This document shows positions 1 to 59,404 of a stretch of 59,404 nt of DNA, piece after piece. Under the pieces are notes generated by a model. It was not told the origin of the DNA. It searched no databases and saw nothing but the letters and a program-made list of their open reading frames with translations. A program made the translations under genes and the position numbers. Origin of the DNA: a virus (taxonomy: Duplodnaviria; Caudoviricetes); IMG/VR virus record IMGVR_UViG_3300010048_000011, positions 1 to 59,404 of that record; one strand, given 5' to 3'. Each line of letters begins with the position of its first letter. Positions within the stretch are counted from its first letter, which is position 1.

Positions 1-26
1 GTGATGGTCAAGGAGGTCGTCCAGGC

Positions 27-539
27 ATGAGTGTGCGCGTCTGGATTCGTCGCGAAGGCCGTGGCTGGGACGACTATCCGGCGCGGCGCTTTGAGTGGAT
101 GGTGGCGGCAACAGAGTGGGCAGACACTGTGGGGCCGCATTTTCTCGATACCTTGCGGGAAACGTGCCCAGTTAATCGACGAGAACACTTCGAGCACATC
201 GGTGTCGGTCGGCTGCGGCGTTCACTGCGCATGGAACGGCACACGACAGCGGAGGGTCTGCGCATGGAGTTCACCGCGAACACCCCGTATGCGAAGTTCG
301 TCGTCGGCGGTGTCGAGCCGCACGAGATGCGTAACCGAAACTTTCCCTATATGCACTGGTGGGACCGGCCCGTCTACGGGGAACAGTATTACAGCAAGTT
401 CGTCATTCACGGTAGCAACCACCCGCAGCAGCCCGATCCATTCCATGAGCGCGCGTTCGAGCGGGACAAAGAAATGATGATTGAGCAGTTCTTTGAGATC
501 ATCGGAGAACATCTGCGTCGAGCACTAGAAGAGGAGTAA
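27..539 (+). CDS. Neck/tail-completion protein (HK97 gp10-like)
   Basis: Size, position before the tail tube gene, and the 'CPV..GRLRRS..NTPYAKFV..G' and 'PDPFHERAF' pattern typical of gp10-like proteins. Confidence 0.6.
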   Translation: MSVRVWIRREGRGWDDYPARRFEWMVAATEWADTVGPHFLDTLRETCPVNRREHFEHIGVGRLRRSLRMERHTTAEGLRMEFTANTPYAKFVVGGVEPHEMRNRNFPYMHWWDRPVYGEQYYSKFVIHGSNHPQQPDPFHERAFERDKEMMIEQFFEIIGEHLRRALEEE

Positions 540-541
540 CT

Positions 542-751
542 ATGCGCGGTCGCTATGTCGGTTCTATTGCAGTGACTTTTGACCCGCCGGTTGGCGCCGT
601 GCGTCCAGGTGATGTTTTTGACCTTCCTGCGGGACGTGAGAAGTCATTTCTTCAGCACGGGCACATCGAGCCGGCTGACAAGGCTGCCAAGGATTTCTTA
701 AATAAGGGCGCCACGCCCATTGACCCCGAGCCGGATAGCTCGACGGACTAG
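542..751 (+). CDS. Small virion-associated hypothetical protein
   Basis: GAGGAG RBS and ATG; tightly packed in the tail operon. Confidence 0.6.
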   Translation: MRGRYVGSIAVTFDPPVGAVRPGDVFDLPAGREKSFLQHGHIEPADKAAKDFLNKGATPIDPEPDSSTD

Positions 752-758
752 GAGGTTT

Positions 759-1736
759 CTGACTTTCTCCACGATTACCGAGCGTCCTGGCTCTCTTAGT
801 GCTGTCGGCGTGGCGCCTGAAGTCACGTTTGGCACGCCGGTCGCGGCAACGAATTTCTTGCCGGACATGAGCTGCAACATCGAGCCTGATCCGGGCTGGT
901 TCTCGCCGGGCGTGATGCAGGGCGTTCGCGACAAGCAGATTTACAATATGTATGGCGAGGCCAAGTTCACTGGCCCTATTGAGGGACCGGTCTTCCCGTC
1001 GATGGGTATTCCTATTCTCGCGGCAGCAGTCGGCACGGACGTCGTCACCGGCACCACGGCGCCGTACACGCACACCATTTCTCAGGCGAACACACTCAAA
1101 TCGTTGACGGTCGAAAAGAACATCGGCGGTTTTCAGTCCCTCCAATTCGCCGGTTGTCGTGTCGGCAAATTGACGCTGAAGTGTCCGACCGGCGACCAGG
1201 CCGCCACAATGACGGCGGATATCACCGGGCGAGCAGTAGCGGTACTGGACTCTCCTACGGCCATCAGTACGGTCAACGAAAGCCCATATCAGTTCGCCGA
1301 GGGCACGCTGACAGCGTTCACGAATATCCGTGCCGAAGCCACCAACATCAGCATCGACATCGACAACGGCCTCAAGAGTACCTACACGTTCTCCGGCCAG
1401 CACGGACCGAACTTCATCACCCCGGTAACGCTGACCGTGAACGGCTCTTTTGATGTGGTGTGGGACAGCCTTGACGACAGCACCTATGGCGACTTTACCA
1501 AGATGGAGAACGGAACGCTCGGCGCGCTGAATTTCACCCTCGCACACGCCACAGCACCGAATTATTCCGTCGCCATCACCTGTCCGCAGATCGTCATCAA
1601 CAAATACAAGAACGACCTGAAGCTGACAGACGTCGTCATGTCCACGCTGAACTTTGAGGCAACCAGGCCGCTGACCGGCGGTTCGCAGTACACCATTCAG
1701 GCCGTCGTCACCAACGGCATCTCCGCAGCCTACTAA
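759..1736 (+). CDS. Major tail tube protein (probable CTG start)
   Basis: Thr/Gly-rich beta protein with 'VGVAPEVTFGTP' and 'SLTVEK' just before the chaperone and tape measure genes; AGGAGG-TTT-CTG at 750-761. Confidence 0.8.
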   Translation: MTFSTITERPGSLSAVGVAPEVTFGTPVAATNFLPDMSCNIEPDPGWFSPGVMQGVRDKQIYNMYGEAKFTGPIEGPVFPSMGIPILAAAVGTDVVTGTTAPYTHTISQANTLKSLTVEKNIGGFQSLQFAGCRVGKLTLKCPTGDQAATMTADITGRAVAVLDSPTAISTVNESPYQFAEGTLTAFTNIRAEATNISIDIDNGLKSTYTFSGQHGPNFITPVTLTVNGSFDVVWDSLDDSTYGDFTKMENGTLGALNFTLAHATAPNYSVAITCPQIVINKYKNDLKLTDVVMSTLNFEATRPLTGGSQYTIQAVVTNGISAAY

Positions 1737-1752
1737 ACACACCAAGGGGTTT

Positions 1753-2238
1753 ATGGCCTTTCTCGACCATTTCATTGAGACAGAACAGATCTCCATCGGC
1801 AATGGCTACTGGATCGAGATCAAGACCACTTTGACGCACGACGAGAAGGAACGCGCCGACCGCCACATGCAGAAGATTGACGCCACTGTGGACGAACGGG
1901 GAAAAATGCACGGCGTCGTGTCACCTGACTATGCGAGCTATCGGCGTGCCTTGGTCGCGGCCAGCATCGTCGCATGGAATCTGGACGAGGCAGACGGAAC
2001 TAAGTGGGCACTGAGCCCGGACTCCGCGCGACACCGCAACATCGGCCGGTTGCCAGAGCACGTGTTCGAAGCCGTGTATCGACGGGTCGACGAGGTCAAC
2101 AAGCTCGATCCGCTGGCAGACCGCAGCTTTCGTACTGAGTTTGTCGGCAGCGCTGAGGATGGGGTCACCGGGACCGCCGACCTTGCAGAAATACCTGTGG
2201 GAGACGGCGCTGTGGAAGCGCTTGGGAATACCGGCTGA
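1753..2238 (+). CDS. Tail assembly chaperone (G)
   Basis: Lies between the tail tube and tape measure genes; 'IVAWNL' motif. Confidence 0.75.
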   Translation: MAFLDHFIETEQISIGNGYWIEIKTTLTHDEKERADRHMQKIDATVDERGKMHGVVSPDYASYRRALVAASIVAWNLDEADGTKWALSPDSARHRNIGRLPEHVFEAVYRRVDEVNKLDPLADRSFRTEFVGSAEDGVTGTADLAEIPVGDGAVEALGNTG

Positions 2239-2332
2239 GCCGCTCAGTAGCCGTCCATGGCGGGAAGCCCGCGAGTACCAAATGATCATCCAGGCCATAG
2301 ACCGCGAGGAGGCTTCTGGCTACAACCGCTGA
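2129..2332 (+). CDS. Tail assembly chaperone C-terminal extension (T), probably reached by a +1 frameshift
   Basis: The +1 frame is open from TTT-CGT (2128-2133) and encodes 'LQKYLWETALWKRLGIP..PWREAREY'. Confidence 0.55.
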   Translation, partial: FVLSLSAALRMGSPGPPTLQKYLWETALWKRLGIPAEPLSSRPWREAREYQMIIQAIDREEASGYNR

Positions 2333-4862
2333 GGCGCTGCTGCTCGCGATCTTGGAAGCGGAAAACCGTACCGATGAGGCTTTCGAGGCCGCCATCGCGA
2401 ACGTAGAGGCATACAAGGAAGCATGCGACAGCGCGGCCGGTGAGGTCGAGGGCGCGACCGACCGTATGGACGAGGCGTGGGACCGCTCGACCGAAGACGC
2501 CGACAACCGTCTAGGTGAGGCAGACGACCACATCCGGAATTTCGCCGATGACGCCGTTGTCGACCTGGACCGGATACAAACCGAGGCCGATCGCACGGCC
2601 GACCATTTCGACGACATGGACGAGCACACGTCGAGCGCCATTGACGACATCAATCAACGGCTACATGAATATAGAGACGGCGTAAGCGATTCTAGTGGCG
2701 CTACCGAAGAACTGCGCCAGCGCATGGAAGCCTGGGATGAAGAGGCTAAGCATGCCGGAGAAACCGTCGAAGATACCCGCGAACACATTCACAACATGGA
2801 CGAAGACGTCGGCCGCGTCAGTGGCGACTTCGATCGGCTGTCCGAATCCATAGATCGCAGTAACGGACATCTAACGGCGATCCGGAATCAACTCGCAGTC
2901 GTTGGCCAAGCGACGGATCTCTTCGTTGCTGATCTGATGCGCGGCGCGGAGAGCGTCGACAAGGAAGGCGAGGAAGCCGAGAAAACCGGCAAGAAGCTGG
3001 ACAACCTCACGAACTCCACCAACAAGGCAACCAAGTCAGGCAAGGGTCTTCATGGTCAGGCGATGCTCATTACGGCCGCACTCATCGCGTTCGCTGGCCC
3101 TATCGGTGGTCTGCTGACGCTTGGCATCCCCGCATTCTTCGGGGCGCTGGGTGCCGGAGCTGAAGCCGTCCACACCAAGTACGCGCAAATGATCGCTAGC
3201 GGCCAGAAGCTGACGGCGACACAGCGCGCACTGTACGACGCGTCCATTCCGCTCGTGAATGGCTTCGCCGTGGTCAAGAACGCGGCCGATGGAGTCATTC
3301 AGCAATTCGCGCACATGATCACTAAGGAAGCGCCGGAGCTGCGGGAGGCATTCGACGCTTTGGCCCCTGAGGTGCAAATTCTCGGTGGCGGACTGATTGG
3401 CTTCACACGGATTCTGATCAGCGGATTAGCTCCTGCCGTCGCGACGGTGCAACCGGTGGTAGCCGCTTTCGCCAGCGGGTTGAAACAACTGGCGTCCGAT
3501 CTCGTCGCGCTGCTCACGCACATTCGAATCGACGAAGCGGTGCAGGGCATCCAGGCATTGTTTAGAGTGTTGTCTGCGGTTCTCGGTATCATCAGTGCAC
3601 TGCTCGACGCGCTCATGCCGATCTCAAATATGTTCCTGAATGCGGCTTCCTCGATCATCGTCGTTGTATCGGCGCTAGTTCGCGATCTGGCGCCCGCACT
3701 GTCGTCCGTGGGTGAGTTGTTCGCGCCTTTGGCCAAAATGATCAACGCTGTGCTATTGGCACTGACCCCCCTGATTACGGCAGTCAATGGCGCCGCGAAC
3801 CAATTGGCTGGTTTGCTGGTCCCGATTTTGAATAAGATGACGCCGCTGATCGGAAAATTGTCCAACGAAATCGCAAAAGTCCTGGTTCAGGCGCTCAACT
3901 CGACGATGGAAGTTCTGACACCATTGCTTCCTGTCCTGGGCGATCTGGCCGATCAGATTCTGCAAGCCTTAATCCAAATGCTTCAGGCGGCGGCCCCTGC
4001 TTTCGATTCCGTCGTTAAAGCGATAGGTGAATTGGCGCCTACCCTGCCTGGTCTGGTGACCGACGTGACCGATCTGGTCAAGTCGGTCGCCCCCGTGATC
4101 GTCGAATTTATCAAATTCGCGGCCACCGTGACCGAAGCTGTCATGCCCGCAGTCGTCGCGATCGTTGGTTTCTTGATCAAATTCTTTGGCCCGGCGTTCG
4201 ATGCCGCAGGTCACATTATCTCAGATTTCGCGCGCGATGGCAAAGAATTCATTCAGGGCTTCATTCAGTTCGCGGTCTGTCTTTTCAATCTCTTGAAAGA
4301 CTGGTTCTCCGGAAACTGGGGAAATCTCTGGAATGACGCCTGGGTTGTCCTTCAGGGCTTCGGAAAAATGTTCATGGGAATTGTTCGACAGTTCGTCCAG
4401 ATCGGCGTCGATATTGTTCAGGGCCTATGGCAAGGAATCCAGCAAGCCTCCAGTTGGTTCATGTCCAAGATCGGCGGACTGGGCAATCAAATCGTCAATG
4501 CTTTTCAAGGTGTGCTTCACATCTTCTCACCTTCGCAAGTCATGGCTGATAAAGTGGGTCAGTACATTCCAGCCGGTATCGCTCAAGGAATGCTAGCCAA
4601 CGCGCACCTCGTTACCAACGCGGCTCGCGCTGTGGCAAATCAAGCGGTTGTCGGTGCGCAGATCGGTGCGTCGGTCGGTGTGGGGCTCGGTCTCAACGCG
4701 ACGAACTCCTGGTCTAGCAACGAAAACAATGGCAGGCCGATCCAATTCCTGATGCAAGGCAACCAGCTTATGAGCGATAGGGACATGCAAGTTTTTGTCG
4801 ACAAGATGGGGCCAACGCTGGTCAACATGTTGCAACGTGCTGGCGTGAATATCCGGAAATAG
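2316..4862 (+). CDS. Tape measure protein (probable CTG start)
   Basis: ~848-aa Ala/Leu-rich helical protein with periodic Pro and Trp/Phe and C-terminal 'IFSPSQVM..VG..IPAGIAQG'; AGGAGG-CTT-CTG gives MATTAEALLLAILEAENR. Confidence 0.9.
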   Translation: MATTAEALLLAILEAENRTDEAFEAAIANVEAYKEACDSAAGEVEGATDRMDEAWDRSTEDADNRLGEADDHIRNFADDAVVDLDRIQTEADRTADHFDDMDEHTSSAIDDINQRLHEYRDGVSDSSGATEELRQRMEAWDEEAKHAGETVEDTREHIHNMDEDVGRVSGDFDRLSESIDRSNGHLTAIRNQLAVVGQATDLFVADLMRGAESVDKEGEEAEKTGKKLDNLTNSTNKATKSGKGLHGQAMLITAALIAFAGPIGGLLTLGIPAFFGALGAGAEAVHTKYAQMIASGQKLTATQRALYDASIPLVNGFAVVKNAADGVIQQFAHMITKEAPELREAFDALAPEVQILGGGLIGFTRILISGLAPAVATVQPVVAAFASGLKQLASDLVALLTHIRIDEAVQGIQALFRVLSAVLGIISALLDALMPISNMFLNAASSIIVVVSALVRDLAPALSSVGELFAPLAKMINAVLLALTPLITAVNGAANQLAGLLVPILNKMTPLIGKLSNEIAKVLVQALNSTMEVLTPLLPVLGDLADQILQALIQMLQAAAPAFDSVVKAIGELAPTLPGLVTDVTDLVKSVAPVIVEFIKFAATVTEAVMPAVVAIVGFLIKFFGPAFDAAGHIISDFARDGKEFIQGFIQFAVCLFNLLKDWFSGNWGNLWNDAWVVLQGFGKMFMGIVRQFVQIGVDIVQGLWQGIQQASSWFMSKIGGLGNQIVNAFQGVLHIFSPSQVMADKVGQYIPAGIAQGMLANAHLVTNAARAVANQAVVGAQIGASVGVGLGLNATNSWSSNENNGRPIQFLMQGNQLMSDRDMQVFVDKMGPTLVNMLQRAGVNIRK

Positions 4863-4869
4863 GAGGGCT

Positions 4870-6288
4870 GTGAGCGTACCGGCACTGCCGAACTTGACCT
4901 TCCTGATTCAGCCGCCCGGTGGCGCGCACGTCGACTTCACGGCGAACTTGGCTTACGACGGCATATATTCGCAGATGACGATTACGCAGAACTTTGGCAG
5001 GCAGGGTGATACCGCGACGTTTGTGTTGGTGGACGAGTACAACGGAACGCCTAACATCCTCATTATTCCCGTGTTCTCGCAGGTTACTCTCATCGATAAC
5101 AACCTCGGTACCACCCTGTTTGCCGGAGTCGTCAACGATCCGCAGTTGCAAGTGGACGGACCTACTCGTAATGAATGGGTACTCAACTGTACGGATTACA
5201 CTTACTATGCCGACAACTCGACTCCGGTCATCGGTCTCTTTGAGAACATGAACACACAGGACATTGTGGTGTCGCTGACGAATCAGGCTGACTGTGGCAT
5301 CAGCGCGGCGACGGTGTCTCGCGGCGGCTTCGTCGCTTCCGGCCCCAACCTGCCGTCCATCAACATCGGCTACCAATCGCTTAGCTCAGCCTGGAAACAA
5401 GTTGCGCAGCTAGCCGGTCAGGTGACGCCGTACGGTTGGTATGTCGACGAGAACCGGCACCTGCATTTCTATGATGCATCCACGGCCCTGTCTTCCGGCG
5501 TTACCTTTACGACAACGCCAACTGGCACCGGGCCCAGCACCACACAGGGACACATCACACCGGACAGCACGCAGGCGTATGAATGGGATGGCACAACAGT
5601 CCACAATCGCATCCTCGTCCAGGGCGCTGCGCAGAAGATTTTCATTAACGCCAAGGTGCAAGGACCGGTTGACACATTCCGAGGCGACGGTGTATCGACA
5701 GCCTTCCCGCTGCGCTTCACTTTCTCTGGTCTGGAAAAGCTCACCGTCAACAACGTGCTCGTCAATGAGATCAACGTCGTGCCACCCGGCTCACCGAACT
5801 CGGCGGGCACCGTTCCTAGTGCAAATTGGAACATCATTCAAAACAACATCAACGCATTCAGTCTGACGGCCAACGTGGCACCAAGGGCCGGTTCAGTAAT
5901 TCGCGTCTGGTACGACTATGACATTCCCATCGTCGTGCAGGTCAATGACATCCAGTCGCAAAGCGATTTCAACGGCCCTAACCGGGGCATCTTTGGCGAA
6001 TTCATCAGTGACACAACCCTAACCACGACGGCAATGGCCTTGGCTCGTGCCCAGCGGGAGCGGCAGGAATACGCGTTCCCCGTCGAGCGGTTCACCTTTA
6101 ACACCACGGAAGATTTCGTCGGTTGGGTTCGGTCTGGGTACACGTTCCAACTCGTCAACCAATTTGTACCGGACACGGAGCGCGGCAACGCATTGGGTAT
6201 CAACGACACGTTTCTGTGTATCCAGAACCGAATCACCTTTGGCAATGGCGGCTATCGCACGATGCAGATTACGGGGGTGCGCATCTAA
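4870..6288 (+). CDS. Minor tail / baseplate hub protein
   Basis: Follows the tape measure gene; beta-rich; 'WYVDENRHLHF' and 'NRILVQG'. Confidence 0.75.
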   Translation: MSVPALPNLTFLIQPPGGAHVDFTANLAYDGIYSQMTITQNFGRQGDTATFVLVDEYNGTPNILIIPVFSQVTLIDNNLGTTLFAGVVNDPQLQVDGPTRNEWVLNCTDYTYYADNSTPVIGLFENMNTQDIVVSLTNQADCGISAATVSRGGFVASGPNLPSINIGYQSLSSAWKQVAQLAGQVTPYGWYVDENRHLHFYDASTALSSGVTFTTTPTGTGPSTTQGHITPDSTQAYEWDGTTVHNRILVQGAAQKIFINAKVQGPVDTFRGDGVSTAFPLRFTFSGLEKLTVNNVLVNEINVVPPGSPNSAGTVPSANWNIIQNNINAFSLTANVAPRAGSVIRVWYDYDIPIVVQVNDIQSQSDFNGPNRGIFGEFISDTTLTTTAMALARAQRERQEYAFPVERFTFNTTEDFVGWVRSGYTFQLVNQFVPDTERGNALGINDTFLCIQNRITFGNGGYRTMQITGVRI

Positions 6289-6500
6289 TGAGTGGTGTAG
6301 TTCGACCGACGACACTTATCGACGTCTTGGCGACCATCAACCAGAACTCGCTTCCACCGGTACAGGCCGACGACACGACGGCGCAGGGAGTCTTTGTCGA
6401 GGCTGACGAGGCGATGACGCTGGCCGACTCCATGACGACGACTGTGGCGACACCAGCAGGCTGGGATGGGGGACTGTGGGGTTCGACCTGCTGGGGGTAG
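6288..6500 (+). CDS. Small minor tail protein
   Basis: TAATG coupling; C-terminal 'GWDGGLWGSTCWG' repeat typical of tail proteins. Confidence 0.6.
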   Translation: MSGVVRPTTLIDVLATINQNSLPPVQADDTTAQGVFVEADEAMTLADSMTTTVATPAGWDGGLWGSTCWG

Positions 6501-6507
6501 GAGGATA

Positions 6508-7059
6508 ATGGCCTTCTGTTCTACTTGCGGAATTCCTTTTAAGCCGATGCGGCGAGGAATGTGCGAGAACGACTATCGGCGGTGGCTAAGGTCAACAAGG
6601 CCAAAGAAGCCGAGAACACCAACTCCTATCTCACAAAGGCTGCTGTCGAAAATGGACAAGCACGGCCCTGTGTCTGATCGACGCCCGGATCTCGGTCCTT
6701 GCTGGGTGTGGATTGGATCATACGAGGGAACTGGCTATGGCAAGATTTGGGACAACGTGCGGCAGAAACTCATTCCCGCGCACCGTGCATCCTATGAGAC
6801 GTACGTCGGTGAAATCCCCGACGGCCACGAGGTTGATCATCTATGCTTTAACAAAGGATGCGTTAATCCGGATCACTTAGAGGCCGTTACTCCTGTCGTC
6901 AATGTGCAGCGGGCTGCGGCGTATCGGCAGTACGTAACTAAGACGCACTGTTCGAAGGGACACATATATGACGAGGCAAACACTCGGTACTACACGTGCC
7001 CCAGCGGGCGAACGTCCCGCTACTGCCGTGCGTGCGACCGAGGTCGGCGGCATCGCTGA
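6508..7059 (+). CDS. HNH homing endonuclease
   Basis: 'CWVWIG..GYG..AHRASY..DHLCFNKGCVNPDHL' plus flanking Zn-ribbon motifs; AGGAGG-ATA-ATG. Confidence 0.9.
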   Translation: MAFCSTCGIPFKPMRRGMCENDYRRWLRSTRPKKPRTPTPISQRLLSKMDKHGPVSDRRPDLGPCWVWIGSYEGTGYGKIWDNVRQKLIPAHRASYETYVGEIPDGHEVDHLCFNKGCVNPDHLEAVTPVVNVQRAAAYRQYVTKTHCSKGHIYDEANTRYYTCPSGRTSRYCRACDRGRRHR

Positions 7060-7567
7060 GGGCCTGAGTATCCGTGGACACCTGACGCTGACGGTGATGA
7101 ACGCCGACGGGTCCGAGGCCGATCGACGAGAAGGCGACAACGTCATCTGCACCAACGGTTATTCAGCGTTCGCTGCGGCCATGGTGTGGAGCGGTATCCA
7201 GGACCAGGCCACATCCATCGGCGTTACCGCGCCGACCTACCTCACGCCTCTGTGGGGAGCTGTGGGCACAGGCGCAGGCGTACCGGCCAAGAGCGACACG
7301 CAGCTTTTCACTGAGTACGCGCGGGAGCAGGTACAGGCAGGCGCGTCTAGCCCGGCGACCAGTTTGATTGCGGCACAAGCAACCTGGCTGTTTTTCTTTG
7401 CGCCGCCCGCGATCACCGTTGGTATCACCGAGGCTGGTGTTTTCGCGCTGGCTGACTCCGGTACCAACGACGGCACCCTGTTGGATCACTGGGCTTTTAG
7501 CCCGACGGTCACGGTGACGAACTTACAGAACTTAATCCTGCAAGTCTCTTTCGCGATGGGACCCTGA
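7052..7567 (+). CDS. Minor tail protein (start uncertain; ATC at 7052 or ATG at 6968)
   Basis: 'NVICTNG..AVGTG..SDTQL..ITEAGVF' is a tail-fibre/baseplate-type fold signature. Confidence 0.7.
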   Translation: MAEGLSIRGHLTLTVMNADGSEADRREGDNVICTNGYSAFAAAMVWSGIQDQATSIGVTAPTYLTPLWGAVGTGAGVPAKSDTQLFTEYAREQVQAGASSPATSLIAAQATWLFFFAPPAITVGITEAGVFALADSGTNDGTLLDHWAFSPTVTVTNLQNLILQVSFAMGP

Positions 7568-8298
7568 TGGCGACGCCTTCATGGCTGGCCGCGACCTCGG
7601 GGCAACCGACGCAGGCAGGCCAAGTTAATCAATTCCTCGGTACGCACAACGCGACGATCGTCTTTACCGGCGCGACGCAGGCACAGCAGACCACAGCAGG
7701 ATCAGGATCGGTCAGCAGCCTCGGAACCTATATCGCGCAGTCTTTTCAGACCACCGGGGCACAGACCACTATAGGTAGAGTCAGTCTGACATTGTCCAAG
7801 ACTGGCACCCCGCCACCGATCACACTCTCCATCCAGGCCAACAACTCTGGTGCGCCGTCAGGTACTCCGCTGGTAACAACGCTACTGCCACAGGACTTCC
7901 TCGGTACGTCGAGTGCGAACTTCTCAATCCCGATCCCCATCACCGGCCTGACACCGTCCACTACGTATTGGATCGTGCTGAACGCGCAAGGCACTAGCGG
8001 CAACATATTCTCGTGGTTCAAGAGCAATCAGACCTCGGGGTGCTCGACGAGTACCAACGGCACATCGTGGTCGGCACAGACGTTTGGCTTGCTGTATCAG
8101 GTAGTTGACAATTCCGCGGTGATCCCTTTCGCGCACACGTGGGAGGATTCCGGTGTCCGCTGGACGATTCTGGGTTACAACGTTTCTGGTCAGTTGGTCA
8201 CGGTCGCGGAGTACAACCAGGGTCAGACGGCGACAGGCTACCTGCTGTCCGTGCGCAGCCTGTCCTATACCAACGGCATTCTGTCGAGCGTCGCTTAG
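7567..8298 (+). CDS. Minor tail protein
   Basis: Ser/Thr/Gly-rich beta protein; 'AQSFQT..LTPSTTYWIVL'. Confidence 0.75.
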   Translation: MATPSWLAATSGQPTQAGQVNQFLGTHNATIVFTGATQAQQTTAGSGSVSSLGTYIAQSFQTTGAQTTIGRVSLTLSKTGTPPPITLSIQANNSGAPSGTPLVTTLLPQDFLGTSSANFSIPIPITGLTPSTTYWIVLNAQGTSGNIFSWFKSNQTSGCSTSTNGTSWSAQTFGLLYQVVDNSAVIPFAHTWEDSGVRWTILGYNVSGQLVTVAEYNQGQTATGYLLSVRSLSYTNGILSSVA

Positions 8299-8304
8299 GA
8301 GTCG

Positions 8305-8784
8305 ATGGCCAGTACCTATGAAGTAATCCTTTTGGCGCAGACGAATTTCACGCTGAACGCGCCGGAGTGCATCGCGACTCTTGCCGGGACACAGAACGCC
8401 GCGACGAGTGCACTGACGGCCGTCGCGCTCGATACAGACGTTTTTGATCCGTACAACATGCACTCGACCGTCACCAACAACACCAGAATCACTCCAACAG
8501 TATCCGGTAGGTATGAAATCTTCGGCCTGGCCCAGTTCGCAGCGAACGCAACCGGCGGCCGGGAAGCATTCGCACGGCTCAACGGGACCACCACGATCCC
8601 GCTGTCTCTGTCCGATGTGGGCAACGCTGGATCGACTTTCCCGACTGGCGTGCCACTAACCGGCGTTGCTCAGTTTTTCAACGGCACTACCGATTATGTG
8701 GAACTCGTGGTGAATCAGAACTCTGGTGGAACGTTGAACGTGTCTGGCTCTGGTCTCCGCGTGAGGTGGGTGAGGTACACCTAA
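8305..8784 (+). CDS. Minor tail protein (C1q/TNF-like beta sandwich)
   Basis: 'NNTRITPTVSGRYEI..DYVELVVNQNSG' typical of actinophage tail-tip proteins. Confidence 0.7.
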   Translation: MASTYEVILLAQTNFTLNAPECIATLAGTQNAATSALTAVALDTDVFDPYNMHSTVTNNTRITPTVSGRYEIFGLAQFAANATGGREAFARLNGTTTIPLSLSDVGNAGSTFPTGVPLTGVAQFFNGTTDYVELVVNQNSGGTLNVSGSGLRVRWVRYT

Positions 8785-10676
8785 TGGCGACTCCCGCATG
8801 GCTGGCAGCCAGAAATGGCCTCGTCGGTGACACCAGTGCCGTGGACAAGTCCTCCCAGATCAATCAGCTACTCGGAACCCATGCCATCACGCCGATCTGC
8901 GCCGGTAAGCAGGTGGTGACTCCGGCTGGCTTGGGTGCTGGCAGTGATGATCCATTAAATTTCTGGGTCTTTCACTTCGACCAGTTCGACTATGACCAGC
9001 CTTTTACTATGAGTGGCACCAACATCGGCCGTGTCTCCATACCTGTCCTACCAGTGGGTGAGGGAGCTGATCTCAAGGTCTCGCTGTGTGCTGATTCATC
9101 GGGGACACCCGGCACAGTGCTTGCCACCAGCTACATTCCCAAGCAGTGGATCAACGCTTTCGCGGCTTACAGTGCTCTTGGCTCGCCTTCGTCGATCGCG
9201 GTCATCGTGGAGCCGACAGGAAGTCCACTAGCTCTACCGCAGTACAATCAATTGCAGTGCGGGGCTTGGCAGGAAACAGACTGGACGTCACCGGCCGTAG
9301 GCTCTAGCGGTGGTGCACTGGATTCGACCGGTATGGTGTCCGGCAATTATTTTGTCACGGTTGGAGGCTATCTCCCGCCAGCCGGTACGGCGCCTGTCAA
9401 CAGCGTCTTTACTGTGCCCTATCCGGGCAGTGGGTATCAACTTGGCAACACTCTCCCGCAGCCAGTTCTACCGGTAGCGACAGGTAGCGCGATGGCTACG
9501 ACGACTACAGATACTATCGTCGTAGCGGGTGGATTCGTCGGTCCTACAGGAAACACCCTCACCAGCACAGTTTTTGTTGCCCCATGGGATTCGATTAATG
9601 GTGTTGTCGGCGCATGGTCGCAGCAGGCTTCACTCCCTAGCGTGTTGTATGGCTCGGGTATGGCATCGTTCGGCGAGAATGTCTATGTTGTCGCTGGTTC
9701 TACGGACGGCACAACGGCGACGAGTCAGGTGTTATGGGCGACCATCACGAATGGCCAACTGACGGCCTGGAACCATGCACCCGCACTGCCGGTGGCGCTG
9801 TGGATTCCTACCGCAGTCGTAGTGGGCAACTGGCTACTCGTCTATGGTGGGCAGACATTGCCATCAGGGTCCGGGATTATCAACAGCCTGCTTTACTATG
9901 CGCGAATCAATGCCGACGGCAGTGTCGGTGCATGGCAGTCGGCTAGCAATCCCATGCCGACACCGATTACTGGTTTTAATACGTTCTACAACGAAGTGGG
10001 CGTAATGCAAGTTGGCGGTGCAACTAATGCTGCTACCACGACGTTCACCAATGCGGTACAGGGCTTCACTATAGACGACAACGGTCCCTCGGTTAACGTA
10101 ATGGCTCCCTGGCAGACACAAGTGACGCCGGTCGGAAACACTACATCGGGCACCATCAGCTTTGACATCGCGAACGGACAATGGCAATTGTTCTACATCT
10201 TCGGTGACAGTTATTGGTCCACCCCTGTTTATGCGATGCCCTACATGTCCGTCCCGTTGGTTGCGAGTGGCCTTACGAACGGTGCGACCTACCACATTCT
10301 GATGCAACAGGTAGGAGGTACTGCTAACGATCATTTGCGGACTACGGTGGACCTAAATTGTCTTCCCGGCGATCCGACCGCATTATTTCGTGGCCGAGGT
10401 CTCAGTTCATGGAACACCTATTTTTCTGGATTCGCCGTTCCTATCTCGGTATGCGACCAAACCATCGGTGGCCCCATTCTGCATACCTGGGAGGACAACG
10501 GGGCGCGTATCTCGACCTACGTGCACGCATCGACACCGGATCAACGTATGATCGGCGTGGCGGACATGGTGCAATTCCCGGACGGCACAGTGACATCGAC
10601 CGTGACGCAAATCGATTACACCGGCACCTGGCCCTCCGGAATATGGCCACCGATCGGCGCCACTCAAATATCGTAG
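8784..10676 (+). CDS. Kelch/beta-propeller-containing minor tail protein
   Basis: Repeated 'VVAGG/VYGG..W...LP' Kelch blades; both termini resemble 7567-8298. Confidence 0.75.
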   Translation: MATPAWLAARNGLVGDTSAVDKSSQINQLLGTHAITPICAGKQVVTPAGLGAGSDDPLNFWVFHFDQFDYDQPFTMSGTNIGRVSIPVLPVGEGADLKVSLCADSSGTPGTVLATSYIPKQWINAFAAYSALGSPSSIAVIVEPTGSPLALPQYNQLQCGAWQETDWTSPAVGSSGGALDSTGMVSGNYFVTVGGYLPPAGTAPVNSVFTVPYPGSGYQLGNTLPQPVLPVATGSAMATTTTDTIVVAGGFVGPTGNTLTSTVFVAPWDSINGVVGAWSQQASLPSVLYGSGMASFGENVYVVAGSTDGTTATSQVLWATITNGQLTAWNHAPALPVALWIPTAVVVGNWLLVYGGQTLPSGSGIINSLLYYARINADGSVGAWQSASNPMPTPITGFNTFYNEVGVMQVGGATNAATTTFTNAVQGFTIDDNGPSVNVMAPWQTQVTPVGNTTSGTISFDIANGQWQLFYIFGDSYWSTPVYAMPYMSVPLVASGLTNGATYHILMQQVGGTANDHLRTTVDLNCLPGDPTALFRGRGLSSWNTYFSGFAVPISVCDQTIGGPILHTWEDNGARISTYVHASTPDQRMIGVADMVQFPDGTVTSTVTQIDYTGTWPSGIWPPIGATQIS

Positions 10677-10683
10677 GAGGACG

Positions 10684-10977
10684 ATGGTGGAAGATATCGG
10701 CGGAACCATCATCTACTCCGTCAAAGAGTTGCTTGCCGAGATCAGGGCCAAGCTCGAATTTATTGATGGAAAGCTCGATTCCAAAGCCGACCGTGCCGAC
10801 GTCACCGCACTCGTCACCCGTATTGACCGGCTGGACGAGCGTTTGGACAGCGTGGAACGGGAGACCGAGCATATGAGTCGCCTGAAGCAGGAAACGACGG
10901 AATGGCGCCGCTACGTCATCCCAGCCGCTATGACAATGGCCCTGATTATCCTCGGCGTACTACAACTGGTGCATTAA
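10684..10977 (+). CDS. Coiled-coil protein with a C-terminal TM helix (lysis accessory)
   Basis: Heptad repeats then a hydrophobic C-terminus; AGGAGG-ACG-ATG. Confidence 0.65.
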   Translation: MVEDIGGTIIYSVKELLAEIRAKLEFIDGKLDSKADRADVTALVTRIDRLDERLDSVERETEHMSRLKQETTEWRRYVIPAAMTMALIILGVLQLVH

Positions 10978-11309
10978 TGAAGAACTTACGCGAGCGTTTC
11001 GTCAACTTCGCTGACCGCGTGTCCTACGGGATGGGTCTGCCCAGTAACATCATGTTCTGGTTCGTCCTGCTCGTTGTCTGGACAGGTCTAGGTCCCACCA
11101 TTGCGCATACGCACTGGCTACCCGAGTGGTTCACCAGCAGCGCATGGAACTTCCCATTGAACACTATTACCACCATCATTGAAATGTTCGTCGGTTTTCT
11201 GATCGCTGCGTCCAACAACAGACAGGAACGTCATTTGTTCACGGTGTTGGAACGGATCGAGCAGCTTGAGCAAAAGATTCTCGACGACGAGGAAGGACAT
11301 TCTGACTGA
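10977..11309 (+). CDS. Two-TM membrane protein (DUF1003/low-affinity iron permease-like)
   Basis: 'FADRVS..G....W...GP..W...LNTITT......LI.ASNNRQ' pattern. Confidence 0.55.
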   Translation: MKNLRERFVNFADRVSYGMGLPSNIMFWFVLLVVWTGLGPTIAHTHWLPEWFTSSAWNFPLNTITTIIEMFVGFLIAASNNRQERHLFTVLERIEQLEQKILDDEEGHSD

Positions 11310-12009
11310 ATTTCGCTACCTCAAAGAGGACCCCGACAATCCGTATCGGCTCGGTCGACACCAGGTCCCCAAGGCATTGGAGCCTGAGAAGGACGCGCGG
11401 CTGATCAGCTCATTGTGGTTCCGGGCAATCGTGCCCGTGACACACACGGAGTTCGAGCCAGTCTTTGATCAGGGCGACCTCGGGTCGTGTACCGCCAACG
11501 CGGCGATCAGTTGCTTGGTCACGGAGCCTTACGGGCACAAGGGAGTCTCGCTCACCGAGGCTGACGCCGTTGCGCTGTACGAGCTGGAGACGAAGCTGGA
11601 CGACTCGCAGATCCCCGGCGAATATCCTCCGCAGGACACTGGCTCCACTGGCCCGTGGTCCATGCAGGCATTGATGAAGCAGGGCAAGATCAAGGACTAC
11701 ATCCACGCGACCAGTACGCATATGGCGCTGCGGATGCTCAACCATGGCCCGATCAGTATTGGTGTGCCGTGGTTTCAGTCGATGTTCACTGTGGACGAAG
11801 ACGGCTTCATCGACTTCCAGCCGAAGTCCGGTCTTGCTGGCGGGCACCAGGTCTGCATCGTGGCGAATGATGTCGACGACCAAAAGATCTTGGTGCGCAA
11901 CTCGTGGGGTCCGGACTGGGGCGACGAGGGTCATGCCTGGCTCGCCTGGGAGTCCCTTGACTACCTGCTTGCCCACGGTGGTGACGTTGTCCAGCCGGTG
12001 ATGTCGTGA
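11302..12009 (+). CDS. Papain-like cysteine peptidase (C1A), probable CTG start
   Basis: Catalytic triad motifs DQGDLGSCTANA, GGHQV and VRNSWGPDWG. Confidence 0.9.
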   Translation: MTEFRYLKEDPDNPYRLGRHQVPKALEPEKDARLISSLWFRAIVPVTHTEFEPVFDQGDLGSCTANAAISCLVTEPYGHKGVSLTEADAVALYELETKLDDSQIPGEYPPQDTGSTGPWSMQALMKQGKIKDYIHATSTHMALRMLNHGPISIGVPWFQSMFTVDEDGFIDFQPKSGLAGGHQVCIVANDVDDQKILVRNSWGPDWGDEGHAWLAWESLDYLLAHGGDVVQPVMS

Positions 12010-12086
12010 CCGGAGCTGACTTCTGGCTGCTGGTCGCGGCCGACATCATGCTGTTCTTGATTCTCGTTACTCGTCGGTCGAACTAG
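12006..12086 (+). CDS. 26-aa single-TM micropeptide
   Basis: GTGA overlap; MTGADFWLLVAADIMLFLILVTRRSN fills the gap exactly. Confidence 0.5.
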   Translation: MTGADFWLLVAADIMLFLILVTRRSN

Positions 12087-12095
12087 GACAAAAAC

Positions 12096-12623
12096 ATGCG
12101 CATCGTCTGCTACGACACTGAATTCATCGAAGACGGTACGACGATCGATCTCGTTTCCATTGGCGCCGTGGATAACTGCGGCAATGAGTTCTACCGGGTG
12201 TCGACGGAATTCAACCCCGAGAAAGCCAACATGTTCGTCCAAGAGAACGTGTTTCCGCAATTGCCCCCACCGGGTGATGGGCGGTACAAGCCTCGTCGGT
12301 GGATCGCCTGCAACTGGCTGGACTTCATGACGCTCACAGATGAACCCGTTGAACTGTGGGCGTACTACGGCGCGTATGACCATGTCGCGTTAGCCCAGTT
12401 GTACGGGACGATGATCAGGATGCCTCGGATCATCCCTATGTACACCCACGAGCTAATGCAGCTCTGGGAAGACGCAGGCCAACCGACGATGCCCGTTCAC
12501 GGCTCGGACCATCATGACGCGTTGGCCGATGCCCGTTGGGGCATGAACTTGTACGAGGCTTGCCGGGAGGTGATTTCGCGCGATACATGTATGACAGCAT
12601 CACCGCGACCGACATCCCACTGA
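12096..12623 (+). CDS. DEDDh 3'-5' exoribonuclease (Rv2179c/RNase AS-like)
   Basis: YDTEF, 'LVSIG', 'AYDHVAL', 'HDALADA'. Confidence 0.85.
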   Translation: MRIVCYDTEFIEDGTTIDLVSIGAVDNCGNEFYRVSTEFNPEKANMFVQENVFPQLPPPGDGRYKPRRWIACNWLDFMTLTDEPVELWAYYGAYDHVALAQLYGTMIRMPRIIPMYTHELMQLWEDAGQPTMPVHGSDHHDALADARWGMNLYEACREVISRDTCMTASPRPTSH

Positions 12624-13315
12624 CCGCTGAGATGGTGGCTGGCTATCTGCCGCCGAGTAAGTTCGCGTGGTCAGACGACGACTGGTCGTTGTTCCCCAAG
12701 GCCGTCAAGGTCCGTATCGCCGTCCGTGGCGACGTCACCGACGGTCATGTGCTGGACGTAGAGCAGGGCGACGCAACCTCCGTACAGGCCGTGTCCTGGG
12801 TCCTGATGCGGCGGCACATGGGCGCGGACCCCACGGTTTACTGCAATATTAGGACCTTTCCGTCGGTTGTCGCCGCGTTTAATGCTGCTCATGTTGCCCT
12901 ACCTCATTTCTGGGTAGCGCACTACGACGGACAGGCCGTGCTTACTGACGGCTATATCGCCAAGCAGTACACAGATTCCCCAGCCAACGGAGGCCACTAC
13001 GACCTATCTGTAGTCGCCGATTACTGGCCGGGCGTCGATTCACCTCCCACCCCACCGGCACCACCGAGGCCAGATATGGAAATGACTGACGTTATCCCAG
13101 CGACCCCTAAACCGGGCACCGTCGCCTTCGTGCTGCGCGATCTTCAGCGCGGCTACACCGGAGTCAACGCGCCGGGCGGCATGGCGCTGGACATCATCAA
13201 CACAACCGCAGACGTGGACACCCTCATTACCGCCGTCGGCCAGCTCGCTCAGCGACTCACGGCGATCGAAACCACGCTCACCGCCATCAGCACGGCACTC
13301 AAGGCAGGGGAGTAA
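12587..13315 (+). CDS. Endolysin, GH25-like muramidase (start uncertain)
   Basis: 'MYDS..AGY..LDVEQGDA..PTVYC..WVAHY..AKQY' followed by a Pro-rich linker; upstream of a holin. Confidence 0.75.
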   Translation: MYDSITATDIPLTAEMVAGYLPPSKFAWSDDDWSLFPKAVKVRIAVRGDVTDGHVLDVEQGDATSVQAVSWVLMRRHMGADPTVYCNIRTFPSVVAAFNAAHVALPHFWVAHYDGQAVLTDGYIAKQYTDSPANGGHYDLSVVADYWPGVDSPPTPPAPPRPDMEMTDVIPATPKPGTVAFVLRDLQRGYTGVNAPGGMALDIINTTADVDTLITAVGQLAQRLTAIETTLTAISTALKAGE

Positions 13316-13317
13316 CC

Positions 13318-13599
13318 ATGACTCGTTGGCAGGCTTTCCTTGCGGCACTGGCTAGCGGCGGATGGACCGGCGTGGTCAATACCCTGATCGCTCTGGGCGT
13401 GACGCTGGGGTTGCTGACCGCAGGACAGTCCAATGCGTTGGCAGCATTGATTTCCGGCATCGCAACGGTACTAAACTTGATCGTCGCGACGGTGCATACT
13501 TTCCAGATGGCCGATCAGATTCGTGCTAACGCGATGCTGATTGCCATGAACGACGATTTGCACGTCGAGATCCACCAGCTACGCACCGCTTCTGATTAG
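13318..13599 (+). CDS. Holin
   Basis: Two TM segments directly after the endolysin. Confidence 0.65.
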   Translation: MTRWQAFLAALASGGWTGVVNTLIALGVTLGLLTAGQSNALAALISGIATVLNLIVATVHTFQMADQIRANAMLIAMNDDLHVEIHQLRTASD

Positions 13600-13605
13600 G
13601 AGTCT

Positions 13606-15444
13606 GTGGCCCTAACACAACTGACGGTCACGGGTGGAGTGCACGGATGGGTTGACCCGCAAGGCAATCCGGCGACAGGCAAGGTCACCCTTCAGCCGGT
13701 GATGGAAGCGCCCGGTGGCGGCTACATCGTTGTCAATCAGCCGGTCACTTTTACGCTTTCCGCAGGCAATATCTCCGGCACGATCGCCAGCAACGCGCAG
13801 GCCACCACATTGCAATACCTGGTTCGCGAGGACATCCAGGACGCGGAGAGTCCATCGCCCTACGTCGTGACGCCGTCGGGGTCCACTCTGGATCTGTCGA
13901 CGGCGTCACGCGGCACCCTGTCGACGTCGACGGCGCTCTACGTCCTGGCGTCCACCGTCGGCCAGCCGGGCGGGGTCGCGTCGCTCGACAGCTCCGGCCT
14001 GATACCGCAGGCCGAGATCCCGAATCCCATCCGGCCATGGAATGTCGCGGAGCAGTACGCCGGGCTGTGGGACCCCACGGTGCTGGTCGACTACCCCGAC
14101 AATAATCCCAACACCGGCATTACCCTTGATTCGGGAGTTTACGAAAACTACAACTTTGTCTGCTCCGAGCTGATCATCCCGAACAATGATACGTATTTGT
14201 TTAATTGTGCCATAAACACGTATAACGACACTTTCGGAGTCCGGCTCGACGCGAACTCAGGTTTCGAAGTCGGCCGTCGGTTGGCCTGGTGCACGATCAC
14301 GTCGGCGTCCGTCGCTTTCTCGGGAGCGGGCTTCGCGGCCCGGTTCTGCCGGGTGGTCCACAACGGTGATGACTCCGCGAGGGTCGGCCGCAGCTATGCG
14401 GAACCGACTGTGTTCGAGCTGTGTCATTTCAGTGACTTCGAGCCTGCAGCAGGTGCGCACGCCGACGGGGTGCAGATCCTGAGCTACCCGGGCGCCGATG
14501 TGGTCGTGTGGGGCTGCTCGATCAGCATGAACACGGCGACGGGCTACACGCTCCCGCCGGACACGGGCTACACGGGTGCGATCTTCTATGACCCCACAGA
14601 CGTCCCGATCGGGCCAAGCGATCCCGAGCCTAATCGAATCGGCGCCGTCCGCATTGCTCAGTCCAAGCTCGTGAGCAGCCAAAACTATACCTTGGTTATT
14701 GATCAGCCCGGCGTAGATGTATCCGATTGCATGCTTCTACCGGGCACGACGGCTATCCTGAGTAATCCAAACAGTTCCGCGATCACTGGACACAACAATG
14801 TAGACGTCGGTGATCGACCAATTGGTGATCTTGACATTCTGGGGTACCTTGCTGAGCCCATCACGATCGGTCAAGCACAGGATGTAGACCTGCTGACCAT
14901 TGCACCGAGCAACGGTTCCGTGCTGACCTATAGCAGCACGTCACGGAAGTGGGTGCCCGGTGCTGGCGTCACCGGTGGAATCAAGATCAGGCAGGAGTGG
15001 ATCACCAGTGGCTCGTTCACCTGCCCAAACAACGGCGGTTCCATTTGGTCGATCTTGAGACTTGCTGATAACGCGACCGTGGCGGAGATCGATATGCCTG
15101 CTGTAGTGGGGCAATGGGTCGAGATCAGTATCAGCGCAACCCGTACCCCCAGCGATGCCATCGACGTTGGTGTAGTTGTTGGCAGCACGATCGTTCGGTA
15201 CCTAGCGACCGGTACGGGTAGTCCGGCGCACGACGGGGACATGGGGTGGTACACAGGCTCCGGAGCTGGGAGTTCCTTCTTTTCGCGCGGCGGTGTGCGC
15301 GGCTTCACGACGACGTCAGGCGATCTGGACGGTGGTAATGTCCGATTCTGCCTGATAAGCAGCGGTTCCGGTACATCGCAGATTCTGGCCACGGTTGGGG
15401 ACCCCTATTACTGGCAAGTCACCAACTTAGGGGTCGTAAGCTAG
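13606..15444 (+). CDS. Tail fibre/spike-like protein with probable beta-helix
   Basis: Actinophage fibre N-terminus, 'GVASLDSSGLIP' linker, 'HADGVQI' pectin-lyase-like motif. Confidence 0.65.
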   Translation: MALTQLTVTGGVHGWVDPQGNPATGKVTLQPVMEAPGGGYIVVNQPVTFTLSAGNISGTIASNAQATTLQYLVREDIQDAESPSPYVVTPSGSTLDLSTASRGTLSTSTALYVLASTVGQPGGVASLDSSGLIPQAEIPNPIRPWNVAEQYAGLWDPTVLVDYPDNNPNTGITLDSGVYENYNFVCSELIIPNNDTYLFNCAINTYNDTFGVRLDANSGFEVGRRLAWCTITSASVAFSGAGFAARFCRVVHNGDDSARVGRSYAEPTVFELCHFSDFEPAAGAHADGVQILSYPGADVVVWGCSISMNTATGYTLPPDTGYTGAIFYDPTDVPIGPSDPEPNRIGAVRIAQSKLVSSQNYTLVIDQPGVDVSDCMLLPGTTAILSNPNSSAITGHNNVDVGDRPIGDLDILGYLAEPITIGQAQDVDLLTIAPSNGSVLTYSSTSRKWVPGAGVTGGIKIRQEWITSGSFTCPNNGGSIWSILRLADNATVAEIDMPAVVGQWVEISISATRTPSDAIDVGVVVGSTIVRYLATGTGSPAHDGDMGWYTGSGAGSSFFSRGGVRGFTTTSGDLDGGNVRFCLISSGSGTSQILATVGDPYYWQVTNLGVVS

Positions 15445-15569
15445 TCCTGTGTGGAGGCTCGTGGTTCCATCTGGTTCCATTGGTCCCTACCTATTGACCC
15501 AACTTCATACACGTACTTACCTTGGTGGCTGTACCGCTGGTGGCCAGCCCCCCAGTCACCAGGAATGCC

Positions 15570-15620
15570 GCCCCGGCCGCGTCGAACCCCCAACCGACCG
15601 GCCGGGGCGTTCTGCTATTT
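15570..15620 (+). terminator. Intrinsic terminator after the late operon
   Basis: GCCCCGGCCG...CGGCCGGGGC followed by a T-rich tail. Confidence 0.6.
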
Positions 15621-15779
15621 CTCGGGAGTACTTAATACAACCGTGATAATACTCAGGTTGCTCCAAGACGGCGTGGGCGCGTAATCTCCGGCACGTTGTT
15701 ACAGGTTCGTCGGTGGAAAGGCTTGGGCGCACGGACACCGGACGGATCGCTACCACCTACGTGTGTGAAGGGCTACAAG

Positions 15780-16457
15780 ATGACCATTGCGGATGAGGTC
15801 ACGATCCCGCCGCTGAGCCGGTCGGATGCAAGTTGCGACTTGGTGTGGGCATGGCTGCGGCGGCTGGTTGATCATCCGGACGACAACGTGATCGTGACGC
15901 CGGAGACGCGAACGATCACGGGGCAACTCGTTCCGGGATGGAAAATCAGTGGCGTTGATGTGCCCAGCACCGTCCGGACGCTGTGGCCGCACGAATCCGC
16001 TGAGAATCAAACCAGGGTTGCGGGCAAGATCCGCCAGCGGCTGAAGGATCGGACGCTGGTGCTCAACGTCGTGCCGGGGCGCGCGCGGGTGGCCGACGCC
16101 GTGCAGTGGGTACGCGACGATGGGCCGTCGACTGCTCTATACACGCCAGAGAGGGACGTTGCGGTCGCTGGCGACGGAACACCGCTGGACGACAACGACG
16201 GTGAAGACGACCGCCGGACTGGGACACTCACAATGCTCAGGAGCACACCGCTCAGCTCGGCTGATGTCGTTGCGAGTGCGCGACAGAGCTTCGACGATAT
16301 GATCAAGGGTCTTGAGGCGGAGACCGCCACCTACCAGGACGCGATCAAGGCCGCTCTGACGATGCTCGCGACGGCGGTCAACGCCATAGTGATCTACCCG
16401 GAGTCGGACGAGCTTGTCATTGTGGAGTCTGAACCCGAGACAGGGCAGCAAGAGTGA
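15780..16457 (+). CDS. Hypothetical protein
   Basis: AAGGG RBS and ATG; long ORF. Confidence 0.6.
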   Translation: MTIADEVTIPPLSRSDASCDLVWAWLRRLVDHPDDNVIVTPETRTITGQLVPGWKISGVDVPSTVRTLWPHESAENQTRVAGKIRQRLKDRTLVLNVVPGRARVADAVQWVRDDGPSTALYTPERDVAVAGDGTPLDDNDGEDDRRTGTLTMLRSTPLSSADVVASARQSFDDMIKGLEAETATYQDAIKAALTMLATAVNAIVIYPESDELVIVESEPETGQQE

Positions 16458-16804
16458 TGATAACCACCGCCATAACTGGATTTGTGTGCGGTGCTGCTGG
16501 TGTCACTGCGGGCATGATTTTCTGGTCACGGCGGATCAATCCGCTACTAGATGACCTTCGTGAAGTGGTGCGAAGCCCGCATTGGCAGGAAATCCGTGAC
16601 CTCCTACGGAGTCCAGAACTAGGAAAGTTCCTGCTCGCGTATAGAGAGTTCGAGTACAAAGAGACAGCGACGGAAACCATGAAGCCAGTCCCTAAGCCGG
16701 ACAAAATGGAAGGCGTTCTTCCGGTTGAACCGCCGCCGCCCCGGCGCGGAAAGCATGCAAAGCAGAACCAGAAACGGGAACCCGCGCGGACTGGTCGCTT
16801 ATGA
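16454..16804 (+). CDS. Membrane-anchored hypothetical protein
   Basis: GTGA overlap; N-terminal TM helix. Confidence 0.55.
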   Translation: MMITTAITGFVCGAAGVTAGMIFWSRRINPLLDDLREVVRSPHWQEIRDLLRSPELGKFLLAYREFEYKETATETMKPVPKPDKMEGVLPVEPPPPRRGKHAKQNQKREPARTGRL

Positions 16805-17067
16805 CGACGGCGCAGTTCTTACACCTCGGCACACGTGCACTGGTGTTGTTCTGCGCAATCGCCCTGCCCGCATTGACCGTCATATTCCTGGCAGATAGAC
16901 GTAATAGAAGGCTGCGAAAACAGGGCATAACTCCGGAGTCCCCTGAGGCCGCATTCGAAGCGACTCGGCCTCGTCCGCAACGATCCACAGAGCCAAGCAG
17001 GCCAACCAAATCGGCGCCGGGCGCGGCGCACTCGTCCCAGCAAAGGTCACTGCATCACGTTGCATGA
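16801..17067 (+). CDS. Membrane-anchored hypothetical protein
   Basis: ATGA overlap; one TM helix. Confidence 0.5.
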   Translation: MTTAQFLHLGTRALVLFCAIALPALTVIFLADRRNRRLRKQGITPESPEAAFEATRPRPQRSTEPSRPTKSAPGAAHSSQQRSLHHVA

Positions 17068-17119
17068 TCCCGGGGCGGGGAGGGCTACCGAATTCGAGGG
17101 GAGTTCGGTAGCCGACACG

Positions 17120-17158
17120 AAAAGACCCCCCAGTCACGACGACTGGGGGGTCTTTTCT
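17120..17158. terminator. Bidirectional terminator
   Basis: AAAAGACCCCCCAGTC-ACGAC-GACTGGGGGGTCTTTT between convergent genes. Confidence 0.85.
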
Positions 17159-17162
17159 GTCC

Positions 17163-17429
17163 TCACTTGTAGGCCACGACGCAATACACGGCTACCAGTA
17201 AGGCCGTGGCGACGACCGACCGACGGTACCAACGATGCCGGGTGGTCAGCCCGAACCAGATCCCGAATACCGCTGCGAAAATCGGCAGTGCGTAGATGAT
17301 GGCATGATCGTAGGGCGCGGCCAGCCCGACGGAAACTAGTCCTGTGATGATCAATCCGAGCGGCACGACGTGTGTCCAGAGCCGCCGACGGACGTCCTTG
17401 ATGCTGAGCGGCTTGTGGTGTGTGCCCAC
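17163..17429 (-). CDS. Small multi-TM membrane protein
   Basis: Three hydrophobic segments; GGAGAGG RBS upstream. Confidence 0.55.
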   Translation of the reverse strand: MGTHHKPLSIKDVRRRLWTHVVPLGLIITGLVSVGLAAPYDHAIIYALPIFAAVFGIWFGLTTRHRWYRRSVVATALLVAVYCVVAYK

Positions 17430-17495
17430 ACCTGGTCCTCTCCCGGTGGCCCCCCACCGGGACGTATCCTACCTGCTCACCAGTCCCGTGATATG

Positions 17496-17543
17496 TTGGG
17501 ACACCTGGGGTACCGACGTTCGTCCACACCCCAGGTGTCCCAA
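17496..17543. other. Putative attP of the serine integrase
   Basis: 48-bp dyad TTGGGACACCTGGGGT-ACC-GACG-TT-CGTC-CAC-ACCCCAGGTGTCCCAA with a central TT, ~50 bp upstream of the integrase. Confidence 0.7.
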
Positions 17544-17592
17544 GCGGGTACCCTGGACGTGACCAGGGACGATACGGGGAGGTACGCGGCCC

Positions 17593-19155
17593 ATGGTCAA
17601 CACCAAGGCCAACGTTGGATGGCGGTGTCCTACCTGCCACGAGCCCAGCGAGCAGTATTCGTGTACTGCCTGTAGCTGGCGCGCACTGAAGGTAATCATC
17701 GCAGCACGGCTGAGCAAGCTTCAGAAGGGTGGCCGTCAAGGCATCGGCCTGGACACGCAGGAGACACACTCGACCGCGTACTGTGACCGTGAGCGGATGG
17801 AGATCGTTGCGGTTGTCGCCGATACCAAGAGCGGCACCGTGGCCCCATGGGATAGGCCGAACCTCAAACCGTGGGTCACTGATCTGTCGCTAATGGTGAG
17901 GTACGACGCGATTGTGGCTTTCGATAACGATCGCCTTTCGCGTGGTGCATTCGAGGACGAAGCCGAGATCCGTAAGTGGGCTAAGAAGCACAACAAGCGG
18001 CTGATCATCGTGAACGGCCCGCAGTGGCCGCCGCGCCCGAATAGCGCCGACAGCATCCTGTGGGCATTCATGGCCGATAGGGCACACGGCGAGTGGGAAA
18101 AGATTCGTGAGCGCAGTATCCGTGACATCGCCGAGATCCAGGAACGTGGATTTTTTTCCGGCGGCGCCCTTCCGTGGGGCTACACGACTGAAGGCGAGAG
18201 GTACAACAGGGTGCTGCTTCCGGACGAGATCGGCAAGAAGTATGTTCCGGAAATCTTCGCCCGGTGCATCGCCGGAGAATCCTGTGGCCGTATCGCGGAG
18301 TGGCTGGAAAGAGAAGGGCTGGGCCACTGGTACGCGTCGACTGTACGCGGCATTCTACGGAACCCGACCTATTGCGGGCGCTACATGGACAAGAAGCAGA
18401 CGCGTGTCGTCTATCGCTGTGAGCCGCTGGTCAATGCGAGGGTGTACAAGCAGGCAAACGACGCACTCACCAATCGTCGGCGCGGAGGAGGCGTCCGGCG
18501 GCGGCCTGAGCGGTCGATGCTGATCCCGCTGTGCCCGTGCTGTGATTGGGCGGTTGACACAAAAATGCCTGCGTCTCCAATGTATCGCGCGCCGGTCGGC
18601 GACAAGTACGCCTATTACCGGTGCGCGGGACACGGAAAGAAGCGACAGAGCTGTGGCAATTTCGTCAACCTGGCCACCACGGAAAGGCTCGTGGACCAGG
18701 TATTGAGTCAGCTCGACTCGCCGATTTATGAGACTGTCATCATCCCTGGCACGAACCACGAAGCGGAGATTGAAGAGATCAACCGCGACCTTCGGGACCT
18801 GCCGGGGTTGAACCTGCCAGAGAACGAGGAGGATGAGCAGAGGGCAACGCTGCGGGCCGAGAAAAAGCGCCTCATGGCCCTCACGCCGACGCCGGACCGC
18901 GTAGAGCTGGTGGATACTGGAGAGACCTACGGCGACATGTGGCAGGGGCTGGCGGACCACGAGCGTCGCGACTGGGTGGCCGCGAGGGGTATCAAGGTGT
19001 ACGCGGCCCAGACGAAGCGAGGTGTCGTGGAAGCCGCGTATCCGCAACTGCGGCTGAACGCGATGGGCGCGGCGACGATGGTCGAGGGCGACGGCGTGAG
19101 TGTCGTCGTGACATGGGCGGGTGCGGGGATCGATCACGCGGAGCAGGCTGCGTGA
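17593..19155 (+). CDS. int: Large serine recombinase (integrase)
   Basis: 'AARLSK' catalytic Ser, 'DRLSR', 'PWGY', 'ILRNPTYCG', Zn-ribbon 'YYRC', coiled coil. Confidence 0.92.
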   Translation: MVNTKANVGWRCPTCHEPSEQYSCTACSWRALKVIIAARLSKLQKGGRQGIGLDTQETHSTAYCDRERMEIVAVVADTKSGTVAPWDRPNLKPWVTDLSLMVRYDAIVAFDNDRLSRGAFEDEAEIRKWAKKHNKRLIIVNGPQWPPRPNSADSILWAFMADRAHGEWEKIRERSIRDIAEIQERGFFSGGALPWGYTTEGERYNRVLLPDEIGKKYVPEIFARCIAGESCGRIAEWLEREGLGHWYASTVRGILRNPTYCGRYMDKKQTRVVYRCEPLVNARVYKQANDALTNRRRGGGVRRRPERSMLIPLCPCCDWAVDTKMPASPMYRAPVGDKYAYYRCAGHGKKRQSCGNFVNLATTERLVDQVLSQLDSPIYETVIIPGTNHEAEIEEINRDLRDLPGLNLPENEEDEQRATLRAEKKRLMALTPTPDRVELVDTGETYGDMWQGLADHERRDWVAARGIKVYAAQTKRGVVEAAYPQLRLNAMGAATMVEGDGVSVVVTWAGAGIDHAEQAA

Positions 19156-19198
19156 TATAGTCCGCGCCTCCCTGGCGGCACGACTGTCGCGAGTGGAC

Positions 19199-19243
19199 AA
19201 AAAAGAGACAGCCCCCGACGGGTCTTACGTCGGGGGCTGTCTC
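19199..19243. terminator. Terminator (T-run on the minus strand)
   Basis: AAAAAAGAGACAGCCCCCGACG...CGTCGGGGGCTGTCTC. Confidence 0.8.
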
Positions 19244-19258
19244 CGTCGGATGGTGGTG

Positions 19259-19561
19259 TTACTTACCGGAACGAGGTTCGTCCGTCTCGCTCATTCGATT
19301 GAGGATCTGGCGGAAGATCCGACGCGAGTCCACGTTGACCGTATGTGCGGTGAGGAAGTCCTTGTGATAGTCAACGACCCTGACACCAAGTGCCCGGATC
19401 TCTTGACGTGCAGCCAGCAGGTTGTCGTTGATCTCCATGAGCTTCAGATCACTGACACGCCACTTGACTTCTGTGTACACCCACGATCCTGGCGCGTAGA
19501 CCAGTAGCAGGATGGCTACCATGATGACGATTGCTGTGAGCATGGTCGCCATGATCGTCAC
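19259..19561 (-). CDS. Membrane-anchored hypothetical protein
   Basis: N-terminal TM; GTGA overlap with the upstream gene. Confidence 0.55.
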   Translation of the reverse strand: MTIMATMLTAIVIMVAILLLVYAPGSWVYTEVKWRVSDLKLMEINDNLLAARQEIRALGVRVVDYHKDFLTAHTVNVDSRRIFRQILNRMSETDEPRSGK

Positions 19562-20007
19562 TCACGTGGAGTAGCGCTACTCGCGTCCGGGTGATCCCCA
19601 GTCGTGTCCGATGTGACACTGGTCACACGACGTTGCCGCACCGCGTTGACGAAAGTTTCGACGTCGGCCAGCTCATCCGGCGTGAGATCGTCGGACATTG
19701 CTTTCAACCATTCGCGACGCGCCTCTTCCAGTCGGCCCACCGCTTCGGCCAGCTCGTCAATGGGCGGCTCATGCTCGTCCGGCACCAGCACGTAGCGACC
19801 CTCGCGGATCGCCTTGATTCTCCCCGGCGGCAGGGCAAGAGCCTCCTCTAGCAGGCGCTCCGTCTCCGGTGTGGACGGTCTCATGCTGCGCAAATCGCGC
19901 AAGCACTGCGCCGAACGGCCAATACTCTCCGCGACGTCCTTCCACAGTGGCACAGGAGTCAACGCCTGTCGCGCCTGCTCCAGCACTCTGTCCAGGTCAG
20001 TGCGCAC
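19558..20007 (-). CDS. Putative immunity repressor (HTH-like)
   Basis: 'WKDVAESIGRSAQCLRDLR..LEEALALPPG' resembles actinophage XRE-like repressors; divergent from a cro-like gene; next to int. Confidence 0.6.
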   Translation of the reverse strand: MRTDLDRVLEQARQALTPVPLWKDVAESIGRSAQCLRDLRSMRPSTPETERLLEEALALPPGRIKAIREGRYVLVPDEHEPPIDELAEAVGRLEEARREWLKAMSDDLTPDELADVETFVNAVRQRRVTSVTSDTTGDHPDASSATPRE

Positions 20008-20040
20008 CAGGACGGTACCTCCTTCCGCACTGACGGAACG

Positions 20041-20135
20041 CTAGCACAAGTAAAGCAAAGTGGAACCAAAACCGCAGGCTGGAACCACTGTGTTTGCAAA
20101 AGCACTTTGCTTCACTTGGTTGCACTTTGCTTCGG
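20041..20135. promoter_or_regulatory. Divergent immunity control region with operator repeats
   Basis: GCACTTTGCTTC at 20102 and 20122, inverted copy AAGCAAAGTG at ~20053, TGGAACCA at 20061 and 20080. Confidence 0.6.
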
Positions 20136-20192
20136 CGGCGCATACCGTCCTGGTGCATGGCGAGGGGGCAGGACGCAGGGGACGGGCAGGAC

Positions 20193-20456
20193 ATGTGGGA
20201 CAAGCAGGTCGTTCGCAAGAAGCTGGGGCCCACGGTCTTGTATCTGCGCCGCGAACGACGACTGTCACAACGGGACTTCGCTGGCCTGTGCTTGGACAAA
20301 GGTGAGCCGATCACGCACTCCTGTCTCGGGAAGATCGAGAGTCAACAGACAACACACCCGAACGACAAGACTTTGCACGCTATCGCGACTGGGTTCGGCA
20401 TGGGCTTCCACGAATTTCTCAGGTATGTCCACGATTTCGTGCCCGAAGCCAAGTAG
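20193..20456 (+). CDS. XRE-family HTH regulator (Cro-like)
   Basis: 'LRRERRLSQRDFA..LGKIES..P..KTLHAIA'. Confidence 0.85.
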   Translation: MWDKQVVRKKLGPTVLYLRRERRLSQRDFAGLCLDKGEPITHSCLGKIESQQTTHPNDKTLHAIATGFGMGFHEFLRYVHDFVPEAK

Positions 20457-20594
20457 CTCCCCGTCGGTTGGCCGTGACCTTGACCGGCCAACCGACGGGT
20501 GAACCACCTCTCAGCAACAACCCCATAGTACTTTGACAACAATAAATATAGAGATCGTCTCGATACGCGATGGACCTGGAAATGTCCTTGGGTC

Positions 20595-20817
20595 AGTCGT
20601 AAGCACGTCCGGGAAACCGCATACGTCTGGGCAGGCGTATGGCGGCAGACTAGCTGATGGCGAAAACCGGATAGGGAACGGGAGACGGCGCCGGGCGACC
20701 GGTACGACACATCGGACACACAGACTCAGCGTCCTCACGAGACGCTGAAGGTGCCTCCCGGTGCTGGCTGTCAAACGTAACCAGCGGCAGACGTTCCCCG
20801 TCGGCACTGGGAGGTAC
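20595..20817 (+). ncRNA. Candidate structured leader/small RNA
   Basis: Several hairpins, including an 18-bp stem (20751-68/20800-17) with four G-U pairs on the + strand. Confidence 0.4.
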
Positions 20818-20840
20818 AGTAATGCGAGAGGTGGATGTGA

Positions 20841-21446
20841 ATGAGTAATGCAGAAGGCAACAAGCTAGCCAAGATGCTGAAAAAGCTGGGCTGGGATGTG
20901 ATGTTCAGCAATGCGACCTGTGAATGGCGCGCGACGCATCCCGACGCGGTGACGGTGAATGACAAAGACGAACCCGTGCCTGTTGTTCTCCATTGGGCGA
21001 AATCTGTCCGCGTACAACGCGTGCTGGACCAAGCGGCTTCGGCCCTCGGTCTGCCTCCTCCGTCCGGCACCTCACACGGTGCCCAGCGGAAGGAACGGCA
21101 AGCCCGTGAGCGTCAGCGTGTCCACAAGCAACAGATGGACCAAGAACAGGCGCGGGACAAGGCGTTCGCTGATCTGTTGGTGATCGCCGAGACCGAGCGG
21201 CCGGACAGCGCGCTTGTCAACAAAAAGGTTCGCGCACGGTTCGACGATCTCAGTCTGTCGTCGACATACTCAGCAGTGCGGAAAGCCCAGCAGCAGGGCA
21301 TTACCGGCCGCAGTTTACAGGCGGCATTAGTGCATCCTGTCGGCGTGTTCGAGGGGTACAACGGCTGCGTGAAGTATGTCGGCACCGACTGCACTGTGAT
21401 CGTCAGCGAGTTGGGCTACATCGTGGGAGTAAACAAAATCAACTAG
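20841..21446 (+). CDS. Hypothetical protein, HicA-like N-terminus and DUF4258-like C-terminus
   Basis: 'KLAKMLKKLGW..' and 'AVRKAQQQGIT..AALVHP..TVIV..IVGV' resemblance only. Confidence 0.45.
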   Translation: MSNAEGNKLAKMLKKLGWDVMFSNATCEWRATHPDAVTVNDKDEPVPVVLHWAKSVRVQRVLDQAASALGLPPPSGTSHGAQRKERQARERQRVHKQQMDQEQARDKAFADLLVIAETERPDSALVNKKVRARFDDLSLSSTYSAVRKAQQQGITGRSLQAALVHPVGVFEGYNGCVKYVGTDCTVIVSELGYIVGVNKIN

Positions 21447-21454
21447 GGGGTTTG

Positions 21455-21805
21455 ATGGCCCCAGATCGTTTCGACCTCTACGAGGAAATAACAGAAGCAC
21501 CACCACCACATATCACTGCTGCTCGTCGGGCGGTTGAGCGCGCGATCAGTGACCCTGATGAGTGCCACGAAATCCTTATGATGCTGGGCATCGAGCCTGC
21601 TGATTTCGTGTGGATGACGCTCCCAGGACGGCGCGGTGATATCTATCGGACAAAACTGGACCTTGAGGGTCACCCATACGACGCAGGGGACATTCATGTC
21701 TCAACCGCAGAATCTCGCGGCAGCGTTCAGTGCGCTGCTCAACCAGACGATCAAGCGTCACCACCCGGCCTACACTCCATCGCCGCAGATCTATGCGCTG
21801 AGTAA
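21455..21805 (+). CDS. Hypothetical protein
   Basis: AGGGGG RBS and ATG; 3' end overlaps the next gene. Confidence 0.45.
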   Translation: MAPDRFDLYEEITEAPPPHITAARRAVERAISDPDECHEILMMLGIEPADFVWMTLPGRRGDIYRTKLDLEGHPYDAGDIHVSTAESRGSVQCAAQPDDQASPPGLHSIAADLCAE

Positions 21806-22697
21806 ACCGGAACCACCGGAGCCAGAACCAGAGCCTGAGTTGTATGTCGGCCTGGAAATGCGGGGCTATCGCAGCTTTATTGCCGATTGGGACGGCACGG
21901 TGCCTATCCTGCGCCCTGTCCATCGTGGACGGTTGACGCCATGGGTCCCAGGAGAGAACACAGCAGTGTGTTACGGCGGCAGCGGCTACACACCTGATGT
22001 AAAGGCAGACTTCCACGGCGACCCTATCCCGAACCCACGCTGTTCATGCGGCTTCTGGGCGTACATGGACGCTGACGGACCGGCACATGACGTGGCTCAA
22101 CACCTGGTCGCCTACCCGTACGCGTCGACGCTGGTCACTGGCGTCATTCACGCACGCGGGCGCACCCAACAGGTGGAACTTGGATTTCGTAGTGCACGTG
22201 CTGAAATCGCGGCCCTAGCGCCACCGCGTTCGGTAGCGCCCGAGTTGCTCAAGCTCATGAGTCCGACCGAGACGGAACGGCTCAGGCTCTATCGTGAATT
22301 GAACCGGTACAACCACTCCGGACTGTGCCCCTGCTTGTCCTGCAAAGCAGAGCGTGGTGACCCGCCCGCGCCGGATCTGGCGACATTAGCGGAACGGTAC
22401 GGGGTGCCTTTCTTCAGCAGTTATACCGACATGACAGTCGCCTGGCCCGCGACGCACCAGTCCAGGTTTCTTACTGACCCGTATTTTGCTCCCCAGTACA
22501 TCCCGGGCCGTCTTAATGATCTGTCCACATCAGAACAGGTCGCGGAAGCGGGGCGAGAGGTCGTCAGGTTCTACGAGAACAACCTTCGGACGCGCAAAGG
22601 ACGGTGGCCGGTACAGCCGGATTTCACCGGATCGTCGGGCACGGTGGTTGCCAAGTGGTGGAACTGGTCACTGACGAAGTCCACGAGCGATATCTAG
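21696..22697 (+). CDS. Conserved actinophage hypothetical protein
   Basis: 'GYRSF..AVC..H..P..CSCGFWA..GFRSARA' motif set. Confidence 0.7.
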   Translation: MSQPQNLAAAFSALLNQTIKRHHPAYTPSPQIYALSKPEPPEPEPEPELYVGLEMRGYRSFIADWDGTVPILRPVHRGRLTPWVPGENTAVCYGGSGYTPDVKADFHGDPIPNPRCSCGFWAYMDADGPAHDVAQHLVAYPYASTLVTGVIHARGRTQQVELGFRSARAEIAALAPPRSVAPELLKLMSPTETERLRLYRELNRYNHSGLCPCLSCKAERGDPPAPDLATLAERYGVPFFSSYTDMTVAWPATHQSRFLTDPYFAPQYIPGRLNDLSTSEQVAEAGREVVRFYENNLRTRKGRWPVQPDFTGSSGTVVAKWWNWSLTKSTSDI

Positions 22698-22706
22698 GGA
22701 GAACCC

Positions 22707-22859
22707 ATGGCACAGATTGGTGCACCGGTCGGGCCACCAATCCATATTGAACCAGCACCCATTCCGGAGCAGGCACCCGTACGCGAGCCTTCGCCGGTGA
22801 TCATGCCTCCGGCCGAGACGCCGTCGCCGGAGCGCGAACCTGAATTGGTCCCTGCATAG
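22707..22859 (+). CDS. 50-aa Pro/Glu-rich peptide
   Basis: GGGAG RBS and ATG; MAQIGAPVGPPIHIEP...EREPELVPA. Confidence 0.65.
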   Translation: MAQIGAPVGPPIHIEPAPIPEQAPVREPSPVIMPPAETPSPEREPELVPA

Positions 22860-22866
22860 GAGGATT

Positions 22867-23157
22867 CTGAGCGAACGACTAGACCAGCTTCTGACGCAGT
22901 ATGGCACCCTGAAGCCACGAGCGGATGAACTCGCCGAAGAACTGAAGGCGCTCACCGACGCAATCAAGCTAGAACTCACGCTGGAGAATCCCGGCGAAAC
23001 GAAAATCGCTGTCCGGCACCCAGCGCTGAGTAACCCTATGCGGCTGCAATACGTCCGGCAGATGCGTGTCGACACCAAACGACTACGCGAGGAAGCTCCC
23101 GAGTTGTACGACGAGTATGCCCGCGAAATCGCGTGGTGGGAACTGCGTCCCGAATAG
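22867..23157 (+). CDS. 96-aa hypothetical protein with CTG start (absent from the ORF track)
   Basis: AGGAGG-ATT-CTG; MSERLDQLL...VDTKRLREEAPELYDEY; fills the gap exactly. Confidence 0.75.
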   Translation: MSERLDQLLTQYGTLKPRADELAEELKALTDAIKLELTLENPGETKIAVRHPALSNPMRLQYVRQMRVDTKRLREEAPELYDEYAREIAWWELRPE

Positions 23158-23166
23158 GAGGACGAT

Positions 23167-23610
23167 ATGCCAATCAACGTACCGCTGTTGCGCAAGGAAC
23201 TCGAATTCCTGACGGCGCATCCGGAACAGCACAAGCAGTCGTGGTGGCTGGAGTGGCGGGACGCCGTGCTTAATGAGACGATCGAGTGTGGCACCAAGGG
23301 CTGTCTTGCGGGTAATGCACTGCTACACGCGGGTCGGCTTCGTGGGCACACTCACGTCTACTGGACCGGATCAGGCTACGAGTCCGACGGTACTAACTAC
23401 TGGCCGGACGGGGAGGACTACGCCAGTTACGCGGAGCACTCGGCCCTAAGTTGGACCAGGGCAGGCGCCGCCCTCTTTGGACTGACGTACACTCAGGCGG
23501 ACAAAGTGTTCTACCAGAACAACACGCTCCCCGATCTCTGGCGACTGGCCAACAAATTCACGAACGGCGAGATCGAGATTCCGCCGGAGGTTTCTGACAA
23601 CACCGGATGA
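23167..23610 (+). CDS. Hypothetical protein
   Basis: AGGAGG RBS; 'Q..W..CGTKGCLAG' motif. Confidence 0.7.
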   Translation: MPINVPLLRKELEFLTAHPEQHKQSWWLEWRDAVLNETIECGTKGCLAGNALLHAGRLRGHTHVYWTGSGYESDGTNYWPDGEDYASYAEHSALSWTRAGAALFGLTYTQADKVFYQNNTLPDLWRLANKFTNGEIEIPPEVSDNTG

Positions 23611-23614
23611 ATTC

Positions 23615-24415
23615 ATGGCGGCTGCGCCCGCTCCGCTGAATGGAAGTTCAGCGTGGGCCAGCCGGTACGCGACAGAGCTACGTGGCATCATCACGCAGCA
23701 CGCGTCACGCGCTCCACGTAGTGTCCAGCAGTTTCTCGGACCGAGCGAATTGGGCTCTGCGTGTGATCGGCAGGTCGCCGGGAAGATGGCCGGGTCGTCA
23801 CACACTAATCACATTTCGGACCCATGGCCATCGATCGTCGGCACTGCTATTCACGCCTGGCTAGCGGATTGTTTCGCGGGAGACAATCAGCGGACAGGCA
23901 TTTTGCGTTGGATTGCTGAGCAGCGCGTAACTCCTCACCCTGACCATCCAGGCACGGCGGATCTATACGACGCCCATGAAAGGGCGGTCGTCGATCACAA
24001 ATGCCTCGGGACGACTACTATGAGTAAATTGCGCGCTCACGGTCCCTCGCGAAAATATCTGATACAGCTCTTGCTCTACGGTCACGGTTACCGGCAGCTC
24101 GGATTGCCGGTGGACCGGGTTGTGCTGGCGGCCTACCCACGGACAGCGTCCACACTGGACGGCATGTACGTGTGGGACCGGCCGCACACAGCCGAGGACG
24201 ATCTCATCGTCGATGCGGTGCTGGCACAGACAAAGATCCGTTACCAGTACGCGACTGCGCTACGGGAACGCCAGATCAGGCTCTTGGATATTCCTGCCAG
24301 CCCTAGCGATGACGAATGTTTCTACTGTCCTTTCTACCGGCCAGAAGCCGATGGGCGCACCGATGGGTGTCCTGGCACGGTAGGAAACCGCACTATACTA
24401 GGGAAAGCAGCGTGA
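23615..24415 (+). CDS. Cas4-like PD-(D/E)XK exonuclease
   Basis: 'GPSELGSAC', 'GTAIH', 'GTADL..VVDHK', 'Q..LYG', 'CFYCPF..CPG'. Confidence 0.85.
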   Translation: MAAAPAPLNGSSAWASRYATELRGIITQHASRAPRSVQQFLGPSELGSACDRQVAGKMAGSSHTNHISDPWPSIVGTAIHAWLADCFAGDNQRTGILRWIAEQRVTPHPDHPGTADLYDAHERAVVDHKCLGTTTMSKLRAHGPSRKYLIQLLLYGHGYRQLGLPVDRVVLAAYPRTASTLDGMYVWDRPHTAEDDLIVDAVLAQTKIRYQYATALRERQIRLLDIPASPSDDECFYCPFYRPEADGRTDGCPGTVGNRTILGKAA

Positions 24416-24666
24416 GTCTTGAGCGGGAACTACACGACAAGCTAGACGATCTCGAAAACACGGCATTCGACACGAAGGGGCAGGCTGTTCGTCTCGGCGA
24501 CATCTTCCCTGAGGTGACGGCAGGGATGCGGGCAGTACTCAGGATGCACTACGACAACCACGGAGAATGTGCTGTGTGCCGCGACGACGACGGAGACAGC
24601 TTCATGTATCCGTGTCCAACGGTATATACGCTGTCCGACAATTTACAGGTAATCACAAGGAACTGA
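24412..24666 (+). CDS. Hypothetical protein (CxxC)
   Basis: GTGA overlap; 'H....C..C....YPCPT'. Confidence 0.6.
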   Translation: MSLERELHDKLDDLENTAFDTKGQAVRLGDIFPEVTAGMRAVLRMHYDNHGECAVCRDDDGDSFMYPCPTVYTLSDNLQVITRN

Positions 24667-24670
24667 TGAA

Positions 24671-24907
24671 GTGCCGAACAAACGCGAGTTGCGATGTCAT
24701 CTCTGCTTGGAACCTCTGATCGAGCCGAAAGATTGGCTTCATTGGAACGAGTTCAGCGACCGTGCACAGGCGGGCGATCCGCGCGTGGACATCGACATCA
24801 ACCTCGCGTACTCGAAGGCCATCGTACTGGCCAACCGAGTCCACTTCATCACGAAGCATCCGAGCTACCACGCATACGATCTGTTCACGTCAAACACAGA
24901 GAGATAG
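24671..24907 (+). CDS. Hypothetical protein
   Basis: Packed in the operon. Confidence 0.5.
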   Translation: MPNKRELRCHLCLEPLIEPKDWLHWNEFSDRAQAGDPRVDIDINLAYSKAIVLANRVHFITKHPSYHAYDLFTSNTER

Positions 24908-24914
24908 GGATTTT

Positions 24915-25631
24915 ATACAGCCATTCGATCCTCAGTATTTCCAGCAGCAGCCATCGAACTACGCCCAGGGCTACAACCCCGTATACCAGCAGCAGATTCC
25001 CCAGCAGCGGCAAGCGGAACCAGTGGTGCTGGCGACGGGTTCTCTGGATGAGTTCTTTGCGGCACCGTCGGTTGGTGGTGGCCCATCGTGGTCTTTCAAG
25101 GGGCGCGACATCGGCACCACATTTTCCGGCGTCGTCGCACGGCCTGTCACCAATGCCGACATCCAGCAGCAGACCACTCCTGGTTCGAACCAGCCCGCGA
25201 CTTACAGGGATGGGCGGCCGAAGTTCGTCATGCGAGTTCCGCTGCGGGTCAACCCAGACCAGTCCTTTCCGGACGGTGAGGCAACCTGGTACGTCACGGG
25301 GCAGTCTCGTGACGAACTCGTGCGGGCGATGGCTGAGGCAGGTGCCCCGGCCGGTGCTCCGGAAGCGGGCGCCGCAATCACGGTGACGCTCGTGGCGCGT
25401 CGGCCGTCTCGAACCCCCGGATTCAACCCCAGTAACCAAGTAAGCGTTCGCTATGTGCGCCCCCAAGGAGCAGTAGAGCCTGTGGCGACAGGACAGTCCA
25501 CTCCTGGTGGCACGCCTACGTCCGAGCCAGCTCCGGCGGCCCCGGCGGTGACGACTCCAGCACCCCCGGCGGATCTGACGCCGCAGCAGCAAGCGATTCT
25601 CGCTGGGCTCACGGGACAGGCAGCGCACTAG
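24915..25631 (+). CDS. Putative ssDNA-binding protein (start uncertain; ATA candidate)
   Basis: Gln-rich N-terminus, beta-rich core, Pro/Ala tail; follows the exonuclease. Confidence 0.55.
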   Translation: MQPFDPQYFQQQPSNYAQGYNPVYQQQIPQQRQAEPVVLATGSLDEFFAAPSVGGGPSWSFKGRDIGTTFSGVVARPVTNADIQQQTTPGSNQPATYRDGRPKFVMRVPLRVNPDQSFPDGEATWYVTGQSRDELVRAMAEAGAPAGAPEAGAAITVTLVARRPSRTPGFNPSNQVSVRYVRPQGAVEPVATGQSTPGGTPTSEPAPAAPAVTTPAPPADLTPQQQAILAGLTGQAAH

Positions 25632-25696
25632 TGAATGATGCAGGGAGCTGTCCTTATTGGACGGCTTAAACGTCGCAAGACATCCCTGCAATTAAA

Positions 25697-25741
25697 CGGG
25701 GCCGCCGTCTCATCACCGGGCAGTGTGAGACGGCGGCCCCG
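25697..25741. terminator. Hairpin between convergent genes
   Basis: CGGGGCCGCCGTCTCA...TGAGACGGCGGCCCCG. Confidence 0.7.
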
Positions 25742-25743
25742 AC

Positions 25744-25938
25744 CTACATGCACTTCTCGTTGTCCTGCATGGTCTGAAACGCCTTCCGTGAGATATGCTG
25801 GACAGACCACGGCAGTACATCCATGAACGTCCAGTCACCTACTTCGTGGTCCTGACCCCACTGCCGTGCGGCCTCCTCGGATGCAACGTCATCCTCGGTC
25901 AAATAGACCTGGTACGGCTCTTGCTCTGGGTGCTTCAT
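25744..25938 (-). CDS. Small hypothetical protein
   Basis: MKHPEQEPYQVYL...; ends at the terminator. Confidence 0.45.
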   Translation of the reverse strand: MKHPEQEPYQVYLTEDDVASEEAARQWGQDHEVGDWTFMDVLPWSVQHISRKAFQTMQDNEKCM

Positions 25939-26023
25939 CAGTACGTAGTAGACCGGCACGCCTGTCCTCCGGAGGTTGGTGCACAAAAGACTTCGCAATC
26001 GACTACTGCCGACGCGCACGCGG

Positions 26024-26344
26024 CTATCTCTCCTGGTTGGGACGGGAAGTCCACGCCGGACAGTCCTCGTTGCACATTCGGCCGTTCTTGTGCCGGTGCG
26101 CGACGACAAGATACCCATGACACAGCGGGGTGCACCGTCCGTCTGGGCCGTGCACGTGCTGTTCGTATTGCGTGCGTGGGCCACCGGCGACCAGATAGAC
26201 AGCATCTCCGACCTGAACCGGTTTTCCCGACGTCCACATGCGACGCTCGTCCAAGCGCCCCATATAGCGGTTGAACCAACTCCATCCGAACAAAAGCAGG
26301 GCTACAAACAGAATGTTCGTGACGTCGATCAGCCAGATAGGCAC
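26024..26344 (-). CDS. Membrane-anchored Cys/His-rich protein
   Basis: GAGGA RBS; N-terminal TM. Confidence 0.5.
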   Translation of the reverse strand: MPIWLIDVTNILFVALLLFGWSWFNRYMGRLDERRMWTSGKPVQVGDAVYLVAGGPRTQYEQHVHGPDGRCTPLCHGYLVVAHRHKNGRMCNEDCPAWTSRPNQER

Positions 26345-26347
26345 AAC

Positions 26348-26608
26348 CTAGTCCTCGTCGGACATGGCGGCTGCGGCGGCGACAACGCCGTCGGGAATGT
26401 CGCCGGTTTTCGCGTTGTGCCTGAGCAGATCCAGCACCTCCGTAGTTTGATCGGCAGGAATCTTGGCGACAGCGAAGCGCTTGGTGGGGCTGGACTCGTC
26501 ACCGTGCAACAGCCAGTGGGTGATACGGCAGCCCGCGAGAAAGCCACCGGCCAAGCAGACAGCGGCCGTGACAGCGATGGCCAGGGCATCAACGATCTTG
26601 TGCTTCAT
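26348..26608 (-). CDS. Membrane-anchored hypothetical protein
   Basis: GGGA RBS and ATG; N-terminal TM. Confidence 0.5.
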   Translation of the reverse strand: MKHKIVDALAIAVTAAVCLAGGFLAGCRITHWLLHGDESSPTKRFAVAKIPADQTTEVLDLLRHNAKTGDIPDGVVAAAAAMSDED

Positions 26609-26634
26609 ACATTTCCCGTCGGTTGGCAGTCGAC

Positions 26635-28386
26635 ATGACCGCGATTACAGCAGAGCTAACGTCGGACGGTCGCGCGATTGCCGTGATCGGCTCGGAACTG
26701 TTCGACGATGAGGTAGCGTACATCGCTCGACAAATTCGCGGTATCACTCCCCTCATCACGCCCAGTGACCCCCGCGGTGCCCTCATAGTGCCTTTGACCT
26801 GGGCATCTGTCGTGCAGTTGTCCACTGTGGTTCCAAAAGGATGGCATCCGGGACCTCGTTTGCAACGGTGGGTAACCGGCGAATTAGCTAAACGCGCGCG
26901 AATGGAACCAGATGGAACCAACACGTCGCGCGTGTTGCCGGAAGGATTGGTTCCACGGCCTTATCAATGGACCGGCGCGGGGCTGATTGCGGCCACTGGG
27001 CGGGCACTGATCTCTGACGAACCCGGCACCGGCAAGACCATCACGGCGATCTTGGGGTTGTTAGCCCGGCAGGAACACGGCGGCGACGCGCTTCCCGTGC
27101 TGGTGGTCTGTCCTGCGAGCGTGGTGGATGCCTGGGTGGACGCCTGGCGGACGTGGGTCCCGGATTACACCGCAGTGGCCTACCGAGGTACCGGGCGTAA
27201 GCTGCTGCTCTCCCAGGCGCACGCCGACGTGTACGTGGCCTCCTACGACACGGCCCGTATCGACGTCGCGTACCTAGCGGATCGGCTAGCGCCGAGTGCG
27301 CTGGTCATCGACGAGCATCACATGATCAAAAACCATCGGGCGGCTCGGACGGTAGCGGTCCGTCGGGTGGCCAGGGGCGCGGATGTAGTGGTGGCCCTGA
27401 GCGGCACGCCAATCACTCATCACCCCGGGGACCTGTACCCCACGCTGGCCTGCCTGGAACCGGACGCGTGGCCGTCACGGGAGCGCTGGGTCAGGCGGTA
27501 CTGCCTCGTCGACGCCGGGGACTACGGAGAGACGATCCTGGGGCTGAACCCGGGGCGGGAGGACGAGCTACGGCTGTGCCTGCTCGGTCAACACAGGCGG
27601 GTAGCCAAGGCCGACGTACTCAGCCAGCTACCACCCAAGATCTACAGCGTCCGCTACGTGGATCTACCCGTGGCCCACCGACGGACCTACGACCAGATGG
27701 CCAAGCGGATGCTCGCGGAGCTGCCTGACGGCACGGAGCTGTCCGTCATGACAGTGCTGGCTCAGATGACGCGGCTATCCCAGCTCGCCTCCGCACCGGC
27801 CGACGTGACAACGACGATCGAGGTTGCCGAGGACGGCGAGGAAACCGAACACGTTGAGGTCACACTCAAAGGGCCGTCCTGGAAAGTGGACGCGCTGCTG
27901 GAAATTCTCGCGGAGCGCCCCAGCCAACAGGTCGTCGTCTTCGCACCCAGTAAACAGCTCATCGAGATCGCACAGCAGGCCGTCCACGACGCTGGGTATA
28001 CCACTGGCCTGATCGTTGGCGGTCAGTACGCACGCACCCGGACACTCATGATCAACGAATTCCAAGCCGGAAACGTTGACGTCATGTTCGTGACCACCGG
28101 GGCGGGCGGCACCGGCATCACCCTGACCGCAGCGTCCACGGTGGCGTTTCTGCAACGGCCGTGGTCGCTCGTCGAGTCACTACAAGCCGAGGATCGCTGT
28201 CACCGCATCGGTTCCGAGCGACACGACAGCATCGAAATCATTGACATCGTCGCCCGCGACACGATTGACAGTCGCGTACGGGATGCCTTGCGCACCAAAG
28301 GACAACAACTGGCCGACCTCGTTCAGGACCCGCGCATCATCGCCGACCTGCTAGGCGGCACCAAGACGGCAAGGAAAGCGGCATGA
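26635..28386 (+). CDS. SNF2-family helicase
   Basis: DEPGTGKT, IDEHH, LSGTP, 'GTGITLTAA', 'QAEDRCHRIG'. Confidence 0.93.
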   Translation: MTAITAELTSDGRAIAVIGSELFDDEVAYIARQIRGITPLITPSDPRGALIVPLTWASVVQLSTVVPKGWHPGPRLQRWVTGELAKRARMEPDGTNTSRVLPEGLVPRPYQWTGAGLIAATGRALISDEPGTGKTITAILGLLARQEHGGDALPVLVVCPASVVDAWVDAWRTWVPDYTAVAYRGTGRKLLLSQAHADVYVASYDTARIDVAYLADRLAPSALVIDEHHMIKNHRAARTVAVRRVARGADVVVALSGTPITHHPGDLYPTLACLEPDAWPSRERWVRRYCLVDAGDYGETILGLNPGREDELRLCLLGQHRRVAKADVLSQLPPKIYSVRYVDLPVAHRRTYDQMAKRMLAELPDGTELSVMTVLAQMTRLSQLASAPADVTTTIEVAEDGEETEHVEVTLKGPSWKVDALLEILAERPSQQVVVFAPSKQLIEIAQQAVHDAGYTTGLIVGGQYARTRTLMINEFQAGNVDVMFVTTGAGGTGITLTAASTVAFLQRPWSLVESLQAEDRCHRIGSERHDSIEIIDIVARDTIDSRVRDALRTKGQQLADLVQDPRIIADLLGGTKTARKAA

Positions 28387-28664
28387 CACAGACCACAGAA
28401 CAGGCCAAGGAAAAGACTGAGGAACAGCCCGTCCACGAGATCAGCCCGGAACTCAAGCTCGTGCACGTGATGACGGACTATCTGCTGGACGACGACGACA
28501 CGCGTGCGAATCTCCAGCGGTGGATGTGCGAGCGGTCCGACTGCGCCGGTGACTGCAACCCCAAGGAGACGGACAAGGCGATCATTATCCTGCTGGCGAA
28601 TCTCCAGTTCAGCATGGTGATGCTGGCGACGATCATGACCCAGCTCTCGCAGGGCGGGGCGTGA
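28383..28664 (+). CDS. Hypothetical protein
   Basis: ATGA overlap. Confidence 0.6.
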   Translation: MTQTTEQAKEKTEEQPVHEISPELKLVHVMTDYLLDDDDTRANLQRWMCERSDCAGDCNPKETDKAIIILLANLQFSMVMLATIMTQLSQGGA

Positions 28665-28667
28665 CCT

Positions 28668-28796
28668 ATGTGGACCATGATCGGAATCCTCATCGGTGGC
28701 ATCTGCTTCTGCACGGGTGAGTTCGTCGGCGCCTGGGCGGCCCGGCAGGGTATCAAGAGGGCTGCTGCGGAACTGCGGAAGAACGCACTCCTGTGA
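28668..28796 (+). CDS. 42-aa membrane peptide
   Basis: MWTMIGILIGGICF...; fills the gap. Confidence 0.5.
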   Translation: MWTMIGILIGGICFCTGEFVGAWAARQGIKRAAAELRKNALL

Positions 28797-28960
28797 GGCA
28801 GGGCAAGAAAAATCGCCGTCGGTTGGTCGCGCGCATCGATGCGTGGACGGAGCTGAAGGCCGAGGGAATGCACGACCCCCACAACAAAATAGTCCGTCGC
28901 CCCGACGGCAAGCCAAGCCACTCCTACCGGAAACCGGGGTCGCAGAACGGCCGCAAGTAA
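28793..28960 (+). CDS. 55-aa basic protein
   Basis: GTGA overlap; ends 'YRKPGSQNGRK'. Confidence 0.55.
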   Translation: MRQGKKNRRRLVARIDAWTELKAEGMHDPHNKIVRRPDGKPSHSYRKPGSQNGRK

Positions 28961-28972
28961 AAGGAGACGCCA

Positions 28973-29482
28973 GTGTCGGAGCATCCACCTCGTCTCATCA
29001 TCGGTGTTGATCCGGGACCGACACCGGGGCTCGCAGCAGCCTGGTTCTGGCAGCCCGGCACGCAATGCACCTGGCTAGACGCCGAGTTCGGTTTCGCTCA
29101 GTCCGATCCGGACACCATGGTTGATCTGCTGCTCGGGTGGACACGGGAATTTCTCTCGGAATCGATCGTCATCGCGACGGAAACCTATGTCGTAAGTAAC
29201 CGGTCGAGCCGGTCGTCACATTCCAGTGCGCGCGAGGCAACACAGGCCGTACTCGACCGTGTGAAGAATTTCGCCGACGAGGAACGCATCGCCCGCGTCA
29301 CCCGACCGGCCGGGATCGTCAAGCCCTGGGCTACCAACGAACGCCTGAACGCTGTGGGTTTTCTCAGCCGTACCACGGGCTCCACGCACGCACGGGACGC
29401 CAGCCGACACATGCTCTACGCGGGTGTGCATGACGTCGGCCTGCCCGACCCATTCAGCAAAAAGACCTCAAAGAAAGAGTAG
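28973..29482 (+). CDS. RuvC-like Holliday junction resolvase
   Basis: 'IIGVDPG', conserved E, 'HARDASRH'. Confidence 0.8.
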   Translation: MSEHPPRLIIGVDPGPTPGLAAAWFWQPGTQCTWLDAEFGFAQSDPDTMVDLLLGWTREFLSESIVIATETYVVSNRSSRSSHSSAREATQAVLDRVKNFADEERIARVTRPAGIVKPWATNERLNAVGFLSRTTGSTHARDASRHMLYAGVHDVGLPDPFSKKTSKKE

Positions 29483-29485
29483 GCA

Positions 29486-30973
29486 ATGCCGACTGCAACG
29501 AAAACGAAGGATCCCGCCGCCGAGAACGAGAAGGCCATTCTCGCCAAGCTCGCGGAGCTGGGTTCCAAGAACGTCACCGATGACTCGCTTATCTTCGAGG
29601 GCACCAAGTTCGTTCTTCCGGCGCACTTCGGCGGCAACGTGGACGGCGCCATTCGGTTCCTGGATGATTGGCGCAAGCGCAATGAGGAGGTCGTGCAGTT
29701 CTCGCGTGATTTCCTTTACCGTCCGTGGGACGGCGCGGCGGCGTTCGAGCGTGCGATGAAGCGGCTGTTCGGCACGGCGGGCATCGGCAAGGCCGTGCAA
29801 ACGTTGTTCGGCAAGCGCCCGCCGGAGATGCGGTCGATCGCCGTCGGTCCCAATGAGACTCTTCAGGTGCCGTGGGGTTGGATTGAGTTCTCGCCACTGA
29901 AGGCCAGGTTCTGTCTCGGGGCGATGACGCACCCGGACAAGGGTCTGATCTTCTCCATCGCCGTTGAGGCGCCTCTCCAGCGGCGGACCGAGATCGAAGG
30001 GTTCTTCTCCATTGTGGAGGAGGAGCTGCGGGAGCGCTCCATCTACCGGGGCAAGGCTTTCCGTGGCTGCGAGGACCCCGATTTCATTGACACCAAGGCC
30101 ATCGACCCGTCCGTCGTGGTGTACGCCGACGAGGTTCAGGCGCAGCTCGCGACCAACATGTGGTCCCTGCTGCGGCACTCGGATGCCATGCGGCGCAACA
30201 GGATTCCCCTGAAGCGGGCGGTTCTCGTCGAGGGTCCCTACGGCACGGGCAAGACGCTGGCCGGGATGCTGACGGCCAAGGAGGCCGTGGAGAACGGCTG
30301 GACGTTCATCTTGGCGCGGCCGGGCAAGGACAATCTCGGCGACGTCCTGAAGATGGCGCAGCTCTATTCCCCCGCCGTCGTCTGGTACGAGGACATCGAC
30401 GTCGTCGCCAAGGGCGAGAACGACACCCAGATCTCGCAACTGCTGGACGCGTTGGACGGCATTACCGCCAAGGGAAACGAGATCCTGGCTGGGTTCACGA
30501 CCAACTTCGCCGACCGTATCCAGAAGGGTGTCCTACGTCCGGGCCGGCTGGATGCCGTCATCCACATCGGACCGCTCGACGATGCCGGGATCGAAAAGCT
30601 GTGCCACGTCGCGATTCCCGCCGACCGGCACGGTGACATCGACTATGGCGAGGTGTGTGAGCGGTTCGTGTCGGAGACCTGGCGCCTGCCGAGCTTCGTC
30701 AGTGAGGCCGCCCGCCGTGCCATGGCCTATTCGATCGCCCGCAACAATGGCGAGCTAGGGCTGATCGAGACCGCCGACCTGGTCAATGCCGCGATCTCGC
30801 TGGGCAATCAGGTGGAGCTGATGGACCGGGCCGCTGAGGGTGTGAAGGTACCGGCGCTGGATCTGGCTCTGTCCAACGTGTTCAAGACCGGCCTGGATGG
30901 CTCGACATGGTTCGACGACGACGGCGACGAGATCATCAAGTTGCGTACCAACGGAGTTCCCGCCCGCGCATAG
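29486..30973 (+). CDS. AAA+ ATPase
   Basis: GPYGTGKT, 'YEDID', 'TTN', 'RPGRLD'. Confidence 0.92.
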   Translation: MPTATKTKDPAAENEKAILAKLAELGSKNVTDDSLIFEGTKFVLPAHFGGNVDGAIRFLDDWRKRNEEVVQFSRDFLYRPWDGAAAFERAMKRLFGTAGIGKAVQTLFGKRPPEMRSIAVGPNETLQVPWGWIEFSPLKARFCLGAMTHPDKGLIFSIAVEAPLQRRTEIEGFFSIVEEELRERSIYRGKAFRGCEDPDFIDTKAIDPSVVVYADEVQAQLATNMWSLLRHSDAMRRNRIPLKRAVLVEGPYGTGKTLAGMLTAKEAVENGWTFILARPGKDNLGDVLKMAQLYSPAVVWYEDIDVVAKGENDTQISQLLDALDGITAKGNEILAGFTTNFADRIQKGVLRPGRLDAVIHIGPLDDAGIEKLCHVAIPADRHGDIDYGEVCERFVSETWRLPSFVSEAARRAMAYSIARNNGELGLIETADLVNAAISLGNQVELMDRAAEGVKVPALDLALSNVFKTGLDGSTWFDDDGDEIIKLRTNGVPARA

Positions 30974-31003
30974 AAGCTAACGGGTCCTTTGTGGCTCGTT
31001 CCC

Positions 31004-31046
31004 AGGCGGTGAGTCTGACGGAGGGCGGCCGTCAGACTCACCGCCT
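31004..31046 (+). terminator. Strong hairpin
   Basis: AGGCGGTGAGTCTGACGG...CCGTCAGACTCACCGCCT followed by CCCTTT. Confidence 0.55.
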
Positions 31047-31069
31047 CCCTTTCGATGGGAGACAACAAC

Positions 31070-33531
31070 ATGCACGACGACCACATGGACGAGCCCACGG
31101 ACGTTCCCGAGGATGCTGACACGGAAACACTGCGGGTGCCTAAGGACGGTGTCGCCGCGATCGTGGTGATGTGCCTCAACGGCGATCACGCGCACTTCAC
31201 AGCCGAGTTCGGCAGTCTGATCGATGCCGCGAACGGCCTGATCGACATGGCCAATCGACTACGGCAGATCTCCTCTGGGCTCAGGGACATCAATCGACTG
31301 GACCGGAGGCGGTTCGGGCTGTTCCGCCGTCGGTTCGCCTGGACCAAGATCCGTGAAATCAAAGGGGCGCGGTTCGAATGAAGTACCTGGATACGGACCT
31401 CGTTGACGAGACGCTGCGTAATCGTTTGGATGAGCTGGAAAAGGCGTACGGCCACGAGATCGCCGAAGCTCAGGCACGCGCGCGGATCGAGCAGCGCAGT
31501 CTTTCCGGAGAGCCCATTCCGTACGAGGTCATGATCGGAAGCACCACGGCGTATCGATTTCTGCGGAAGGTATTGCAGGCCGTGGACGCGTACATGCAGC
31601 GGCTCGACAGGGCAGCACAGAGAGAATCCATCGCCGCGATCAACGCGCAGCCCGCAGTGACGACGCAGTCCGATTCGGACAAGCAGCTCGCGGAGCTACG
31701 GAGGAAACTGCGGGACGACACGCAGAAACTTTACAATGGCTGACGAGGAATGGTTTTCCGACGAGGCGCTTGCCAGGCAAGACGAGATCGACAAGCTTAT
31801 CCGCGCGGGTAAGTACGTCGACAGTGATCTCACGATCGGAATGCTCGAACCCCGGGTGCCGCCGACGCCGGACGAATGCTGTGCTCACTGCGGAAGTGAT
31901 GCGCGGGATCAGGTCGGCGGTGAGGAAGTCGCCGGGCGCCGCTGGTGCTGGCTGTGTCACAGCCGGGAGTACTACACAGACAACAGCGACGTCGTCCTGT
32001 TCACCGGCAATTCGTGCCCGCGCTGTGGTGGCCCATCGGATGACAGCTATTTCGACCGGGAACCGTGCCCCGACCCGTGTAACACCATGCACACCCGCTG
32101 CAAGCACTGTGGCTGCCCGATCAATGGGTGTCCACTCGAAACCGGAAGGTTGCGCCGTGCCTGATCTGACACCCGACAATCACGCGCACTTCTACGAACT
32201 GAGCTCCGACATCCCGATCGAGGACCTTGAACAGCTTCCCGACAACACACAGATCGCCATCGGCATCCGGGACCACATCATCGTCAAGGGCGGGACAATG
32301 CTGTGTGTCCAGCGCTGCAAGGCACACCGGACATGGATGCTCCCGGAAGACCACGAGTGCCCCGATCCGTGCGCCGACTGCGTGTACACCGAAGTCGATC
32401 TCACGGTCGACGACTATGGCCTGCCGACCGAGGCGCACCATGCCCACTGATCTCACCGGCCAGCACGCGCCCATCCCGCTCGTCGATCAGCTCCGCGATC
32501 GTATGGGCCGCAGCGATGACGACGACGTGAAGCTGATGACCGTGCTACGGACGCTGGCGACCTTTGTGGACATCGTCGGCGAGGGTTCCGTCGGTTGTAC
32601 CGAGATCGAGGGCGCGTTGCGCGACGCCGGACTGCCGCAGTGGCTGGAAGACCTGGCGCGCCGGGTCGAGGACTATCAACAGCTCTGGACAGAACTCAAG
32701 GCGGCGACCAGCGATGAGTGACATGACCAATCTATGGCCCAACCAAATCCGAAATGAGGAAGACACCATGCGCAGGTTCAAAATGTTCGATCGTGAGGCA
32801 CTGGCCAAGGCTCGTCGCGACGGACGCGAACTCACGCCACTGTGGGAGGGCGTGGTGTTCAAGACGGGGCAGGTGTCGGCACGCTGTGCACTGGGTGGCC
32901 GGGGGCCACTCAAGCAGTACGATTCGTTCGGGACGTTCATGACTGCCGTCCACAAGACTGAACTGCCTTCTACGCGTCTGGTGTGGACGGACGGCAAGCC
33001 GCAGGGCATCGACGACACTCCGGCCGAACCCGGGTACGGCAGCACCGTCATGGTTCACAAGGCGGGCAAGTGGCGGCCGTTCCGTAGCTCTGGTCTGGAT
33101 TCCTGGTTCAGCACGAGTGACAACTATCCATGGACGTGGGGTCAGGTCTGCCGGGACGCGGATCAGATCATCCTCGTCGCACAGGACAACACGCTGCTGG
33201 TCGACGTCGAGCCGCGCAACGCGAGCGCCAAGAAGGTGTTTCTGCGGTGAGTGCCGTCATGCTGGAGGAGAAGCCCACGGAGTCCGAGGACACGCCGTAC
33301 TACTTCAGTCAGGGCAACCACAATCGCTGGAACATCTACCTCCGGCGCTCCGTTTCTGAAGGGCTGCACGAGGATGTGTTCATCGGTGTGGTATTCGATG
33401 ACTACGTGGCGGGGCTGATCTGCGCGGTATTGAACGCGTGGCGCAGTCAGGAAGACGTCTCCAGCGCTGAACTCGATGACATGACCAGCGGCATGCCGAG
33501 GGCAGACAAGCGGAAGGTGAAGCCGTCATGA
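31070..33531 (+). CDS. Cluster of seven coupled hypothetical genes (31070-31381, 31378-31743, 31736-32164 Cys-rich, 32157-32450, 32440-32721, 32714-33250, 33247-33531)
   Basis: Consecutive stop/start overlaps with RBSs. Confidence 0.6.
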
Positions 33532-34058
33532 GCCTTGCACTGGACTTCTATCGGGACAGGGAAACTGATCACCGCGGACTGTCCCGTAAGGACATTCTCG
33601 CGTACACCAAGGAACAGCTCGACGCGGACACCGAGTTCATCGACTGGTTGTTTCCCTTGGACTACGCCAGCACCCCCTACTCACCACTGCTCACCTATGC
33701 GGACCTCAACGAGTTCGAACACGACCGGGTACTGCAATCCAAAATCGTGGATTCCCTTGACCGGATGCTGATGTACTACCGGATGCTGCGGGTCAACGCT
33801 CCCGACGGCCGGATCGTCATCGCGCGTAACACCGAGGAGTTCGAGGCGAATTCCGTCCACTGGCTGTCCATGGGGGACGCGAATTACGGGCGGCTCGCGC
33901 GCATGATCGAGTCGCTGACGCTGTGTGGGTTGCGGCCGTACGCGTGTGCGTTGTGCCGGTGCCTGTGGAGTGTGGCGCAGGATTTCCCGGACAAGGTCGA
34001 CGCCCGGTCGGTTGCCATGTGGACGCGAGCGACGTCGGTTGAGCGGTATCAGCGGTGA
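33528..34058 (+). CDS. Opioid growth factor receptor (OGFr) N-domain protein
   Basis: 'FY..D.RG...I..L....FIDWLFP..RML.YY..W....N..R..R...SL...G'. Confidence 0.75.
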   Translation: MSLALDFYRDRETDHRGLSRKDILAYTKEQLDADTEFIDWLFPLDYASTPYSPLLTYADLNEFEHDRVLQSKIVDSLDRMLMYYRMLRVNAPDGRIVIARNTEEFEANSVHWLSMGDANYGRLARMIESLTLCGLRPYACALCRCLWSVAQDFPDKVDARSVAMWTRATSVERYQR

Positions 34059-34357
34059 CGTGGCAGCCCGGCGACCCGCTGTACGCCCCGAACGAGGCGA
34101 TCTACCTCTGTCCGCGCTGCCACTACCCGGCGCATGAGCTGCTGGGTGAGCCGGTCGTCCAGTGTCCCAGTTGTGGCCGCTATGCCCAGCGGGGCGACAC
34201 CGAAGCAACCTACCGCGCGTACTACTCGCGTCACATTTTCCAGGCGGGCGGCCAGAAGAAGATCACCCCCGACGAATACGCCACGTACATCAAGATCTTT
34301 GCGTCGGGAAACATGTGCGCGCTGCCTGACGCCGGTATGCCGGAGGTGATCGAGTGA
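34055..34357 (+). CDS. Zn-ribbon hypothetical protein
   Basis: CPRC...CPSC; GTGA overlap. Confidence 0.55.
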   Translation: MTWQPGDPLYAPNEAIYLCPRCHYPAHELLGEPVVQCPSCGRYAQRGDTEATYRAYYSRHIFQAGGQKKITPDEYATYIKIFASGNMCALPDAGMPEVIE

Positions 34358-34515
34358 TCTGCAATCCCTGCTGTAGCGCGGCGGATTCCGGCCAGAGCCA
34401 CCGCGATTGTCGGGGCTGGTCCTGGTGCGACTGCCAGCACGCCACGGTGTCACGGGCCGCGCCGGAGCCCCAGCCGATCCCTACCCCTCAGGAGTTTTCT
34501 GACACAAAACAGTGA
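34354..34515 (+). CDS. 53-aa Cys-rich protein
   Basis: GGAGG RBS; MICNPC..H..C.G..WCDCQH. Confidence 0.6.
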   Translation: MICNPCCSAADSGQSHRDCRGWSWCDCQHATVSRAAPEPQPIPTPQEFSDTKQ

Positions 34516-37500
34516 GACTGAGTCCGCGCTACACGTCGCGCGTGATCTCGCAACGGCCGGTGTGCCGATCTTCGTCGCCCGGCCCGATCCCAGTGCCGCC
34601 ACGGGTTTTTCGCTTCCCGTCGGTTGGCAGACGACCAAGGCCGATCCCACAGTCGTGGACTCATGGCAGCCCGGAGACGCCCTCTGTGCTGTCATGGGTC
34701 ACGGCCTGGACCTCGTCGACGTCGATCCCCGTAATGGTGGCTCGCTGGACGCGGTACCGGTTCCGGAGGTCTACGGCCTGGCTACCACGCCGTCGGCGGG
34801 CGTGCATGCCTTCGTTCGGTCCCTGAATGTCCGCTCCCGCAACAACTTGGTGCCCGGTGTGGACGTCAAGGCGGGGGACAACGAGGGCCGTGGCCGGGGC
34901 TTCGCCTTCATCGCACCGACGGTGCGGCTGTCCAAGGTCACTGGTGAACGCGTCCCGTATGTGTGGCAACAAGAACCGCGCCTTCCCGAGTGTCCGTCGT
35001 GTGCCCAGGTCCACGCGTGGTATCCCGACAGGACCGACACGATCCCCGGGGACCATCGTTGTCCGTGGCCCGACGACCACTCGGGTGACCGCCTGGCGGA
35101 CATGATCCGGGTAGCGCATGGTCAGGTGCCGGTGATCCCGGCCGCCGACGTGGACAGCGTGAGTGTTCCGTCGGTCGAGAAATTCCTTGAGGTTGGCCCG
35201 TGGGTGGACGTCGAGAAAACCTTGCGGGGCGGGCGAAACGACGGCGTCATGCGGTTGGCCGCTGCCTTACGCGGTGAGGGTGGCTGGCCGGTCGAGCGGG
35301 CGTTGGACTACATGCGCGCGGTGGTCTGGCCGGGCATCGACCAGTCGCAGGCCGGTCACGAGTTCACAGTGGACGAGTTCGAAGGGATCATTCGTGGGGT
35401 TTGGGAGCGTTACCCTGATGGACGTGCCGCCCGGCTTGACGAAGCCGTCGACAGTGGGGCTGAACGACCTCCGGCGCTGGTGGGGGTTGGCCTGCTGGAC
35501 GCCTGGATTGTGGACCGCATCGCTTCGTCTCGGCTGTCCGGACGCTTTGTGTGGGCGCGGGGACTGGGCTGGCTGCAATGGGATGGCCGTCGGTGGGCCG
35601 CCGTCGATGGGTCGATCGTCGTCGACGACGTGCGGCAGTGGGTGCAGTGGCTGTACTCCTCCGCAGCGGCGGCCGGGGCCGATTCGGACCTGCTGAAAAA
35701 GATCGCGGGTCTGGGCGGCAAAGCACGGCTGTCGGGGCTGGTCGACCTGGCGCGCGGTGTTGCCGGTGTCCGGTGTGATGTCGGGGAGTTCGACGCGCAT
35801 CCGGATCTGCTGAATTGCGCTAACGGCGTGGTTGATCTGCGTACGGGCGCGCTCTCCGCGCATGATCCCGCGTTGCGGTTGACCAAGATCACTGACATTG
35901 ACTATGTCGTAGGTGCTGAATCGGGAGATTGGAAGGCTGCGTTAGAGGCGATTCCCGAGGAGATCCGCGAGTGGTGGCAGATCCGGATAGGCCAGGCGGC
36001 GACCGGCCACATGACTCCCGACGACCTGCTGATCGTCCAGGTGGGAGGTGGTGAAAACGGCAAAGCGCTGGATGTCGACACACCAATGTTCACCACGCGC
36101 GGTTGGACCACGATGGGGGAACTATCGGCAGGAGACCACGTCTATGCACCTGATGGCGCGGCAACGGAAGTTCTGAGCGCTTACCCTGTCCGGATTGATC
36201 GTCCCTGTTACCGCGTAACAATGACTGATGGGCGCAGCCTTGTTGCCGACGCGGAACATCTATGGACCGTCTATGACCGGCGTGCGCGCATGGATGTCAC
36301 ACTCACGACACAGGAAATGCTGGAACTCGGCATTGTCAAACGGGACCGCGCCGGGGGTCGTGAATTCCGGTTCGCGTTGCCACAGCAATTCGCGGTGCAG
36401 TCCGCGCCGGTTGGCGATCTACCCATTCCTCCGTATCTACTCGGGGTGTGGCTGGGTGATGGTACGCGGACGGCGGCACAACTCACGTTCGGCGAACAAG
36501 ACGCTGACGAATTGTGCGGTTATCTCACCGAGTGTGGGGCAAAAATCGTGTCTCGTCGGTTGGTCACGAGTACGGGCGGTGGCAAGTCCGTCAGTGTTCG
36601 TATCAACATCGAGGCTGGTGTCCGTGATGGTTTCGAGTCACGTGCGCGACGTCTTGGCGTGTGGGGTGAACGACGAATCCCGGAGTTGTACCTGACTGCG
36701 GGTACTGGTCAGCGGCTGGCGCTGCTACAGGGGTTGCTCGACACCGACAGCTACGTATCGGCAGGGCAAGGGCAGGTCGAGTGGACCACTGCGCATCAGC
36801 GGCTTGCCGACGACATGCTGATGTTGCTCCGGTCGCTGGGTTTTACGGCCAGGTGCCACGCATCAGCGGCGACATTGAATGGCCGCGAAGTCGGTCGACG
36901 GTGGCGGATCTGTTTCACCCCGTCGTCGGTTGACCTGGTACCTTTCCGGCTTCGTCGCCGTATTGATCGGTTGCGTGCTGGCGCCCGGCATCGCCCGATC
37001 AGCGTCGTATCTATTCAATCTGTCGAGTCGCGGCCCGTTCGGTGTATCCGTGTGGCGCATCCTAGCGCGCTCTACCTGGCAGGGAGGGGGCTTGTCCCGA
37101 CACACAACACCACCCTCATGTCCGCGATTCGGGGTGCGCTGGGCGAGTATTATCTCCTAGTCTCCCATCGAGCGCTCCTGGGTAGCAGCGATTCGGTTCC
37201 CACTGAACTTATGGATTTCCGTGGGGCTAGGTTGGCGCTCCTGGAAGAAACCCCAGAGGAACGACGACTCGCGGTCACTAAACTTAAGGCTCTCGTGGGA
37301 ACCCCGGAAATCACTGCCCGTCGGATGAGGCAGGACCCGGTCACCTTCCACGCATCGCACTCTTTGTTCATCAGTACCAACTACTTGCCGGTCGTTTCGG
37401 AGACCGATCACGGGACCTGGCGCCGGCTCGCTGCGGTGCGATTTCCCTATCGCTTTAGAAAAGGCTCTGAAACGCTCTCTGGGGCGCTGGACCGGCGGGG

Positions 37501-40075
37501 TGATCCGAATCTACGTTCGCGGCTGATCGAGGGCGCTGACGGGCAGCATGAGGCCATTCTGGCGTGGATTGTGGCGGGCGCGGTGCGGTGGTACCAGTCT
37601 GGTCGGGAGATGCCGGAGCTACCGGCGCGGGTCGAGGCGACTACCCGGGATTGGCGCGCGGGCACGGATCTGGTTCTCGGCTATGTCTCGGAACGGCTGA
37701 CGTTCGACCTGAGCCGTCACGTGACCGTACGCGAGCTGGCCGACGACATGGCTGAGTGGCTTGTCCAGCACGGGCACCGGCCGTGGTCGGCAGAACTCAT
37801 CGCCAGTCGTTTCGGGGACCACTCAGAGGTCGCTGGGCACGACGTCGAGCGCAAGCAGATCCGCCGCACAGCAGGACTGTCACGACGGCCAGCACGCCCC
37901 GGATTTTCTACAGAGAGTGACATTCCGGAGAAGTACTGGGCGTGGATGGGGCTAAAGTTCGTCGAGGACCGAACAAATGGTGATGGCGGTGAAGGCGTTA
38001 CTCCATTTGCTCCGACACCTCTCGATGGCCCTCCAAAAGAAGGAAGTTCGTCAGATGTCGAAAAAGCTGTGACCAGTAATGTCCCGAGTGCCCCAATCCA
38101 AAACCAAACCACAGAGAATCAGCATTACTCCGAATACCAACGTTCCCTAGAGGGTTTGGAAATCGGTTGGGGCACTCGGGACAAAGATCAACTTAAAGAT
38201 CAAATAAGGCAGTTACCAAAAGTCACGAAAGCAGAGCAGCGTCGGCGGGACAAGGCGGCTGCGGCTGCTGCTGCGGCGGGCGAGACAGTGTTACTTCCAT
38301 CACTCGTTACCCGCGACGGCACGATCTCACCGGCATCAGCCGAGACACTTCGGCTTGCGGCAGCACAACGGTTCCCGGCGCTGACGGTCGACGTCGAGAC
38401 AACCGGCTATCCCGTCGGGCACCAGGACTACGCGCTGCGGACCATCCAGCTCGGTACGGCTGAGTGGGCCGTCGTCCTGGACGCCACCGATCCCGCACAG
38501 CGCGTTCTCGCGACGGAGATGCTGGCCGCTGCGGACGTGTTGCACGCGCACTCAGCGACGGCGGACCTGGTTCCCCTGGCTTTAGAAGGAATCATTGATT
38601 ACGAGGACGCCTTTCGGCGGATGCAGGACACCGTGATCACCGCGAAACTGGCCGACCCCTCGTCGACCGGTTCCGATCCGGCGCTCAAGAAAGTTTCCGC
38701 TGTGGTCCTCGGGGATCGTGCCGTCTCGCCGTCGGCGAACGAAGCACGAGCGAATCTCTTCCACTTGTCCGGCTGGCTCACGGACCCCGAACCGACGACG
38801 CCAGTTGAGCGGTCCGGCTGGGCGCAGGTGGACTCGCGATGCGCCACGATGGTGCGCTACGCGGCCAGTGACGTCCTAGACACGGCACCACTGGCTGACG
38901 AGATCCCGAAGCCGCCCGAGGTCGTCTGGAACCGGGAACGGCTCGCGCAGCGGATGACAGCACGGGTTACCCTTCGTGGTCTCCCTCTGGATGCCTCCCG
39001 CGTCGCGGAACTCAAGGCCGAGCACGAAACACTCCTCGCGGCGGCTACGCGCACGATCAGCGCCTTCGGCATCGCGAATCCTGGTTCCGACAAGCAGGTC
39101 GGCGCGAAGCTGATCGAAATGGGCGCCTCACTGCCCCGTACGGACACGGGGAAGCCTTCAGTGGCTCGCGATGCCCTGGAGCCTCTGAAAGGCTCTGAGG
39201 GGCCACTGGGGGACCTCGTACGGGCGCGCCTGGACTACAAGACCCACGAGAAACTGTTGTCTGGCTTTCTCACGCCGTATTCGGTGCAGTGCGAGCGAGG
39301 TGATGGCAGGGTCAGGCCGACGGTGTACACGTTGGGCGCTGACACCGGCCGGATGTCCTGTGTGCGCCCCAATCTCCAGCAGGTACCGAGGTCCGGGGGC
39401 ATCCGTAGTTGCATCACGGCTGATCCCGGCCACCTGTTGATTTCGGCGGATTTCTCCAGCGTCGAAGTACGGGTGATGGCGGCACTGAGCCAAGATCCGA
39501 TGCTAATGCACGCACTAGCGAATGGCCTGGATGTGCACGGGATGATCGCCCGGCAGGTCTACGGCCCCGATTTCACCAAGGCGCACCGGTATTCGGTCAA
39601 GCGCGGTGTTTTCGGCTGGGCGTACGGCGGCGGTATCGAGGCGCTCGCCAAGCAAATCGGCGTGGATGAACTGACCATGGCGGCGATCGTGGAGGCGCTG
39701 AAAGAGTTGGCCCCCACCTATGTGCGGTGGGCCGACGATCTGAAAATGCGGGTCCGCGGTGGCCTCACACAGTTTCCGACGTATTCAGGGCGGGTCATTC
39801 ATCTTGATCCCCGTTTTCCCCACAAAGCACCGAACTACGCGGTTCAAGGCACTGCACGGGAACTGCTGATCGACGCCTTGATTCGCTGGTCCGACACGAC
39901 GTGGGGAGAATGCACGCTTCTGCCGGTGCATGACGAGTTGGTGGTGATGGTGCCGGAGGGCGAAGCCGAGGATGCGGTGCGGGAGCTGGTGCGCTGTATG
40001 GAGACCGAGCTGTATGGGGTGCGCATCGTAGCGGAGGCCAGCGAGCCGTCTTTCACCTGGCGGGATGCGGCATAG
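34499..40075 (+). CDS. Fused Prim-Pol primase / D5-like SF3 helicase / family A DNA polymerase with intein (probable CTG start)
   Basis: 'DVDPRNGG' and 'TPSAGVH' (Prim-Pol); 'LLNCANGVVDL' (D5_N); Walker A GGGENGK|TT; 'VDVETTG' exonuclease; 'ADFSSVEVR', 'R...K...YG' and 'VHDE' PolA motifs. Confidence 0.92.
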   Translation: MTQNSETESALHVARDLATAGVPIFVARPDPSAATGFSLPVGWQTTKADPTVVDSWQPGDALCAVMGHGLDLVDVDPRNGGSLDAVPVPEVYGLATTPSAGVHAFVRSLNVRSRNNLVPGVDVKAGDNEGRGRGFAFIAPTVRLSKVTGERVPYVWQQEPRLPECPSCAQVHAWYPDRTDTIPGDHRCPWPDDHSGDRLADMIRVAHGQVPVIPAADVDSVSVPSVEKFLEVGPWVDVEKTLRGGRNDGVMRLAAALRGEGGWPVERALDYMRAVVWPGIDQSQAGHEFTVDEFEGIIRGVWERYPDGRAARLDEAVDSGAERPPALVGVGLLDAWIVDRIASSRLSGRFVWARGLGWLQWDGRRWAAVDGSIVVDDVRQWVQWLYSSAAAAGADSDLLKKIAGLGGKARLSGLVDLARGVAGVRCDVGEFDAHPDLLNCANGVVDLRTGALSAHDPALRLTKITDIDYVVGAESGDWKAALEAIPEEIREWWQIRIGQAATGHMTPDDLLIVQVGGGENGKALDVDTPMFTTRGWTTMGELSAGDHVYAPDGAATEVLSAYPVRIDRPCYRVTMTDGRSLVADAEHLWTVYDRRARMDVTLTTQEMLELGIVKRDRAGGREFRFALPQQFAVQSAPVGDLPIPPYLLGVWLGDGTRTAAQLTFGEQDADELCGYLTECGAKIVSRRLVTSTGGGKSVSVRINIEAGVRDGFESRARRLGVWGERRIPELYLTAGTGQRLALLQGLLDTDSYVSAGQGQVEWTTAHQRLADDMLMLLRSLGFTARCHASAATLNGREVGRRWRICFTPSSVDLVPFRLRRRIDRLRAGARHRPISVVSIQSVESRPVRCIRVAHPSALYLAGRGLVPTHNTTLMSAIRGALGEYYLLVSHRALLGSSDSVPTELMDFRGARLALLEETPEERRLAVTKLKALVGTPEITARRMRQDPVTFHASHSLFISTNYLPVVSETDHGTWRRLAAVRFPYRFRKGSETLSGALDRRGDPNLRSRLIEGADGQHEAILAWIVAGAVRWYQSGREMPELPARVEATTRDWRAGTDLVLGYVSERLTFDLSRHVTVRELADDMAEWLVQHGHRPWSAELIASRFGDHSEVAGHDVERKQIRRTAGLSRRPARPGFSTESDIPEKYWAWMGLKFVEDRTNGDGGEGVTPFAPTPLDGPPKEGSSSDVEKAVTSNVPSAPIQNQTTENQHYSEYQRSLEGLEIGWGTRDKDQLKDQIRQLPKVTKAEQRRRDKAAAAAAAAGETVLLPSLVTRDGTISPASAETLRLAAAQRFPALTVDVETTGYPVGHQDYALRTIQLGTAEWAVVLDATDPAQRVLATEMLAAADVLHAHSATADLVPLALEGIIDYEDAFRRMQDTVITAKLADPSSTGSDPALKKVSAVVLGDRAVSPSANEARANLFHLSGWLTDPEPTTPVERSGWAQVDSRCATMVRYAASDVLDTAPLADEIPKPPEVVWNRERLAQRMTARVTLRGLPLDASRVAELKAEHETLLAAATRTISAFGIANPGSDKQVGAKLIEMGASLPRTDTGKPSVARDALEPLKGSEGPLGDLVRARLDYKTHEKLLSGFLTPYSVQCERGDGRVRPTVYTLGADTGRMSCVRPNLQQVPRSGGIRSCITADPGHLLISADFSSVEVRVMAALSQDPMLMHALANGLDVHGMIARQVYGPDFTKAHRYSVKRGVFGWAYGGGIEALAKQIGVDELTMAAIVEALKELAPTYVRWADDLKMRVRGGLTQFPTYSGRVIHLDPRFPHKAPNYAVQGTARELLIDALIRWSDTTWGECTLLPVHDELVVMVPEGEAEDAVRELVRCMETELYGVRIVAEASEPSFTWRDAA
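36065..37108 (+). mobile_element. Class 3 intein with LAGLIDADG endonuclease (348 aa)
   Basis: Ala1 (ALDVDTP), DAEHLW, LGVWLGDG/LQGLLDTDS, VRCI, PTHN/T; inserted in Walker A. Confidence 0.9.
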
Positions 40076-40100
40076 AAACGGATCTGCTAACGTTCATCTC

Positions 40101-40188
40101 GCAGACGACGGGGCGGGCTTAGATTCTGGAGAGATACCAGACAGGGCTAAGTTTCGAGCCTTCACTGAACACTCGTTCCGTCGTCTGC
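40101..40188 (+). ncRNA. Candidate small structured RNA
   Basis: 17-bp closing stem with three G-U pairs on the + strand and an inner hairpin; followed by a terminator. Confidence 0.4.
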
Positions 40189-40200
40189 CCTTCAATACGA

Positions 40201-40243
40201 CAGAGCCCCCGACCTCGTTGTGAGATCGGGGGCTCTGCTTTTT
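40201..40243 (+). terminator. Intrinsic terminator
   Basis: CAGAGCCCCCGA...TCGGGGGCTCTG-CTTTTT. Confidence 0.85.
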
Positions 40244-40452
40244 CGCGACGTTACGATAATACGAGCCTGCTTGCCACTCGCGTAACGCCCAAAGTTTACG
40301 ACAGGGCGGCCCTTGCGGTCACATCATGGCGCTCTCTCGCGCTAGTGCTTACGGGCCGCCCCGTCTGCTCGACTTTCTAGGCGAATGGGATTTTGGTCCA
40401 TCACCGAGAAGAACAGTAGCAGACTTCGACACGTGCAAATAGTGATCTTGCG

Positions 40453-40974
40453 TCAGACTTTACCGACGAAGATGGCCGTCGTGCCGATGCTCTCGTCGTA
40501 CTCGAACTGCATCGTGCCATGCGGCGCCGGGAGCGAATACGCCACGGTGAACGTCGTGGACTGCCCTGGCAGGATCGTCACCGGCCCTTCACTGCCTATC
40601 TTCGCTTCGAGGTCCGTGATCTCGTTGGCCTGCTGACCGTCGAACTGCACGGCGCCGTTCATGCTGATGGGGTTGTACTGGAACGGTGATTTCGACTTGT
40701 TGATGACCTCGACTGCGAATCTCACCGCGTACCGGATGGGGCCGCCGTCGGCTGCGGCTTCACTGGACGCTGTGACCGCCTTCGGCGGCGACATCCCGAC
40801 TGCGATGCCGTCTGGCCACGTGTAGGTGTCTCCCCACGTGGCGGTCTGCGGCGTGCTGGCTGCGGCTGGTGCTGCTGCGTTGCCTGCGGCGCCGGTTGAG
40901 ACCGTGCCGACTGCGCAGGCCGAGAGAGTGAGTCCAAGGGCAATAGCCGCTGCTGCGGCCCAAAAGCGGGTCAT
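40453..40974 (-). CDS. Lipoprotein (possible superinfection exclusion)
   Basis: Signal peptide with LSAC lipobox, Ala-rich linker, Ig-like domain. Confidence 0.75.
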   Translation of the reverse strand: MTRFWAAAAAIALGLTLSACAVGTVSTGAAGNAAAPAAASTPQTATWGDTYTWPDGIAVGMSPPKAVTASSEAAADGGPIRYAVRFAVEVINKSKSPFQYNPISMNGAVQFDGQQANEITDLEAKIGSEGPVTILPGQSTTFTVAYSLPAPHGTMQFEYDESIGTTAIFVGKV

Positions 40975-41081
40975 TGTGGTCCAATCAGATGGCGATATCC
41001 GAATTGGACATCGCGGGACGGTGACCGGCGTTAGCGCGGTTCCTAGACAAAAAGTGGACAATCGCCGCCGACGGCGGACAC

Positions 41082-41118
41082 GACAGAGCCCCTGAACTGA
41101 CGTTCAGGGGCTCTGTCC
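41082..41118. terminator. Perfect hairpin
   Basis: GACAGAGCCCCTGAAC-TGAC-GTTCAGGGGCTCTGTC. Confidence 0.55.
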
Positions 41119-41368
41119 ACTCCCGCATGCGCGGGTACGAGATTCGTTTCTCAACGATCTACGTTGCGATCCTCACGGGTCAACCCTGCAAGTGCAGGGA
41201 CAAAGGCCGTGCTGTTGACGTGCCAGGGACACGGACTCCATTGACACGGTTCCGTGCGGTTACTGCTTTCCGTGTCCCTGACGACGGCGCCGACATTAGC
41301 ACAGGTCTCCCGGGCGGTGTCAACGCGCGAGATCCACAAGTCACGGTACTGCGGAATCAGGGGGCGAT

Positions 41369-42244
41369 ATGACAGTCACGCATCACGCGTGTGCGGTGGA
41401 AGGCTGCTCGCAGGTCACACCCGTGCACCTCACGATCTGCCAGCGCTGTCTCAGTGAGCTGCTGACGGCGCTCTACGACCTGGCGGCAGGTCCGGAACTG
41501 CGGCCGGGATGTCCTGAGCCAGGGTTGATCGATGACCTGACCGACGTGATGGCGCGCCTTCGCCGTAGTGGCCTGGCGACCGGCGTGCTGAGCCATTCCG
41601 CAGAGTTCCCGTTGCCGTACAACGAAGCGGCGTCAGATCTGCTCTGGACGGTCAAGAACACGCTGAGGTCGTGGTGCGCGGAGGTCTACGAGTCGACGCC
41701 TGCGTATCGCGCGCAGCCCGCTCCGGCTGGCTCATCCGCGCAGCTCGCGCTCTGGCTCGCCTCCTCCACGGTGGGCATCGCCCGGCACCCCGACGTGGTG
41801 CAGATGCGAGACGAGCTGCTGTGGCTAGTTGGCAAGGTTCGCCGGACCGTGGATATCGCGCCGACGCGGATGTACCTAGGGGCATGTGGCGCGCAGCCGG
41901 ACAAGGTCTGCCGGGAGCCGATCTACGCCATGCCAGGACACACGGTCACGCGCTGCCCGGGATGTGGCGCCGAGTATGACGTCAAGCTCCGGCGCGGGCA
42001 GATGCTCGCGGACGCACAGGATCAGATCGCTCCGGCCGCCGACATCGCGCGGGCTATCTCGCTGCTGGGCCAGCCGCTCACTGTCCGACGCATTCGGGTG
42101 TGGGCGCATCGGGGCAAGCTCCAGCAGTACCCGCCACACGCGTTTGATCCTCGGGAGCGCCCCCGCTACCGGCTCGGGGACGTCGTGCGCCTGTACGTCC
42201 CAAAGAAGGGCGGCCCGTCGCTTGACTCAGCAGTAAAGCAGTGA
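41369..42244 (+). CDS. Zn-ribbon/HTH putative late transcription regulator
   Basis: Multiple CxxC pairs and C-terminal 'IRVWAHRGKL..YRLGDV' wHTH common in actinobacterial prophages. Confidence 0.7.
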   Translation: MTVTHHACAVEGCSQVTPVHLTICQRCLSELLTALYDLAAGPELRPGCPEPGLIDDLTDVMARLRRSGLATGVLSHSAEFPLPYNEAASDLLWTVKNTLRSWCAEVYESTPAYRAQPAPAGSSAQLALWLASSTVGIARHPDVVQMRDELLWLVGKVRRTVDIAPTRMYLGACGAQPDKVCREPIYAMPGHTVTRCPGCGAEYDVKLRRGQMLADAQDQIAPAADIARAISLLGQPLTVRRIRVWAHRGKLQQYPPHAFDPRERPRYRLGDVVRLYVPKKGGPSLDSAVKQ

Positions 42245-42457
42245 AACGCTTGAGTTACATATCGTAGGTGTACTGCGCAGAGGCGCAGCCCGAATATTTC
42301 GAGCCGCGCCTCTGATGCACGAATTCGTGGTGCTTGCGACAAACAGCGTCCGGTGGAACCAGGCCAGGTACCGACCGGAACTTGCTCGACTTTTTCTCCG
42401 ACCGTACCTCCGTTCGTGCTCGTTCGGTTTTGCGTTGACGACGGGAGGTTAATAACG

Positions 42458-42715
42458 TCACCGCCCGTCGTCAACAATGCGTGGCGCGCGCGGGATGAAA
42501 GTGTCCGGCGTGTGGTCCTTGCGCAAGGCGGCTTCCACATCTTCCTTGGCGAACTCGTCCAAGCCTCCTTTGCCGACACCGATAGGCGTCAGTCCGCGCC
42601 GGTGTGTCCAGGTCCGAGCCCCTTCGGGCGACGTTCCACGGACGTCAGCGATGTCGTGCTTGGTCAGTGTGTCGCCGTATTTCGTGAGCTTGGCAAGCTT
42701 CTCGCTGAGTTCCAT
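42458..42715 (-). CDS. Small MerR/Xis/BldC-like HTH protein
   Basis: 'LTKHDIA..G.S...RTW..RGL.P......F..EDV'; GAAAGG RBS. Confidence 0.65.
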   Translation of the reverse strand: MELSEKLAKLTKYGDTLTKHDIADVRGTSPEGARTWTHRRGLTPIGVGKGGLDEFAKEDVEAALRKDHTPDTFIPRAPRIVDDGR

Positions 42716-42737
42716 TGTGTGCCTTTCTGTCCGGTCT

Positions 42738-42795
42738 TGGTTCCGTCTGGTTCCATTTCACAGAGTGGGCAGGTCTGGTTCCGCTTGGTTCCATT
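42738..42795. promoter_or_regulatory. Two copies of the tandem operator TGGTTCCRYY-TGGTTCCATT
   Basis: The same 20-mer occurs at 15462, 26901 (reverse) and 53131. Confidence 0.6.
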
Positions 42796-42804
42796 CCGCC
42801 CGCC

Positions 42805-44136
42805 CTATGGCGTTGCTACGACCACTGTGCTATTCGATTCCGGTTGCGTGTGCTGCCCGATCACTACGATGAGGAAAGCCAACCCGATCACTACCCAGAA
42901 CATCACCAGCGCGGCTATCCATCCGTGTGACAGCGTGACCGTCTGCGGATCTTCCGCGACCTGGCGTAGCACCTGCATCGCTCGTGCTGCTGGCCGCTCA
43001 CACGGGACGTCGGATTGCGGAGGCAGCCACACCGGCAGTTGCGACACCTCCTCGGCGTCCTCTTCCTGCGGCCACAGGTACGCAGTGTCCGGGTACCTCT
43101 CCTGTGCCGCCAGCACGGCCGCCTCGATGTCCTCGTCGCTGGTGTAGGGCGTCTGCACCCGCAATGGGTCCCCGACGTCCTGAGCCATGTACAGCGCGTC
43201 GCCCTGGCCAAGCAGATGCTGAGCCCCGCTGCGGTTGAGAATCACGCCGCTGGCCGTGTGACTCGGCACCGCGAACGCTAGCCGCGACGGCACGTTGTCC
43301 TTGATGAGCCCCGTCACGACGTCCACAGACGGACGCTGAGTCGCTAGCACCATGTGGATACCGGCGGCCCGCGCCTTGCCCGCCAGGCGGACGATCAAGG
43401 GCTCGATCTCCTTGCGTGCACGCGCCATGAGGTCCGCCAGCTCGTCCACGATCACGACGAGGTAGGGCAGCGTCAGCGCGTCTGATACCGCGCGGTTGTA
43501 GGCAGTGAGTTCGCGGACCTTGTGTGCACGGAGCAGGCTGTACCGTCGATCCATCTCGTCACACAGCCACTGGAGCGTGTCTACGGCATCGTCGGGATCA
43601 GTGACGATCGGGCAGGCCAGGTGTGGAACGTCGGCGTATGCCGCCAGCTCCACCTCTTTGGGGTCGACCAGCACCAGGCGCATGACCTCCGGACCGCATC
43701 GGTTGATCAATGACACGATGACGTCGTTGATGTAGACCGACTTACCCGACCCCGTCGCCCCGGCCACAATCCAGTGAGGCATGGTTGCGAGGTTCCGTGT
43801 CTGCGGATGACCGGCCGTGTCGATCCCCAGGGGGACCGTGAGCGGGTGCCCGCCGTCCAGCGGGACATCCTTGAGCAACACAGTCTGCCGGTCGGCACGG
43901 GGCAACTCGATGCCCATCACGGACTCGCCCGGCACCGGAGACAGGATACGGACCGACGTTGCCGCCGTCCGCATCTTGATGGTCTCCGCTAGGCGTAGTA
44001 CCTCCTCCGGCCGTACGCCGTCCCGCAGCTCCACGCTGTACAGGACAGTCGTCGGCCCCGTCGTTACCTTGACCACGTGCGCACCGACGCTGTGGGCGGT
44101 AAAGATCTTGTCCAGTACTGCCGTCTGGTCGGTCAT
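42805..44136 (-). CDS. ftsK: FtsK/SpoIIIE motor-domain protein with a C-terminal TM helix
   Basis: GATGSGKS, VDPK.VEL, VDELADLM, 'ARAAGIH..LATQRPS', 'GA..LLGQGD'. Confidence 0.92.
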   Translation of the reverse strand: MTDQTAVLDKIFTAHSVGAHVVKVTTGPTTVLYSVELRDGVRPEEVLRLAETIKMRTAATSVRILSPVPGESVMGIELPRADRQTVLLKDVPLDGGHPLTVPLGIDTAGHPQTRNLATMPHWIVAGATGSGKSVYINDVIVSLINRCGPEVMRLVLVDPKEVELAAYADVPHLACPIVTDPDDAVDTLQWLCDEMDRRYSLLRAHKVRELTAYNRAVSDALTLPYLVVIVDELADLMARARKEIEPLIVRLAGKARAAGIHMVLATQRPSVDVVTGLIKDNVPSRLAFAVPSHTASGVILNRSGAQHLLGQGDALYMAQDVGDPLRVQTPYTSDEDIEAAVLAAQERYPDTAYLWPQEEDAEEVSQLPVWLPPQSDVPCERPAARAMQVLRQVAEDPQTVTLSHGWIAALVMFWVVIGLAFLIVVIGQHTQPESNSTVVVATP

Positions 44137-44225
44137 GCGATCACCTCCTTTCTATTGCCTCACTGCCTGTCTGGCAGCTTGCACCGCACACGGGCTAGCC
44201 GCGTACGATGCGAGATGTCAGAAGT

Positions 44226-44507
44226 TCACTCAGCAACTAGCGCATCGCGAATCAAACGCAATGTCTCGTCGTTCACAGTGCCCTTACAGTATGAAATCTC
44301 GTTGGGCACGTCGCCCGCTTCATTCACGGGAGTTACGCCGATCCACACGTTAGGGTCGTCGATGTGCAGCCCATGGCTTTCGGCCCACGCGAGGATTTCT
44401 GCCGGAACGGTAACGCCTGCTTGTCCTACATCCACGAGTCTGCCGTTCGTTTCTCCACGTACGACAGACCAGTAGACTTCGTTTCTGAACTCTGGCTCGT
44501 TGCTCAC
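44226..44507 (-). CDS. Array hypothetical protein
   Basis: GAGGGAG RBS; GTGA overlap. Confidence 0.65.
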   Translation of the reverse strand: MSNEPEFRNEVYWSVVRGETNGRLVDVGQAGVTVPAEILAWAESHGLHIDDPNVWIGVTPVNEAGDVPNEISYCKGTVNDETLRLIRDALVAE

Positions 44508-45223
44508 TGCGTTACTCCCTCATTGCGTTGGTATCTGAACCACCCGCCGAATTGACTCAATTTGACATGAATGACCTTTTGGCCGTGCTGACATTCGATT
44601 GCGTACATGGCACGATCGAGCAGGTTAGCGCCGCCCAGATCCCACCGGCCGTTATCGATGACATATGTCGCTGACGCCGCTGACGCATCACCACGTGAGA
44701 AAAACGTCTCGGCGAGGATCTCGCCAGTCTCGCTCACTACACAGCCGTGCGGTTTGTCACCTTTGGACGCTGCGTTTTCGGCCCAGGTCGCGAGTTGTTC
44801 GGCATTGGCCGGATTACCGCTAGCGGCTGTCATGATGGCCTTGGCCTTCTCCGCGAAATGTGGATGCCCGGATAGCGCGAACTGCGTCTCCGGTTCGTCC
44901 GTGGGGTAACCGAAGTCTCCGATCTCCTCGCCCCAATAGGCCAGCCCCTGACTCGTCAGTACTGAATCGTCGGACTCTCTGCCGACCCACTCACGGCCGT
45001 CGTGGTGTGCTGCTGCGCCGTGCAGCTCGACGAACCACCTTCCGTCGGTGTCGGCGTCGAGCTGGACGAGCGAGTCACCGGCTGGTGTCCATACCCGCCC
45101 GTCGGCGTCGGTGGTCGATCCATCGGCGTACACCTCGCTCACCTCTGTCGGGGTAAGCGTATTGAGGTGTTTCGCCAACTCATCACAAGCTGACTTGTAA
45201 GCGGATTGATTGGTGTAGCGCAC
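44504..45223 (-). CDS. Array hypothetical protein (acidic)
   Basis: AAGGAGGT RBS and GTG. Confidence 0.75.
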   Translation of the reverse strand: MRYTNQSAYKSACDELAKHLNTLTPTEVSEVYADGSTTDADGRVWTPAGDSLVQLDADTDGRWFVELHGAAAHHDGREWVGRESDDSVLTSQGLAYWGEEIGDFGYPTDEPETQFALSGHPHFAEKAKAIMTAASGNPANAEQLATWAENAASKGDKPHGCVVSETGEILAETFFSRGDASAASATYVIDNGRWDLGGANLLDRAMYAIECQHGQKVIHVKLSQFGGWFRYQRNEGVTQ

Positions 45224-45299
45224 TCTTACCTCCTTGACTCCCTGCCTTGTCTGGCAGCTTGCACCGCACACGGCACGAGTCCGCGCACGATGCGAGCGG

Positions 45300-46097
45300 T
45301 CAGCCTCGCACTACTCGCACAGGTTGCCAGTCGGTGTCATCCTCGGGCATGACCAGTTCGAACACGCATCGTCTGACCTCGTCATCGGTGGTCGGCGCCG
45401 TCAGCAATCCGTCGATCGTGATCGCGTAGGCGTTCGCGAAGTCCCGTAGCTCCTGCTCATCGCGGAATGCTGTCCAGTTGGTACCAGCGTGACCAGGTTT
45501 GTACACAACGAACGAATATTGGTTGTTCCATACTCGTCTGGTCCACTCCGAGGTGTACGCCGGTCGGATGGCGCCTCGCGCACGTGCACCAGGCCGTGTC
45601 AGGATCGTTTCGCCATGCAGGTCACGCCTGATGCGCTGCGCCTGGTGCGGTAGCTCGGCCGCCCCCCGGTACAGGACACCGTCCCCGAGTTCGGACAGAT
45701 CGATTGGCGATCGTGCGCGCCGTCTGATTATGCCACCTGGTGCGGGCAGCGAGCACGTGAACACCCGCAGAGGTGTCATGGTGTGCACTCCGTTGTGTGC
45801 CTGCCACATGTCGTGATGGAAGAACCACACCGCGCCGTCTCGTATCTCGTCTGTCGCGGTCAGCGTGTCGGGGGGAACACCTTCGTATAAGGTCCCGGAC
45901 ATGCTGATTCCGGCCTCGCCGAGATTGAACGCACCACCATCGGTTGTCTGGATAGAATTGTCCCAGATGTAGGCGATTCGTGCTGTGATGCCGTTCGCGA
46001 AGTCGACATGATCGCCGAGGCGTGGTCCTTCGATCTTGTCGAACGCTTCCATACGACTGCGAAGGATCTCGGCGTCGATTGCGTCAAATTCCGCCAT
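45300..46097 (-). CDS. Array two-domain protein; N-terminus DUF4121-like
   Basis: 'GPRLGD..SGT..VWFFHHD...AHNGV' resemblance; RBS and ATG. Confidence 0.7.
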   Translation of the reverse strand: MAEFDAIDAEILRSRMEAFDKIEGPRLGDHVDFANGITARIAYIWDNSIQTTDGGAFNLGEAGISMSGTLYEGVPPDTLTATDEIRDGAVWFFHHDMWQAHNGVHTMTPLRVFTCSLPAPGGIIRRRARSPIDLSELGDGVLYRGAAELPHQAQRIRRDLHGETILTRPGARARGAIRPAYTSEWTRRVWNNQYSFVVYKPGHAGTNWTAFRDEQELRDFANAYAITIDGLLTAPTTDDEVRRCVFELVMPEDDTDWQPVRVVRG

Positions 46098-46176
46098 CTT
46101 TATTACCTCCTTGACTCACTGCCTGTCTGGCAGCTTGCACCACACCGAGCATTGTCTCTCGGCATGATGCGAGCGG

Positions 46177-46344
46177 TCAGTTTTTGTTGTCGAACGAACT
46201 TATTCCCGCAGCCTTTTCGAGCTCGCTAGCTGCCATCCATAGCGCATCCTTTCCTGTTTTGGTGCGTCCCTCTGCGATGGCGCGAAGAAATCCCGCGATC
46301 TCGGGGACAGCGGCAAGAGCGGATAGTGACAGTTCGTTGGACAT
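46177..46344 (-). CDS. Array 55-aa protein (absent from the ORF track)
   Basis: MSNELSLSAL...; its TGA is the first codon of the repeat element. Confidence 0.65.
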   Translation of the reverse strand: MSNELSLSALAAVPEIAGFLRAIAEGRTKTGKDALWMAASELEKAAGISSFDNKN

Positions 46345-46345
46345 G

Positions 46346-46789
46346 TCAGCAGCCCTTTTGGTTGTCTCCGTTGAAAACGTCCCCTTCGACGCACGTCACG
46401 ATGGCGGCCGGAGGAGGGTTCAGCCGCTCGCACTCGTCGTAGGCCGCGCCATAGTCCTCGCTACGGAACGTCACGGCCATCTCTTGCAGCTCCCCATTGC
46501 CATACGCCACCCAATCGCGGTAAGGCACGACTAGGTAGTCATTGGTCGGGTTGCTGTTGCTGCGGGGCATGATGAGTACATAGGACACGGACTCGCCTGC
46601 CCGCTGAACCACGCGCAGGTTTTTGTCACGACGTAGCGGGATGGCCGGACCATTCTCCACGAACACCGTGTGAAAAATCGGGTCGTCGTATGAGTATTGG
46701 TCAGGCTCGATCTTCATCACGGTGCCGATGCGCTCGCGATCACGCATGGCCACGATTCGGTCACCGATTTGCGGGTCACCCTTCGTTAC
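46346..46789 (-). CDS. Array hypothetical protein (non-canonical GTA/ACG start likely)
   Basis: RBS then an open frame xTKGDPQIGDRIV (SH3/KOW-like); first canonical start is 36 nt later. Confidence 0.6.
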   Translation of the reverse strand, partial: VTKGDPQIGDRIVAMRDRERIGTVMKIEPDQYSYDDPIFHTVFVENGPAIPLRRDKNLRVVQRAGESVSYVLIMPRSNSNPTNDYLVVPYRDWVAYGNGELQEMAVTFRSEDYGAAYDECERLNPPPAAIVTCVEGDVFNGDNQKGC

Positions 46790-46873
46790 TGCTACCTCCT
46801 TGACTCACTGCCTGTCTGGCAGCTTGCACCACACCGAGCATTGTCTCTCGGCATGATGCGAGCGGTCAGACGC

Positions 46874-47074
46874 TCACGGCATCACCTCGTCATCGTCCAG
46901 CTTGATCCCGAAGTCGCCGACCGTGTTGCCTTTGATGTCACGCAGACTGCCTGCCGAGACGCCGTCTCGGAGCTGGTCTGCGACTGTGGTAAGAATGCGG
47001 GCGATCTCCTCGTCCCGACCATCCTCGAAGGCCGCGTTACCCAGCCCAGTGATCAGCACACGAAACTGTGCCAT
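46874..47074 (-). CDS. Array small phage protein
   Basis: 'NAAF..EIARIL..LRD.KGNTVG' motif; RBS and ATG. Confidence 0.75.
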   Translation of the reverse strand: MAQFRVLITGLGNAAFEDGRDEEIARILTTVADQLRDGVSAGSLRDIKGNTVGDFGIKLDDDEVMP

Positions 47075-47161
47075 CCTTACTACCTCCCTGCTTGTTCCTA
47101 TCCAGCCTGATCGGCCAGCACAGCGTACGGCCCCTGCGTCCATACACCATGCCGTGGCTGG

Positions 47162-47443
47162 TCAGCTAGTGACTTCGGGTCGCGTGACGATGATCGCGGC
47201 GTGGTTAAGATTCTGATGCGCCACTCTCGTGATGTAGCCACCTTCATGCAGCGTTGACACGACGTCGGCGACAATCGCAGGCATCTCCGGATTGTCTTTG
47301 TCGTAGCTGATTGACACCCACACCTCATAATCGCCCAACTGTCGCGCTGACATACCTGCACGCCTACGGTCGGGGAATACCAGGGTGTGCCCCTTGCTTT
47401 TGAGAAAGCGGGATACGTTTTGCGTTCGAATATGCACCCTCAC
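47162..47443 (-). CDS. Array hypothetical protein
   Basis: RBS and GTG; stop at the element. Confidence 0.7.
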   Translation of the reverse strand: MRVHIRTQNVSRFLKSKGHTLVFPDRRRAGMSARQLGDYEVWVSISYDKDNPEMPAIVADVVSTLHEGGYITRVAHQNLNHAAIIVTRPEVTS

Positions 47444-47530
47444 TTCTGTTACCTCCTTGACTCGTTTCTAATAGGTCTGATCGACCAGCACAGCGCACAG
47501 CTCTGCGTCTGTACGCCATGCCGTGACCGG

Positions 47531-47842
47531 TCAGCCGAAAATGGTCTGTGTGATCTCCTTGTTCCTATTGCGGTGCCCCTGGCAGATTGAATCCTTACCG
47601 TCGTATTGGACTGGGCCAGAGCAAGGACTCTCCGTGCGTGCACTTACACAGCCGTTCGGTTGCGGCCACTGGCTTGCCAGCGTGGTCACGTGCCGCGCAG
47701 CCTCTTCGTGGTCGTCACACAAATACAGCGCAGGGCCGGACTCGGTGACGTGGAGTACGTATGCCTTCTCGTCATCCCCAAAGACGGTAACCGACTCGTC
47801 GCCGTGTCGTATGGACTTTCCTGAAACCAGTCTATGTGGCAT
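47531..47842 (-). CDS. Array hypothetical protein
   Basis: ATG just after the previous stop; stop at the element. Confidence 0.65.
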   Translation of the reverse strand: MPHRLVSGKSIRHGDESVTVFGDDEKAYVLHVTESGPALYLCDDHEEAARHVTTLASQWPQPNGCVSARTESPCSGPVQYDGKDSICQGHRNRNKEITQTIFG

Positions 47843-47844
47843 CT

Positions 47845-48258
47845 TTACTCTGCTTCCCTGAGAGTGAGGAGATGAATGGGCAAGTCGCCGGTAACATCCT
47901 CATCGTTGGCCGTAGCATGCAATACGACGGGGTGGTTTTTGCCCTGGTGTTGTGAGCCATCCCAGCGAACGTGATACATGCTCACGTCAGTACCGTTGTC
48001 CAACGTATACCGGGCGTCGCCCGGGTTGTCTATTGCATTCGGCCAGAAAACGAACGTCAGGCCGTTGTCGTCTTTCGATATCTCGCTATTCTCGATATAC
48101 CACACTGCGTATCCGCCAGTGGTTCTGGCTGGCTCAGATTCTGTGAGCACACAGGACCAGTGCCAAAGTTCCGCGTTAGGGCCGCCGTTTTCAGCGACCA
48201 CACGGAGATATGACCGTGCGTCTGCTTCGTGTGGGTCATCCCTATCCATAGCGACCAC
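47845..48258 (-). CDS. Array protein, paralog of 48340-48789
   Basis: Shared 'ELW.W..VL...EPAR...YAV..F.FW...I..P..A.Y.LD.G'. Confidence 0.75.
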   Translation of the reverse strand: MVAMDRDDPHEADARSYLRVVAENGGPNAELWHWSCVLTESEPARTTGGYAVWYIENSEISKDDNGLTFVFWPNAIDNPGDARYTLDNGTDVSMYHVRWDGSQHQGKNHPVVLHATANDEDVTGDLPIHLLTLREAE

Positions 48259-48339
48259 CGTTCTACCTCCTTGACTTAATCTGGTCTGATCGACCAGCAC
48301 GGCGCACAGCTCTAGGTCTGCACACCATGCCTTGGCTGA

Positions 48340-48789
48340 TCAGGTCGGCTTGACCACGTTCAACTGAGCCAGAATGTCATCCGGCACGGTTGCGTCGTTC
48401 GGTGCCTTGTTGATCTTCAGATGGTAGGACTTGCGAGGTCCGAGCGACCACGTGTTGTAGTCAATCACTCCACTCGGGTTGACCGGGTATGTCTGTAACC
48501 AGATCGGCAGGCCCTTGTCGCTTTTTCTGCTCCATCCGGTCACGTAGTAGGGTACGGCCGTTTTGCCATCGTCGAGTACGTACACGGCATTGTGCGGCTT
48601 GCTGATCTCGTCTGCCCAGAACGCGAAGACAGGCTCCCCGTTCGCTTTGCTGGTGCACCGCACCGCGTAGCTTGCCGTGTAGTTGCGCGCGGGCTCGTGG
48701 TTGTCGAGTACCGCTCGCCAGTACCACAGTTCGGGATTGTCGACTGTTTCCATGTACTCCCGTACGGCTTTCCCGTGCAACGCATCCAC
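48340..48789 (-). CDS. Array protein, paralog of 47845-48258
   Basis: Same shared motif; RBS and GTG. Confidence 0.75.
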   Translation of the reverse strand: MDALHGKAVREYMETVDNPELWYWRAVLDNHEPARNYTASYAVRCTSKANGEPVFAFWADEISKPHNAVYVLDDGKTAVPYYVTGWSRKSDKGLPIWLQTYPVNPSGVIDYNTWSLGPRKSYHLKINKAPNDATVPDDILAQLNVVKPT

Positions 48790-48872
48790 GTTGTTCTACC
48801 TCCTTGACTTACTGCCTGCCTGTCTGGCAGCCAACGCAGTACCCGAGCCACGCTCAGGCACCACGCAAGCGG

Positions 48873-49130
48873 TCAGCCCGTAGGGCACTCCCATGTCGAC
48901 GTCCGGATGTTGTAGACCTTGTCGTCGTCCGGGTGTCGGCACGGCGGAGGATCGTTGCACGGTCTGATGTAGATCGCCGGTCCGTCGCCGTCGGTGCGCA
49001 CCCATTTCGTTTCGGTGCACAGTGCGCCGTCCTGCTGGTAGGTCCCTGCGAATGTCGCGAGGATCAATTCTGCTGATTCGCCGTAACCGTCGCAGATCTT
49101 GCGTCCGTTCTTGTACGAAATGAAGTACAC
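48873..49130 (-). CDS. Array hypothetical protein
   Basis: RBS and GTG; stop at the element. Confidence 0.7.
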   Translation of the reverse strand: MYFISYKNGRKICDGYGESAELILATFAGTYQQDGALCTETKWVRTDGDGPAIYIRPCNDPPPCRHPDDDKVYNIRTSTWECPTG

Positions 49131-49213
49131 GTTACCTCCTTGACTCACCTTGCTTCGGTCTGATCGACCAGCATGGCGCACAGCTCTAGGTCCGTACACC
49201 ATGCCGTGATTGA

Positions 49214-49510
49214 TCAGAGCTTCATTCGGACTAAGTCGTCTGCGCCGTCACCGCTGGGCGGTTCCCCGTTCCGCAGGCGTTCCGCCACTGCCGCAGCAAC
49301 GGTCATGTTGCCACAATACGTTCGATCGCCGTTGTCCCACCGTATGATGGTTTGTGACACCATTTCTTTCGCGTTGGGAAGGCCAAACTTGTCTAGGGCG
49401 ATCCCCTGGTCATAAACGACAATGTCCCGCTGATCGTCTTTGAACGCGATCAGCCACGTCTGTACGACTGTCGCGTGCACGGTATCGGTGTCCACTCGGT
49501 ACTTTTCCAT
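49214..49510 (-). CDS. Array hypothetical protein
   Basis: RBS and ATG; stop at the element. Confidence 0.7.
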   Translation of the reverse strand: MEKYRVDTDTVHATVVQTWLIAFKDDQRDIVVYDQGIALDKFGLPNAKEMVSQTIIRWDNGDRTYCGNMTVAAAVAERLRNGEPPSGDGADDLVRMKL

Positions 49511-49596
49511 TGCTACCCCCTTGACTTACTGCCCTGTCTGGCAGCCAACGCAAGGGACAGACCTGTGTGGTCTAATCCCTCACGCAAGGTGTCAGC

Positions 49597-50037
49597 TCAC
49601 TTGCAATACAGACAATTACAGAACACATTGTCTTCGTGCGGAGTGCCCGTACATTCGATCGGGTCATCTCCGTTATTTGCCTGGTAGTCGCCGCCACGCG
49701 GGTCATCCTGATAACGGACCAGGTTGTATTCCGCTCCGCAGTAGTTACAGGACTCATGGGTCCACCTGTGGTGACGCGATTCGTCGTAGCCAGTCGTTTC
49801 ATTGAACGCGTGACCGAACGACGACCAGACGTGAGTGACGTAAGTCCAACTGTTGTCCGGTCGCCATTCGAACGATCTGCCGTTGTCCTCTGCGTAGTAG
49901 TTGCACAGTAATCGAGTGATCTCAGCGTCATCGTGTCGCTTGCGGAACTGTATCAATGCCTGTGTGGCATTTTCTGCGAACAGTTCGGCGACGACCGTTG
50001 AGCCATACTCTTTGTACTCGATACGCGCATACGCCAT
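49597..50037 (-). CDS. Array Cys/His-containing protein
   Basis: RBS and ATG; CNYC and CNCLYC. Confidence 0.7.
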   Translation of the reverse strand: MAYARIEYKEYGSTVVAELFAENATQALIQFRKRHDDAEITRLLCNYYAEDNGRSFEWRPDNSWTYVTHVWSSFGHAFNETTGYDESRHHRWTHESCNYCGAEYNLVRYQDDPRGGDYQANNGDDPIECTGTPHEDNVFCNCLYCK

Positions 50038-50119
50038 GTGCGTTACCTCCTTGACTCTGACTGCGGATGTAGCAGCCAACGCGGTACACAGACGCTCGGT
50101 CTGTGCGCCACGCAAGCTG

Positions 50120-50500
50120 TCAATCGCGCCATTCGCTTGTGACGTCGCTGGCCTTCGTCGGTAGGTAGTGCTCACCTAGTAACCGCCGCGCCGTCGCAAC
50201 GTCGTTGTAGATCACTTTCATGACCGTGTTACGAAACGCCTGATCGGTCCGGCTGATCACCACGAACACGGCCGACGTCACGTCGGCTAGTAGGTCGTAG
50301 ACCACTTCACCGACAATCAGAACGAAGTCCTCACGTCGGTGGCCGGTTTTGATCATCTGGTCGAACGACGATCGCCCCTGCGCGATCACAGAGTTGTTGA
50401 CCTCATCGGAGATGTCTTCCGTAGGTCCCTCTCCACTGTTGTCGAGTAGCGTCGTGAGTCGCTGTACCGCCTGGTCTGTAGTCAGCACCGTACTCGTCAT
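50120..50500 (-). CDS. Array hypothetical protein
   Basis: RBS and ATG; stop at the element. Confidence 0.7.
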   Translation of the reverse strand: MTSTVLTTDQAVQRLTTLLDNSGEGPTEDISDEVNNSVIAQGRSSFDQMIKTGHRREDFVLIVGEVVYDLLADVTSAVFVVISRTDQAFRNTVMKVIYNDVATARRLLGEHYLPTKASDVTSEWRD

Positions 50501-50586
50501 GCTCTTAACCTCCTTGACTCTGACTGCGCTTTTCTGGCAGCCAACGCAAGGGACAGACCATGCGGTCTAATCCCTCACGCAAGTTG

Positions 50587-50733
50587 TCAGAATTCGTCAT
50601 CTACTTCTCTGGCGTAGCAATTCCACCGACGTACCAATCGGCAGGACAGCAAGGCCAACCGACGGTATTTCGTGCGGAACACGTGAGCCTGTTGACCTTT
50701 GAGCTTGGTATCGAACACGTAGTATCGACGCAT
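50587..50733 (-). CDS. Array 48-aa basic protein (absent from the ORF track)
   Basis: GGAG RBS; MRRYYVFDTKLK...; TGA starts the element; resembles the N-terminus of 50749-51180. Confidence 0.65.
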   Translation of the reverse strand: MRRYYVFDTKLKGQQAHVFRTKYRRLALLSCRLVRRWNCYAREVDDEF

Positions 50734-50748
50734 GTCCAGGCTCTCCGT

Positions 50749-51180
50749 TCAGACCGTGTCGACCGTGAGCCACCAAAAACCCATGTCCACGTTGTGGTGC
50801 CAATCCCATGGGACAGCAATCCACAATGTCGGGCCATAGGTGGCGATCCACCCCATGGCGAACCCTGCGAGTACCGTCACGATCAGAGCCACGACCAGCC
50901 CCATTCGCACGCATACCCACAGCGTGAGCAGCGGCCGGACGTCGTCGTACCAGATTGCTCGAACGTCATGGCCGAACTCCGCCAGGGCTTCCCGCATGTT
51001 GTGGATTTCCCGCTCTACCTCACGGACTTCGTGGCTGATCGTGTCACTGACCAACTCGTCATGCCGGGCGCTGTAGTCGTAACGAGGGTTACGGCCGCAG
51101 TACCATCGGGCGATGAATTCCGGTGCTCTGAATAGGTATCCGCTCTCCTCTTTGGGGTCGAATACGTATTTCAGCGCCAT
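50749..51180 (-). CDS. Array membrane protein
   Basis: RBS and ATG; C-terminal TM. Confidence 0.7.
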   Translation of the reverse strand: MALKYVFDPKEESGYLFRAPEFIARWYCGRNPRYDYSARHDELVSDTISHEVREVEREIHNMREALAEFGHDVRAIWYDDVRPLLTLWVCVRMGLVVALIVTVLAGFAMGWIATYGPTLWIAVPWDWHHNVDMGFWWLTVDTV

Positions 51181-51278
51181 CGCGCTACCTCCTTGACTCT
51201 GGTTACCACCTTGGCAACCAACGGGCAGGCACGTCCATTAAGGACAATGCCTCCCGCAAGCTGTCCGGTGATCAATAT

Positions 51279-51575
51279 TCAGACGTTCCAAGCGGTCGAC
51301 AGATACCGTCGAAAGACTTTCCGCTTGCGCTGGGTGCGCAATGTGAGAGCGATCAGGAGAGGCGCCACGATCAATTCGTCTAATGGCCCCGGAATGAACA
51401 TGCACACACCAACCACGGCGAGTTGCCACGGTTCCATATGCCGCTGGCCGTAGCGGTGCACAGCTAACAGGCATCTTTGCGTCCTTGGGTAGGCGGCTAA
51501 GAGTCCTGCGACTACGCCAACCGCGCCGAGTAGCTTTCCGGCATCGATCAGCGCACCGATTAGGTTTGCGATCAC
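51279..51575 (-). CDS. Array membrane protein
   Basis: RBS and GTG; 'FIPGPLDELIV'. Confidence 0.7.
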   Translation of the reverse strand: MIANLIGALIDAGKLLGAVGVVAGLLAAYPRTQRCLLAVHRYGQRHMEPWQLAVVGVCMFIPGPLDELIVAPLLIALTLRTQRKRKVFRRYLSTAWNV

Positions 51576-51669
51576 TTTTTCGCTACCTCCTCGACTAGCG
51601 ATTGCCACCACGGCAACCAACGGCAGGCACGTCCGCAGTGGACTGTGCCTCCCGCAAGTGGTCTGGTGA

Positions 51670-51996
51670 TCACAGGTCGTTCTGCGCTTCGTACATTTCC
51701 TCTTCGTTCAGCTTGGCGAGGCAGTAAGCGACGCTTTCGCCGCATTCGTGCATCATTTCTTCGAGTTTCTCAGCACGGTCGCTACTGCCTACCAGGCAAC
51801 GCAGTGAGTACCGCAGTGCGAACCGAACACCCGCGTAGGGTGTCGGAATCGCACTATATTCTCGCACGTCGTGCGAGTTGTCGCTTGCGTAGTGCCGTAG
51901 GTCGGCTGACACTCCGTCGTCAACCTGGTTGCACTTGAGTAGCATGGTCCAAAGATCTTCGGCCATTGCTAAGTGAACTTCAGTGTTACCGTTCAT
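51670..51996 (-). CDS. First gene of the array
   Basis: AAGGGAG RBS and ATG; stop at the element. Confidence 0.7.
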   Translation of the reverse strand: MNGNTEVHLAMAEDLWTMLLKCNQVDDGVSADLRHYASDNSHDVREYSAIPTPYAGVRFALRYSLRCLVGSSDRAEKLEEMMHECGESVAYCLAKLNEEEMYEAQNDL

Positions 51997-52014
51997 CGGT
52001 CTATCTCCCTTGCT

Positions 52015-52096
52015 CTTGACTACATCGGGAAAGAGCACGGCTTGTGAGTGGAAATGACCACTCGCTCATTCCGTGCCCCACCCTGAATTAGTCAAG
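52015..52096 (-). promoter_or_regulatory. Long leader hairpin heading the array
   Basis: CTTGACTA...TAGTCAAG enclosing GCACGG/CCGTGC and GAGTGG/CCACTC stems. Confidence 0.55.
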
Positions 52097-52762
52097 GTAG
52101 GAGGTATTTGCCTCTATGGAATTCTCAAAGATCACAATCGGCTCACTAGTCTCAGCGCTGCCTTACTCGTCATGAGTAACCCGTTGCATAGCTCTGCGCC
52201 ATGCTTGCCCTTTATGGACACACTGAGTGGGTACCGCCCGCGTGAGCGATTTTGAGTTGTAAAGGTGCATGCCCTGCGAGAGTGGCCCCCTGGAAGAGGA
52301 CCCGCCCCCGTTGGCGATGGGAGGATCCTGACACAGGCTGTGTCATACGCGCTACAAGATGTGACCCAGACCACATGACAGCTTGTATGCCCTGGTGAGA
52401 GCCCTGCACACCAGCCTGCATGTGATGGCCCGGCTGCCCGCCTGGTAGCCCCTGAGAGCCCCTGGGCCAGCCTGCCGGGCACCGTGGCGCACCCTGCCCG
52501 CTAGCGCACCGCAGGGAGCCACTGAGCGGCCCCTACGCACGCGGCTACGCCTGCGCCGACACAACGCCCACCATGGGTGTATGCCTATGCGCGACGATGC
52601 ATAGGCACCAACGCATGCCTGCGCCGTGCCCTGACCGCCGATAAGTAGACGTTACCGGAGGCCAGGCCAGGTAGCAGCCCCTGTACCCCCACCGACCCCC
52701 CACGGGGGTTGCGTCCGATCGGCCGCCGACAGGATACAAGCGGTCCCCAGGTTTATGTCTTC

Positions 52763-52802
52763 CGCGCATGATCGTGTGTTGCTCGCGCATGATCGTGTGT
52801 TG
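52763..52802. repeat. 19-bp tandem direct repeat
   Basis: CGCGCATGATCGTGTGTTG twice with a 21-bp period. Confidence 0.8.
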
Positions 52803-53339
52803 ATCTTCCTTCGGTAGGGCTCTGACCAGGGAATATGCTACAGCCGGCGGGGTCCACACAGGACGGACGGACGCGCGTGGTCAGCGGAATCGACGATGCA
52901 TGGTTATACATGACCCATAGGTGTCGGCGGCGTTAACAGTTACCACCTTTAAGGACCATCGGCACCATGCAGAGCGGCCGTTCGACCGGTTGTCAATCCA
53001 CATAGGACCGTGGCAAGGTGGCGCCTGCCCGGCACACCACGTAGGTGTCCGTGCGCCCTAGCGGCCGGGGCCAGCCGGGTTCCGTCGGTTGGTCTCGGTC
53101 GCGAAAATACCTCACGTTCCCTCTACGGCCTGGTTCCATCTGGTTCCATTTGCCCGCCCCCATGGACAACCGACGGAACCCTCTTTTAGTCTTTTCCTCG
53201 CTGCGGTGCTACCGGGTCTGACCACAATCGTCGGTATGCCGTTCGCGATGAAATCGACACATCCACACCGCAGGCAGCACTCTCGCACAAGTTCGGGACA
53301 CCACACCAATACCCGTCGGGGTAGCCGGTATGTGGGAGA

Positions 53340-53726
53340 GTGCTGTCTGTTGTGGACGGAAGCCGGGGCGAGGAATTGCAGTACACATTGCTGTGTGTGC
53401 GGGTGGGCGAGTTGCCTAGCGAATACGTGCCGCCGTCGGCCAGGCCGAGACTGTGCCGGGCCTGCGGACTGGGCGTGTGGGCGAGTGGGCGAGTTCTGCC
53501 GGACATTGACACGCGGGTGGCGATGCCGGTCTGCATGGAGTGTGCGGCGGCTGAGCTGGTGCACCTGCCAGAGTCGGAGTGGCCCCAATTGCATCCGGCC
53601 TTGATCGAGGAGGCAAGCGAACTGGGCATCTCGCGAGAGGCGCAGGTAAAGCTAGTGCGCCGCTTGACTCAGACCTTACAGCGCTCGACCGCTAGTGCCC
53701 TGTGGGTGCCGGGGAAGCCGCTGTAA
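53340..53726 (+). CDS. Zn-binding hypothetical protein
   Basis: GGGAG RBS; CRAC...CMEC. Confidence 0.6.
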   Translation: MLSVVDGSRGEELQYTLLCVRVGELPSEYVPPSARPRLCRACGLGVWASGRVLPDIDTRVAMPVCMECAAAELVHLPESEWPQLHPALIEEASELGISREAQVKLVRRLTQTLQRSTASALWVPGKPL

Positions 53727-53740
53727 GTATCGGGGAGAAA

Positions 53741-53840
53741 CGAAAGCCCTCTCGAAGCCACGTCGAGAGGGCTTTCGTCTGTGCACCGTTACGCTCACAT
53801 AAAGAAGGGCTCCCCCTGGGATCACCAGAGAGAGCCCTTC
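53741..53840. terminator. Twin hairpins
   Basis: CGAAAGCCCTCTCGA..TCGAGAGGGCTTTCG and GAAGGGCTC..GAGCCCTTC. Confidence 0.6.
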
Positions 53841-53921
53841 AGCGCGGTCGAACTTGCGGAACACTTGCTAGTTGAGCGATGGAAGCTGTTCCCGTTTGGA
53901 CCCTCGTCCCGAGCTACATAG

Positions 53922-54539
53922 GTGAGGCGGAAACAGGAAAAGAGTACCACACCCGGAGGTGGTTCGGCGGCAGACGAGGTGGAAAAGAAAATCTACTACA
54001 ACCCGGACGGCACGGTGTGGGAGCCAGAGTTCCCGAAGCAGCGGCCCCCGTTTCAGAAGGGCGTTGCGATCACTCGTTTGCACGGCGCCAATCCCTACCC
54101 GGGCAGCCAAACCGTCGGTCCGCGAGCAGAGGAGATTTTGGCTCGGTACAAGGCGATGCCGTCATGGCCACCGTACCTTGAGGACCCGAGTTGGGCGCCC
54201 GCGCTGCGGAGCTGGAGCCGCGCCGAAGCCGTCTGTGAGCTGCTGACGGAGTACCTGGCGGGCATGGACATCCAGCGAGCGAACTCCGACATCATCGACA
54301 CTGTTGAGAACTCTAAAATCGAGATCAACGCGGCCGGTGCCCAATTGTCGTATCGGCAGAGCAAGACGCATCGCGAGGCCAGTCCCTTGGAAATGTTGCG
54401 TAAGTTCGAGACGATTGCATCCAATCACCGCAACCGGCTGGGACTCGATCCTCTAGGCCGCGCCCGACTCGGTAAAGACATCAGCCAGACGAAGACTGCG
54501 GACCTTGCGGCCTACTGGCAAACAGAAGGTGAGAGCTAG
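53922..54539 (+). CDS. Putative terminase small subunit
   Basis: 'HGA' motif, helical core, 'LGLDPLGRARL' C-terminus like P27-type TerS; upstream of terL. Confidence 0.6.
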   Translation: MRRKQEKSTTPGGGSAADEVEKKIYYNPDGTVWEPEFPKQRPPFQKGVAITRLHGANPYPGSQTVGPRAEEILARYKAMPSWPPYLEDPSWAPALRSWSRAEAVCELLTEYLAGMDIQRANSDIIDTVENSKIEINAAGAQLSYRQSKTHREASPLEMLRKFETIASNHRNRLGLDPLGRARLGKDISQTKTADLAAYWQTEGES

Positions 54540-54726
54540 GGTTGCGCCGGTCCCCGCCATGTTGACGTAGCATGACTCCCCGACGAATGAGTGCGTTACG
54601 GACAGCGCCGTAAGACGCGTCGTGCCGTTTGGCTATCGCTAAGATGCCGTTTGCCCTGCCACCGCGTAGGTACTCGGTCGCGAGTTGGTCTGTCTGTGCC
54701 GCAGTGAACCTCAATACATGTCCCAA
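54481..54726 (-). CDS. Small HTH DNA-binding protein
   Basis: 'Y..G...IA.....SYGAVRNAL...GV.LR..GG'. Confidence 0.6.
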   Translation of the reverse strand: MGHVLRFTAAQTDQLATEYLRGGRANGILAIAKRHDASYGAVRNALIRRGVMLRQHGGDRRNPSSHLLFASRPQGPQSSSG

Positions 54727-54743
54727 GGCTTCGTCACTTTCTC

Positions 54744-54959
54744 TCAGTGGAGCTTTCGTCCGCCCCGACCCCGCTTTTCGGCGCCGAAGGCGTCCAGGAT
54801 GGTATTCATTCTGCTCGGCTTAATTCCGTACCGTTTAGCCAGAGTCGGTCCGTCGGCGCCCGCGTTATATTCCCTGACGGCTCGATCAGGATCAAACCCA
54901 GGAAATTCCTCTTTCAGTCGTGCGCGATGCTTCTCACGCCGTTGCTCGACATCGACCAT
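54744..54959 (-). CDS. Small HTH DNA-binding protein (related to its neighbour)
   Basis: 'EYNAG....LAKRYG.......L...G...R.RGG'. Confidence 0.6.
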   Translation of the reverse strand: MVDVEQRREKHRARLKEEFPGFDPDRAVREYNAGADGPTLAKRYGIKPSRMNTILDAFGAEKRGRGGRKLH

Positions 54960-55158
54960 TGGTAAACCTTTCGTGACAGGCGAGACCTCTGCGTCGGCCG
55001 TGCCCGTCAGCGACGCAGAGGTCTCAGGCAGCGCGACAGATTGACTGGTGGGTGTCAAACACCAGTCAACCGCTGCTGCTGCTGCCCGTTTGGTACACGG
55101 TGGCCGCCAGTTGCCGTGGCCGGGGAGGACTGGCACAAACCAGCGGCCACCGTGGGTT

Positions 55159-55710
55159 CTAGGTAGGAGTTTCGCTTGGCCGCTGCGTAACTAGCTGCTG
55201 CTGGTCGTAGGGCAAGCCATCCGGAAGTTGCATCGCCATCGTGCACAATGCGGCAATGTGCAGCAGTAGCTGCGCCTTGGTCCAACTTGCGTTAGCTGTA
55301 GGTACGTGCATGCCCACTGTTCTCGGCGAGAGGTGAAGTGAAATTTCGGTCGCCTCTCCGTAGCAGTTCTGGCACGGCGTCAAGATCTTTTGCCGCCTCG
55401 TCGGCTGGAGGTAGTCCAGTTCCAGACGTTGTCCCGAGAGCTGTTCGATGATCGTGTCTCGGAAGTCAACGCCAACATCGATGATTTCTTGCAGCGCGCC
55501 GAGATCGGCATCGAACTCATCTCCCGATGGCGACTTGAATCGCACATGCCCCATACACAGGGTTACTTCCAGCGTATAGGGCTGCCCGTTCATCGATAGG
55601 ACTCCGATGAGGTGCCGCGTCTGTTTTCCTATGGGGGAAACCACATGCGCGTTCACGGGCTCCGGCGCTTCTGGTGGTTCCGACGTGGTGGCGTCGTCTG
55701 GCATGGACAT
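55159..55710 (-). CDS. Hypothetical protein
   Basis: TGATG coupling; long ORF. Confidence 0.55.
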   Translation of the reverse strand: MSMPDDATTSEPPEAPEPVNAHVVSPIGKQTRHLIGVLSMNGQPYTLEVTLCMGHVRFKSPSGDEFDADLGALQEIIDVGVDFRDTIIEQLSGQRLELDYLQPTRRQKILTPCQNCYGEATEISLHLSPRTVGMHVPTANASWTKAQLLLHIAALCTMAMQLPDGLPYDQQQLVTQRPSETPT

Positions 55711-56140
55711 CAGCGTCCCGTTCTGTAGGTAGTGTCGGGCTGGCGAGCAATATGGGCGGCACGAAACAGGACGTGCACGAGTAGATCGACGTCACCGGCC
55801 GTGTACCAGAGCGCTGGGTGACCGGGAGTGAGCATGGCCGTCCAGCCCGGAACCGCGCCGACCTGCGTGTAGCCGTCTGATCGCTCAGCGCCGTCCCAGC
55901 GGCTCACCGGCACCAGTCCGGGTTCCGGGCGAGACAGATCCAGCGGCGGGCTACCCAGCGACAGGGCGGGCATGGTGGTGGTCGGAGTGTCATCAGCCTC
56001 GTACAGCCGGTGACGACCAGGCGTGACGATCACCGCGTCCACCAGGGCTTGCCCGGCTGCTTGCGACGCCTGTTCCAGACGATGACCCATCCGGCGGCCG
56101 GGACCAGGAGCAGCGGGACTAGCAGCAGTTCCCAGATCAT
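55710..56140 (-). CDS. Two small hypothetical genes (56030-56140 TM peptide; 55710-~56042)
   Basis: Overlapping ORFs divergent from the XRE gene; starts uncertain. Confidence 0.4.
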
Positions 56141-56484
56141 CGGCGGGACCTCGTGGGCATCTGCTTGCGACGATTCGCCAGGTAGGTGTGTGCCATGCCA
56201 ATGGCGAACACGATCAGCAGCGCGCCCATCACCCCCAGCGCGGTCCCGAGACCCCATCCCGTCAGCGGGGGGTTGTAGACAGCAGCCAGATACACAACAA
56301 GCCTCCTTGTGGAGTCATCCCCGTTACTGCGCTTGCCCCCGATGCAAGATTCTCGTGCATCACGTTCATCATCGGCAACGTTGATGCGTTAGGCGCATCG
56401 GGTGAATCAGAGTTTTGGGTCTTGTGCCGTAGACTGCGGGGCGTTGGCGCCTGTGAGAGCTGAGGGGCACGTGCTGTGGTGAGG

Positions 56485-57336
56485 ATGAGCGCGAAGCGCA
56501 AGCGACTGGGCAATCTGTTGTCTGAGACGCGCAACGCGGCGGGCCTGTCTCAGCGCGACCTAGCTGCCCTAGCAGGGTGTGCACAGAGTGACATCTCGCG
56601 TCTTGAGACCGGGGTCGCCGAACCTACGATGAAGAATCTGCATCCGCTACTCGTTGCTATGCAAATTCAGGGTGACACGTTGGTTCGCTTCATGGCGTTG
56701 ATGCAAGATGTGGATGCCCCCGGGTGGACTCCGCTTACGCTGCCTGAGTTTGATGAATACGCCAAAGCGCATCTTGACATTGAGCAACACGCGCGTGAGG
56801 TTGTCGCCGTCGAACATAGTCTTGTGCCCGGCTTGCTTCAGATTCGTGACTACATTGCAGCAATCATGCTTTCGGCTGGTATTGGGCGAGCAGACGTCCT
56901 CACGCGAACAGGCACTAGGATTATGCGCGCCGAGGTAATTACTCGAAACGAGACACCAACGCATCTCACTGCTTATATAGGCGAGGCAGCTTTTCATTGG
57001 ATCGTGGGTGGCCCGCGTGTGATGGTCGACCAGATTCTCCATATAGGGGAGCTTTCTAAACGACCGAATATACACGTGCGCATCGTGCCATTCGCGGCAG
57101 GTTTTAACCGGGCACTGGACGGTGCATTCACGTTGTTCGACAGTGATTTCGTGCAGGTAGAGACGCAAGAATCGGGAATCCTACTCCACGAGTTGCACGA
57201 TATCGAGGTCTACCGCAGGTCTATCAATGCGGTTGATAAAGTGGCGTTGAGCGAGGATGAATCACGTGCGTTCCTCGCGAACTGTCGAGCTAAATTGGAG
57301 AAAAACAACGATGAACAAACAGTCCGTCTGGCGTAA
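56485..57336 (+). CDS. XRE-HTH + DUF5753 regulator (WhiJ/Scr1-like)
   Basis: 'RNAAGLSQRDLA..ISRLETG', 'LVPGLLQ..Y', 'IGEAA..VGG..VM..Q', 'RIVPF'. Confidence 0.9.
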   Translation: MSAKRKRLGNLLSETRNAAGLSQRDLAALAGCAQSDISRLETGVAEPTMKNLHPLLVAMQIQGDTLVRFMALMQDVDAPGWTPLTLPEFDEYAKAHLDIEQHAREVVAVEHSLVPGLLQIRDYIAAIMLSAGIGRADVLTRTGTRIMRAEVITRNETPTHLTAYIGEAAFHWIVGGPRVMVDQILHIGELSKRPNIHVRIVPFAAGFNRALDGAFTLFDSDFVQVETQESGILLHELHDIEVYRRSINAVDKVALSEDESRAFLANCRAKLEKNNDEQTVRLA

Positions 57337-57499
57337 GTCGTCACGCTCCGGTAGTGGCTCTGGTTGTGTCGAGATATACAAGACGCTGACTGGTGTTCGT
57401 GACAGCAAGAACCCGGACGGTCCCGTGCTACGTCTCGCCGATGCGAACACCCTTGCTGCCTTTGTGCGTGCTGCGCCGTCTTTCCGTCCCCTGCCCTGA
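57311..57499 (+). CDS. DUF397 protein
   Basis: 'WRKSSRS....CVE....VRDSKNP.GPVL'. Confidence 0.9.
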   Translation: MNKQSVWRKSSRSGSGSGCVEIYKTLTGVRDSKNPDGPVLRLADANTLAAFVRAAPSFRPLP

Positions 57500-57633
57500 T
57501 CCGCACCAGCTCGAAACGCCTTCTACCCAGCCAAGGGTGAAGGCGTTTCGTGTTTGTACGGCCTGTTGCGTGCTGATCGACATCGTGTAGCCTCGCTGCG
57601 CCGGACCGGGGAACCCGCACAGAAGGTGAGTAC

Positions 57634-57899
57634 ATGCCAACACCACGAATCCCGCCACGGGGACCGGCCGACCCCACGACGTCCACGGCCGCTGTACCGG
57701 ATGTCATCGAGTCGGCCATGCAGGAGCGCGGGATGCGGGACACGCTACGGCCTGGTCCCGAAGAGACTGGTGATCCCGGCTCTACGGACCGATGAGCATT
57801 GTCATGCCGACTGTTGGTATCGAGGAGATCGCGTTTCGCTATCTGTATCCGAGCCGACGGGCCAAGTTAATCGCGTGGCTCGCCACTAATTACCTGTAG
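57634..57899 (+). CDS. Two coupled small ORFs (57634-57795, 57792-57899)
   Basis: AAGGTGAG RBS; ATGA overlap; end before a terminator. Confidence 0.45.
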
Positions 57900-57926
57900 T
57901 ACACACATTCTTCACCTCCACCTGAA

Positions 57927-57981
57927 TACACGTGTCCCCCGGTCCGAGCGCCTAACTCTGAGTACCGGGGGATTTCGTGTG
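57927..57981. terminator. Hairpin between convergent small genes
   Basis: ACACG..TCCCCCGGT...ACCGGGGGA..CGTGT. Confidence 0.55.
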
Positions 57982-57986
57982 TCTAG

Positions 57987-58151
57987 CTAGTGCTTAGGAT
58001 TCGTACACTCTGAACCTAGCTGAGCCACCCCTGTGCCACTCGTAAGGTCAAAACTCACGGTAGTCTTGTATTTGTGGTTTCCCGACTGTGAACTGTCTGA
58101 GCAGCTACAGCTACCACAATCTTGTTTCACGTCGTTCACTGTCTGGCACAC
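57987..58151 (-). CDS. 54-aa Cys-rich microprotein (paralog 2)
   Basis: TAAGGA RBS and GTG; MCQTVNDVKQDCGSCSCSDSSQSGN...ECTNPKH. Confidence 0.7.
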   Translation of the reverse strand: MCQTVNDVKQDCGSCSCSDSSQSGNHKYKTTVSFDLTSGTGVAQLGSECTNPKH

Positions 58152-58163
58152 TCGAAGCCGTCC

Positions 58164-58334
58164 TTAGCTGTGATTAGAGTTCGTGCACCCTATACGGATG
58201 TGCTGGAAATCACTGTCCCGCTCGGTAGGTATCGCGACTCCTCCCAATGTGCAGTTGCCCGCTTGCGCACTGGTACCACAGCCGCATTTTCCGCAGTCTT
58301 GCGTTACTTCGCCCTTCTTATTCCTCTGGCACAC
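58164..58334 (-). CDS. 56-aa Cys-rich microprotein (paralog 1)
   Basis: GAAAGG RBS and GTG; MCQRNKKGEVTQDCGKCGCGTSAQAGN...GCTNSNHS. Confidence 0.7.
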   Translation of the reverse strand: MCQRNKKGEVTQDCGKCGCGTSAQAGNCTLGGVAIPTERDSDFQHIRIGCTNSNHS

Positions 58335-58412
58335 GTAAAACCTTTCCGTCGGTTGATCGTGTGCGCGGCACAGTAGCAGCACCCCCGCCAAACCTGTCAA
58401 CGTAGGAGGTTG

Positions 58413-59404
58413 TTGGGCGCAGCAGTAGCTATCCCCCGTGAAGACATCCGCAAAGCTCGTGACGACCTCGGCATCTTCGCCAAAGTGATCGGGTGGCCGA
58501 TGGAGCCCTGGCAGCTCGAAGCCATGGCCAGCAAGACCCGTCAGGTCGTCCTCATCTCTCCCCGGCAGTGCGGTAAATCCCGGTCCCTATCAATCTTGGC
58601 CACCTGGACGGCGTTCCGTAAGCCCAAGCAGATGATCTTGCTCGTGAGTGCTGGTGAGGAAGCCGCTGGCCGTCTGCTCAGGACAATTCGAGACATCACA
58701 CAGCATCCGCTGCTACAGGGCTCCATTGTGGACGAGACGCAGCACCGTGTGGTTCTGAGCAATGGCAGCGAGATTCGCAGCGTCCCCGCGTCTGACCGTC
58801 AGGTCCGTGGCTGGTCGGTCGACCTGCTGATCGTCGACGAGGCCGCTTTCGTGTCCGAGGACTTGCTTGTGTCCGCAGCTCTACCGACGACGGCGGCCCG
58901 GCCGGACGCACAGATCGTGCTTGCCTCTAGTCCGTGGGGTGACGCAGGACCGTTCTACCAGTTGGCCGTCCAAGGCATGACCGGCGACAACCCGCACATC
59001 TCCACACACAGGTGGAAGCTGGCCGACGCCTGGTGGATCTCGGAAGCGGTTATTGAGGCAGCCCGCGCGACGATGAGTCCCCTGCGCTTCCGCGCTGAGT
59101 ATGAGGGTGAGTTCGTGACGTCCGGCGACTCGTACTTTGATCGGGAAGACATCCTTGCGTGCACGGCGGACTACCCACTTCGGAGAGACGGCGACAAGAT
59201 GCCGGGGGCGTTGGGACTGGACTGGGGTCGCCAGCAGGACGCGCACGCGATTGCCTTGGTAGGGCTCATGGATGATTACGGCATCAACGTCACACCGACG
59301 CTGATCGTGCCGTGGATCGAGACCAGCCGACGGCCATATGGCCAGCAGGTAGCGGAAGTGGAGTCACTGAGTCGATTGTGGACGTTGAACATTCGCACAG
59401 AAAC
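58413..59404 (+). CDS. terL: Terminase large subunit (3' truncated by the window)
   Basis: AGGAGG-TTG-TTG; 'PWQ', SPRQCGKS, LLIVDEAAF, LASSP, 'FRAEYEGEF', GLDWG. Confidence 0.93.
   Translation, partial: MGAAVAIPREDIRKARDDLGIFAKVIGWPMEPWQLEAMASKTRQVVLISPRQCGKSRSLSILATWTAFRKPKQMILLVSAGEEAAGRLLRTIRDITQHPLLQGSIVDETQHRVVLSNGSEIRSVPASDRQVRGWSVDLLIVDEAAFVSEDLLVSAALPTTAARPDAQIVLASSPWGDAGPFYQLAVQGMTGDNPHISTHRWKLADAWWISEAVIEAARATMSPLRFRAEYEGEFVTSGDSYFDREDILACTADYPLRRDGDKMPGALGLDWGRQQDAHAIALVGLMDDYGINVTPTLIVPWIETSRRPYGQQVAEVESLSRLWTLNIRTE

Follow-up and report, generated by a model that had tools for sequence, protein, structure and literature searches.

CTG start codons are usually regarded as rare curiosities and, to our knowledge, common gene finders do not consider them. 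The AUU start codon of infC, the IF3 gene, is said to sense the level of IF3, and Esposito et al. 2003 reportedly gave an earlier demonstration, in chloroplasts, of extended pairing on a weak start codon. High IF3 inhibits non-canonical starts (PMC2268962), and CTG is listed among the alternative phage start codons in the Phage Annotation Guide (PMC8785237). As stated in an earlier note on the DNA described here, CUG is a weak bacterial start. In reporters tested in E. coli, it initiates at 1–2% of the AUG level (bioRxiv 10.1101/063800), and CTG accounted for only 0.03% of reads in a start-codon selection with an SD in Mycolicibacterium smegmatis (PMC4633059). In a study of about 45,000 mRNAs in E. 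coli, U at position -1 was shown with compensatory tRNA mutants to boost initiation through its pairing with A37 of tRNAfMet (PMC10018350).

The DNA analysed is a 59,404-nt metagenome contig from IMG/VR, IMGVR_UViG_3300010048_000011 (this whole stretch, at its full length, is called the window below), from an uncultured soil phage of the Caudoviricetes. The phage is temperate and siphovirus-like and its host is probably an actinobacterium; a genome-contig scan bearing on the host returned a 4-kb MAG contig as its sole match. For six genes of the window, among them those of the tail tube, the tape measure and the replicase, the start codon appears to be a CTG that is always set in the same sequence context:

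750..1736, plus strand: tail tube gene (SD AGGAGG 750–755, spacer TTT, candidate start CTG 759–761, stop at 1736)
2307..4862, plus strand: tape measure gene, related to PHROG tape measure families (SD AGGAGG 2307–2312, spacer CTT, candidate start CTG 2316–2318)
11289..12009, plus strand: papain-like (C1) peptidase gene, Pfam Peptidase_C1 (SD-like GAGGAAGGA 11289–11297, spacer CATT, candidate start CTG 11302–11304)
22858..23157, plus strand: 96-aa gene (SD AGGAGG 22858–22863, spacer ATT, candidate start CTG 22867–22869)
23586..24415, plus strand: PD-(D/E)XK exonuclease gene (SD GGAGG 23586–23590, spacer TTT, candidate start CTG 23594–23596, i.e. GGAGG-TTT-CTG-ACA)
34490..40075, plus strand: replicase gene, 1858 aa (SD AGGAG 34490–34494, spacer TTTT, candidate start CTG 34499–34501)

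These genes fall into two groups, one for tail and lysis (tube, tape measure and peptidase, the latter a probable lysis enzyme) and one in the replication-gene region (96-aa gene, exonuclease and replicase). The tube protein matches Pfam PF18906 Phage_tube_2 over profile positions 1–266 of 266 (E 2.9e-23, 83.3 bits vs a cutoff of 27) and its gene is followed by two overlapping ORFs and then by the tape measure gene, i.e. it sits before the tail chaperone and the tape measure. The exonuclease belongs to phrog_1674 (E 2.8e-59), and the replicase is, from its Pfam domains, a fusion of primase-polymerase, D5_N, intein-bearing helicase and family A polymerase. As judged from the sequences of the window and of its relatives, translation of the six genes very probably starts at these CTGs. 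Because of the weakness of CUG in the tests on E. coli and M. smegmatis, such a start is puzzling for an abundant tube protein, particularly with an actinobacterial host.

All six CTGs have an SD at working distance: AGGAGG or GGAGG followed by 3 bases at four sites, AGGAG followed by 4 bases at one, and AAGGA followed by 4 bases at the peptidase site (AAGGA-CATT-CTG), where there is an overlap with the upstream stop as CTGACTGA. The SD of the tube gene is overlapped by the TAG (749–751) of the upstream gene. The earlier note had listed five of these sites; all five read in the sequence as described, each CTG being in frame with a long ORF, but the list was incomplete, as the exonuclease start at 23594 had been missed. 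It had also claimed that the five genes lack a canonical start at their RBS; only the 96-aa gene, however, has no in-frame canonical codon nearby, the first being ATG 23038. Such codons exist in the four others: TTG 720 or GTG 810 in the tube gene, TTG 2352 in that of the tape measure, TTG 11266 in that of the peptidase and GTG 34562 in that of the replicase, so that the case for CTG rests on homology and not on absent alternatives.

The AGGAGG plus 3 nt geometry is present, as previously pointed out, with ordinary starts at 4870 (GTG), 6508 and 10684 (ATG) and 58413 (TTG). The cassette TAGGAGG-NNN-NTG was observed 7 times vs 0.20 expected, a count reached by none of 100 shuffles, and the first base of its start codon is C (2), A (2), T (2) or G (1). 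The motif GGAG-NNN-TCTG was also observed 7 times, vs 2.4 expected (0 of 100 shuffles reach 7), and five of its seven occurrences are gene-start sites. The shared context proposed for the CTG starts differs significantly from that of 28 canonical starts of the same genome, hand-picked for a clear SD: TT occupies -2/-1 in 6/6 CTG sites vs 1/28 canonical ones (Fisher p 5e-6), the corresponding counts being 6/6 vs 5/28 for T at -1 (p 3e-4) and 5/6 vs 9/28 for A at +4 (p 0.06), in a comparison where the initial CTG sites may have been spotted through the motif itself. T is also found at -1 in all five homology-supported CTG sites of relatives, several of which are homologous to those of the window and therefore not independent. 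Compared with the canonical starts, SD pairing at the CTG sites is no stronger and the predicted fold is no more open; what distinguishes them is therefore limited to the short spacer and to the context at -2, -1 and +4.

Taken as a whole, these data are best explained, with a probability of about 0.7, by initiation of the host initiator tRNA on CUG, aided by a strong SD and by loop pairing. The sequences show the sites, their correspondence to ordinary starts of relatives, the context bias and the repeated occurrence of CTG starts in close relatives; the tRNA that reads the codon, the loop pairing and an adequate yield of tube protein are inferred. The process could be viewed as follows: the host formyl-methionyl initiator tRNA would read CUG despite a mismatch (C:U) at the first base of the codon, which would be compensated by the strong SD (mostly AGGAGG or GGAGG) located only 3–4 bases upstream. 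In the anticodon loop of the initiator, A37 and A38 would be partners for U at -1 and, usually, at -2, and U33 for the A usually found at +4. In all, UUCUGA would show complementarity to five of the loop bases 33–38 out of six, the loop sequence of the host initiator tRNA being presumably the one generally known. As all six CTGs are located at most 17 bases from the stop codon of an upstream ORF, ribosomes that end translation of the upstream gene may feed the CTG sites. Extended anticodon-loop pairing might be the main reason why CTG works, a proposal that we hold tentatively and at somewhat less than even odds. A bolder version, according to which CUG within UU-CUG-A would be fully serviceable in this lineage and its probably actinobacterial host, with a six-base pairing to loop bases 33–38 replacing triplet recognition in a lineage-specific manner through the host machinery or an unrecognised phage product, appears rather doubtful.

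Instead of local context, relaxed start-codon proofreading might be involved, due either to a lax host lineage (initiator tRNA stem, IF3, 16S P-site methylation) or to a phage factor acting during infection. Weakened G-C pairing within the tRNAfMet anticodon stem reduces discrimination against CUG in vitro (PMC11497404). Consistent with such laxity, CTG and GTG or ATG are freely interchanged at the same columns in close relatives, which suggests that CTG costs little in this system. CTG starts were found in three close relatives: G001 (tube, peptidase and the gene P0006, which has GAT-CTG-A, with GTG or ATG nearby in four of its relatives), G002 (tape measure) and L021 (tube). Altogether, eight different genes from three related contigs (the window, G001 and G002) are candidates for a CTG start. 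These exchanges and the use of CTG across two gene groups look more like a lineage tolerance of CTG than like a switch affecting a single gene class. ATT or ATC is possibly used at one column in two relatives, an ambiguous case that would also fit relaxed proofreading, as would the outcome of a noisy motif screen of G004, G005 and G007, relatives at a greater distance, which returned nothing comparable. However, T at -1 is invariant, a constraint that would be unnecessary under general laxity and that speaks for a role of context, and canonical starts remain the great majority in the window. Of the reading given in the earlier note, the CTG starts and their shared context are well supported, but the translational control layer through relaxed IF3 discrimination or a phage factor is not: searches of the window returned no tRNA gene and no Rfam match, and a Pfam scan of 62 ORFs returned no translation-factor, ribosomal or RNA-modification domain, which leaves a phage factor unsupported. 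As most ORFs are without any family, a novel factor may nevertheless be hidden among them. Overall, we consider relaxed proofreading in place of local context unlikely.

The proteins could also start at the nearest canonical codons, i.e. those given above together with ATG 23038 for the 96-aa gene and ATG 23615 for the exonuclease, the CTGs being coincidental. In-frame canonical codons are located 7–25 codons away in five of the six genes and would be chosen by finders limited to ATG, GTG and TTG; a nearby TTG is usable in principle for the tube, the tape measure and the peptidase, and CTG performs poorly in the bacteria tested. However, none of these alternative codons has an SD at working distance. 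Furthermore, the tape measure, 96-aa, exonuclease and replicase genes have no in-frame canonical codon upstream of the CTG within the ORF (for the replicase, none between 34358 and GTG 34562). The upstream TTGs of the tube and peptidase genes (720 and 11266) have no counterpart in G001 and would add tails overlapping the previous gene by 32–44 bases; such tails are missing in relatives, G001 having there an in-frame stop or no canonical codon.

The alignment of homologous starts suggested in the earlier note speaks against these codons as well, since in relatives each CTG column either holds ATG, GTG or TTG or has one of them a few codons away. Among 44 IMG/VR homologs of the tube gene, the start column holds GTG in 26, ATG in 11, TTG in one and CTG in two; a canonical codon is therefore found exactly at the CTG column in 38/44, and three more have it at most one codon away. 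A downstream start would remove the first 17 residues of the tube protein, which are aligned across these 44 homologs. The tube gene of G001 starts with TTTT-CTG-G, and its frame contains no canonical codon ahead of this CTG; that of L021, likewise CTG, has an in-frame TAA four codons upstream. On a quick tree of the tube, the CTG label requires at least two changes. For the tape measure gene, G001 carries AGGAGG-tct-GTG at the CTG column of the window, the conserved block LLL..L[ED]A[ED][ND]R being equally far away in both, and L002/G002 carries GAGGAGGCTT-CTG-GCC, identical to the window (CTT-CTG-G). The peptidase gene has ATG at the CTG column in L012, GTG one codon upstream in L013 and AGGAGG-ATT-CTG-ACT at the same column in G001. 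All 18 N-terminal homologs of the replicase start upstream of the conserved AL.[VI]AR.L...G[VI]P block, of which GTG 34562 encodes the Val, so that a start there would lose residues 10–21, conserved in 18/18 homologs. Among 56 homologs of the exonuclease, ATG or GTG is located exactly at the CTG column in 12 and one codon upstream in at least 14; the conserved P-A-[ED]-F residues precede ATG 23615 and would be lost with this start. For the replicase and the 96-aa gene, the canonical starts of relatives are 2–8 codons from the CTG column. Initiation at the canonical codons is thus improbable.

The 96-aa gene has no in-frame ATG, GTG or TTG from the opening of its ORF at 22801 until ATG 23038 (residue 58), the use of which would lose 57 of the 96 residues. 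Its family includes 15 database homologs of 106–131 aa, the common core of which begins at residue 2. Another non-canonical start is conceivable at 22840, where a further CTG lies in frame. This protein might instead be made without its own CTG, by a +1 frameshift fusion with the upstream proline-rich 50-aa ORF (22707–22859): the homologs bear variable proline/alanine-rich leaders of 8–35 residues ahead of the conserved core, and the core is in the +1 frame relative to this ORF. Yet stop, SD and start at the junction form the TAGGAGG-NNN-NTG cassette that is also used six times elsewhere, the leader would exceed 50 residues, i.e. more than in any of the 15 homologs, and no indel was found in the re-assembly. 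Moreover, the upstream small ORF of G001 encodes an unrelated hydrophobic, probably membrane-spanning protein, and the G001 homolog of the 96-aa gene starts at its own ATG. Such a fusion is very improbable.

Lastly, it is scarcely credible that the CTGs arose from errors of sequencing or assembly or that the genes are decaying pseudogenes of a defective element, as might be feared from a metagenome assembly with a mean word depth of about 7 and a completeness rating of 88%: the six ORFs, of 96 to 1858 codons, are all intact and conserved at the protein level, separate contigs from other samples share both the CTG columns and their context, and an independent assembly of the run agrees at three sites, the only discrepancy in 19,951 bases being an unrelated T>G at 22230. 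The verification of bases called for in the earlier note has thus been obtained in part, the Logan contigs matching the window at 22867, 23594 and 34499 (three of the six sites); they derive from the single DNA metagenome that holds the phage DNA, and this agreement is not independent as that run is probably the source sample.

Standard annotation would trim 12 to 21 conserved residues off the tape measure, replicase and tube proteins, and the peptidase and the exonuclease would gain or lose residues; callers restricted to ATG, GTG and TTG would lose the conserved 96-aa gene entirely. If the fixed UU-CUG-A context enables the use of CUG, these genes provide a natural test set for extended initiator-tRNA pairing on a weak start, a model for which the tests so far have mostly used libraries of AUG starts and a single engineered chloroplast gene, and start-codon rules would vary between phage-host lineages more than annotation assumes. 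Under the bolder version given above, many phage and host genes would be mis-started or missed, because such a rule would be invisible to current gene finders.

Like the rare CTG starts of genetic code table 11, those described here consist of an in-frame CTG a few bases past an SD, at which the initiator tRNA presumably inserts fMet. They differ from them by their number, i.e. six genes in one 59-kb genome, with candidates in eight genes over three contigs, and by their fixed flanking context; a literature search, with most subscription journals outside its scope, returned no paper on such a CTG-start lineage. They share with regulatory starts of the infC type a near-cognate codon whose use depends on initiation proofreading, but the phage genes are structural, lytic or replicative and do not encode translation factors, GTG or ATG takes the place of CTG in relatives, and there is no sign of feedback. 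Their context resembles that of quadruplet codon-anticodon pairing (U-1:A37 of tRNAfMet), as U is invariant at -1 and nearly so at -2 of the CTG sites. In the published work, this pairing brings a modest modulation of AUG or the rescue of one engineered weak codon, whereas here a weak start that occurs naturally would have it as a near-obligatory partner, with -2 and +4 included in the pairing.

The sequence at five sites of the window (759, tail tube; 2316, tape measure; 11302, peptidase; 22867, a 96-aa gene; 34499, replicase) reads exactly as described in the earlier note, which proposed that these genes start at CTG. A scan for CTG codons that open a long ORF behind any Shine-Dalgarno (SD) sequence recovers all five. 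It also reveals one more site, at 23594, where a PD-(D/E)XK exonuclease gene is headed by GGAGG-TTT-CTG-ACA. A stop-SD-start cassette, TAGGAGG-NNN-NTG, occurs seven times in the window (0.20 expected) with A (2), G (1), T (2) or C (2) as first base of the start, so that CTG occupies the same slot as ordinary starts. Four of the five genes have an in-frame canonical codon (ATG, GTG or TTG) within 12–21 codons; the claim thus needed a test by homology. When homologs are aligned, the starts of the relatives bear out CTG at all six sites; the observation is real and, judged by this comparison of sequences, CTG initiation in this phage is very likely.

Alignment queries of IMG/VR gave homologs of the replicase, the tube and the exonuclease; single-protein scans (replicase N-terminus and P0006 and P0007, two genes of the relative G001) returned nothing or self-matches only. 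The tube alignment retrieved 45 loci; L052, which is partial, was left out. At the column of the window's CTG, the 44 others (including three identical pairs) carry GTG (26), ATG (11), TTG (1) or CTG (2); GTG lies one codon off in three, and the start is indistinct in one. The tape measure gene of G001, a complete relative of 67.8 kb, starts with AGGAGG-tct-GTG at the same column and at the same distance from a conserved block, and that of the closest relative, G002, has an identical GAGGAGGCTT-CTG. For the peptidase, the column holds ATG in locus L012, GTG is found one codon upstream in L013, and G001 carries AGGAGG-ATT-CTG-ACT.

In the replication region, an N-terminal alignment was obtained for 56 of 59 exonuclease loci. 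ATG or GTG lies exactly at the column in 12 of these 56 and one codon upstream in at least 14, and the conserved P-A-[ED]-F precedes the window's ATG 23615. In one locus, L115, the column projects onto a CTG; this projection is unreliable, as the alignment begins at residue 16. All 18 replicase loci start upstream of an AL.[VI]AR.L...G[VI]P block, within which the first canonical codon of the window gene, GTG 34562, encodes a Val. The 96-aa gene has no in-frame ATG, GTG or TTG between the opening of its ORF (22801) and ATG 23038, and its G001 homolog starts at an ATG eight codons further upstream. A homolog search with the single 96-aa protein gave no match; a profile built from a two-sequence alignment gave 15 proteins of 106–131 aa, whose conserved core begins at residue 2 of the window protein. 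A CTG at 22840, in the same frame, could instead serve as the start of this gene and is likewise non-canonical.

A 50-codon proline-rich ORF (22707–22859) directly precedes the 96-aa gene, whose homologs also have proline/alanine-rich N-terminal leaders; at its place, G001 carries a small ORF that is unrelated, hydrophobic and probably membrane-spanning. The replicase (34499–40075) is a single ORF of 1858 aa (1476 aa in G001). Its N-terminus is primase-polymerase-like, and D5_N, a DUF5906 helicase region and a family A DNA polymerase are fused to it. A LAGLIDADG homing-endonuclease domain (residues ~510–880), probably an intein, interrupts the DUF5906 region.

CTG starts are also found in the relatives themselves. 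In G001, they are used by the tube (AGGAGGTAGTTTT-CTG-G) and the peptidase, and by P0006 (GAGGTGAT-CTG-ACG), in whose ORF no canonical codon precedes the CTG; its homologs have GTG one codon on in G007 and G006 and ATG five codons upstream in G004. A fourth G001 gene, P0007 (AAGGAG-AATTT-CTG-ACG), has no homolog in five relatives, and its CTG is thus a candidate site. G002 has CTG at the tape measure and GTG at the tube, and the tube of locus L021 has CTG four codons after an in-frame TAA. In a quick tube-protein tree (SH-aLRT support only, two rows without clear start left out), the three CTG rows fall within one well-supported clade of 14 rows, and the CTG label needs at least two changes. 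A looser motif screen finds the strong-SD/TT-CTG pattern in the window, G001 and G002 and not in G004, G005 or G007, a weak hint that it is limited to the former three; genome-wide codon screens near SD motifs are too noisy to serve as a test, as their filters lost true sites. Free exchange of CTG with GTG or ATG among close relatives fits a CTG-tolerant lineage, and the tolerance may just as well lie with the host.

At the P0006 column, ATT is found in G002 and GGAGGAGG-gtat-ATC in G005. These are possibly further near-cognate starts of this phage group; their use is ambiguous, since canonical codons also lie 30 codons (G002) and 10 codons (G005) upstream.

An error in the assembly is opposed by the re-assembled contigs of the sole run containing this DNA, which match the window at 22867, 23594 and 34499. 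Since the sample behind this run is probably the source itself, the better argument is the presence of CTG at the same columns in contigs from other samples. Over 19,951 bases, the sole difference from the re-assembled contig is the T at 22230, which reads G. No RNA run is listed as containing this stretch. Programmed frameshift or read-through from an upstream ORF can be rejected as a general explanation, since at these columns the homologous genes carry start codons of their own. An ATT one codon before the CTG was rejected as the true start, being present at just two of the six sites.

The shared context was compared between the six CTG sites and 28 canonical starts, hand-chosen for a clear SD; the motif itself may have led the earlier note to its sites.

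Bases around the start codon, six CTG sites versus 28 canonical starts hand-chosen for a clear SD (Fisher test)
TT at -2/-1: CTG sites 6/6, canonical starts 1/28, p 5e-6
T at -1: CTG sites 6/6, canonical starts 5/28, p 3e-4
A at +4: CTG sites 5/6, canonical starts 9/28, p 0.06

Among homology-supported CTG sites of the relatives, some of which share an ancestral site with the window's, T is found at -1 in 5/5 and TT in 3/5. Neither SD pairing energy (Mann-Whitney p 0.35) nor the fold of -30..+30 (p 0.20) differs between the six CTG and 28 canonical starts, one canonical value being a contig-end artefact.

An extended, fixed ribosome-binding element, TCAAGGAGGTA, precedes consecutive minus-strand genes at 45227–51594 (nine exact and three one-mismatch copies) and is also present at 8–18 on the plus strand with one mismatch, a total of 13 versus 0.45 expected. 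TAA or TAG often directly follows its SD, with a spacer of 4–10 bases from GGAGG. It presumably resembles start-associated sequences of some mycobacteriophages.

The following model can be drawn for CUG reading. UUCUGA is the complement of positions 33–38 of the initiator-tRNA loop save the first codon base, if the host has the usual loop sequence. The U-1:A37 pairing is supported experimentally in E. coli by compensatory tRNA mutants (PMC10018350); the same paper refers to previous work in chloroplasts on a weak start codon. Given this support and this complementarity, the host initiator tRNA is proposed as the reader of CUG. The reading would be stabilised by the strong, closely spaced SD and by the extra pairing of UUCUGA with the anticodon loop, and ribosomes that finish translation within 17 bases upstream may contribute. 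Against easy acceptance, CUG initiates at 1–2% of AUG in E. coli (bioRxiv 10.1101/063800) and CTG is not selected as leadered start in M. smegmatis (PMC4633059).

The idea advanced in the earlier note, a phage factor or relaxed discrimination during infection, is unsupported: the window contains no tRNA gene and no Rfam family, and none of its 62 ORFs has a translation-related domain. Either may exist nonetheless, because most of these ORFs belong to no family.

The window, 59,404 bases long, is an entire virus contig from IMG/VR (completeness rating 88%, G+C ~60%) with the start of a large terminase gene at its end. Its tail module comprises the tube, two overlapping ORFs, the tape measure and more tail genes; its replication module comprises the exonuclease, an SNF2 helicase and the 1858-aa replicase fusion. 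It also encodes a papain-like peptidase, a serine integrase and, on the minus strand, an FtsK/SpoIIIE-like protein. The overlapping ORFs between tube and tape measure (1753–2238, with a second frame open at 2015–2332) have the usual layout of putative tail assembly chaperones made by -1 frameshift; inspection of 1753–2332 by eye found no classical slippery heptamer, and the tape measure CTG falls within the second ORF. An HNH endonuclease gene (6508–7059), probably a free-standing homing endonuclease, lies amid the tail genes and is preceded by a TAGGAGG-ATA-ATG cassette of its own, and G001 matches this region weakly. In a region without called gene, at 52098–52149, a perfect TAGGAGG-TAT-TTG cassette precedes an ORF of just 13 codons, possibly a leader peptide or the remnant of a gene.

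Among the cultured phages of INPHARED, none is close: neither two 6-kb stretches (megablast) nor the tube protein (tblastn) has a match. The host is likely an actinobacterium, because the best matches of the helicase among cultured phages (just 31–35% identity) are all actinobacterial phages and the look-alike clusters of a regulator with HTH_31 and DUF5753 are almost all from Actinomycetota. A scan of 185,579 species genomes with the tube alignment gives a sole match (67% identity over 125 residues), at the end of a 4-kb bog MAG contig labelled Candidatus Melainabacteria. This contig more likely represents a piece of phage DNA binned into the MAG than evidence about the host, and a single 4-kb MAG contig gives no basis for naming Melainabacteria as host.

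No description of such a CTG-start lineage was found in a literature search that left most subscription journals outside. CTG initiation as such is already known; what appears to be new is the density of CTG starts in one genome, their presence in genes for major structural and replication proteins, their recurrence across a small clade and their fixed UU-CUG-A context.

What the first reader, a model, noticed from the sequence alone, without database searches (positions are those of the whole stretch)
44141..52096. Gene-cassette array punctuated by 14 strand-specific double-hairpin elements linking each stop codon to the next RBS
Seen: ~17 small leftward genes plus ftsK are organised in units of 1-2 genes, separated by ~80-nt elements of fixed architecture on the coding strand. 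Each reads 5'-UGAC/UGAU, a ~14-17 bp hairpin, a short hairpin (CUGCC-AGACA-GGCAG or GGUC-GAUCA-GACC), then AGUCAAGGAGGU and the start codon. In 10 of 14 the upstream gene's UGA stop is the first three bases of the element; in the other four the stop lies 5-8 nt before it. Three sequence subfamilies (44141/45227/46104/46793; 47081/47450/48264/49133; 48797/49514/50044/50507/51186/51584) differ in sequence but keep the pairing. Many pairs are G-U and form only on the mRNA strand, e.g. CGGCAUGGCGUACAG/CUGUGCGCUGUGCUG. The 5' UGAC can pair with the GUCA abutting the SD, closing a three-way junction. Known partial analogues: T7 early RNase III sites, T4-type PeSL cassettes, mycobacteriophage cluster K start-associated sequences and integron attC. 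None has this architecture to my knowledge. Inference: a modular expression system (mRNA processing or stabilisation, or termination-coupled RBS unmasking) that may also act as the homology unit for shuffling early host-takeover or anti-defence genes.
Basis: partly seen in the sequence, partly recalled or inferred. Interest (0 to 1): 0.92.

Follow-up and report, generated by a model that had tools for sequence, protein, structure and literature searches.

The report
Repeated RNA hairpin spacers between phage genes
A soil phage separates the small genes of one operon with 14 copies of a folded RNA spacer (stop codon, long hairpin, short hairpin, strong ribosome-binding site), a layout also seen, with a different sequence, in cluster M mycobacteriophages, where its function is likewise unknown.

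Summary
The window is a whole IMG/VR phage record (59.4 kb, serine integrase, no close relatives). Fourteen 75-88-nt elements, all on the minus (coding) strand between 44142 and 51672, separate 18 small ORFan genes and ftsK into units of 1-2 genes. A covariance model built from 10 copies recovered the 4 left-out copies and nothing else in the genome at E<0.1. Pairing is kept through compensatory changes (15 of 24 pairs; 0 of 500 shuffles reach this). There are 53 G-U cells against 5 A-C cells, so the structure belongs to the mRNA strand. The elements have no U-tract, no promoter consensus and no Rfam match.

The claim that no analogue exists does not hold. Cluster M mycobacteriophage Estes has a leftward array of small genes with 74-109-nt spacers built the same way. 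Its sequence family is different: cross-searches with covariance models were not significant and the genomes share no detectable proteins.

Best reading: an intercistronic mRNA punctuation module for processing or stabilisation plus independent strong initiation. Cassette exchange at the elements is a likely side effect (E11 and E12 are identical). Predicted folding gives no support for RBS unmasking. This is a new variant of a known but mechanistically unsolved kind.

The parts
52012..52104 (-). Head-of-array leader hairpin (variant 15th element). It is a long imperfect hairpin ending in GUAGUCAAGAGCAAGGGAG just before the g1 ATG. Its 5' base carries ACCUCCU, which pairs with the g1 SD in the predicted fold.
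   Evidence: 126 nt, -52.2 kcal/mol, z=-5.08, 0 of 200 shuffles fold as well; only weak miRNA-precursor-like Rfam hits (E 1.5-2.3).
51585..51672 (-). E01 (C-type branch). The g1 stop UGA is its first triplet. H1, then H2 UUGCC-GUGGU-GGCAA, then AGUCGAGGAGGU.
   Evidence: (61.4 bits).
51187..51274 (-). E02 (C-type branch). The g2 stop lies 7 nt upstream.
   Evidence: (57.8 bits).
50508..50589 (-). E03 (C-type), after the g3-g4 unit.
   Evidence: 67.9 bits.
50045..50122 (-). E04 (C-type).
   Evidence: 77.8 bits.
49515..49594 (-). E05 (C-type). The stop lies 5 nt upstream. The SD is AAGGGGGU.
   Evidence: 72.5 bits.
49134..49216 (-). E06 (B-type). H2 is GGUC-GAUCA-GACC.
   Evidence: 28.9 bits, E 5.3e-5, not in the training set.
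48798..48875 (-). E07 (C-type).
   Evidence: 76.5 bits.
48265..48342 (-). E08 (B-type).
   Evidence: 33.5 bits, E 4e-6, not in the training set.
47451..47533 (-). E09 (B-type), after the g10-g11 unit.
   Evidence: 32.6 bits, not in the training set.
47082..47164 (-). E10 (B-type, most divergent). It lacks GUCA and its SD is AGGGAGGU.
   Evidence: 24.1 bits, E 7.5e-4, not in the training set.
46794..46868 (-). E11 (A-type). It is 100% identical to E12. The stop lies 8 nt upstream. The next in-frame start of g14 is 41 nt after the SD.
   Evidence: (family D5, 77 nt, 100%), (83.5 bits).
46105..46179 (-). E12 (A-type), after the g14-g15 unit.
45228..45302 (-). E13 (A-type).
   Evidence: 78.9 bits.
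44142..44220 (-). E14 (A-type H1 and H2), upstream of ftsK. It has its own longer SD (GAAAGGAGGUGAUC) and GGCA in place of GUCA.
   Evidence: 65.3 bits.
44226..51996 (-). 18 small genes g1-g18 (48-265 aa), all without a known function. g9 and g10 are paralogs.
   Evidence: starts and SDs; 0 of 18 have a Pfam hit; g13 matches phrog_9027 and phrog_33848 (unknown function) and g10 has one borderline PHROG hit (E 0.0094, 0 matched stretches); g9 vs g10 36% identity, E 2e-13.
42805..44136 (-). The ftsK/spoIIIE-like gene, last gene of the array.
   Evidence: PF01580, E 1.4e-54; best matches are cluster J mycobacteriophages at about 49% aa identity.

Best explanation
The 14 elements are cis-acting structured spacers in one polycistronic mRNA. 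I call them intercistronic punctuation modules.

Each element supplies, or immediately follows, the UGA stop of one gene unit. It then folds into a stable, G-U-rich hairpin H1 of 13-18 bp and a small conserved hairpin H2. It presents an 8-nt perfect SD (AAGGAGGU, preceded by the conserved GUC) 4-10 nt before the next start (41 nt to the first in-frame start at E11).

Most likely mechanism: a host endoribonuclease cuts the transcript at or next to the element. Candidates are RNase III acting on the H1/closing-helix stack, or actinobacterial RNase E acting 5' of a C in the short single-stranded linkers such as GU/CA. After the cut H1 would block 3' exonucleases for the upstream cistron. H2 plus a ribosome held on the very strong SD would protect the downstream cistron and drive its translation. 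Each 1-2-gene cassette would then be expressed independently of its neighbours.

Because the elements are repeated and directly oriented, they also serve as recombination joints through which cassettes are gained and lost.

Shown here: RNA-level conservation of structure, strand specificity, fixed position relative to stop and start, and absence of terminator and promoter features. Inferred: cleavage, stabilisation, the effect on translation, and early timing.
For: The structure is real and belongs to the RNA.
- 94% of 300 cells pair, against 26-45% for slid partners. 15 of 24 pairs have changes on both sides (0 of 500 shuffles reach this). 11 of 13 H1 pairs and 3 of 5 H2 pairs are compensatory (independent MAFFT/RNAalifold run: 11 of 13).
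- There are 53 G-U cells against 5 A-C cells, so the antisense strand would pair far worse. MFE comparisons agree.

The set is discrete and strand-specific. There are 14 hits, all on the minus strand, all between a stop and an SD, and none elsewhere in 59.4 kb at E<0.1.

H1 varies in sequence among the subfamilies while its shape is kept. This fits recognition by shape or a purely thermodynamic role, not a sequence-specific binder of H1.

The elements are not terminators. None of the 14 is called terminator-like on the coding strand, and the 9 nt after H1 hold only 1-3 U. Mycobacterial RNA polymerase needs a U-tract (PMC3993855; title and start of abstract seen in the listing).

They are not promoters. 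One promoter-like match overlaps an element (E12, minus strand 46193-46164, 9 of 12); the other 13 have none. The region holds 2 promoter-like sites against 3.7+-2.0 expected.

The first gene, which has no confident gene directly upstream, is also preceded by a long hairpin ending in AGUCAAG...SD (z=-5.08). This fits processing sites that flank every cistron. It does not fit a device that needs an upstream terminating ribosome.

Host background, valid only if the host is a mycobacterium-like actinobacterium. [quoted passage not shown] An RNase III domain is present in the actinobacterial control genome and absent from the phage record.

Independent analogue. Estes has 11 aligned spacers with a covarying long hairpin (16 of 20 pairs compensatory). 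In 5 of 11 the stop codon itself lies in the closing helix, as UGA:UCA three times and UAG:CUA twice.

Cassette exchange. E11 equals E12 over exactly the element and the two copies flank g14-g15. In cluster M, inserted genes come with copies of the repeat (PMC7953290).
Against: There are no RNA data at all. No RNA run holds this phage, and no 5' or 3' ends are known.

At 13-18 bp H1 is short for a classical RNase III substrate of about two helical turns (recalled figure). It has no conserved internal loop like the T7 sites (recalled).

The single-stranded linkers are short, and only some copies match the RNase E context.

The closing helix does not covary in this genome.

No relatives exist in the searched collections. 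Conservation across genomes, and gene-content differences between elements, could therefore not be tested.

The host is only inferred (FtsK 49% identical to cluster J mycobacteriophages; an HTH+DUF5753 regulator). Timing of expression is unknown.
Confidence: 0.5

Rival explanations
1. Translational coupling device. The ribosome terminating at the UGA melts the closing helix and the base of H1. It then either unmasks the SD or is handed across the folded spacer to reinitiate at the next start.
For: The stop codon is the first triplet of the element in 10 of 14 copies, and UGA precedes 14 of 14. In a crude ORF set from the rest of the genome only 33 of 68 stops are TGA. UGAY can pair with GUCA abutting the SD in about 12 of 14 copies. 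In Estes the stop codon lies in the closing helix in 5 of 11 spacers, with UGA:UCA and UAG:CUA.
Against: The predicted SD accessibility is the same with or without the stop region held open (0.22-0.77 against 0.21-0.82). In 4 of 14 copies the real stop lies 5-8 nt upstream and the element keeps a non-stop UGAY. The first gene has a related hairpin but no confident upstream gene. Typical phage coupling uses overlapping stop and start and needs no 80-nt spacer (general knowledge). The closing helix shows no covariation here.
Confidence: 0.12
2. Operator for an RNA-binding protein of phage or host. H2 and the conserved GUC-AAGGAGGU would be the recognition site, giving coordinated translational repression or activation of all cassettes. 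Recalled analogues are T4 RegA or RegB and phage coat-protein operators.
For: H2 and the SD-flanking bases are much more conserved than H1. The conserved GUC 5' of the SD would not extend SD pairing (my recollection of the 16S 3' end, not checked here). The same argument was made for cluster K SAS (PMC3203893).
Against: Two different H2 sequences coexist (CUGCC-AGACA-GGCAG and GGUC-GAUCA-GACC). No RNA-binding protein or RNase was recognised among the proteins scanned (the scan was not exhaustive). This reading does not explain the strong, shape-only conservation of H1.
Confidence: 0.12
3. Primarily a DNA-level element. The repeats would be homology units, or selfish MITE-like units, that shuffle gene cassettes, as PeSLs do in T4-type phages, and the RNA fold would be incidental.
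For: E11 equals E12 over 77 nt with boundaries exactly at the element, flanking g14-g15. g14 has no start near E11's SD. B- and C-type elements are interleaved (E05 C, E06 B, E07 C, E08 B). The paralogs g9 and g10 sit behind different element types. Contigs break in E11 and E12. PeSL precedent: PMC2839356, abstract read. In cluster M, inserted genes carry copies of the repeat.
Against: The 53:5 excess of G-U over A-C and the compensatory changes show selection on the RNA of one strand. Recombination needs only identity, not pairing. All 14 copies have one orientation and a fixed register to stop and SD. There are no terminal inverted repeats with target duplications. No tyrosine recombinase is present and no attC-like core motifs.
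Confidence: 0.08
4. Factor-independent or factor-dependent transcription attenuators. They would step expression down along the operon or need a phage antiterminator.
For: Strong hairpins (-21.6 to -26 kcal/mol) sit at every gene boundary. Two-hairpin RNAs can act on the polymerase, for example the HK022 put RNAs (recalled).
Against: There is no U-tract (1-3 U in 9 nt) and 0 of 14 are terminator-like on the coding strand. Mycobacterial polymerase requires a U-tract (PMC3993855, listing only). Fourteen sequential terminators would silence ftsK. The genome's real terminator at 53840-53804 looks different: a 16-bp stem followed by a T-rich tail.
Confidence: 0.05

Closest known systems
Cluster M mycobacteriophage conserved repeats CR3/CR4 with upstream stem-loops (Pope et al. 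2014, J Virol 88:2461). That paper is not held. I know it through passages of PMC7953290 and my own analysis of phage Estes, MT657341.
   Same: Both have a leftward array of small genes of unknown function near a serine integrase. Spacers are 74-109 nt in Estes and 76-98 nt (120 at E11) here. The order of parts is the same: stop, covarying long hairpin, often a short second hairpin, conserved SD-bearing motif, 5-9 nt, start. In Estes the second hairpin reads CUGCUG-UAUUC-AGCAG or GGUC-AAUUCA-GACC. Both sets are strand-specific and G-U rich. In both, a UGA-type triplet lies at the 5' base of the fold, often as the real stop. In both, inserted genes come with a repeat copy.
   Different: The sequence family is different. 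The SD motif is ACACGGAGAAGGGA against AGUCAAGGAGGU. The Estes motif is absent from the window at up to 2 mismatches. The Estes model R2 finds 1 of 14 window elements, at E 8.6. The window model R1 finds nothing in the Estes right arm (L064, 55000-83601) below E 0.12. No tblastx hit at 1e-4 links the two genomes. In Estes the partner of the stop triplet lies in the H2 loop region, so the extended stem and H2 are alternatives. In the window the partner GUCA lies after H2, giving a three-way junction.
Cluster K mycobacteriophage SAS/ESAS (PMC3203893; PMC11373665; PMC12699233; passages read).
   Same: Both have a conserved, orientation-specific motif that contains the SD and extends beyond rRNA pairing, a few bases before many start codons. 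A subset of SAS sites also has an upstream inverted repeat.
   Different: The SAS consensus is absent from the window at up to 2 mismatches. The authors found that ESAS arms do not support RNA pairing. ESAS were later read as SigA-like promoters with an operator-like inverted repeat. Here pairing covaries on the RNA strand and there is no promoter consensus.
T7/T3 early-region RNase III processing sites (recalled from Dunn and Studier's work; not read here).
   Same: Hairpins sit between cistrons of a polycistronic transcript of small genes, including one ahead of the first gene. They lack a U-tract. The processed hairpin stabilises the upstream message.
   Different: There is no sequence or Rfam relation. 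The window elements have a second small hairpin and an obligatory fused SD. H1 is shorter and has no conserved internal loop. Cleavage is untested.
PeSL cassettes of T4-type phages (PMC2839356; abstract read).
   Same: Repeated regulatory modules flank ORFan genes in plastic regions. Recombination between the modules shuffles the cassettes.
   Different: A PeSL is a sigma-70 promoter plus a terminator stem-loop and acts in transcription. The window elements have neither a promoter nor a terminator signature, and each is fused to a stop and an SD.
Bacterial REP/BIME extragenic palindromes (recalled).
   Same: Stable intercistronic hairpins close to stop codons can block 3' exonucleases and modulate expression within an operon.
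   Different: REPs are host-chromosomal, occur in both orientations, carry no SD and are not in fixed register with start codons.
Integron attC sites (recalled).
   Same: Imperfect inverted repeats separate promoterless gene cassettes in one orientation, and the structure is strand-specific.
   Different: attC acts as folded single-stranded DNA with core sites and needs an IntI tyrosine recombinase. No PF00589 protein is present in the record, and the recalled core motifs occur in 0 of 14 elements. G-U pairs point to RNA.

Membership tests
Cluster M CR3/CR4 + stem-loop repeats | Repeats lie between many small genes of a leftward-transcribed arm, each with a stem-loop upstream of a conserved motif next to the start codon. 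| tested here: met
   Window. Estes. Description in PMC7953290.
Cluster M CR3/CR4 + stem-loop repeats | The CR consensus sequence itself, seen in Estes as ACACGGAGAAGGGA. | tested here: not met
   There are 0 matches in the window at up to 2 mismatches. Models R2 and R1 do not cross-detect.
Cluster M CR3/CR4 + stem-loop repeats | Genome relatedness to cluster M phages. | tested here: not met
   tblastx of the window against 78.6 of the 83.6 kb of Estes gave no hit at 1e-4.
Cluster K SAS/ESAS | The 13-bp SAS consensus lies 3-9 bp before start codons. | tested here: not met
   There are 0 matches at up to 2 mismatches on either strand.
Cluster K SAS/ESAS | An ESAS is a 17-bp imperfect inverted repeat whose departures do not support RNA pairing, and it contains a SigA-like promoter. 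| tested here: not met
   Pairing covaries here and there is no promoter consensus in the elements. Literature.
RNase III processing sites (T7 type) | Intercistronic dsRNA hairpins in a polycistronic phage mRNA, without a terminator tail. | tested here: met
RNase III processing sites (T7 type) | A helix of about two turns, usually with an internal loop that directs a single cut (recalled). | tested here: inconclusive
   H1 is 13-18 bp. It reaches about 19-24 bp only if the 2-bp extension and the non-covarying 4-bp closing helix stack on it. The head hairpin is long enough.
RNase III processing sites (T7 type) | Cleavage by RNase III. | not testable with these tools
   No RNA data are available.
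Intrinsic terminator | A GC-rich hairpin followed by a U-tract. | tested here: not met
   None of the 14 is called on the coding strand. The 9 nt after H1 hold 1-3 U.
PeSL | A strong sigma-70-like early promoter joined to a terminator stem-loop. | tested here: not met
   One search found 2 promoter-like sites in 12.5 kb, against 3.7 expected. Only one of them overlaps an element (E12).
Integron attC | A neighbouring IntI tyrosine recombinase and core sites at the ends of the repeat. | tested here: not met
   No PF00589 match in six frames. The core motifs occur in 0 of 14 elements (motifs recalled).
Rfam families | A match to any curated covariance model. | tested here: not met
   There are 0 hits at gathering score over the whole window. 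At E<=10 over 43900-52400 there are only 2 weak miRNA-like hits, both on the head hairpin.

The most novel reading that the evidence does not exclude
Unrelated actinophages have independently evolved, or have exchanged as a principle and not as sequence, a general intercistronic punctuation RNA. In it the stop codon of one cassette is base-paired into a junction that ends at the next cassette's SD. The fold would programme nuclease processing and ribosome hand-over. The same repeats would act as integrase-free recombination joints, so that ORFan cassettes are plug-and-play at the levels of DNA, mRNA and translation at once.
Probability: 0.2. Interest if true: 0.8.

Novelty: new variant of a known kind. 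Interest (0 to 1): 0.6.

Why it matters
Phage operons of small ORFan genes are where host-takeover and counter-defence genes are expected, and how they are expressed and exchanged is poorly understood. The cluster M repeats are described in print as conserved repeats with upstream stem-loops. In the papers I could read I saw no function assigned to them, and the primary paper is not held.

This window gives a second, sequence-unrelated instance. It carries unusually clean internal covariation: three subfamilies in one genome. That makes the RNA-level reading strong and gives ready-made compensatory variants for reporter tests in M. smegmatis.

If processing or insulation is confirmed, the element would also be a compact part for building multi-gene operons in actinobacteria.

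Tried and rejected
Relatives
- DNA searches of 44100-52100 against INPHARED phages, near and distant modes, found no match.
- IMG/VR protein-seeded searches: FtsK gave 55 loci, none above 51% identity. g16 gave 0 loci. Terminase gave 80 loci, none above 38%.
- Model R1 over 56 loci (1.03 Mb) gave one weak hit, L046, at 26.9 bits. It is a single hairpin+SD in a 113-kb phage.
- Pattern scans for H2+SD: viral contigs 0. Metagenome contigs 3 single hits that lack H1 (R1 E 0.2-0.3). Genome contigs 2 single hits in Proteobacteria.
- The integrase in genome contigs found no relative.
- g16 in the 5.8-billion-protein set has only two partial relatives, P0002 and P0003, at 48% identity over 44-45% of the query. 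Their contigs could not be fetched.

Function of the array proteins
- Pfam: 0 of 18 matched. PHROGs: g13 matches two families of unknown function and g10 has one borderline hit.
- The Atlas search gave nothing usable for g16 or g17.
- A tblastn of g13 found only distant hits in Brevundimonas, Caulobacter and Bacillus phages.

RNA evidence
- No RNA holder is listed for this stretch. The only run is a DNA soil metagenome that is probably the source.
- Laying that run (Logan contigs): contigs break inside E11 and E12. The contig between them has a mean word depth of 4.6 against 8.4 for its neighbours. The tool warns that depth is not copy number, so I treat this only as a weak hint of a g14-g15 presence/absence polymorphism.
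- One joint, 48111 to 50978, has a 22-letter shorter side and I disregard it.

RBS unmasking
- Partition-function folding with the stop region forced open did not change SD accessibility.

Generic screen
- I screened the loci held (L009-L148, roughly 2 Mb by my estimate) and the window for SD-bearing 11-mers present 5 or more times on one strand. Apart from tandem or coding repeats, this flagged only the window, Estes and L058.

- The primary cluster M paper, PMC3958112, is not held.
- Supplements were not consulted. The supplementary tables and figures of the cluster K and M papers may list repeat coordinates that bear on the comparison.

Full report
WHAT THE WINDOW IS

The window is one complete IMG/VR virus record: 59,404 bp, 60% G+C, CheckV completeness 88%, linear. 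It encodes the following:
- a serine integrase at 17593-19155
- an exonuclease
- an SNF2 helicase
- an AAA ATPase
- a 1,837-aa primase-helicase-polymerase fusion
- an HTH+DUF5753 regulator
- the N-terminal part of a large terminase that runs off the 3' end
- an FtsK/SpoIIIE protein at 42805-44136 on the minus strand

It has no tRNA genes. It has no DNA match among 50,697 phage records. Its FtsK is closest to cluster J mycobacteriophages at about 49% identity. The only public run holding it is a soil metagenome. I infer an actinobacterial host, but this is not shown.

THE OBSERVATION

Between 42805 and 51996 the minus strand carries 19 genes: g1-g18 of 48-265 aa, then ftsK. They lie in units of one or two genes.

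Fourteen spacers separate the units, with 76-98 nt from stop to start (120 nt at E11). Each spacer has the same order of parts: UGAY, a long hairpin H1, a short hairpin H2, AGUCAAGGAGGU, then a start codon 4-10 nt later (41 nt to the first in-frame start at E11).

- The stop is the element's first triplet in 10 of 14.
- In E02, E05, E11 and E14 it lies 7, 5, 8 and 8 nt upstream, and a second, out-of-frame UGAY is kept.
- All 14 preceding stops are UGA. In a crude ORF set from the rest of the genome, 33 of 68 stops are TGA.
- The extended SD 12-mer is exact in 10 of 14 copies and occurs nowhere else in the genome on either strand.

IS IT MORE THAN CHANCE, AND IS IT RNA?

RNAalifold on a plain MAFFT alignment of the 14 copies found 13 H1 pairs, 11 of them with compensatory changes.

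I built covariance model R1 from only the 10 A- and C-type copies, with the structure closing helix + H1 + H2. With filters off over both strands of the whole window, it returned exactly 14 hits at E<=7.5e-4. All are on the minus strand. They include the four B-type copies that were not in the training set (24.1-33.5 bits). The next best hit had E=0.16.

On the 14-copy alignment:
- 94% of 300 cells form standard pairs, against 26-45% when the 3' partners are slid by 1-3 columns.
- 15 of 24 pairs have changes on both sides, against 7.4+-1.7 in shuffles. None of 500 shuffles reaches 15.
- By helix, 11 of 13 H1 pairs, 3 of 5 H2 pairs and 0 of 4 closing-helix pairs have changes on both sides.

One caveat: this alignment was fitted to the model. 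The independent MAFFT result agrees for H1.

G-U pairs number 53 against 5 A-C cells; in H1 the counts are 43 against 4. Sense-strand folds are more stable than antisense folds for 14 of 14 copies. The structure is therefore selected on the transcript of the coding strand and not on duplex DNA.

WHAT IT IS NOT

- Rfam has no match at gathering score. At E<=10 there are only two weak miRNA-precursor-like hits, both on the hairpin ahead of g1.
- No element is terminator-like on the coding strand. The 9 nt after H1 contain 1-3 U. Mycobacterial RNA polymerase needs a U-tract (PMC3993855; title and start of abstract seen in a search listing).
- Promoter-like sites in 42000-54500 number 2, against 3.7+-2.0 expected. 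Only one of them overlaps an element.
- No tyrosine recombinase and no RNase III domain is encoded in the record.
- No attC-like core motif occurs in any copy (motifs recalled).

THE HEAD OF THE ARRAY

About 1.1 kb with no confident gene lies upstream of g1, and a strong terminator sits at 53840-53804.

Just before g1, positions 52012-52104 form a long imperfect hairpin (-52.2 kcal/mol over 126 nt, z=-5.08, 0 of 200 shuffles fold as well). Its 3' strand ends in GUAGUCAAGAGCAAGGGAG before the ATG. Its 5' base carries ACCUCCU, which pairs with that SD in the predicted fold.

So the first gene, which has no confident gene directly upstream, is also preceded by a related structure.

THE KNOWN ANALOGUE

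[quoted passage not shown] It also reports inserted genes 'with associated copies of CR3' (PMC7953290, passages read). The primary paper (Pope et al. 2014) is not held.

I fetched Estes itself and found the following.
- Its leftward genes 157-172 are small hypotheticals. Twelve spacers of 74-109 nt separate them.
- I aligned eleven of these. I left out the 76-nt spacer that lacks the repeat motif, and also a separate 459-nt spacer.
- Each of the eleven reads: stop, long hairpin, often a short hairpin (CUGCUG-UAUUC-AGCAG or GGUC-AAUUCA-GACC), ACACGGAGAAGGGA, 5-9 nt, ATG.
- RNAalifold finds 20 pairs, 16 with compensatory changes and many G-U pairs.
- In 5 of 11 the real stop codon is the 5' strand of the closing helix: UGA with UCA three times and UAG with CUA twice. 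In two others a non-stop UGAA takes that place. The window's four exceptions behave the same way.

The architecture is therefore not new. The sequence family is new.
- The Estes motif and the cluster K SAS consensus are both absent from the window at up to 2 mismatches.
- The Estes model R2 finds only one of the 14 window elements, at E 8.6.
- R1's best hit in the Estes right arm (L064, 55000-83601) has E 0.12.
- tblastx finds nothing shared between the window and 78.6 kb of Estes.

Cluster K SAS/ESAS elements are more distant. Their authors rejected RNA pairing for the ESAS arms. A later paper reads ESAS as SigA-like promoters with an inverted repeat.

MECHANISM

H1 keeps its shape while its sequence differs among subfamilies; pairwise identity between subfamilies is mostly 55-70%. 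H2 and the SD region are conserved in sequence.

Forcing the stop region open, to mimic a terminating ribosome, does not change the predicted SD accessibility. I therefore give RBS unmasking little weight.

I commit to processing or stabilisation plus insulated initiation.
- A host nuclease would separate the cistrons at the element.
- H1 would act as the 3' barrier for the upstream message.
- H2 and a ribosome held on the perfect 8-nt SD would protect the downstream message and drive its translation.

Nothing here shows cleavage. H1 is short for RNase III, and the closing helix does not covary in this genome.

CASSETTE EXCHANGE

- E11 and E12 are identical over 77 nt, and the identity ends exactly at the element borders. 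Together they flank g14-g15.
- g14 has no start near E11's SD. Its first in-frame start is 41 nt away. A 20-codon leader ORF ends in GUGAUG, which overlaps a possible g14 ATG.
- B- and C-type elements are interleaved.
- The paralogs g9 and g10 (36% identity, E 2e-13) sit behind different element types.
- Contigs of the probable source run break inside E11 and E12. The contig between them has lower word depth, which is only a weak hint.

These points fit recombination at the elements, as in PeSLs (PMC2839356, abstract) and as noted for cluster M. The G-U excess shows that this cannot be the only selected function.

NOVELTY AND SCORE

No relative of the phage or of the element family was found in any searched collection. 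Cross-genome tests were therefore impossible.

I rate this a new variant of a known but mechanistically unsolved kind.

Noticed in passing
window 15446-15498, 42722-42812 (two copies), 53115-53167: A direct repeat containing GGTTCCATCTGGTTCCATT occurs four times. Two copies lie just 3' of the ftsK stop and one lies about 1 kb 5' of g1, so the copies bracket the array. The fourth follows the gene ending at 15444. They may be regulator binding sites (families D4 and D8).
   Followed up: no
window 51990-52115 (-): The leader hairpin ahead of g1 has an ACCUCCU stretch at its base that pairs with the g1 SD in the predicted fold (z=-5.08). This could make g1 translation depend on processing or opening of the hairpin.
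   Followed up: partly
window 46717-46779 (-): A 20-codon ORF starts 14 nt after the E11 SD and ends in GUGAUG, which overlaps a possible g14 start. g14 otherwise has no start within 41 nt of the SD.
   Followed up: partly
window 46133-46840: Logan contigs of the probable source run break inside E12 and E11. The contig between them has a mean word depth of 4.6 against 8.4 for its neighbours. This might reflect genomes lacking g14-g15, but depth is not copy number.
   Followed up: partly
window 53804-53840 (-): A canonical-looking terminator (16-bp stem, T-rich tail) lies upstream of about 1.1 kb with no confident gene (52100-53200) that precedes the array.
   Followed up: no
window 34562-40075 (+): One 1,837-aa ORF matches primase, helicase and family A DNA polymerase PHROGs along its length, so it appears to be a fused replication protein.
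   Followed up: no
window 47845-48789 (-): g9 and g10 are paralogs (36% identity over 99 aa, E 2e-13) that sit behind different element subfamilies.
   Followed up: yes
L064 (Estes MT657341) 20841-26453 (-): In the cluster M spacers the stop codon is the 5' strand of the closing helix in 5 of 11 (three UGA, two UAG): UGA pairs with UCA and UAG with CUA. The extended stem and the short second hairpin look mutually exclusive. I could not check whether the primary paper already reports this.
   Followed up: partly
L058 4122-9321 (+): An unrelated viral contig carries GAAAGGAAGGT six times just before start codons. In some copies a GC-rich hairpin precedes it, in others a promoter-like TTGTGATATAAT. 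This is another extended-SD repeat family.
   Followed up: no
L046 20236-20312 (-) = G001:C1:33617-33693: A 113-kb phage with terminal repeats has one intergenic stop-hairpin-SD spacer whose H1 begins like the window's C-type H1 (CUUGCGUGAG). It is R1's only hit at E<=1 among the 56 loci searched (26.9 bits) and is a single copy.
   Followed up: partly
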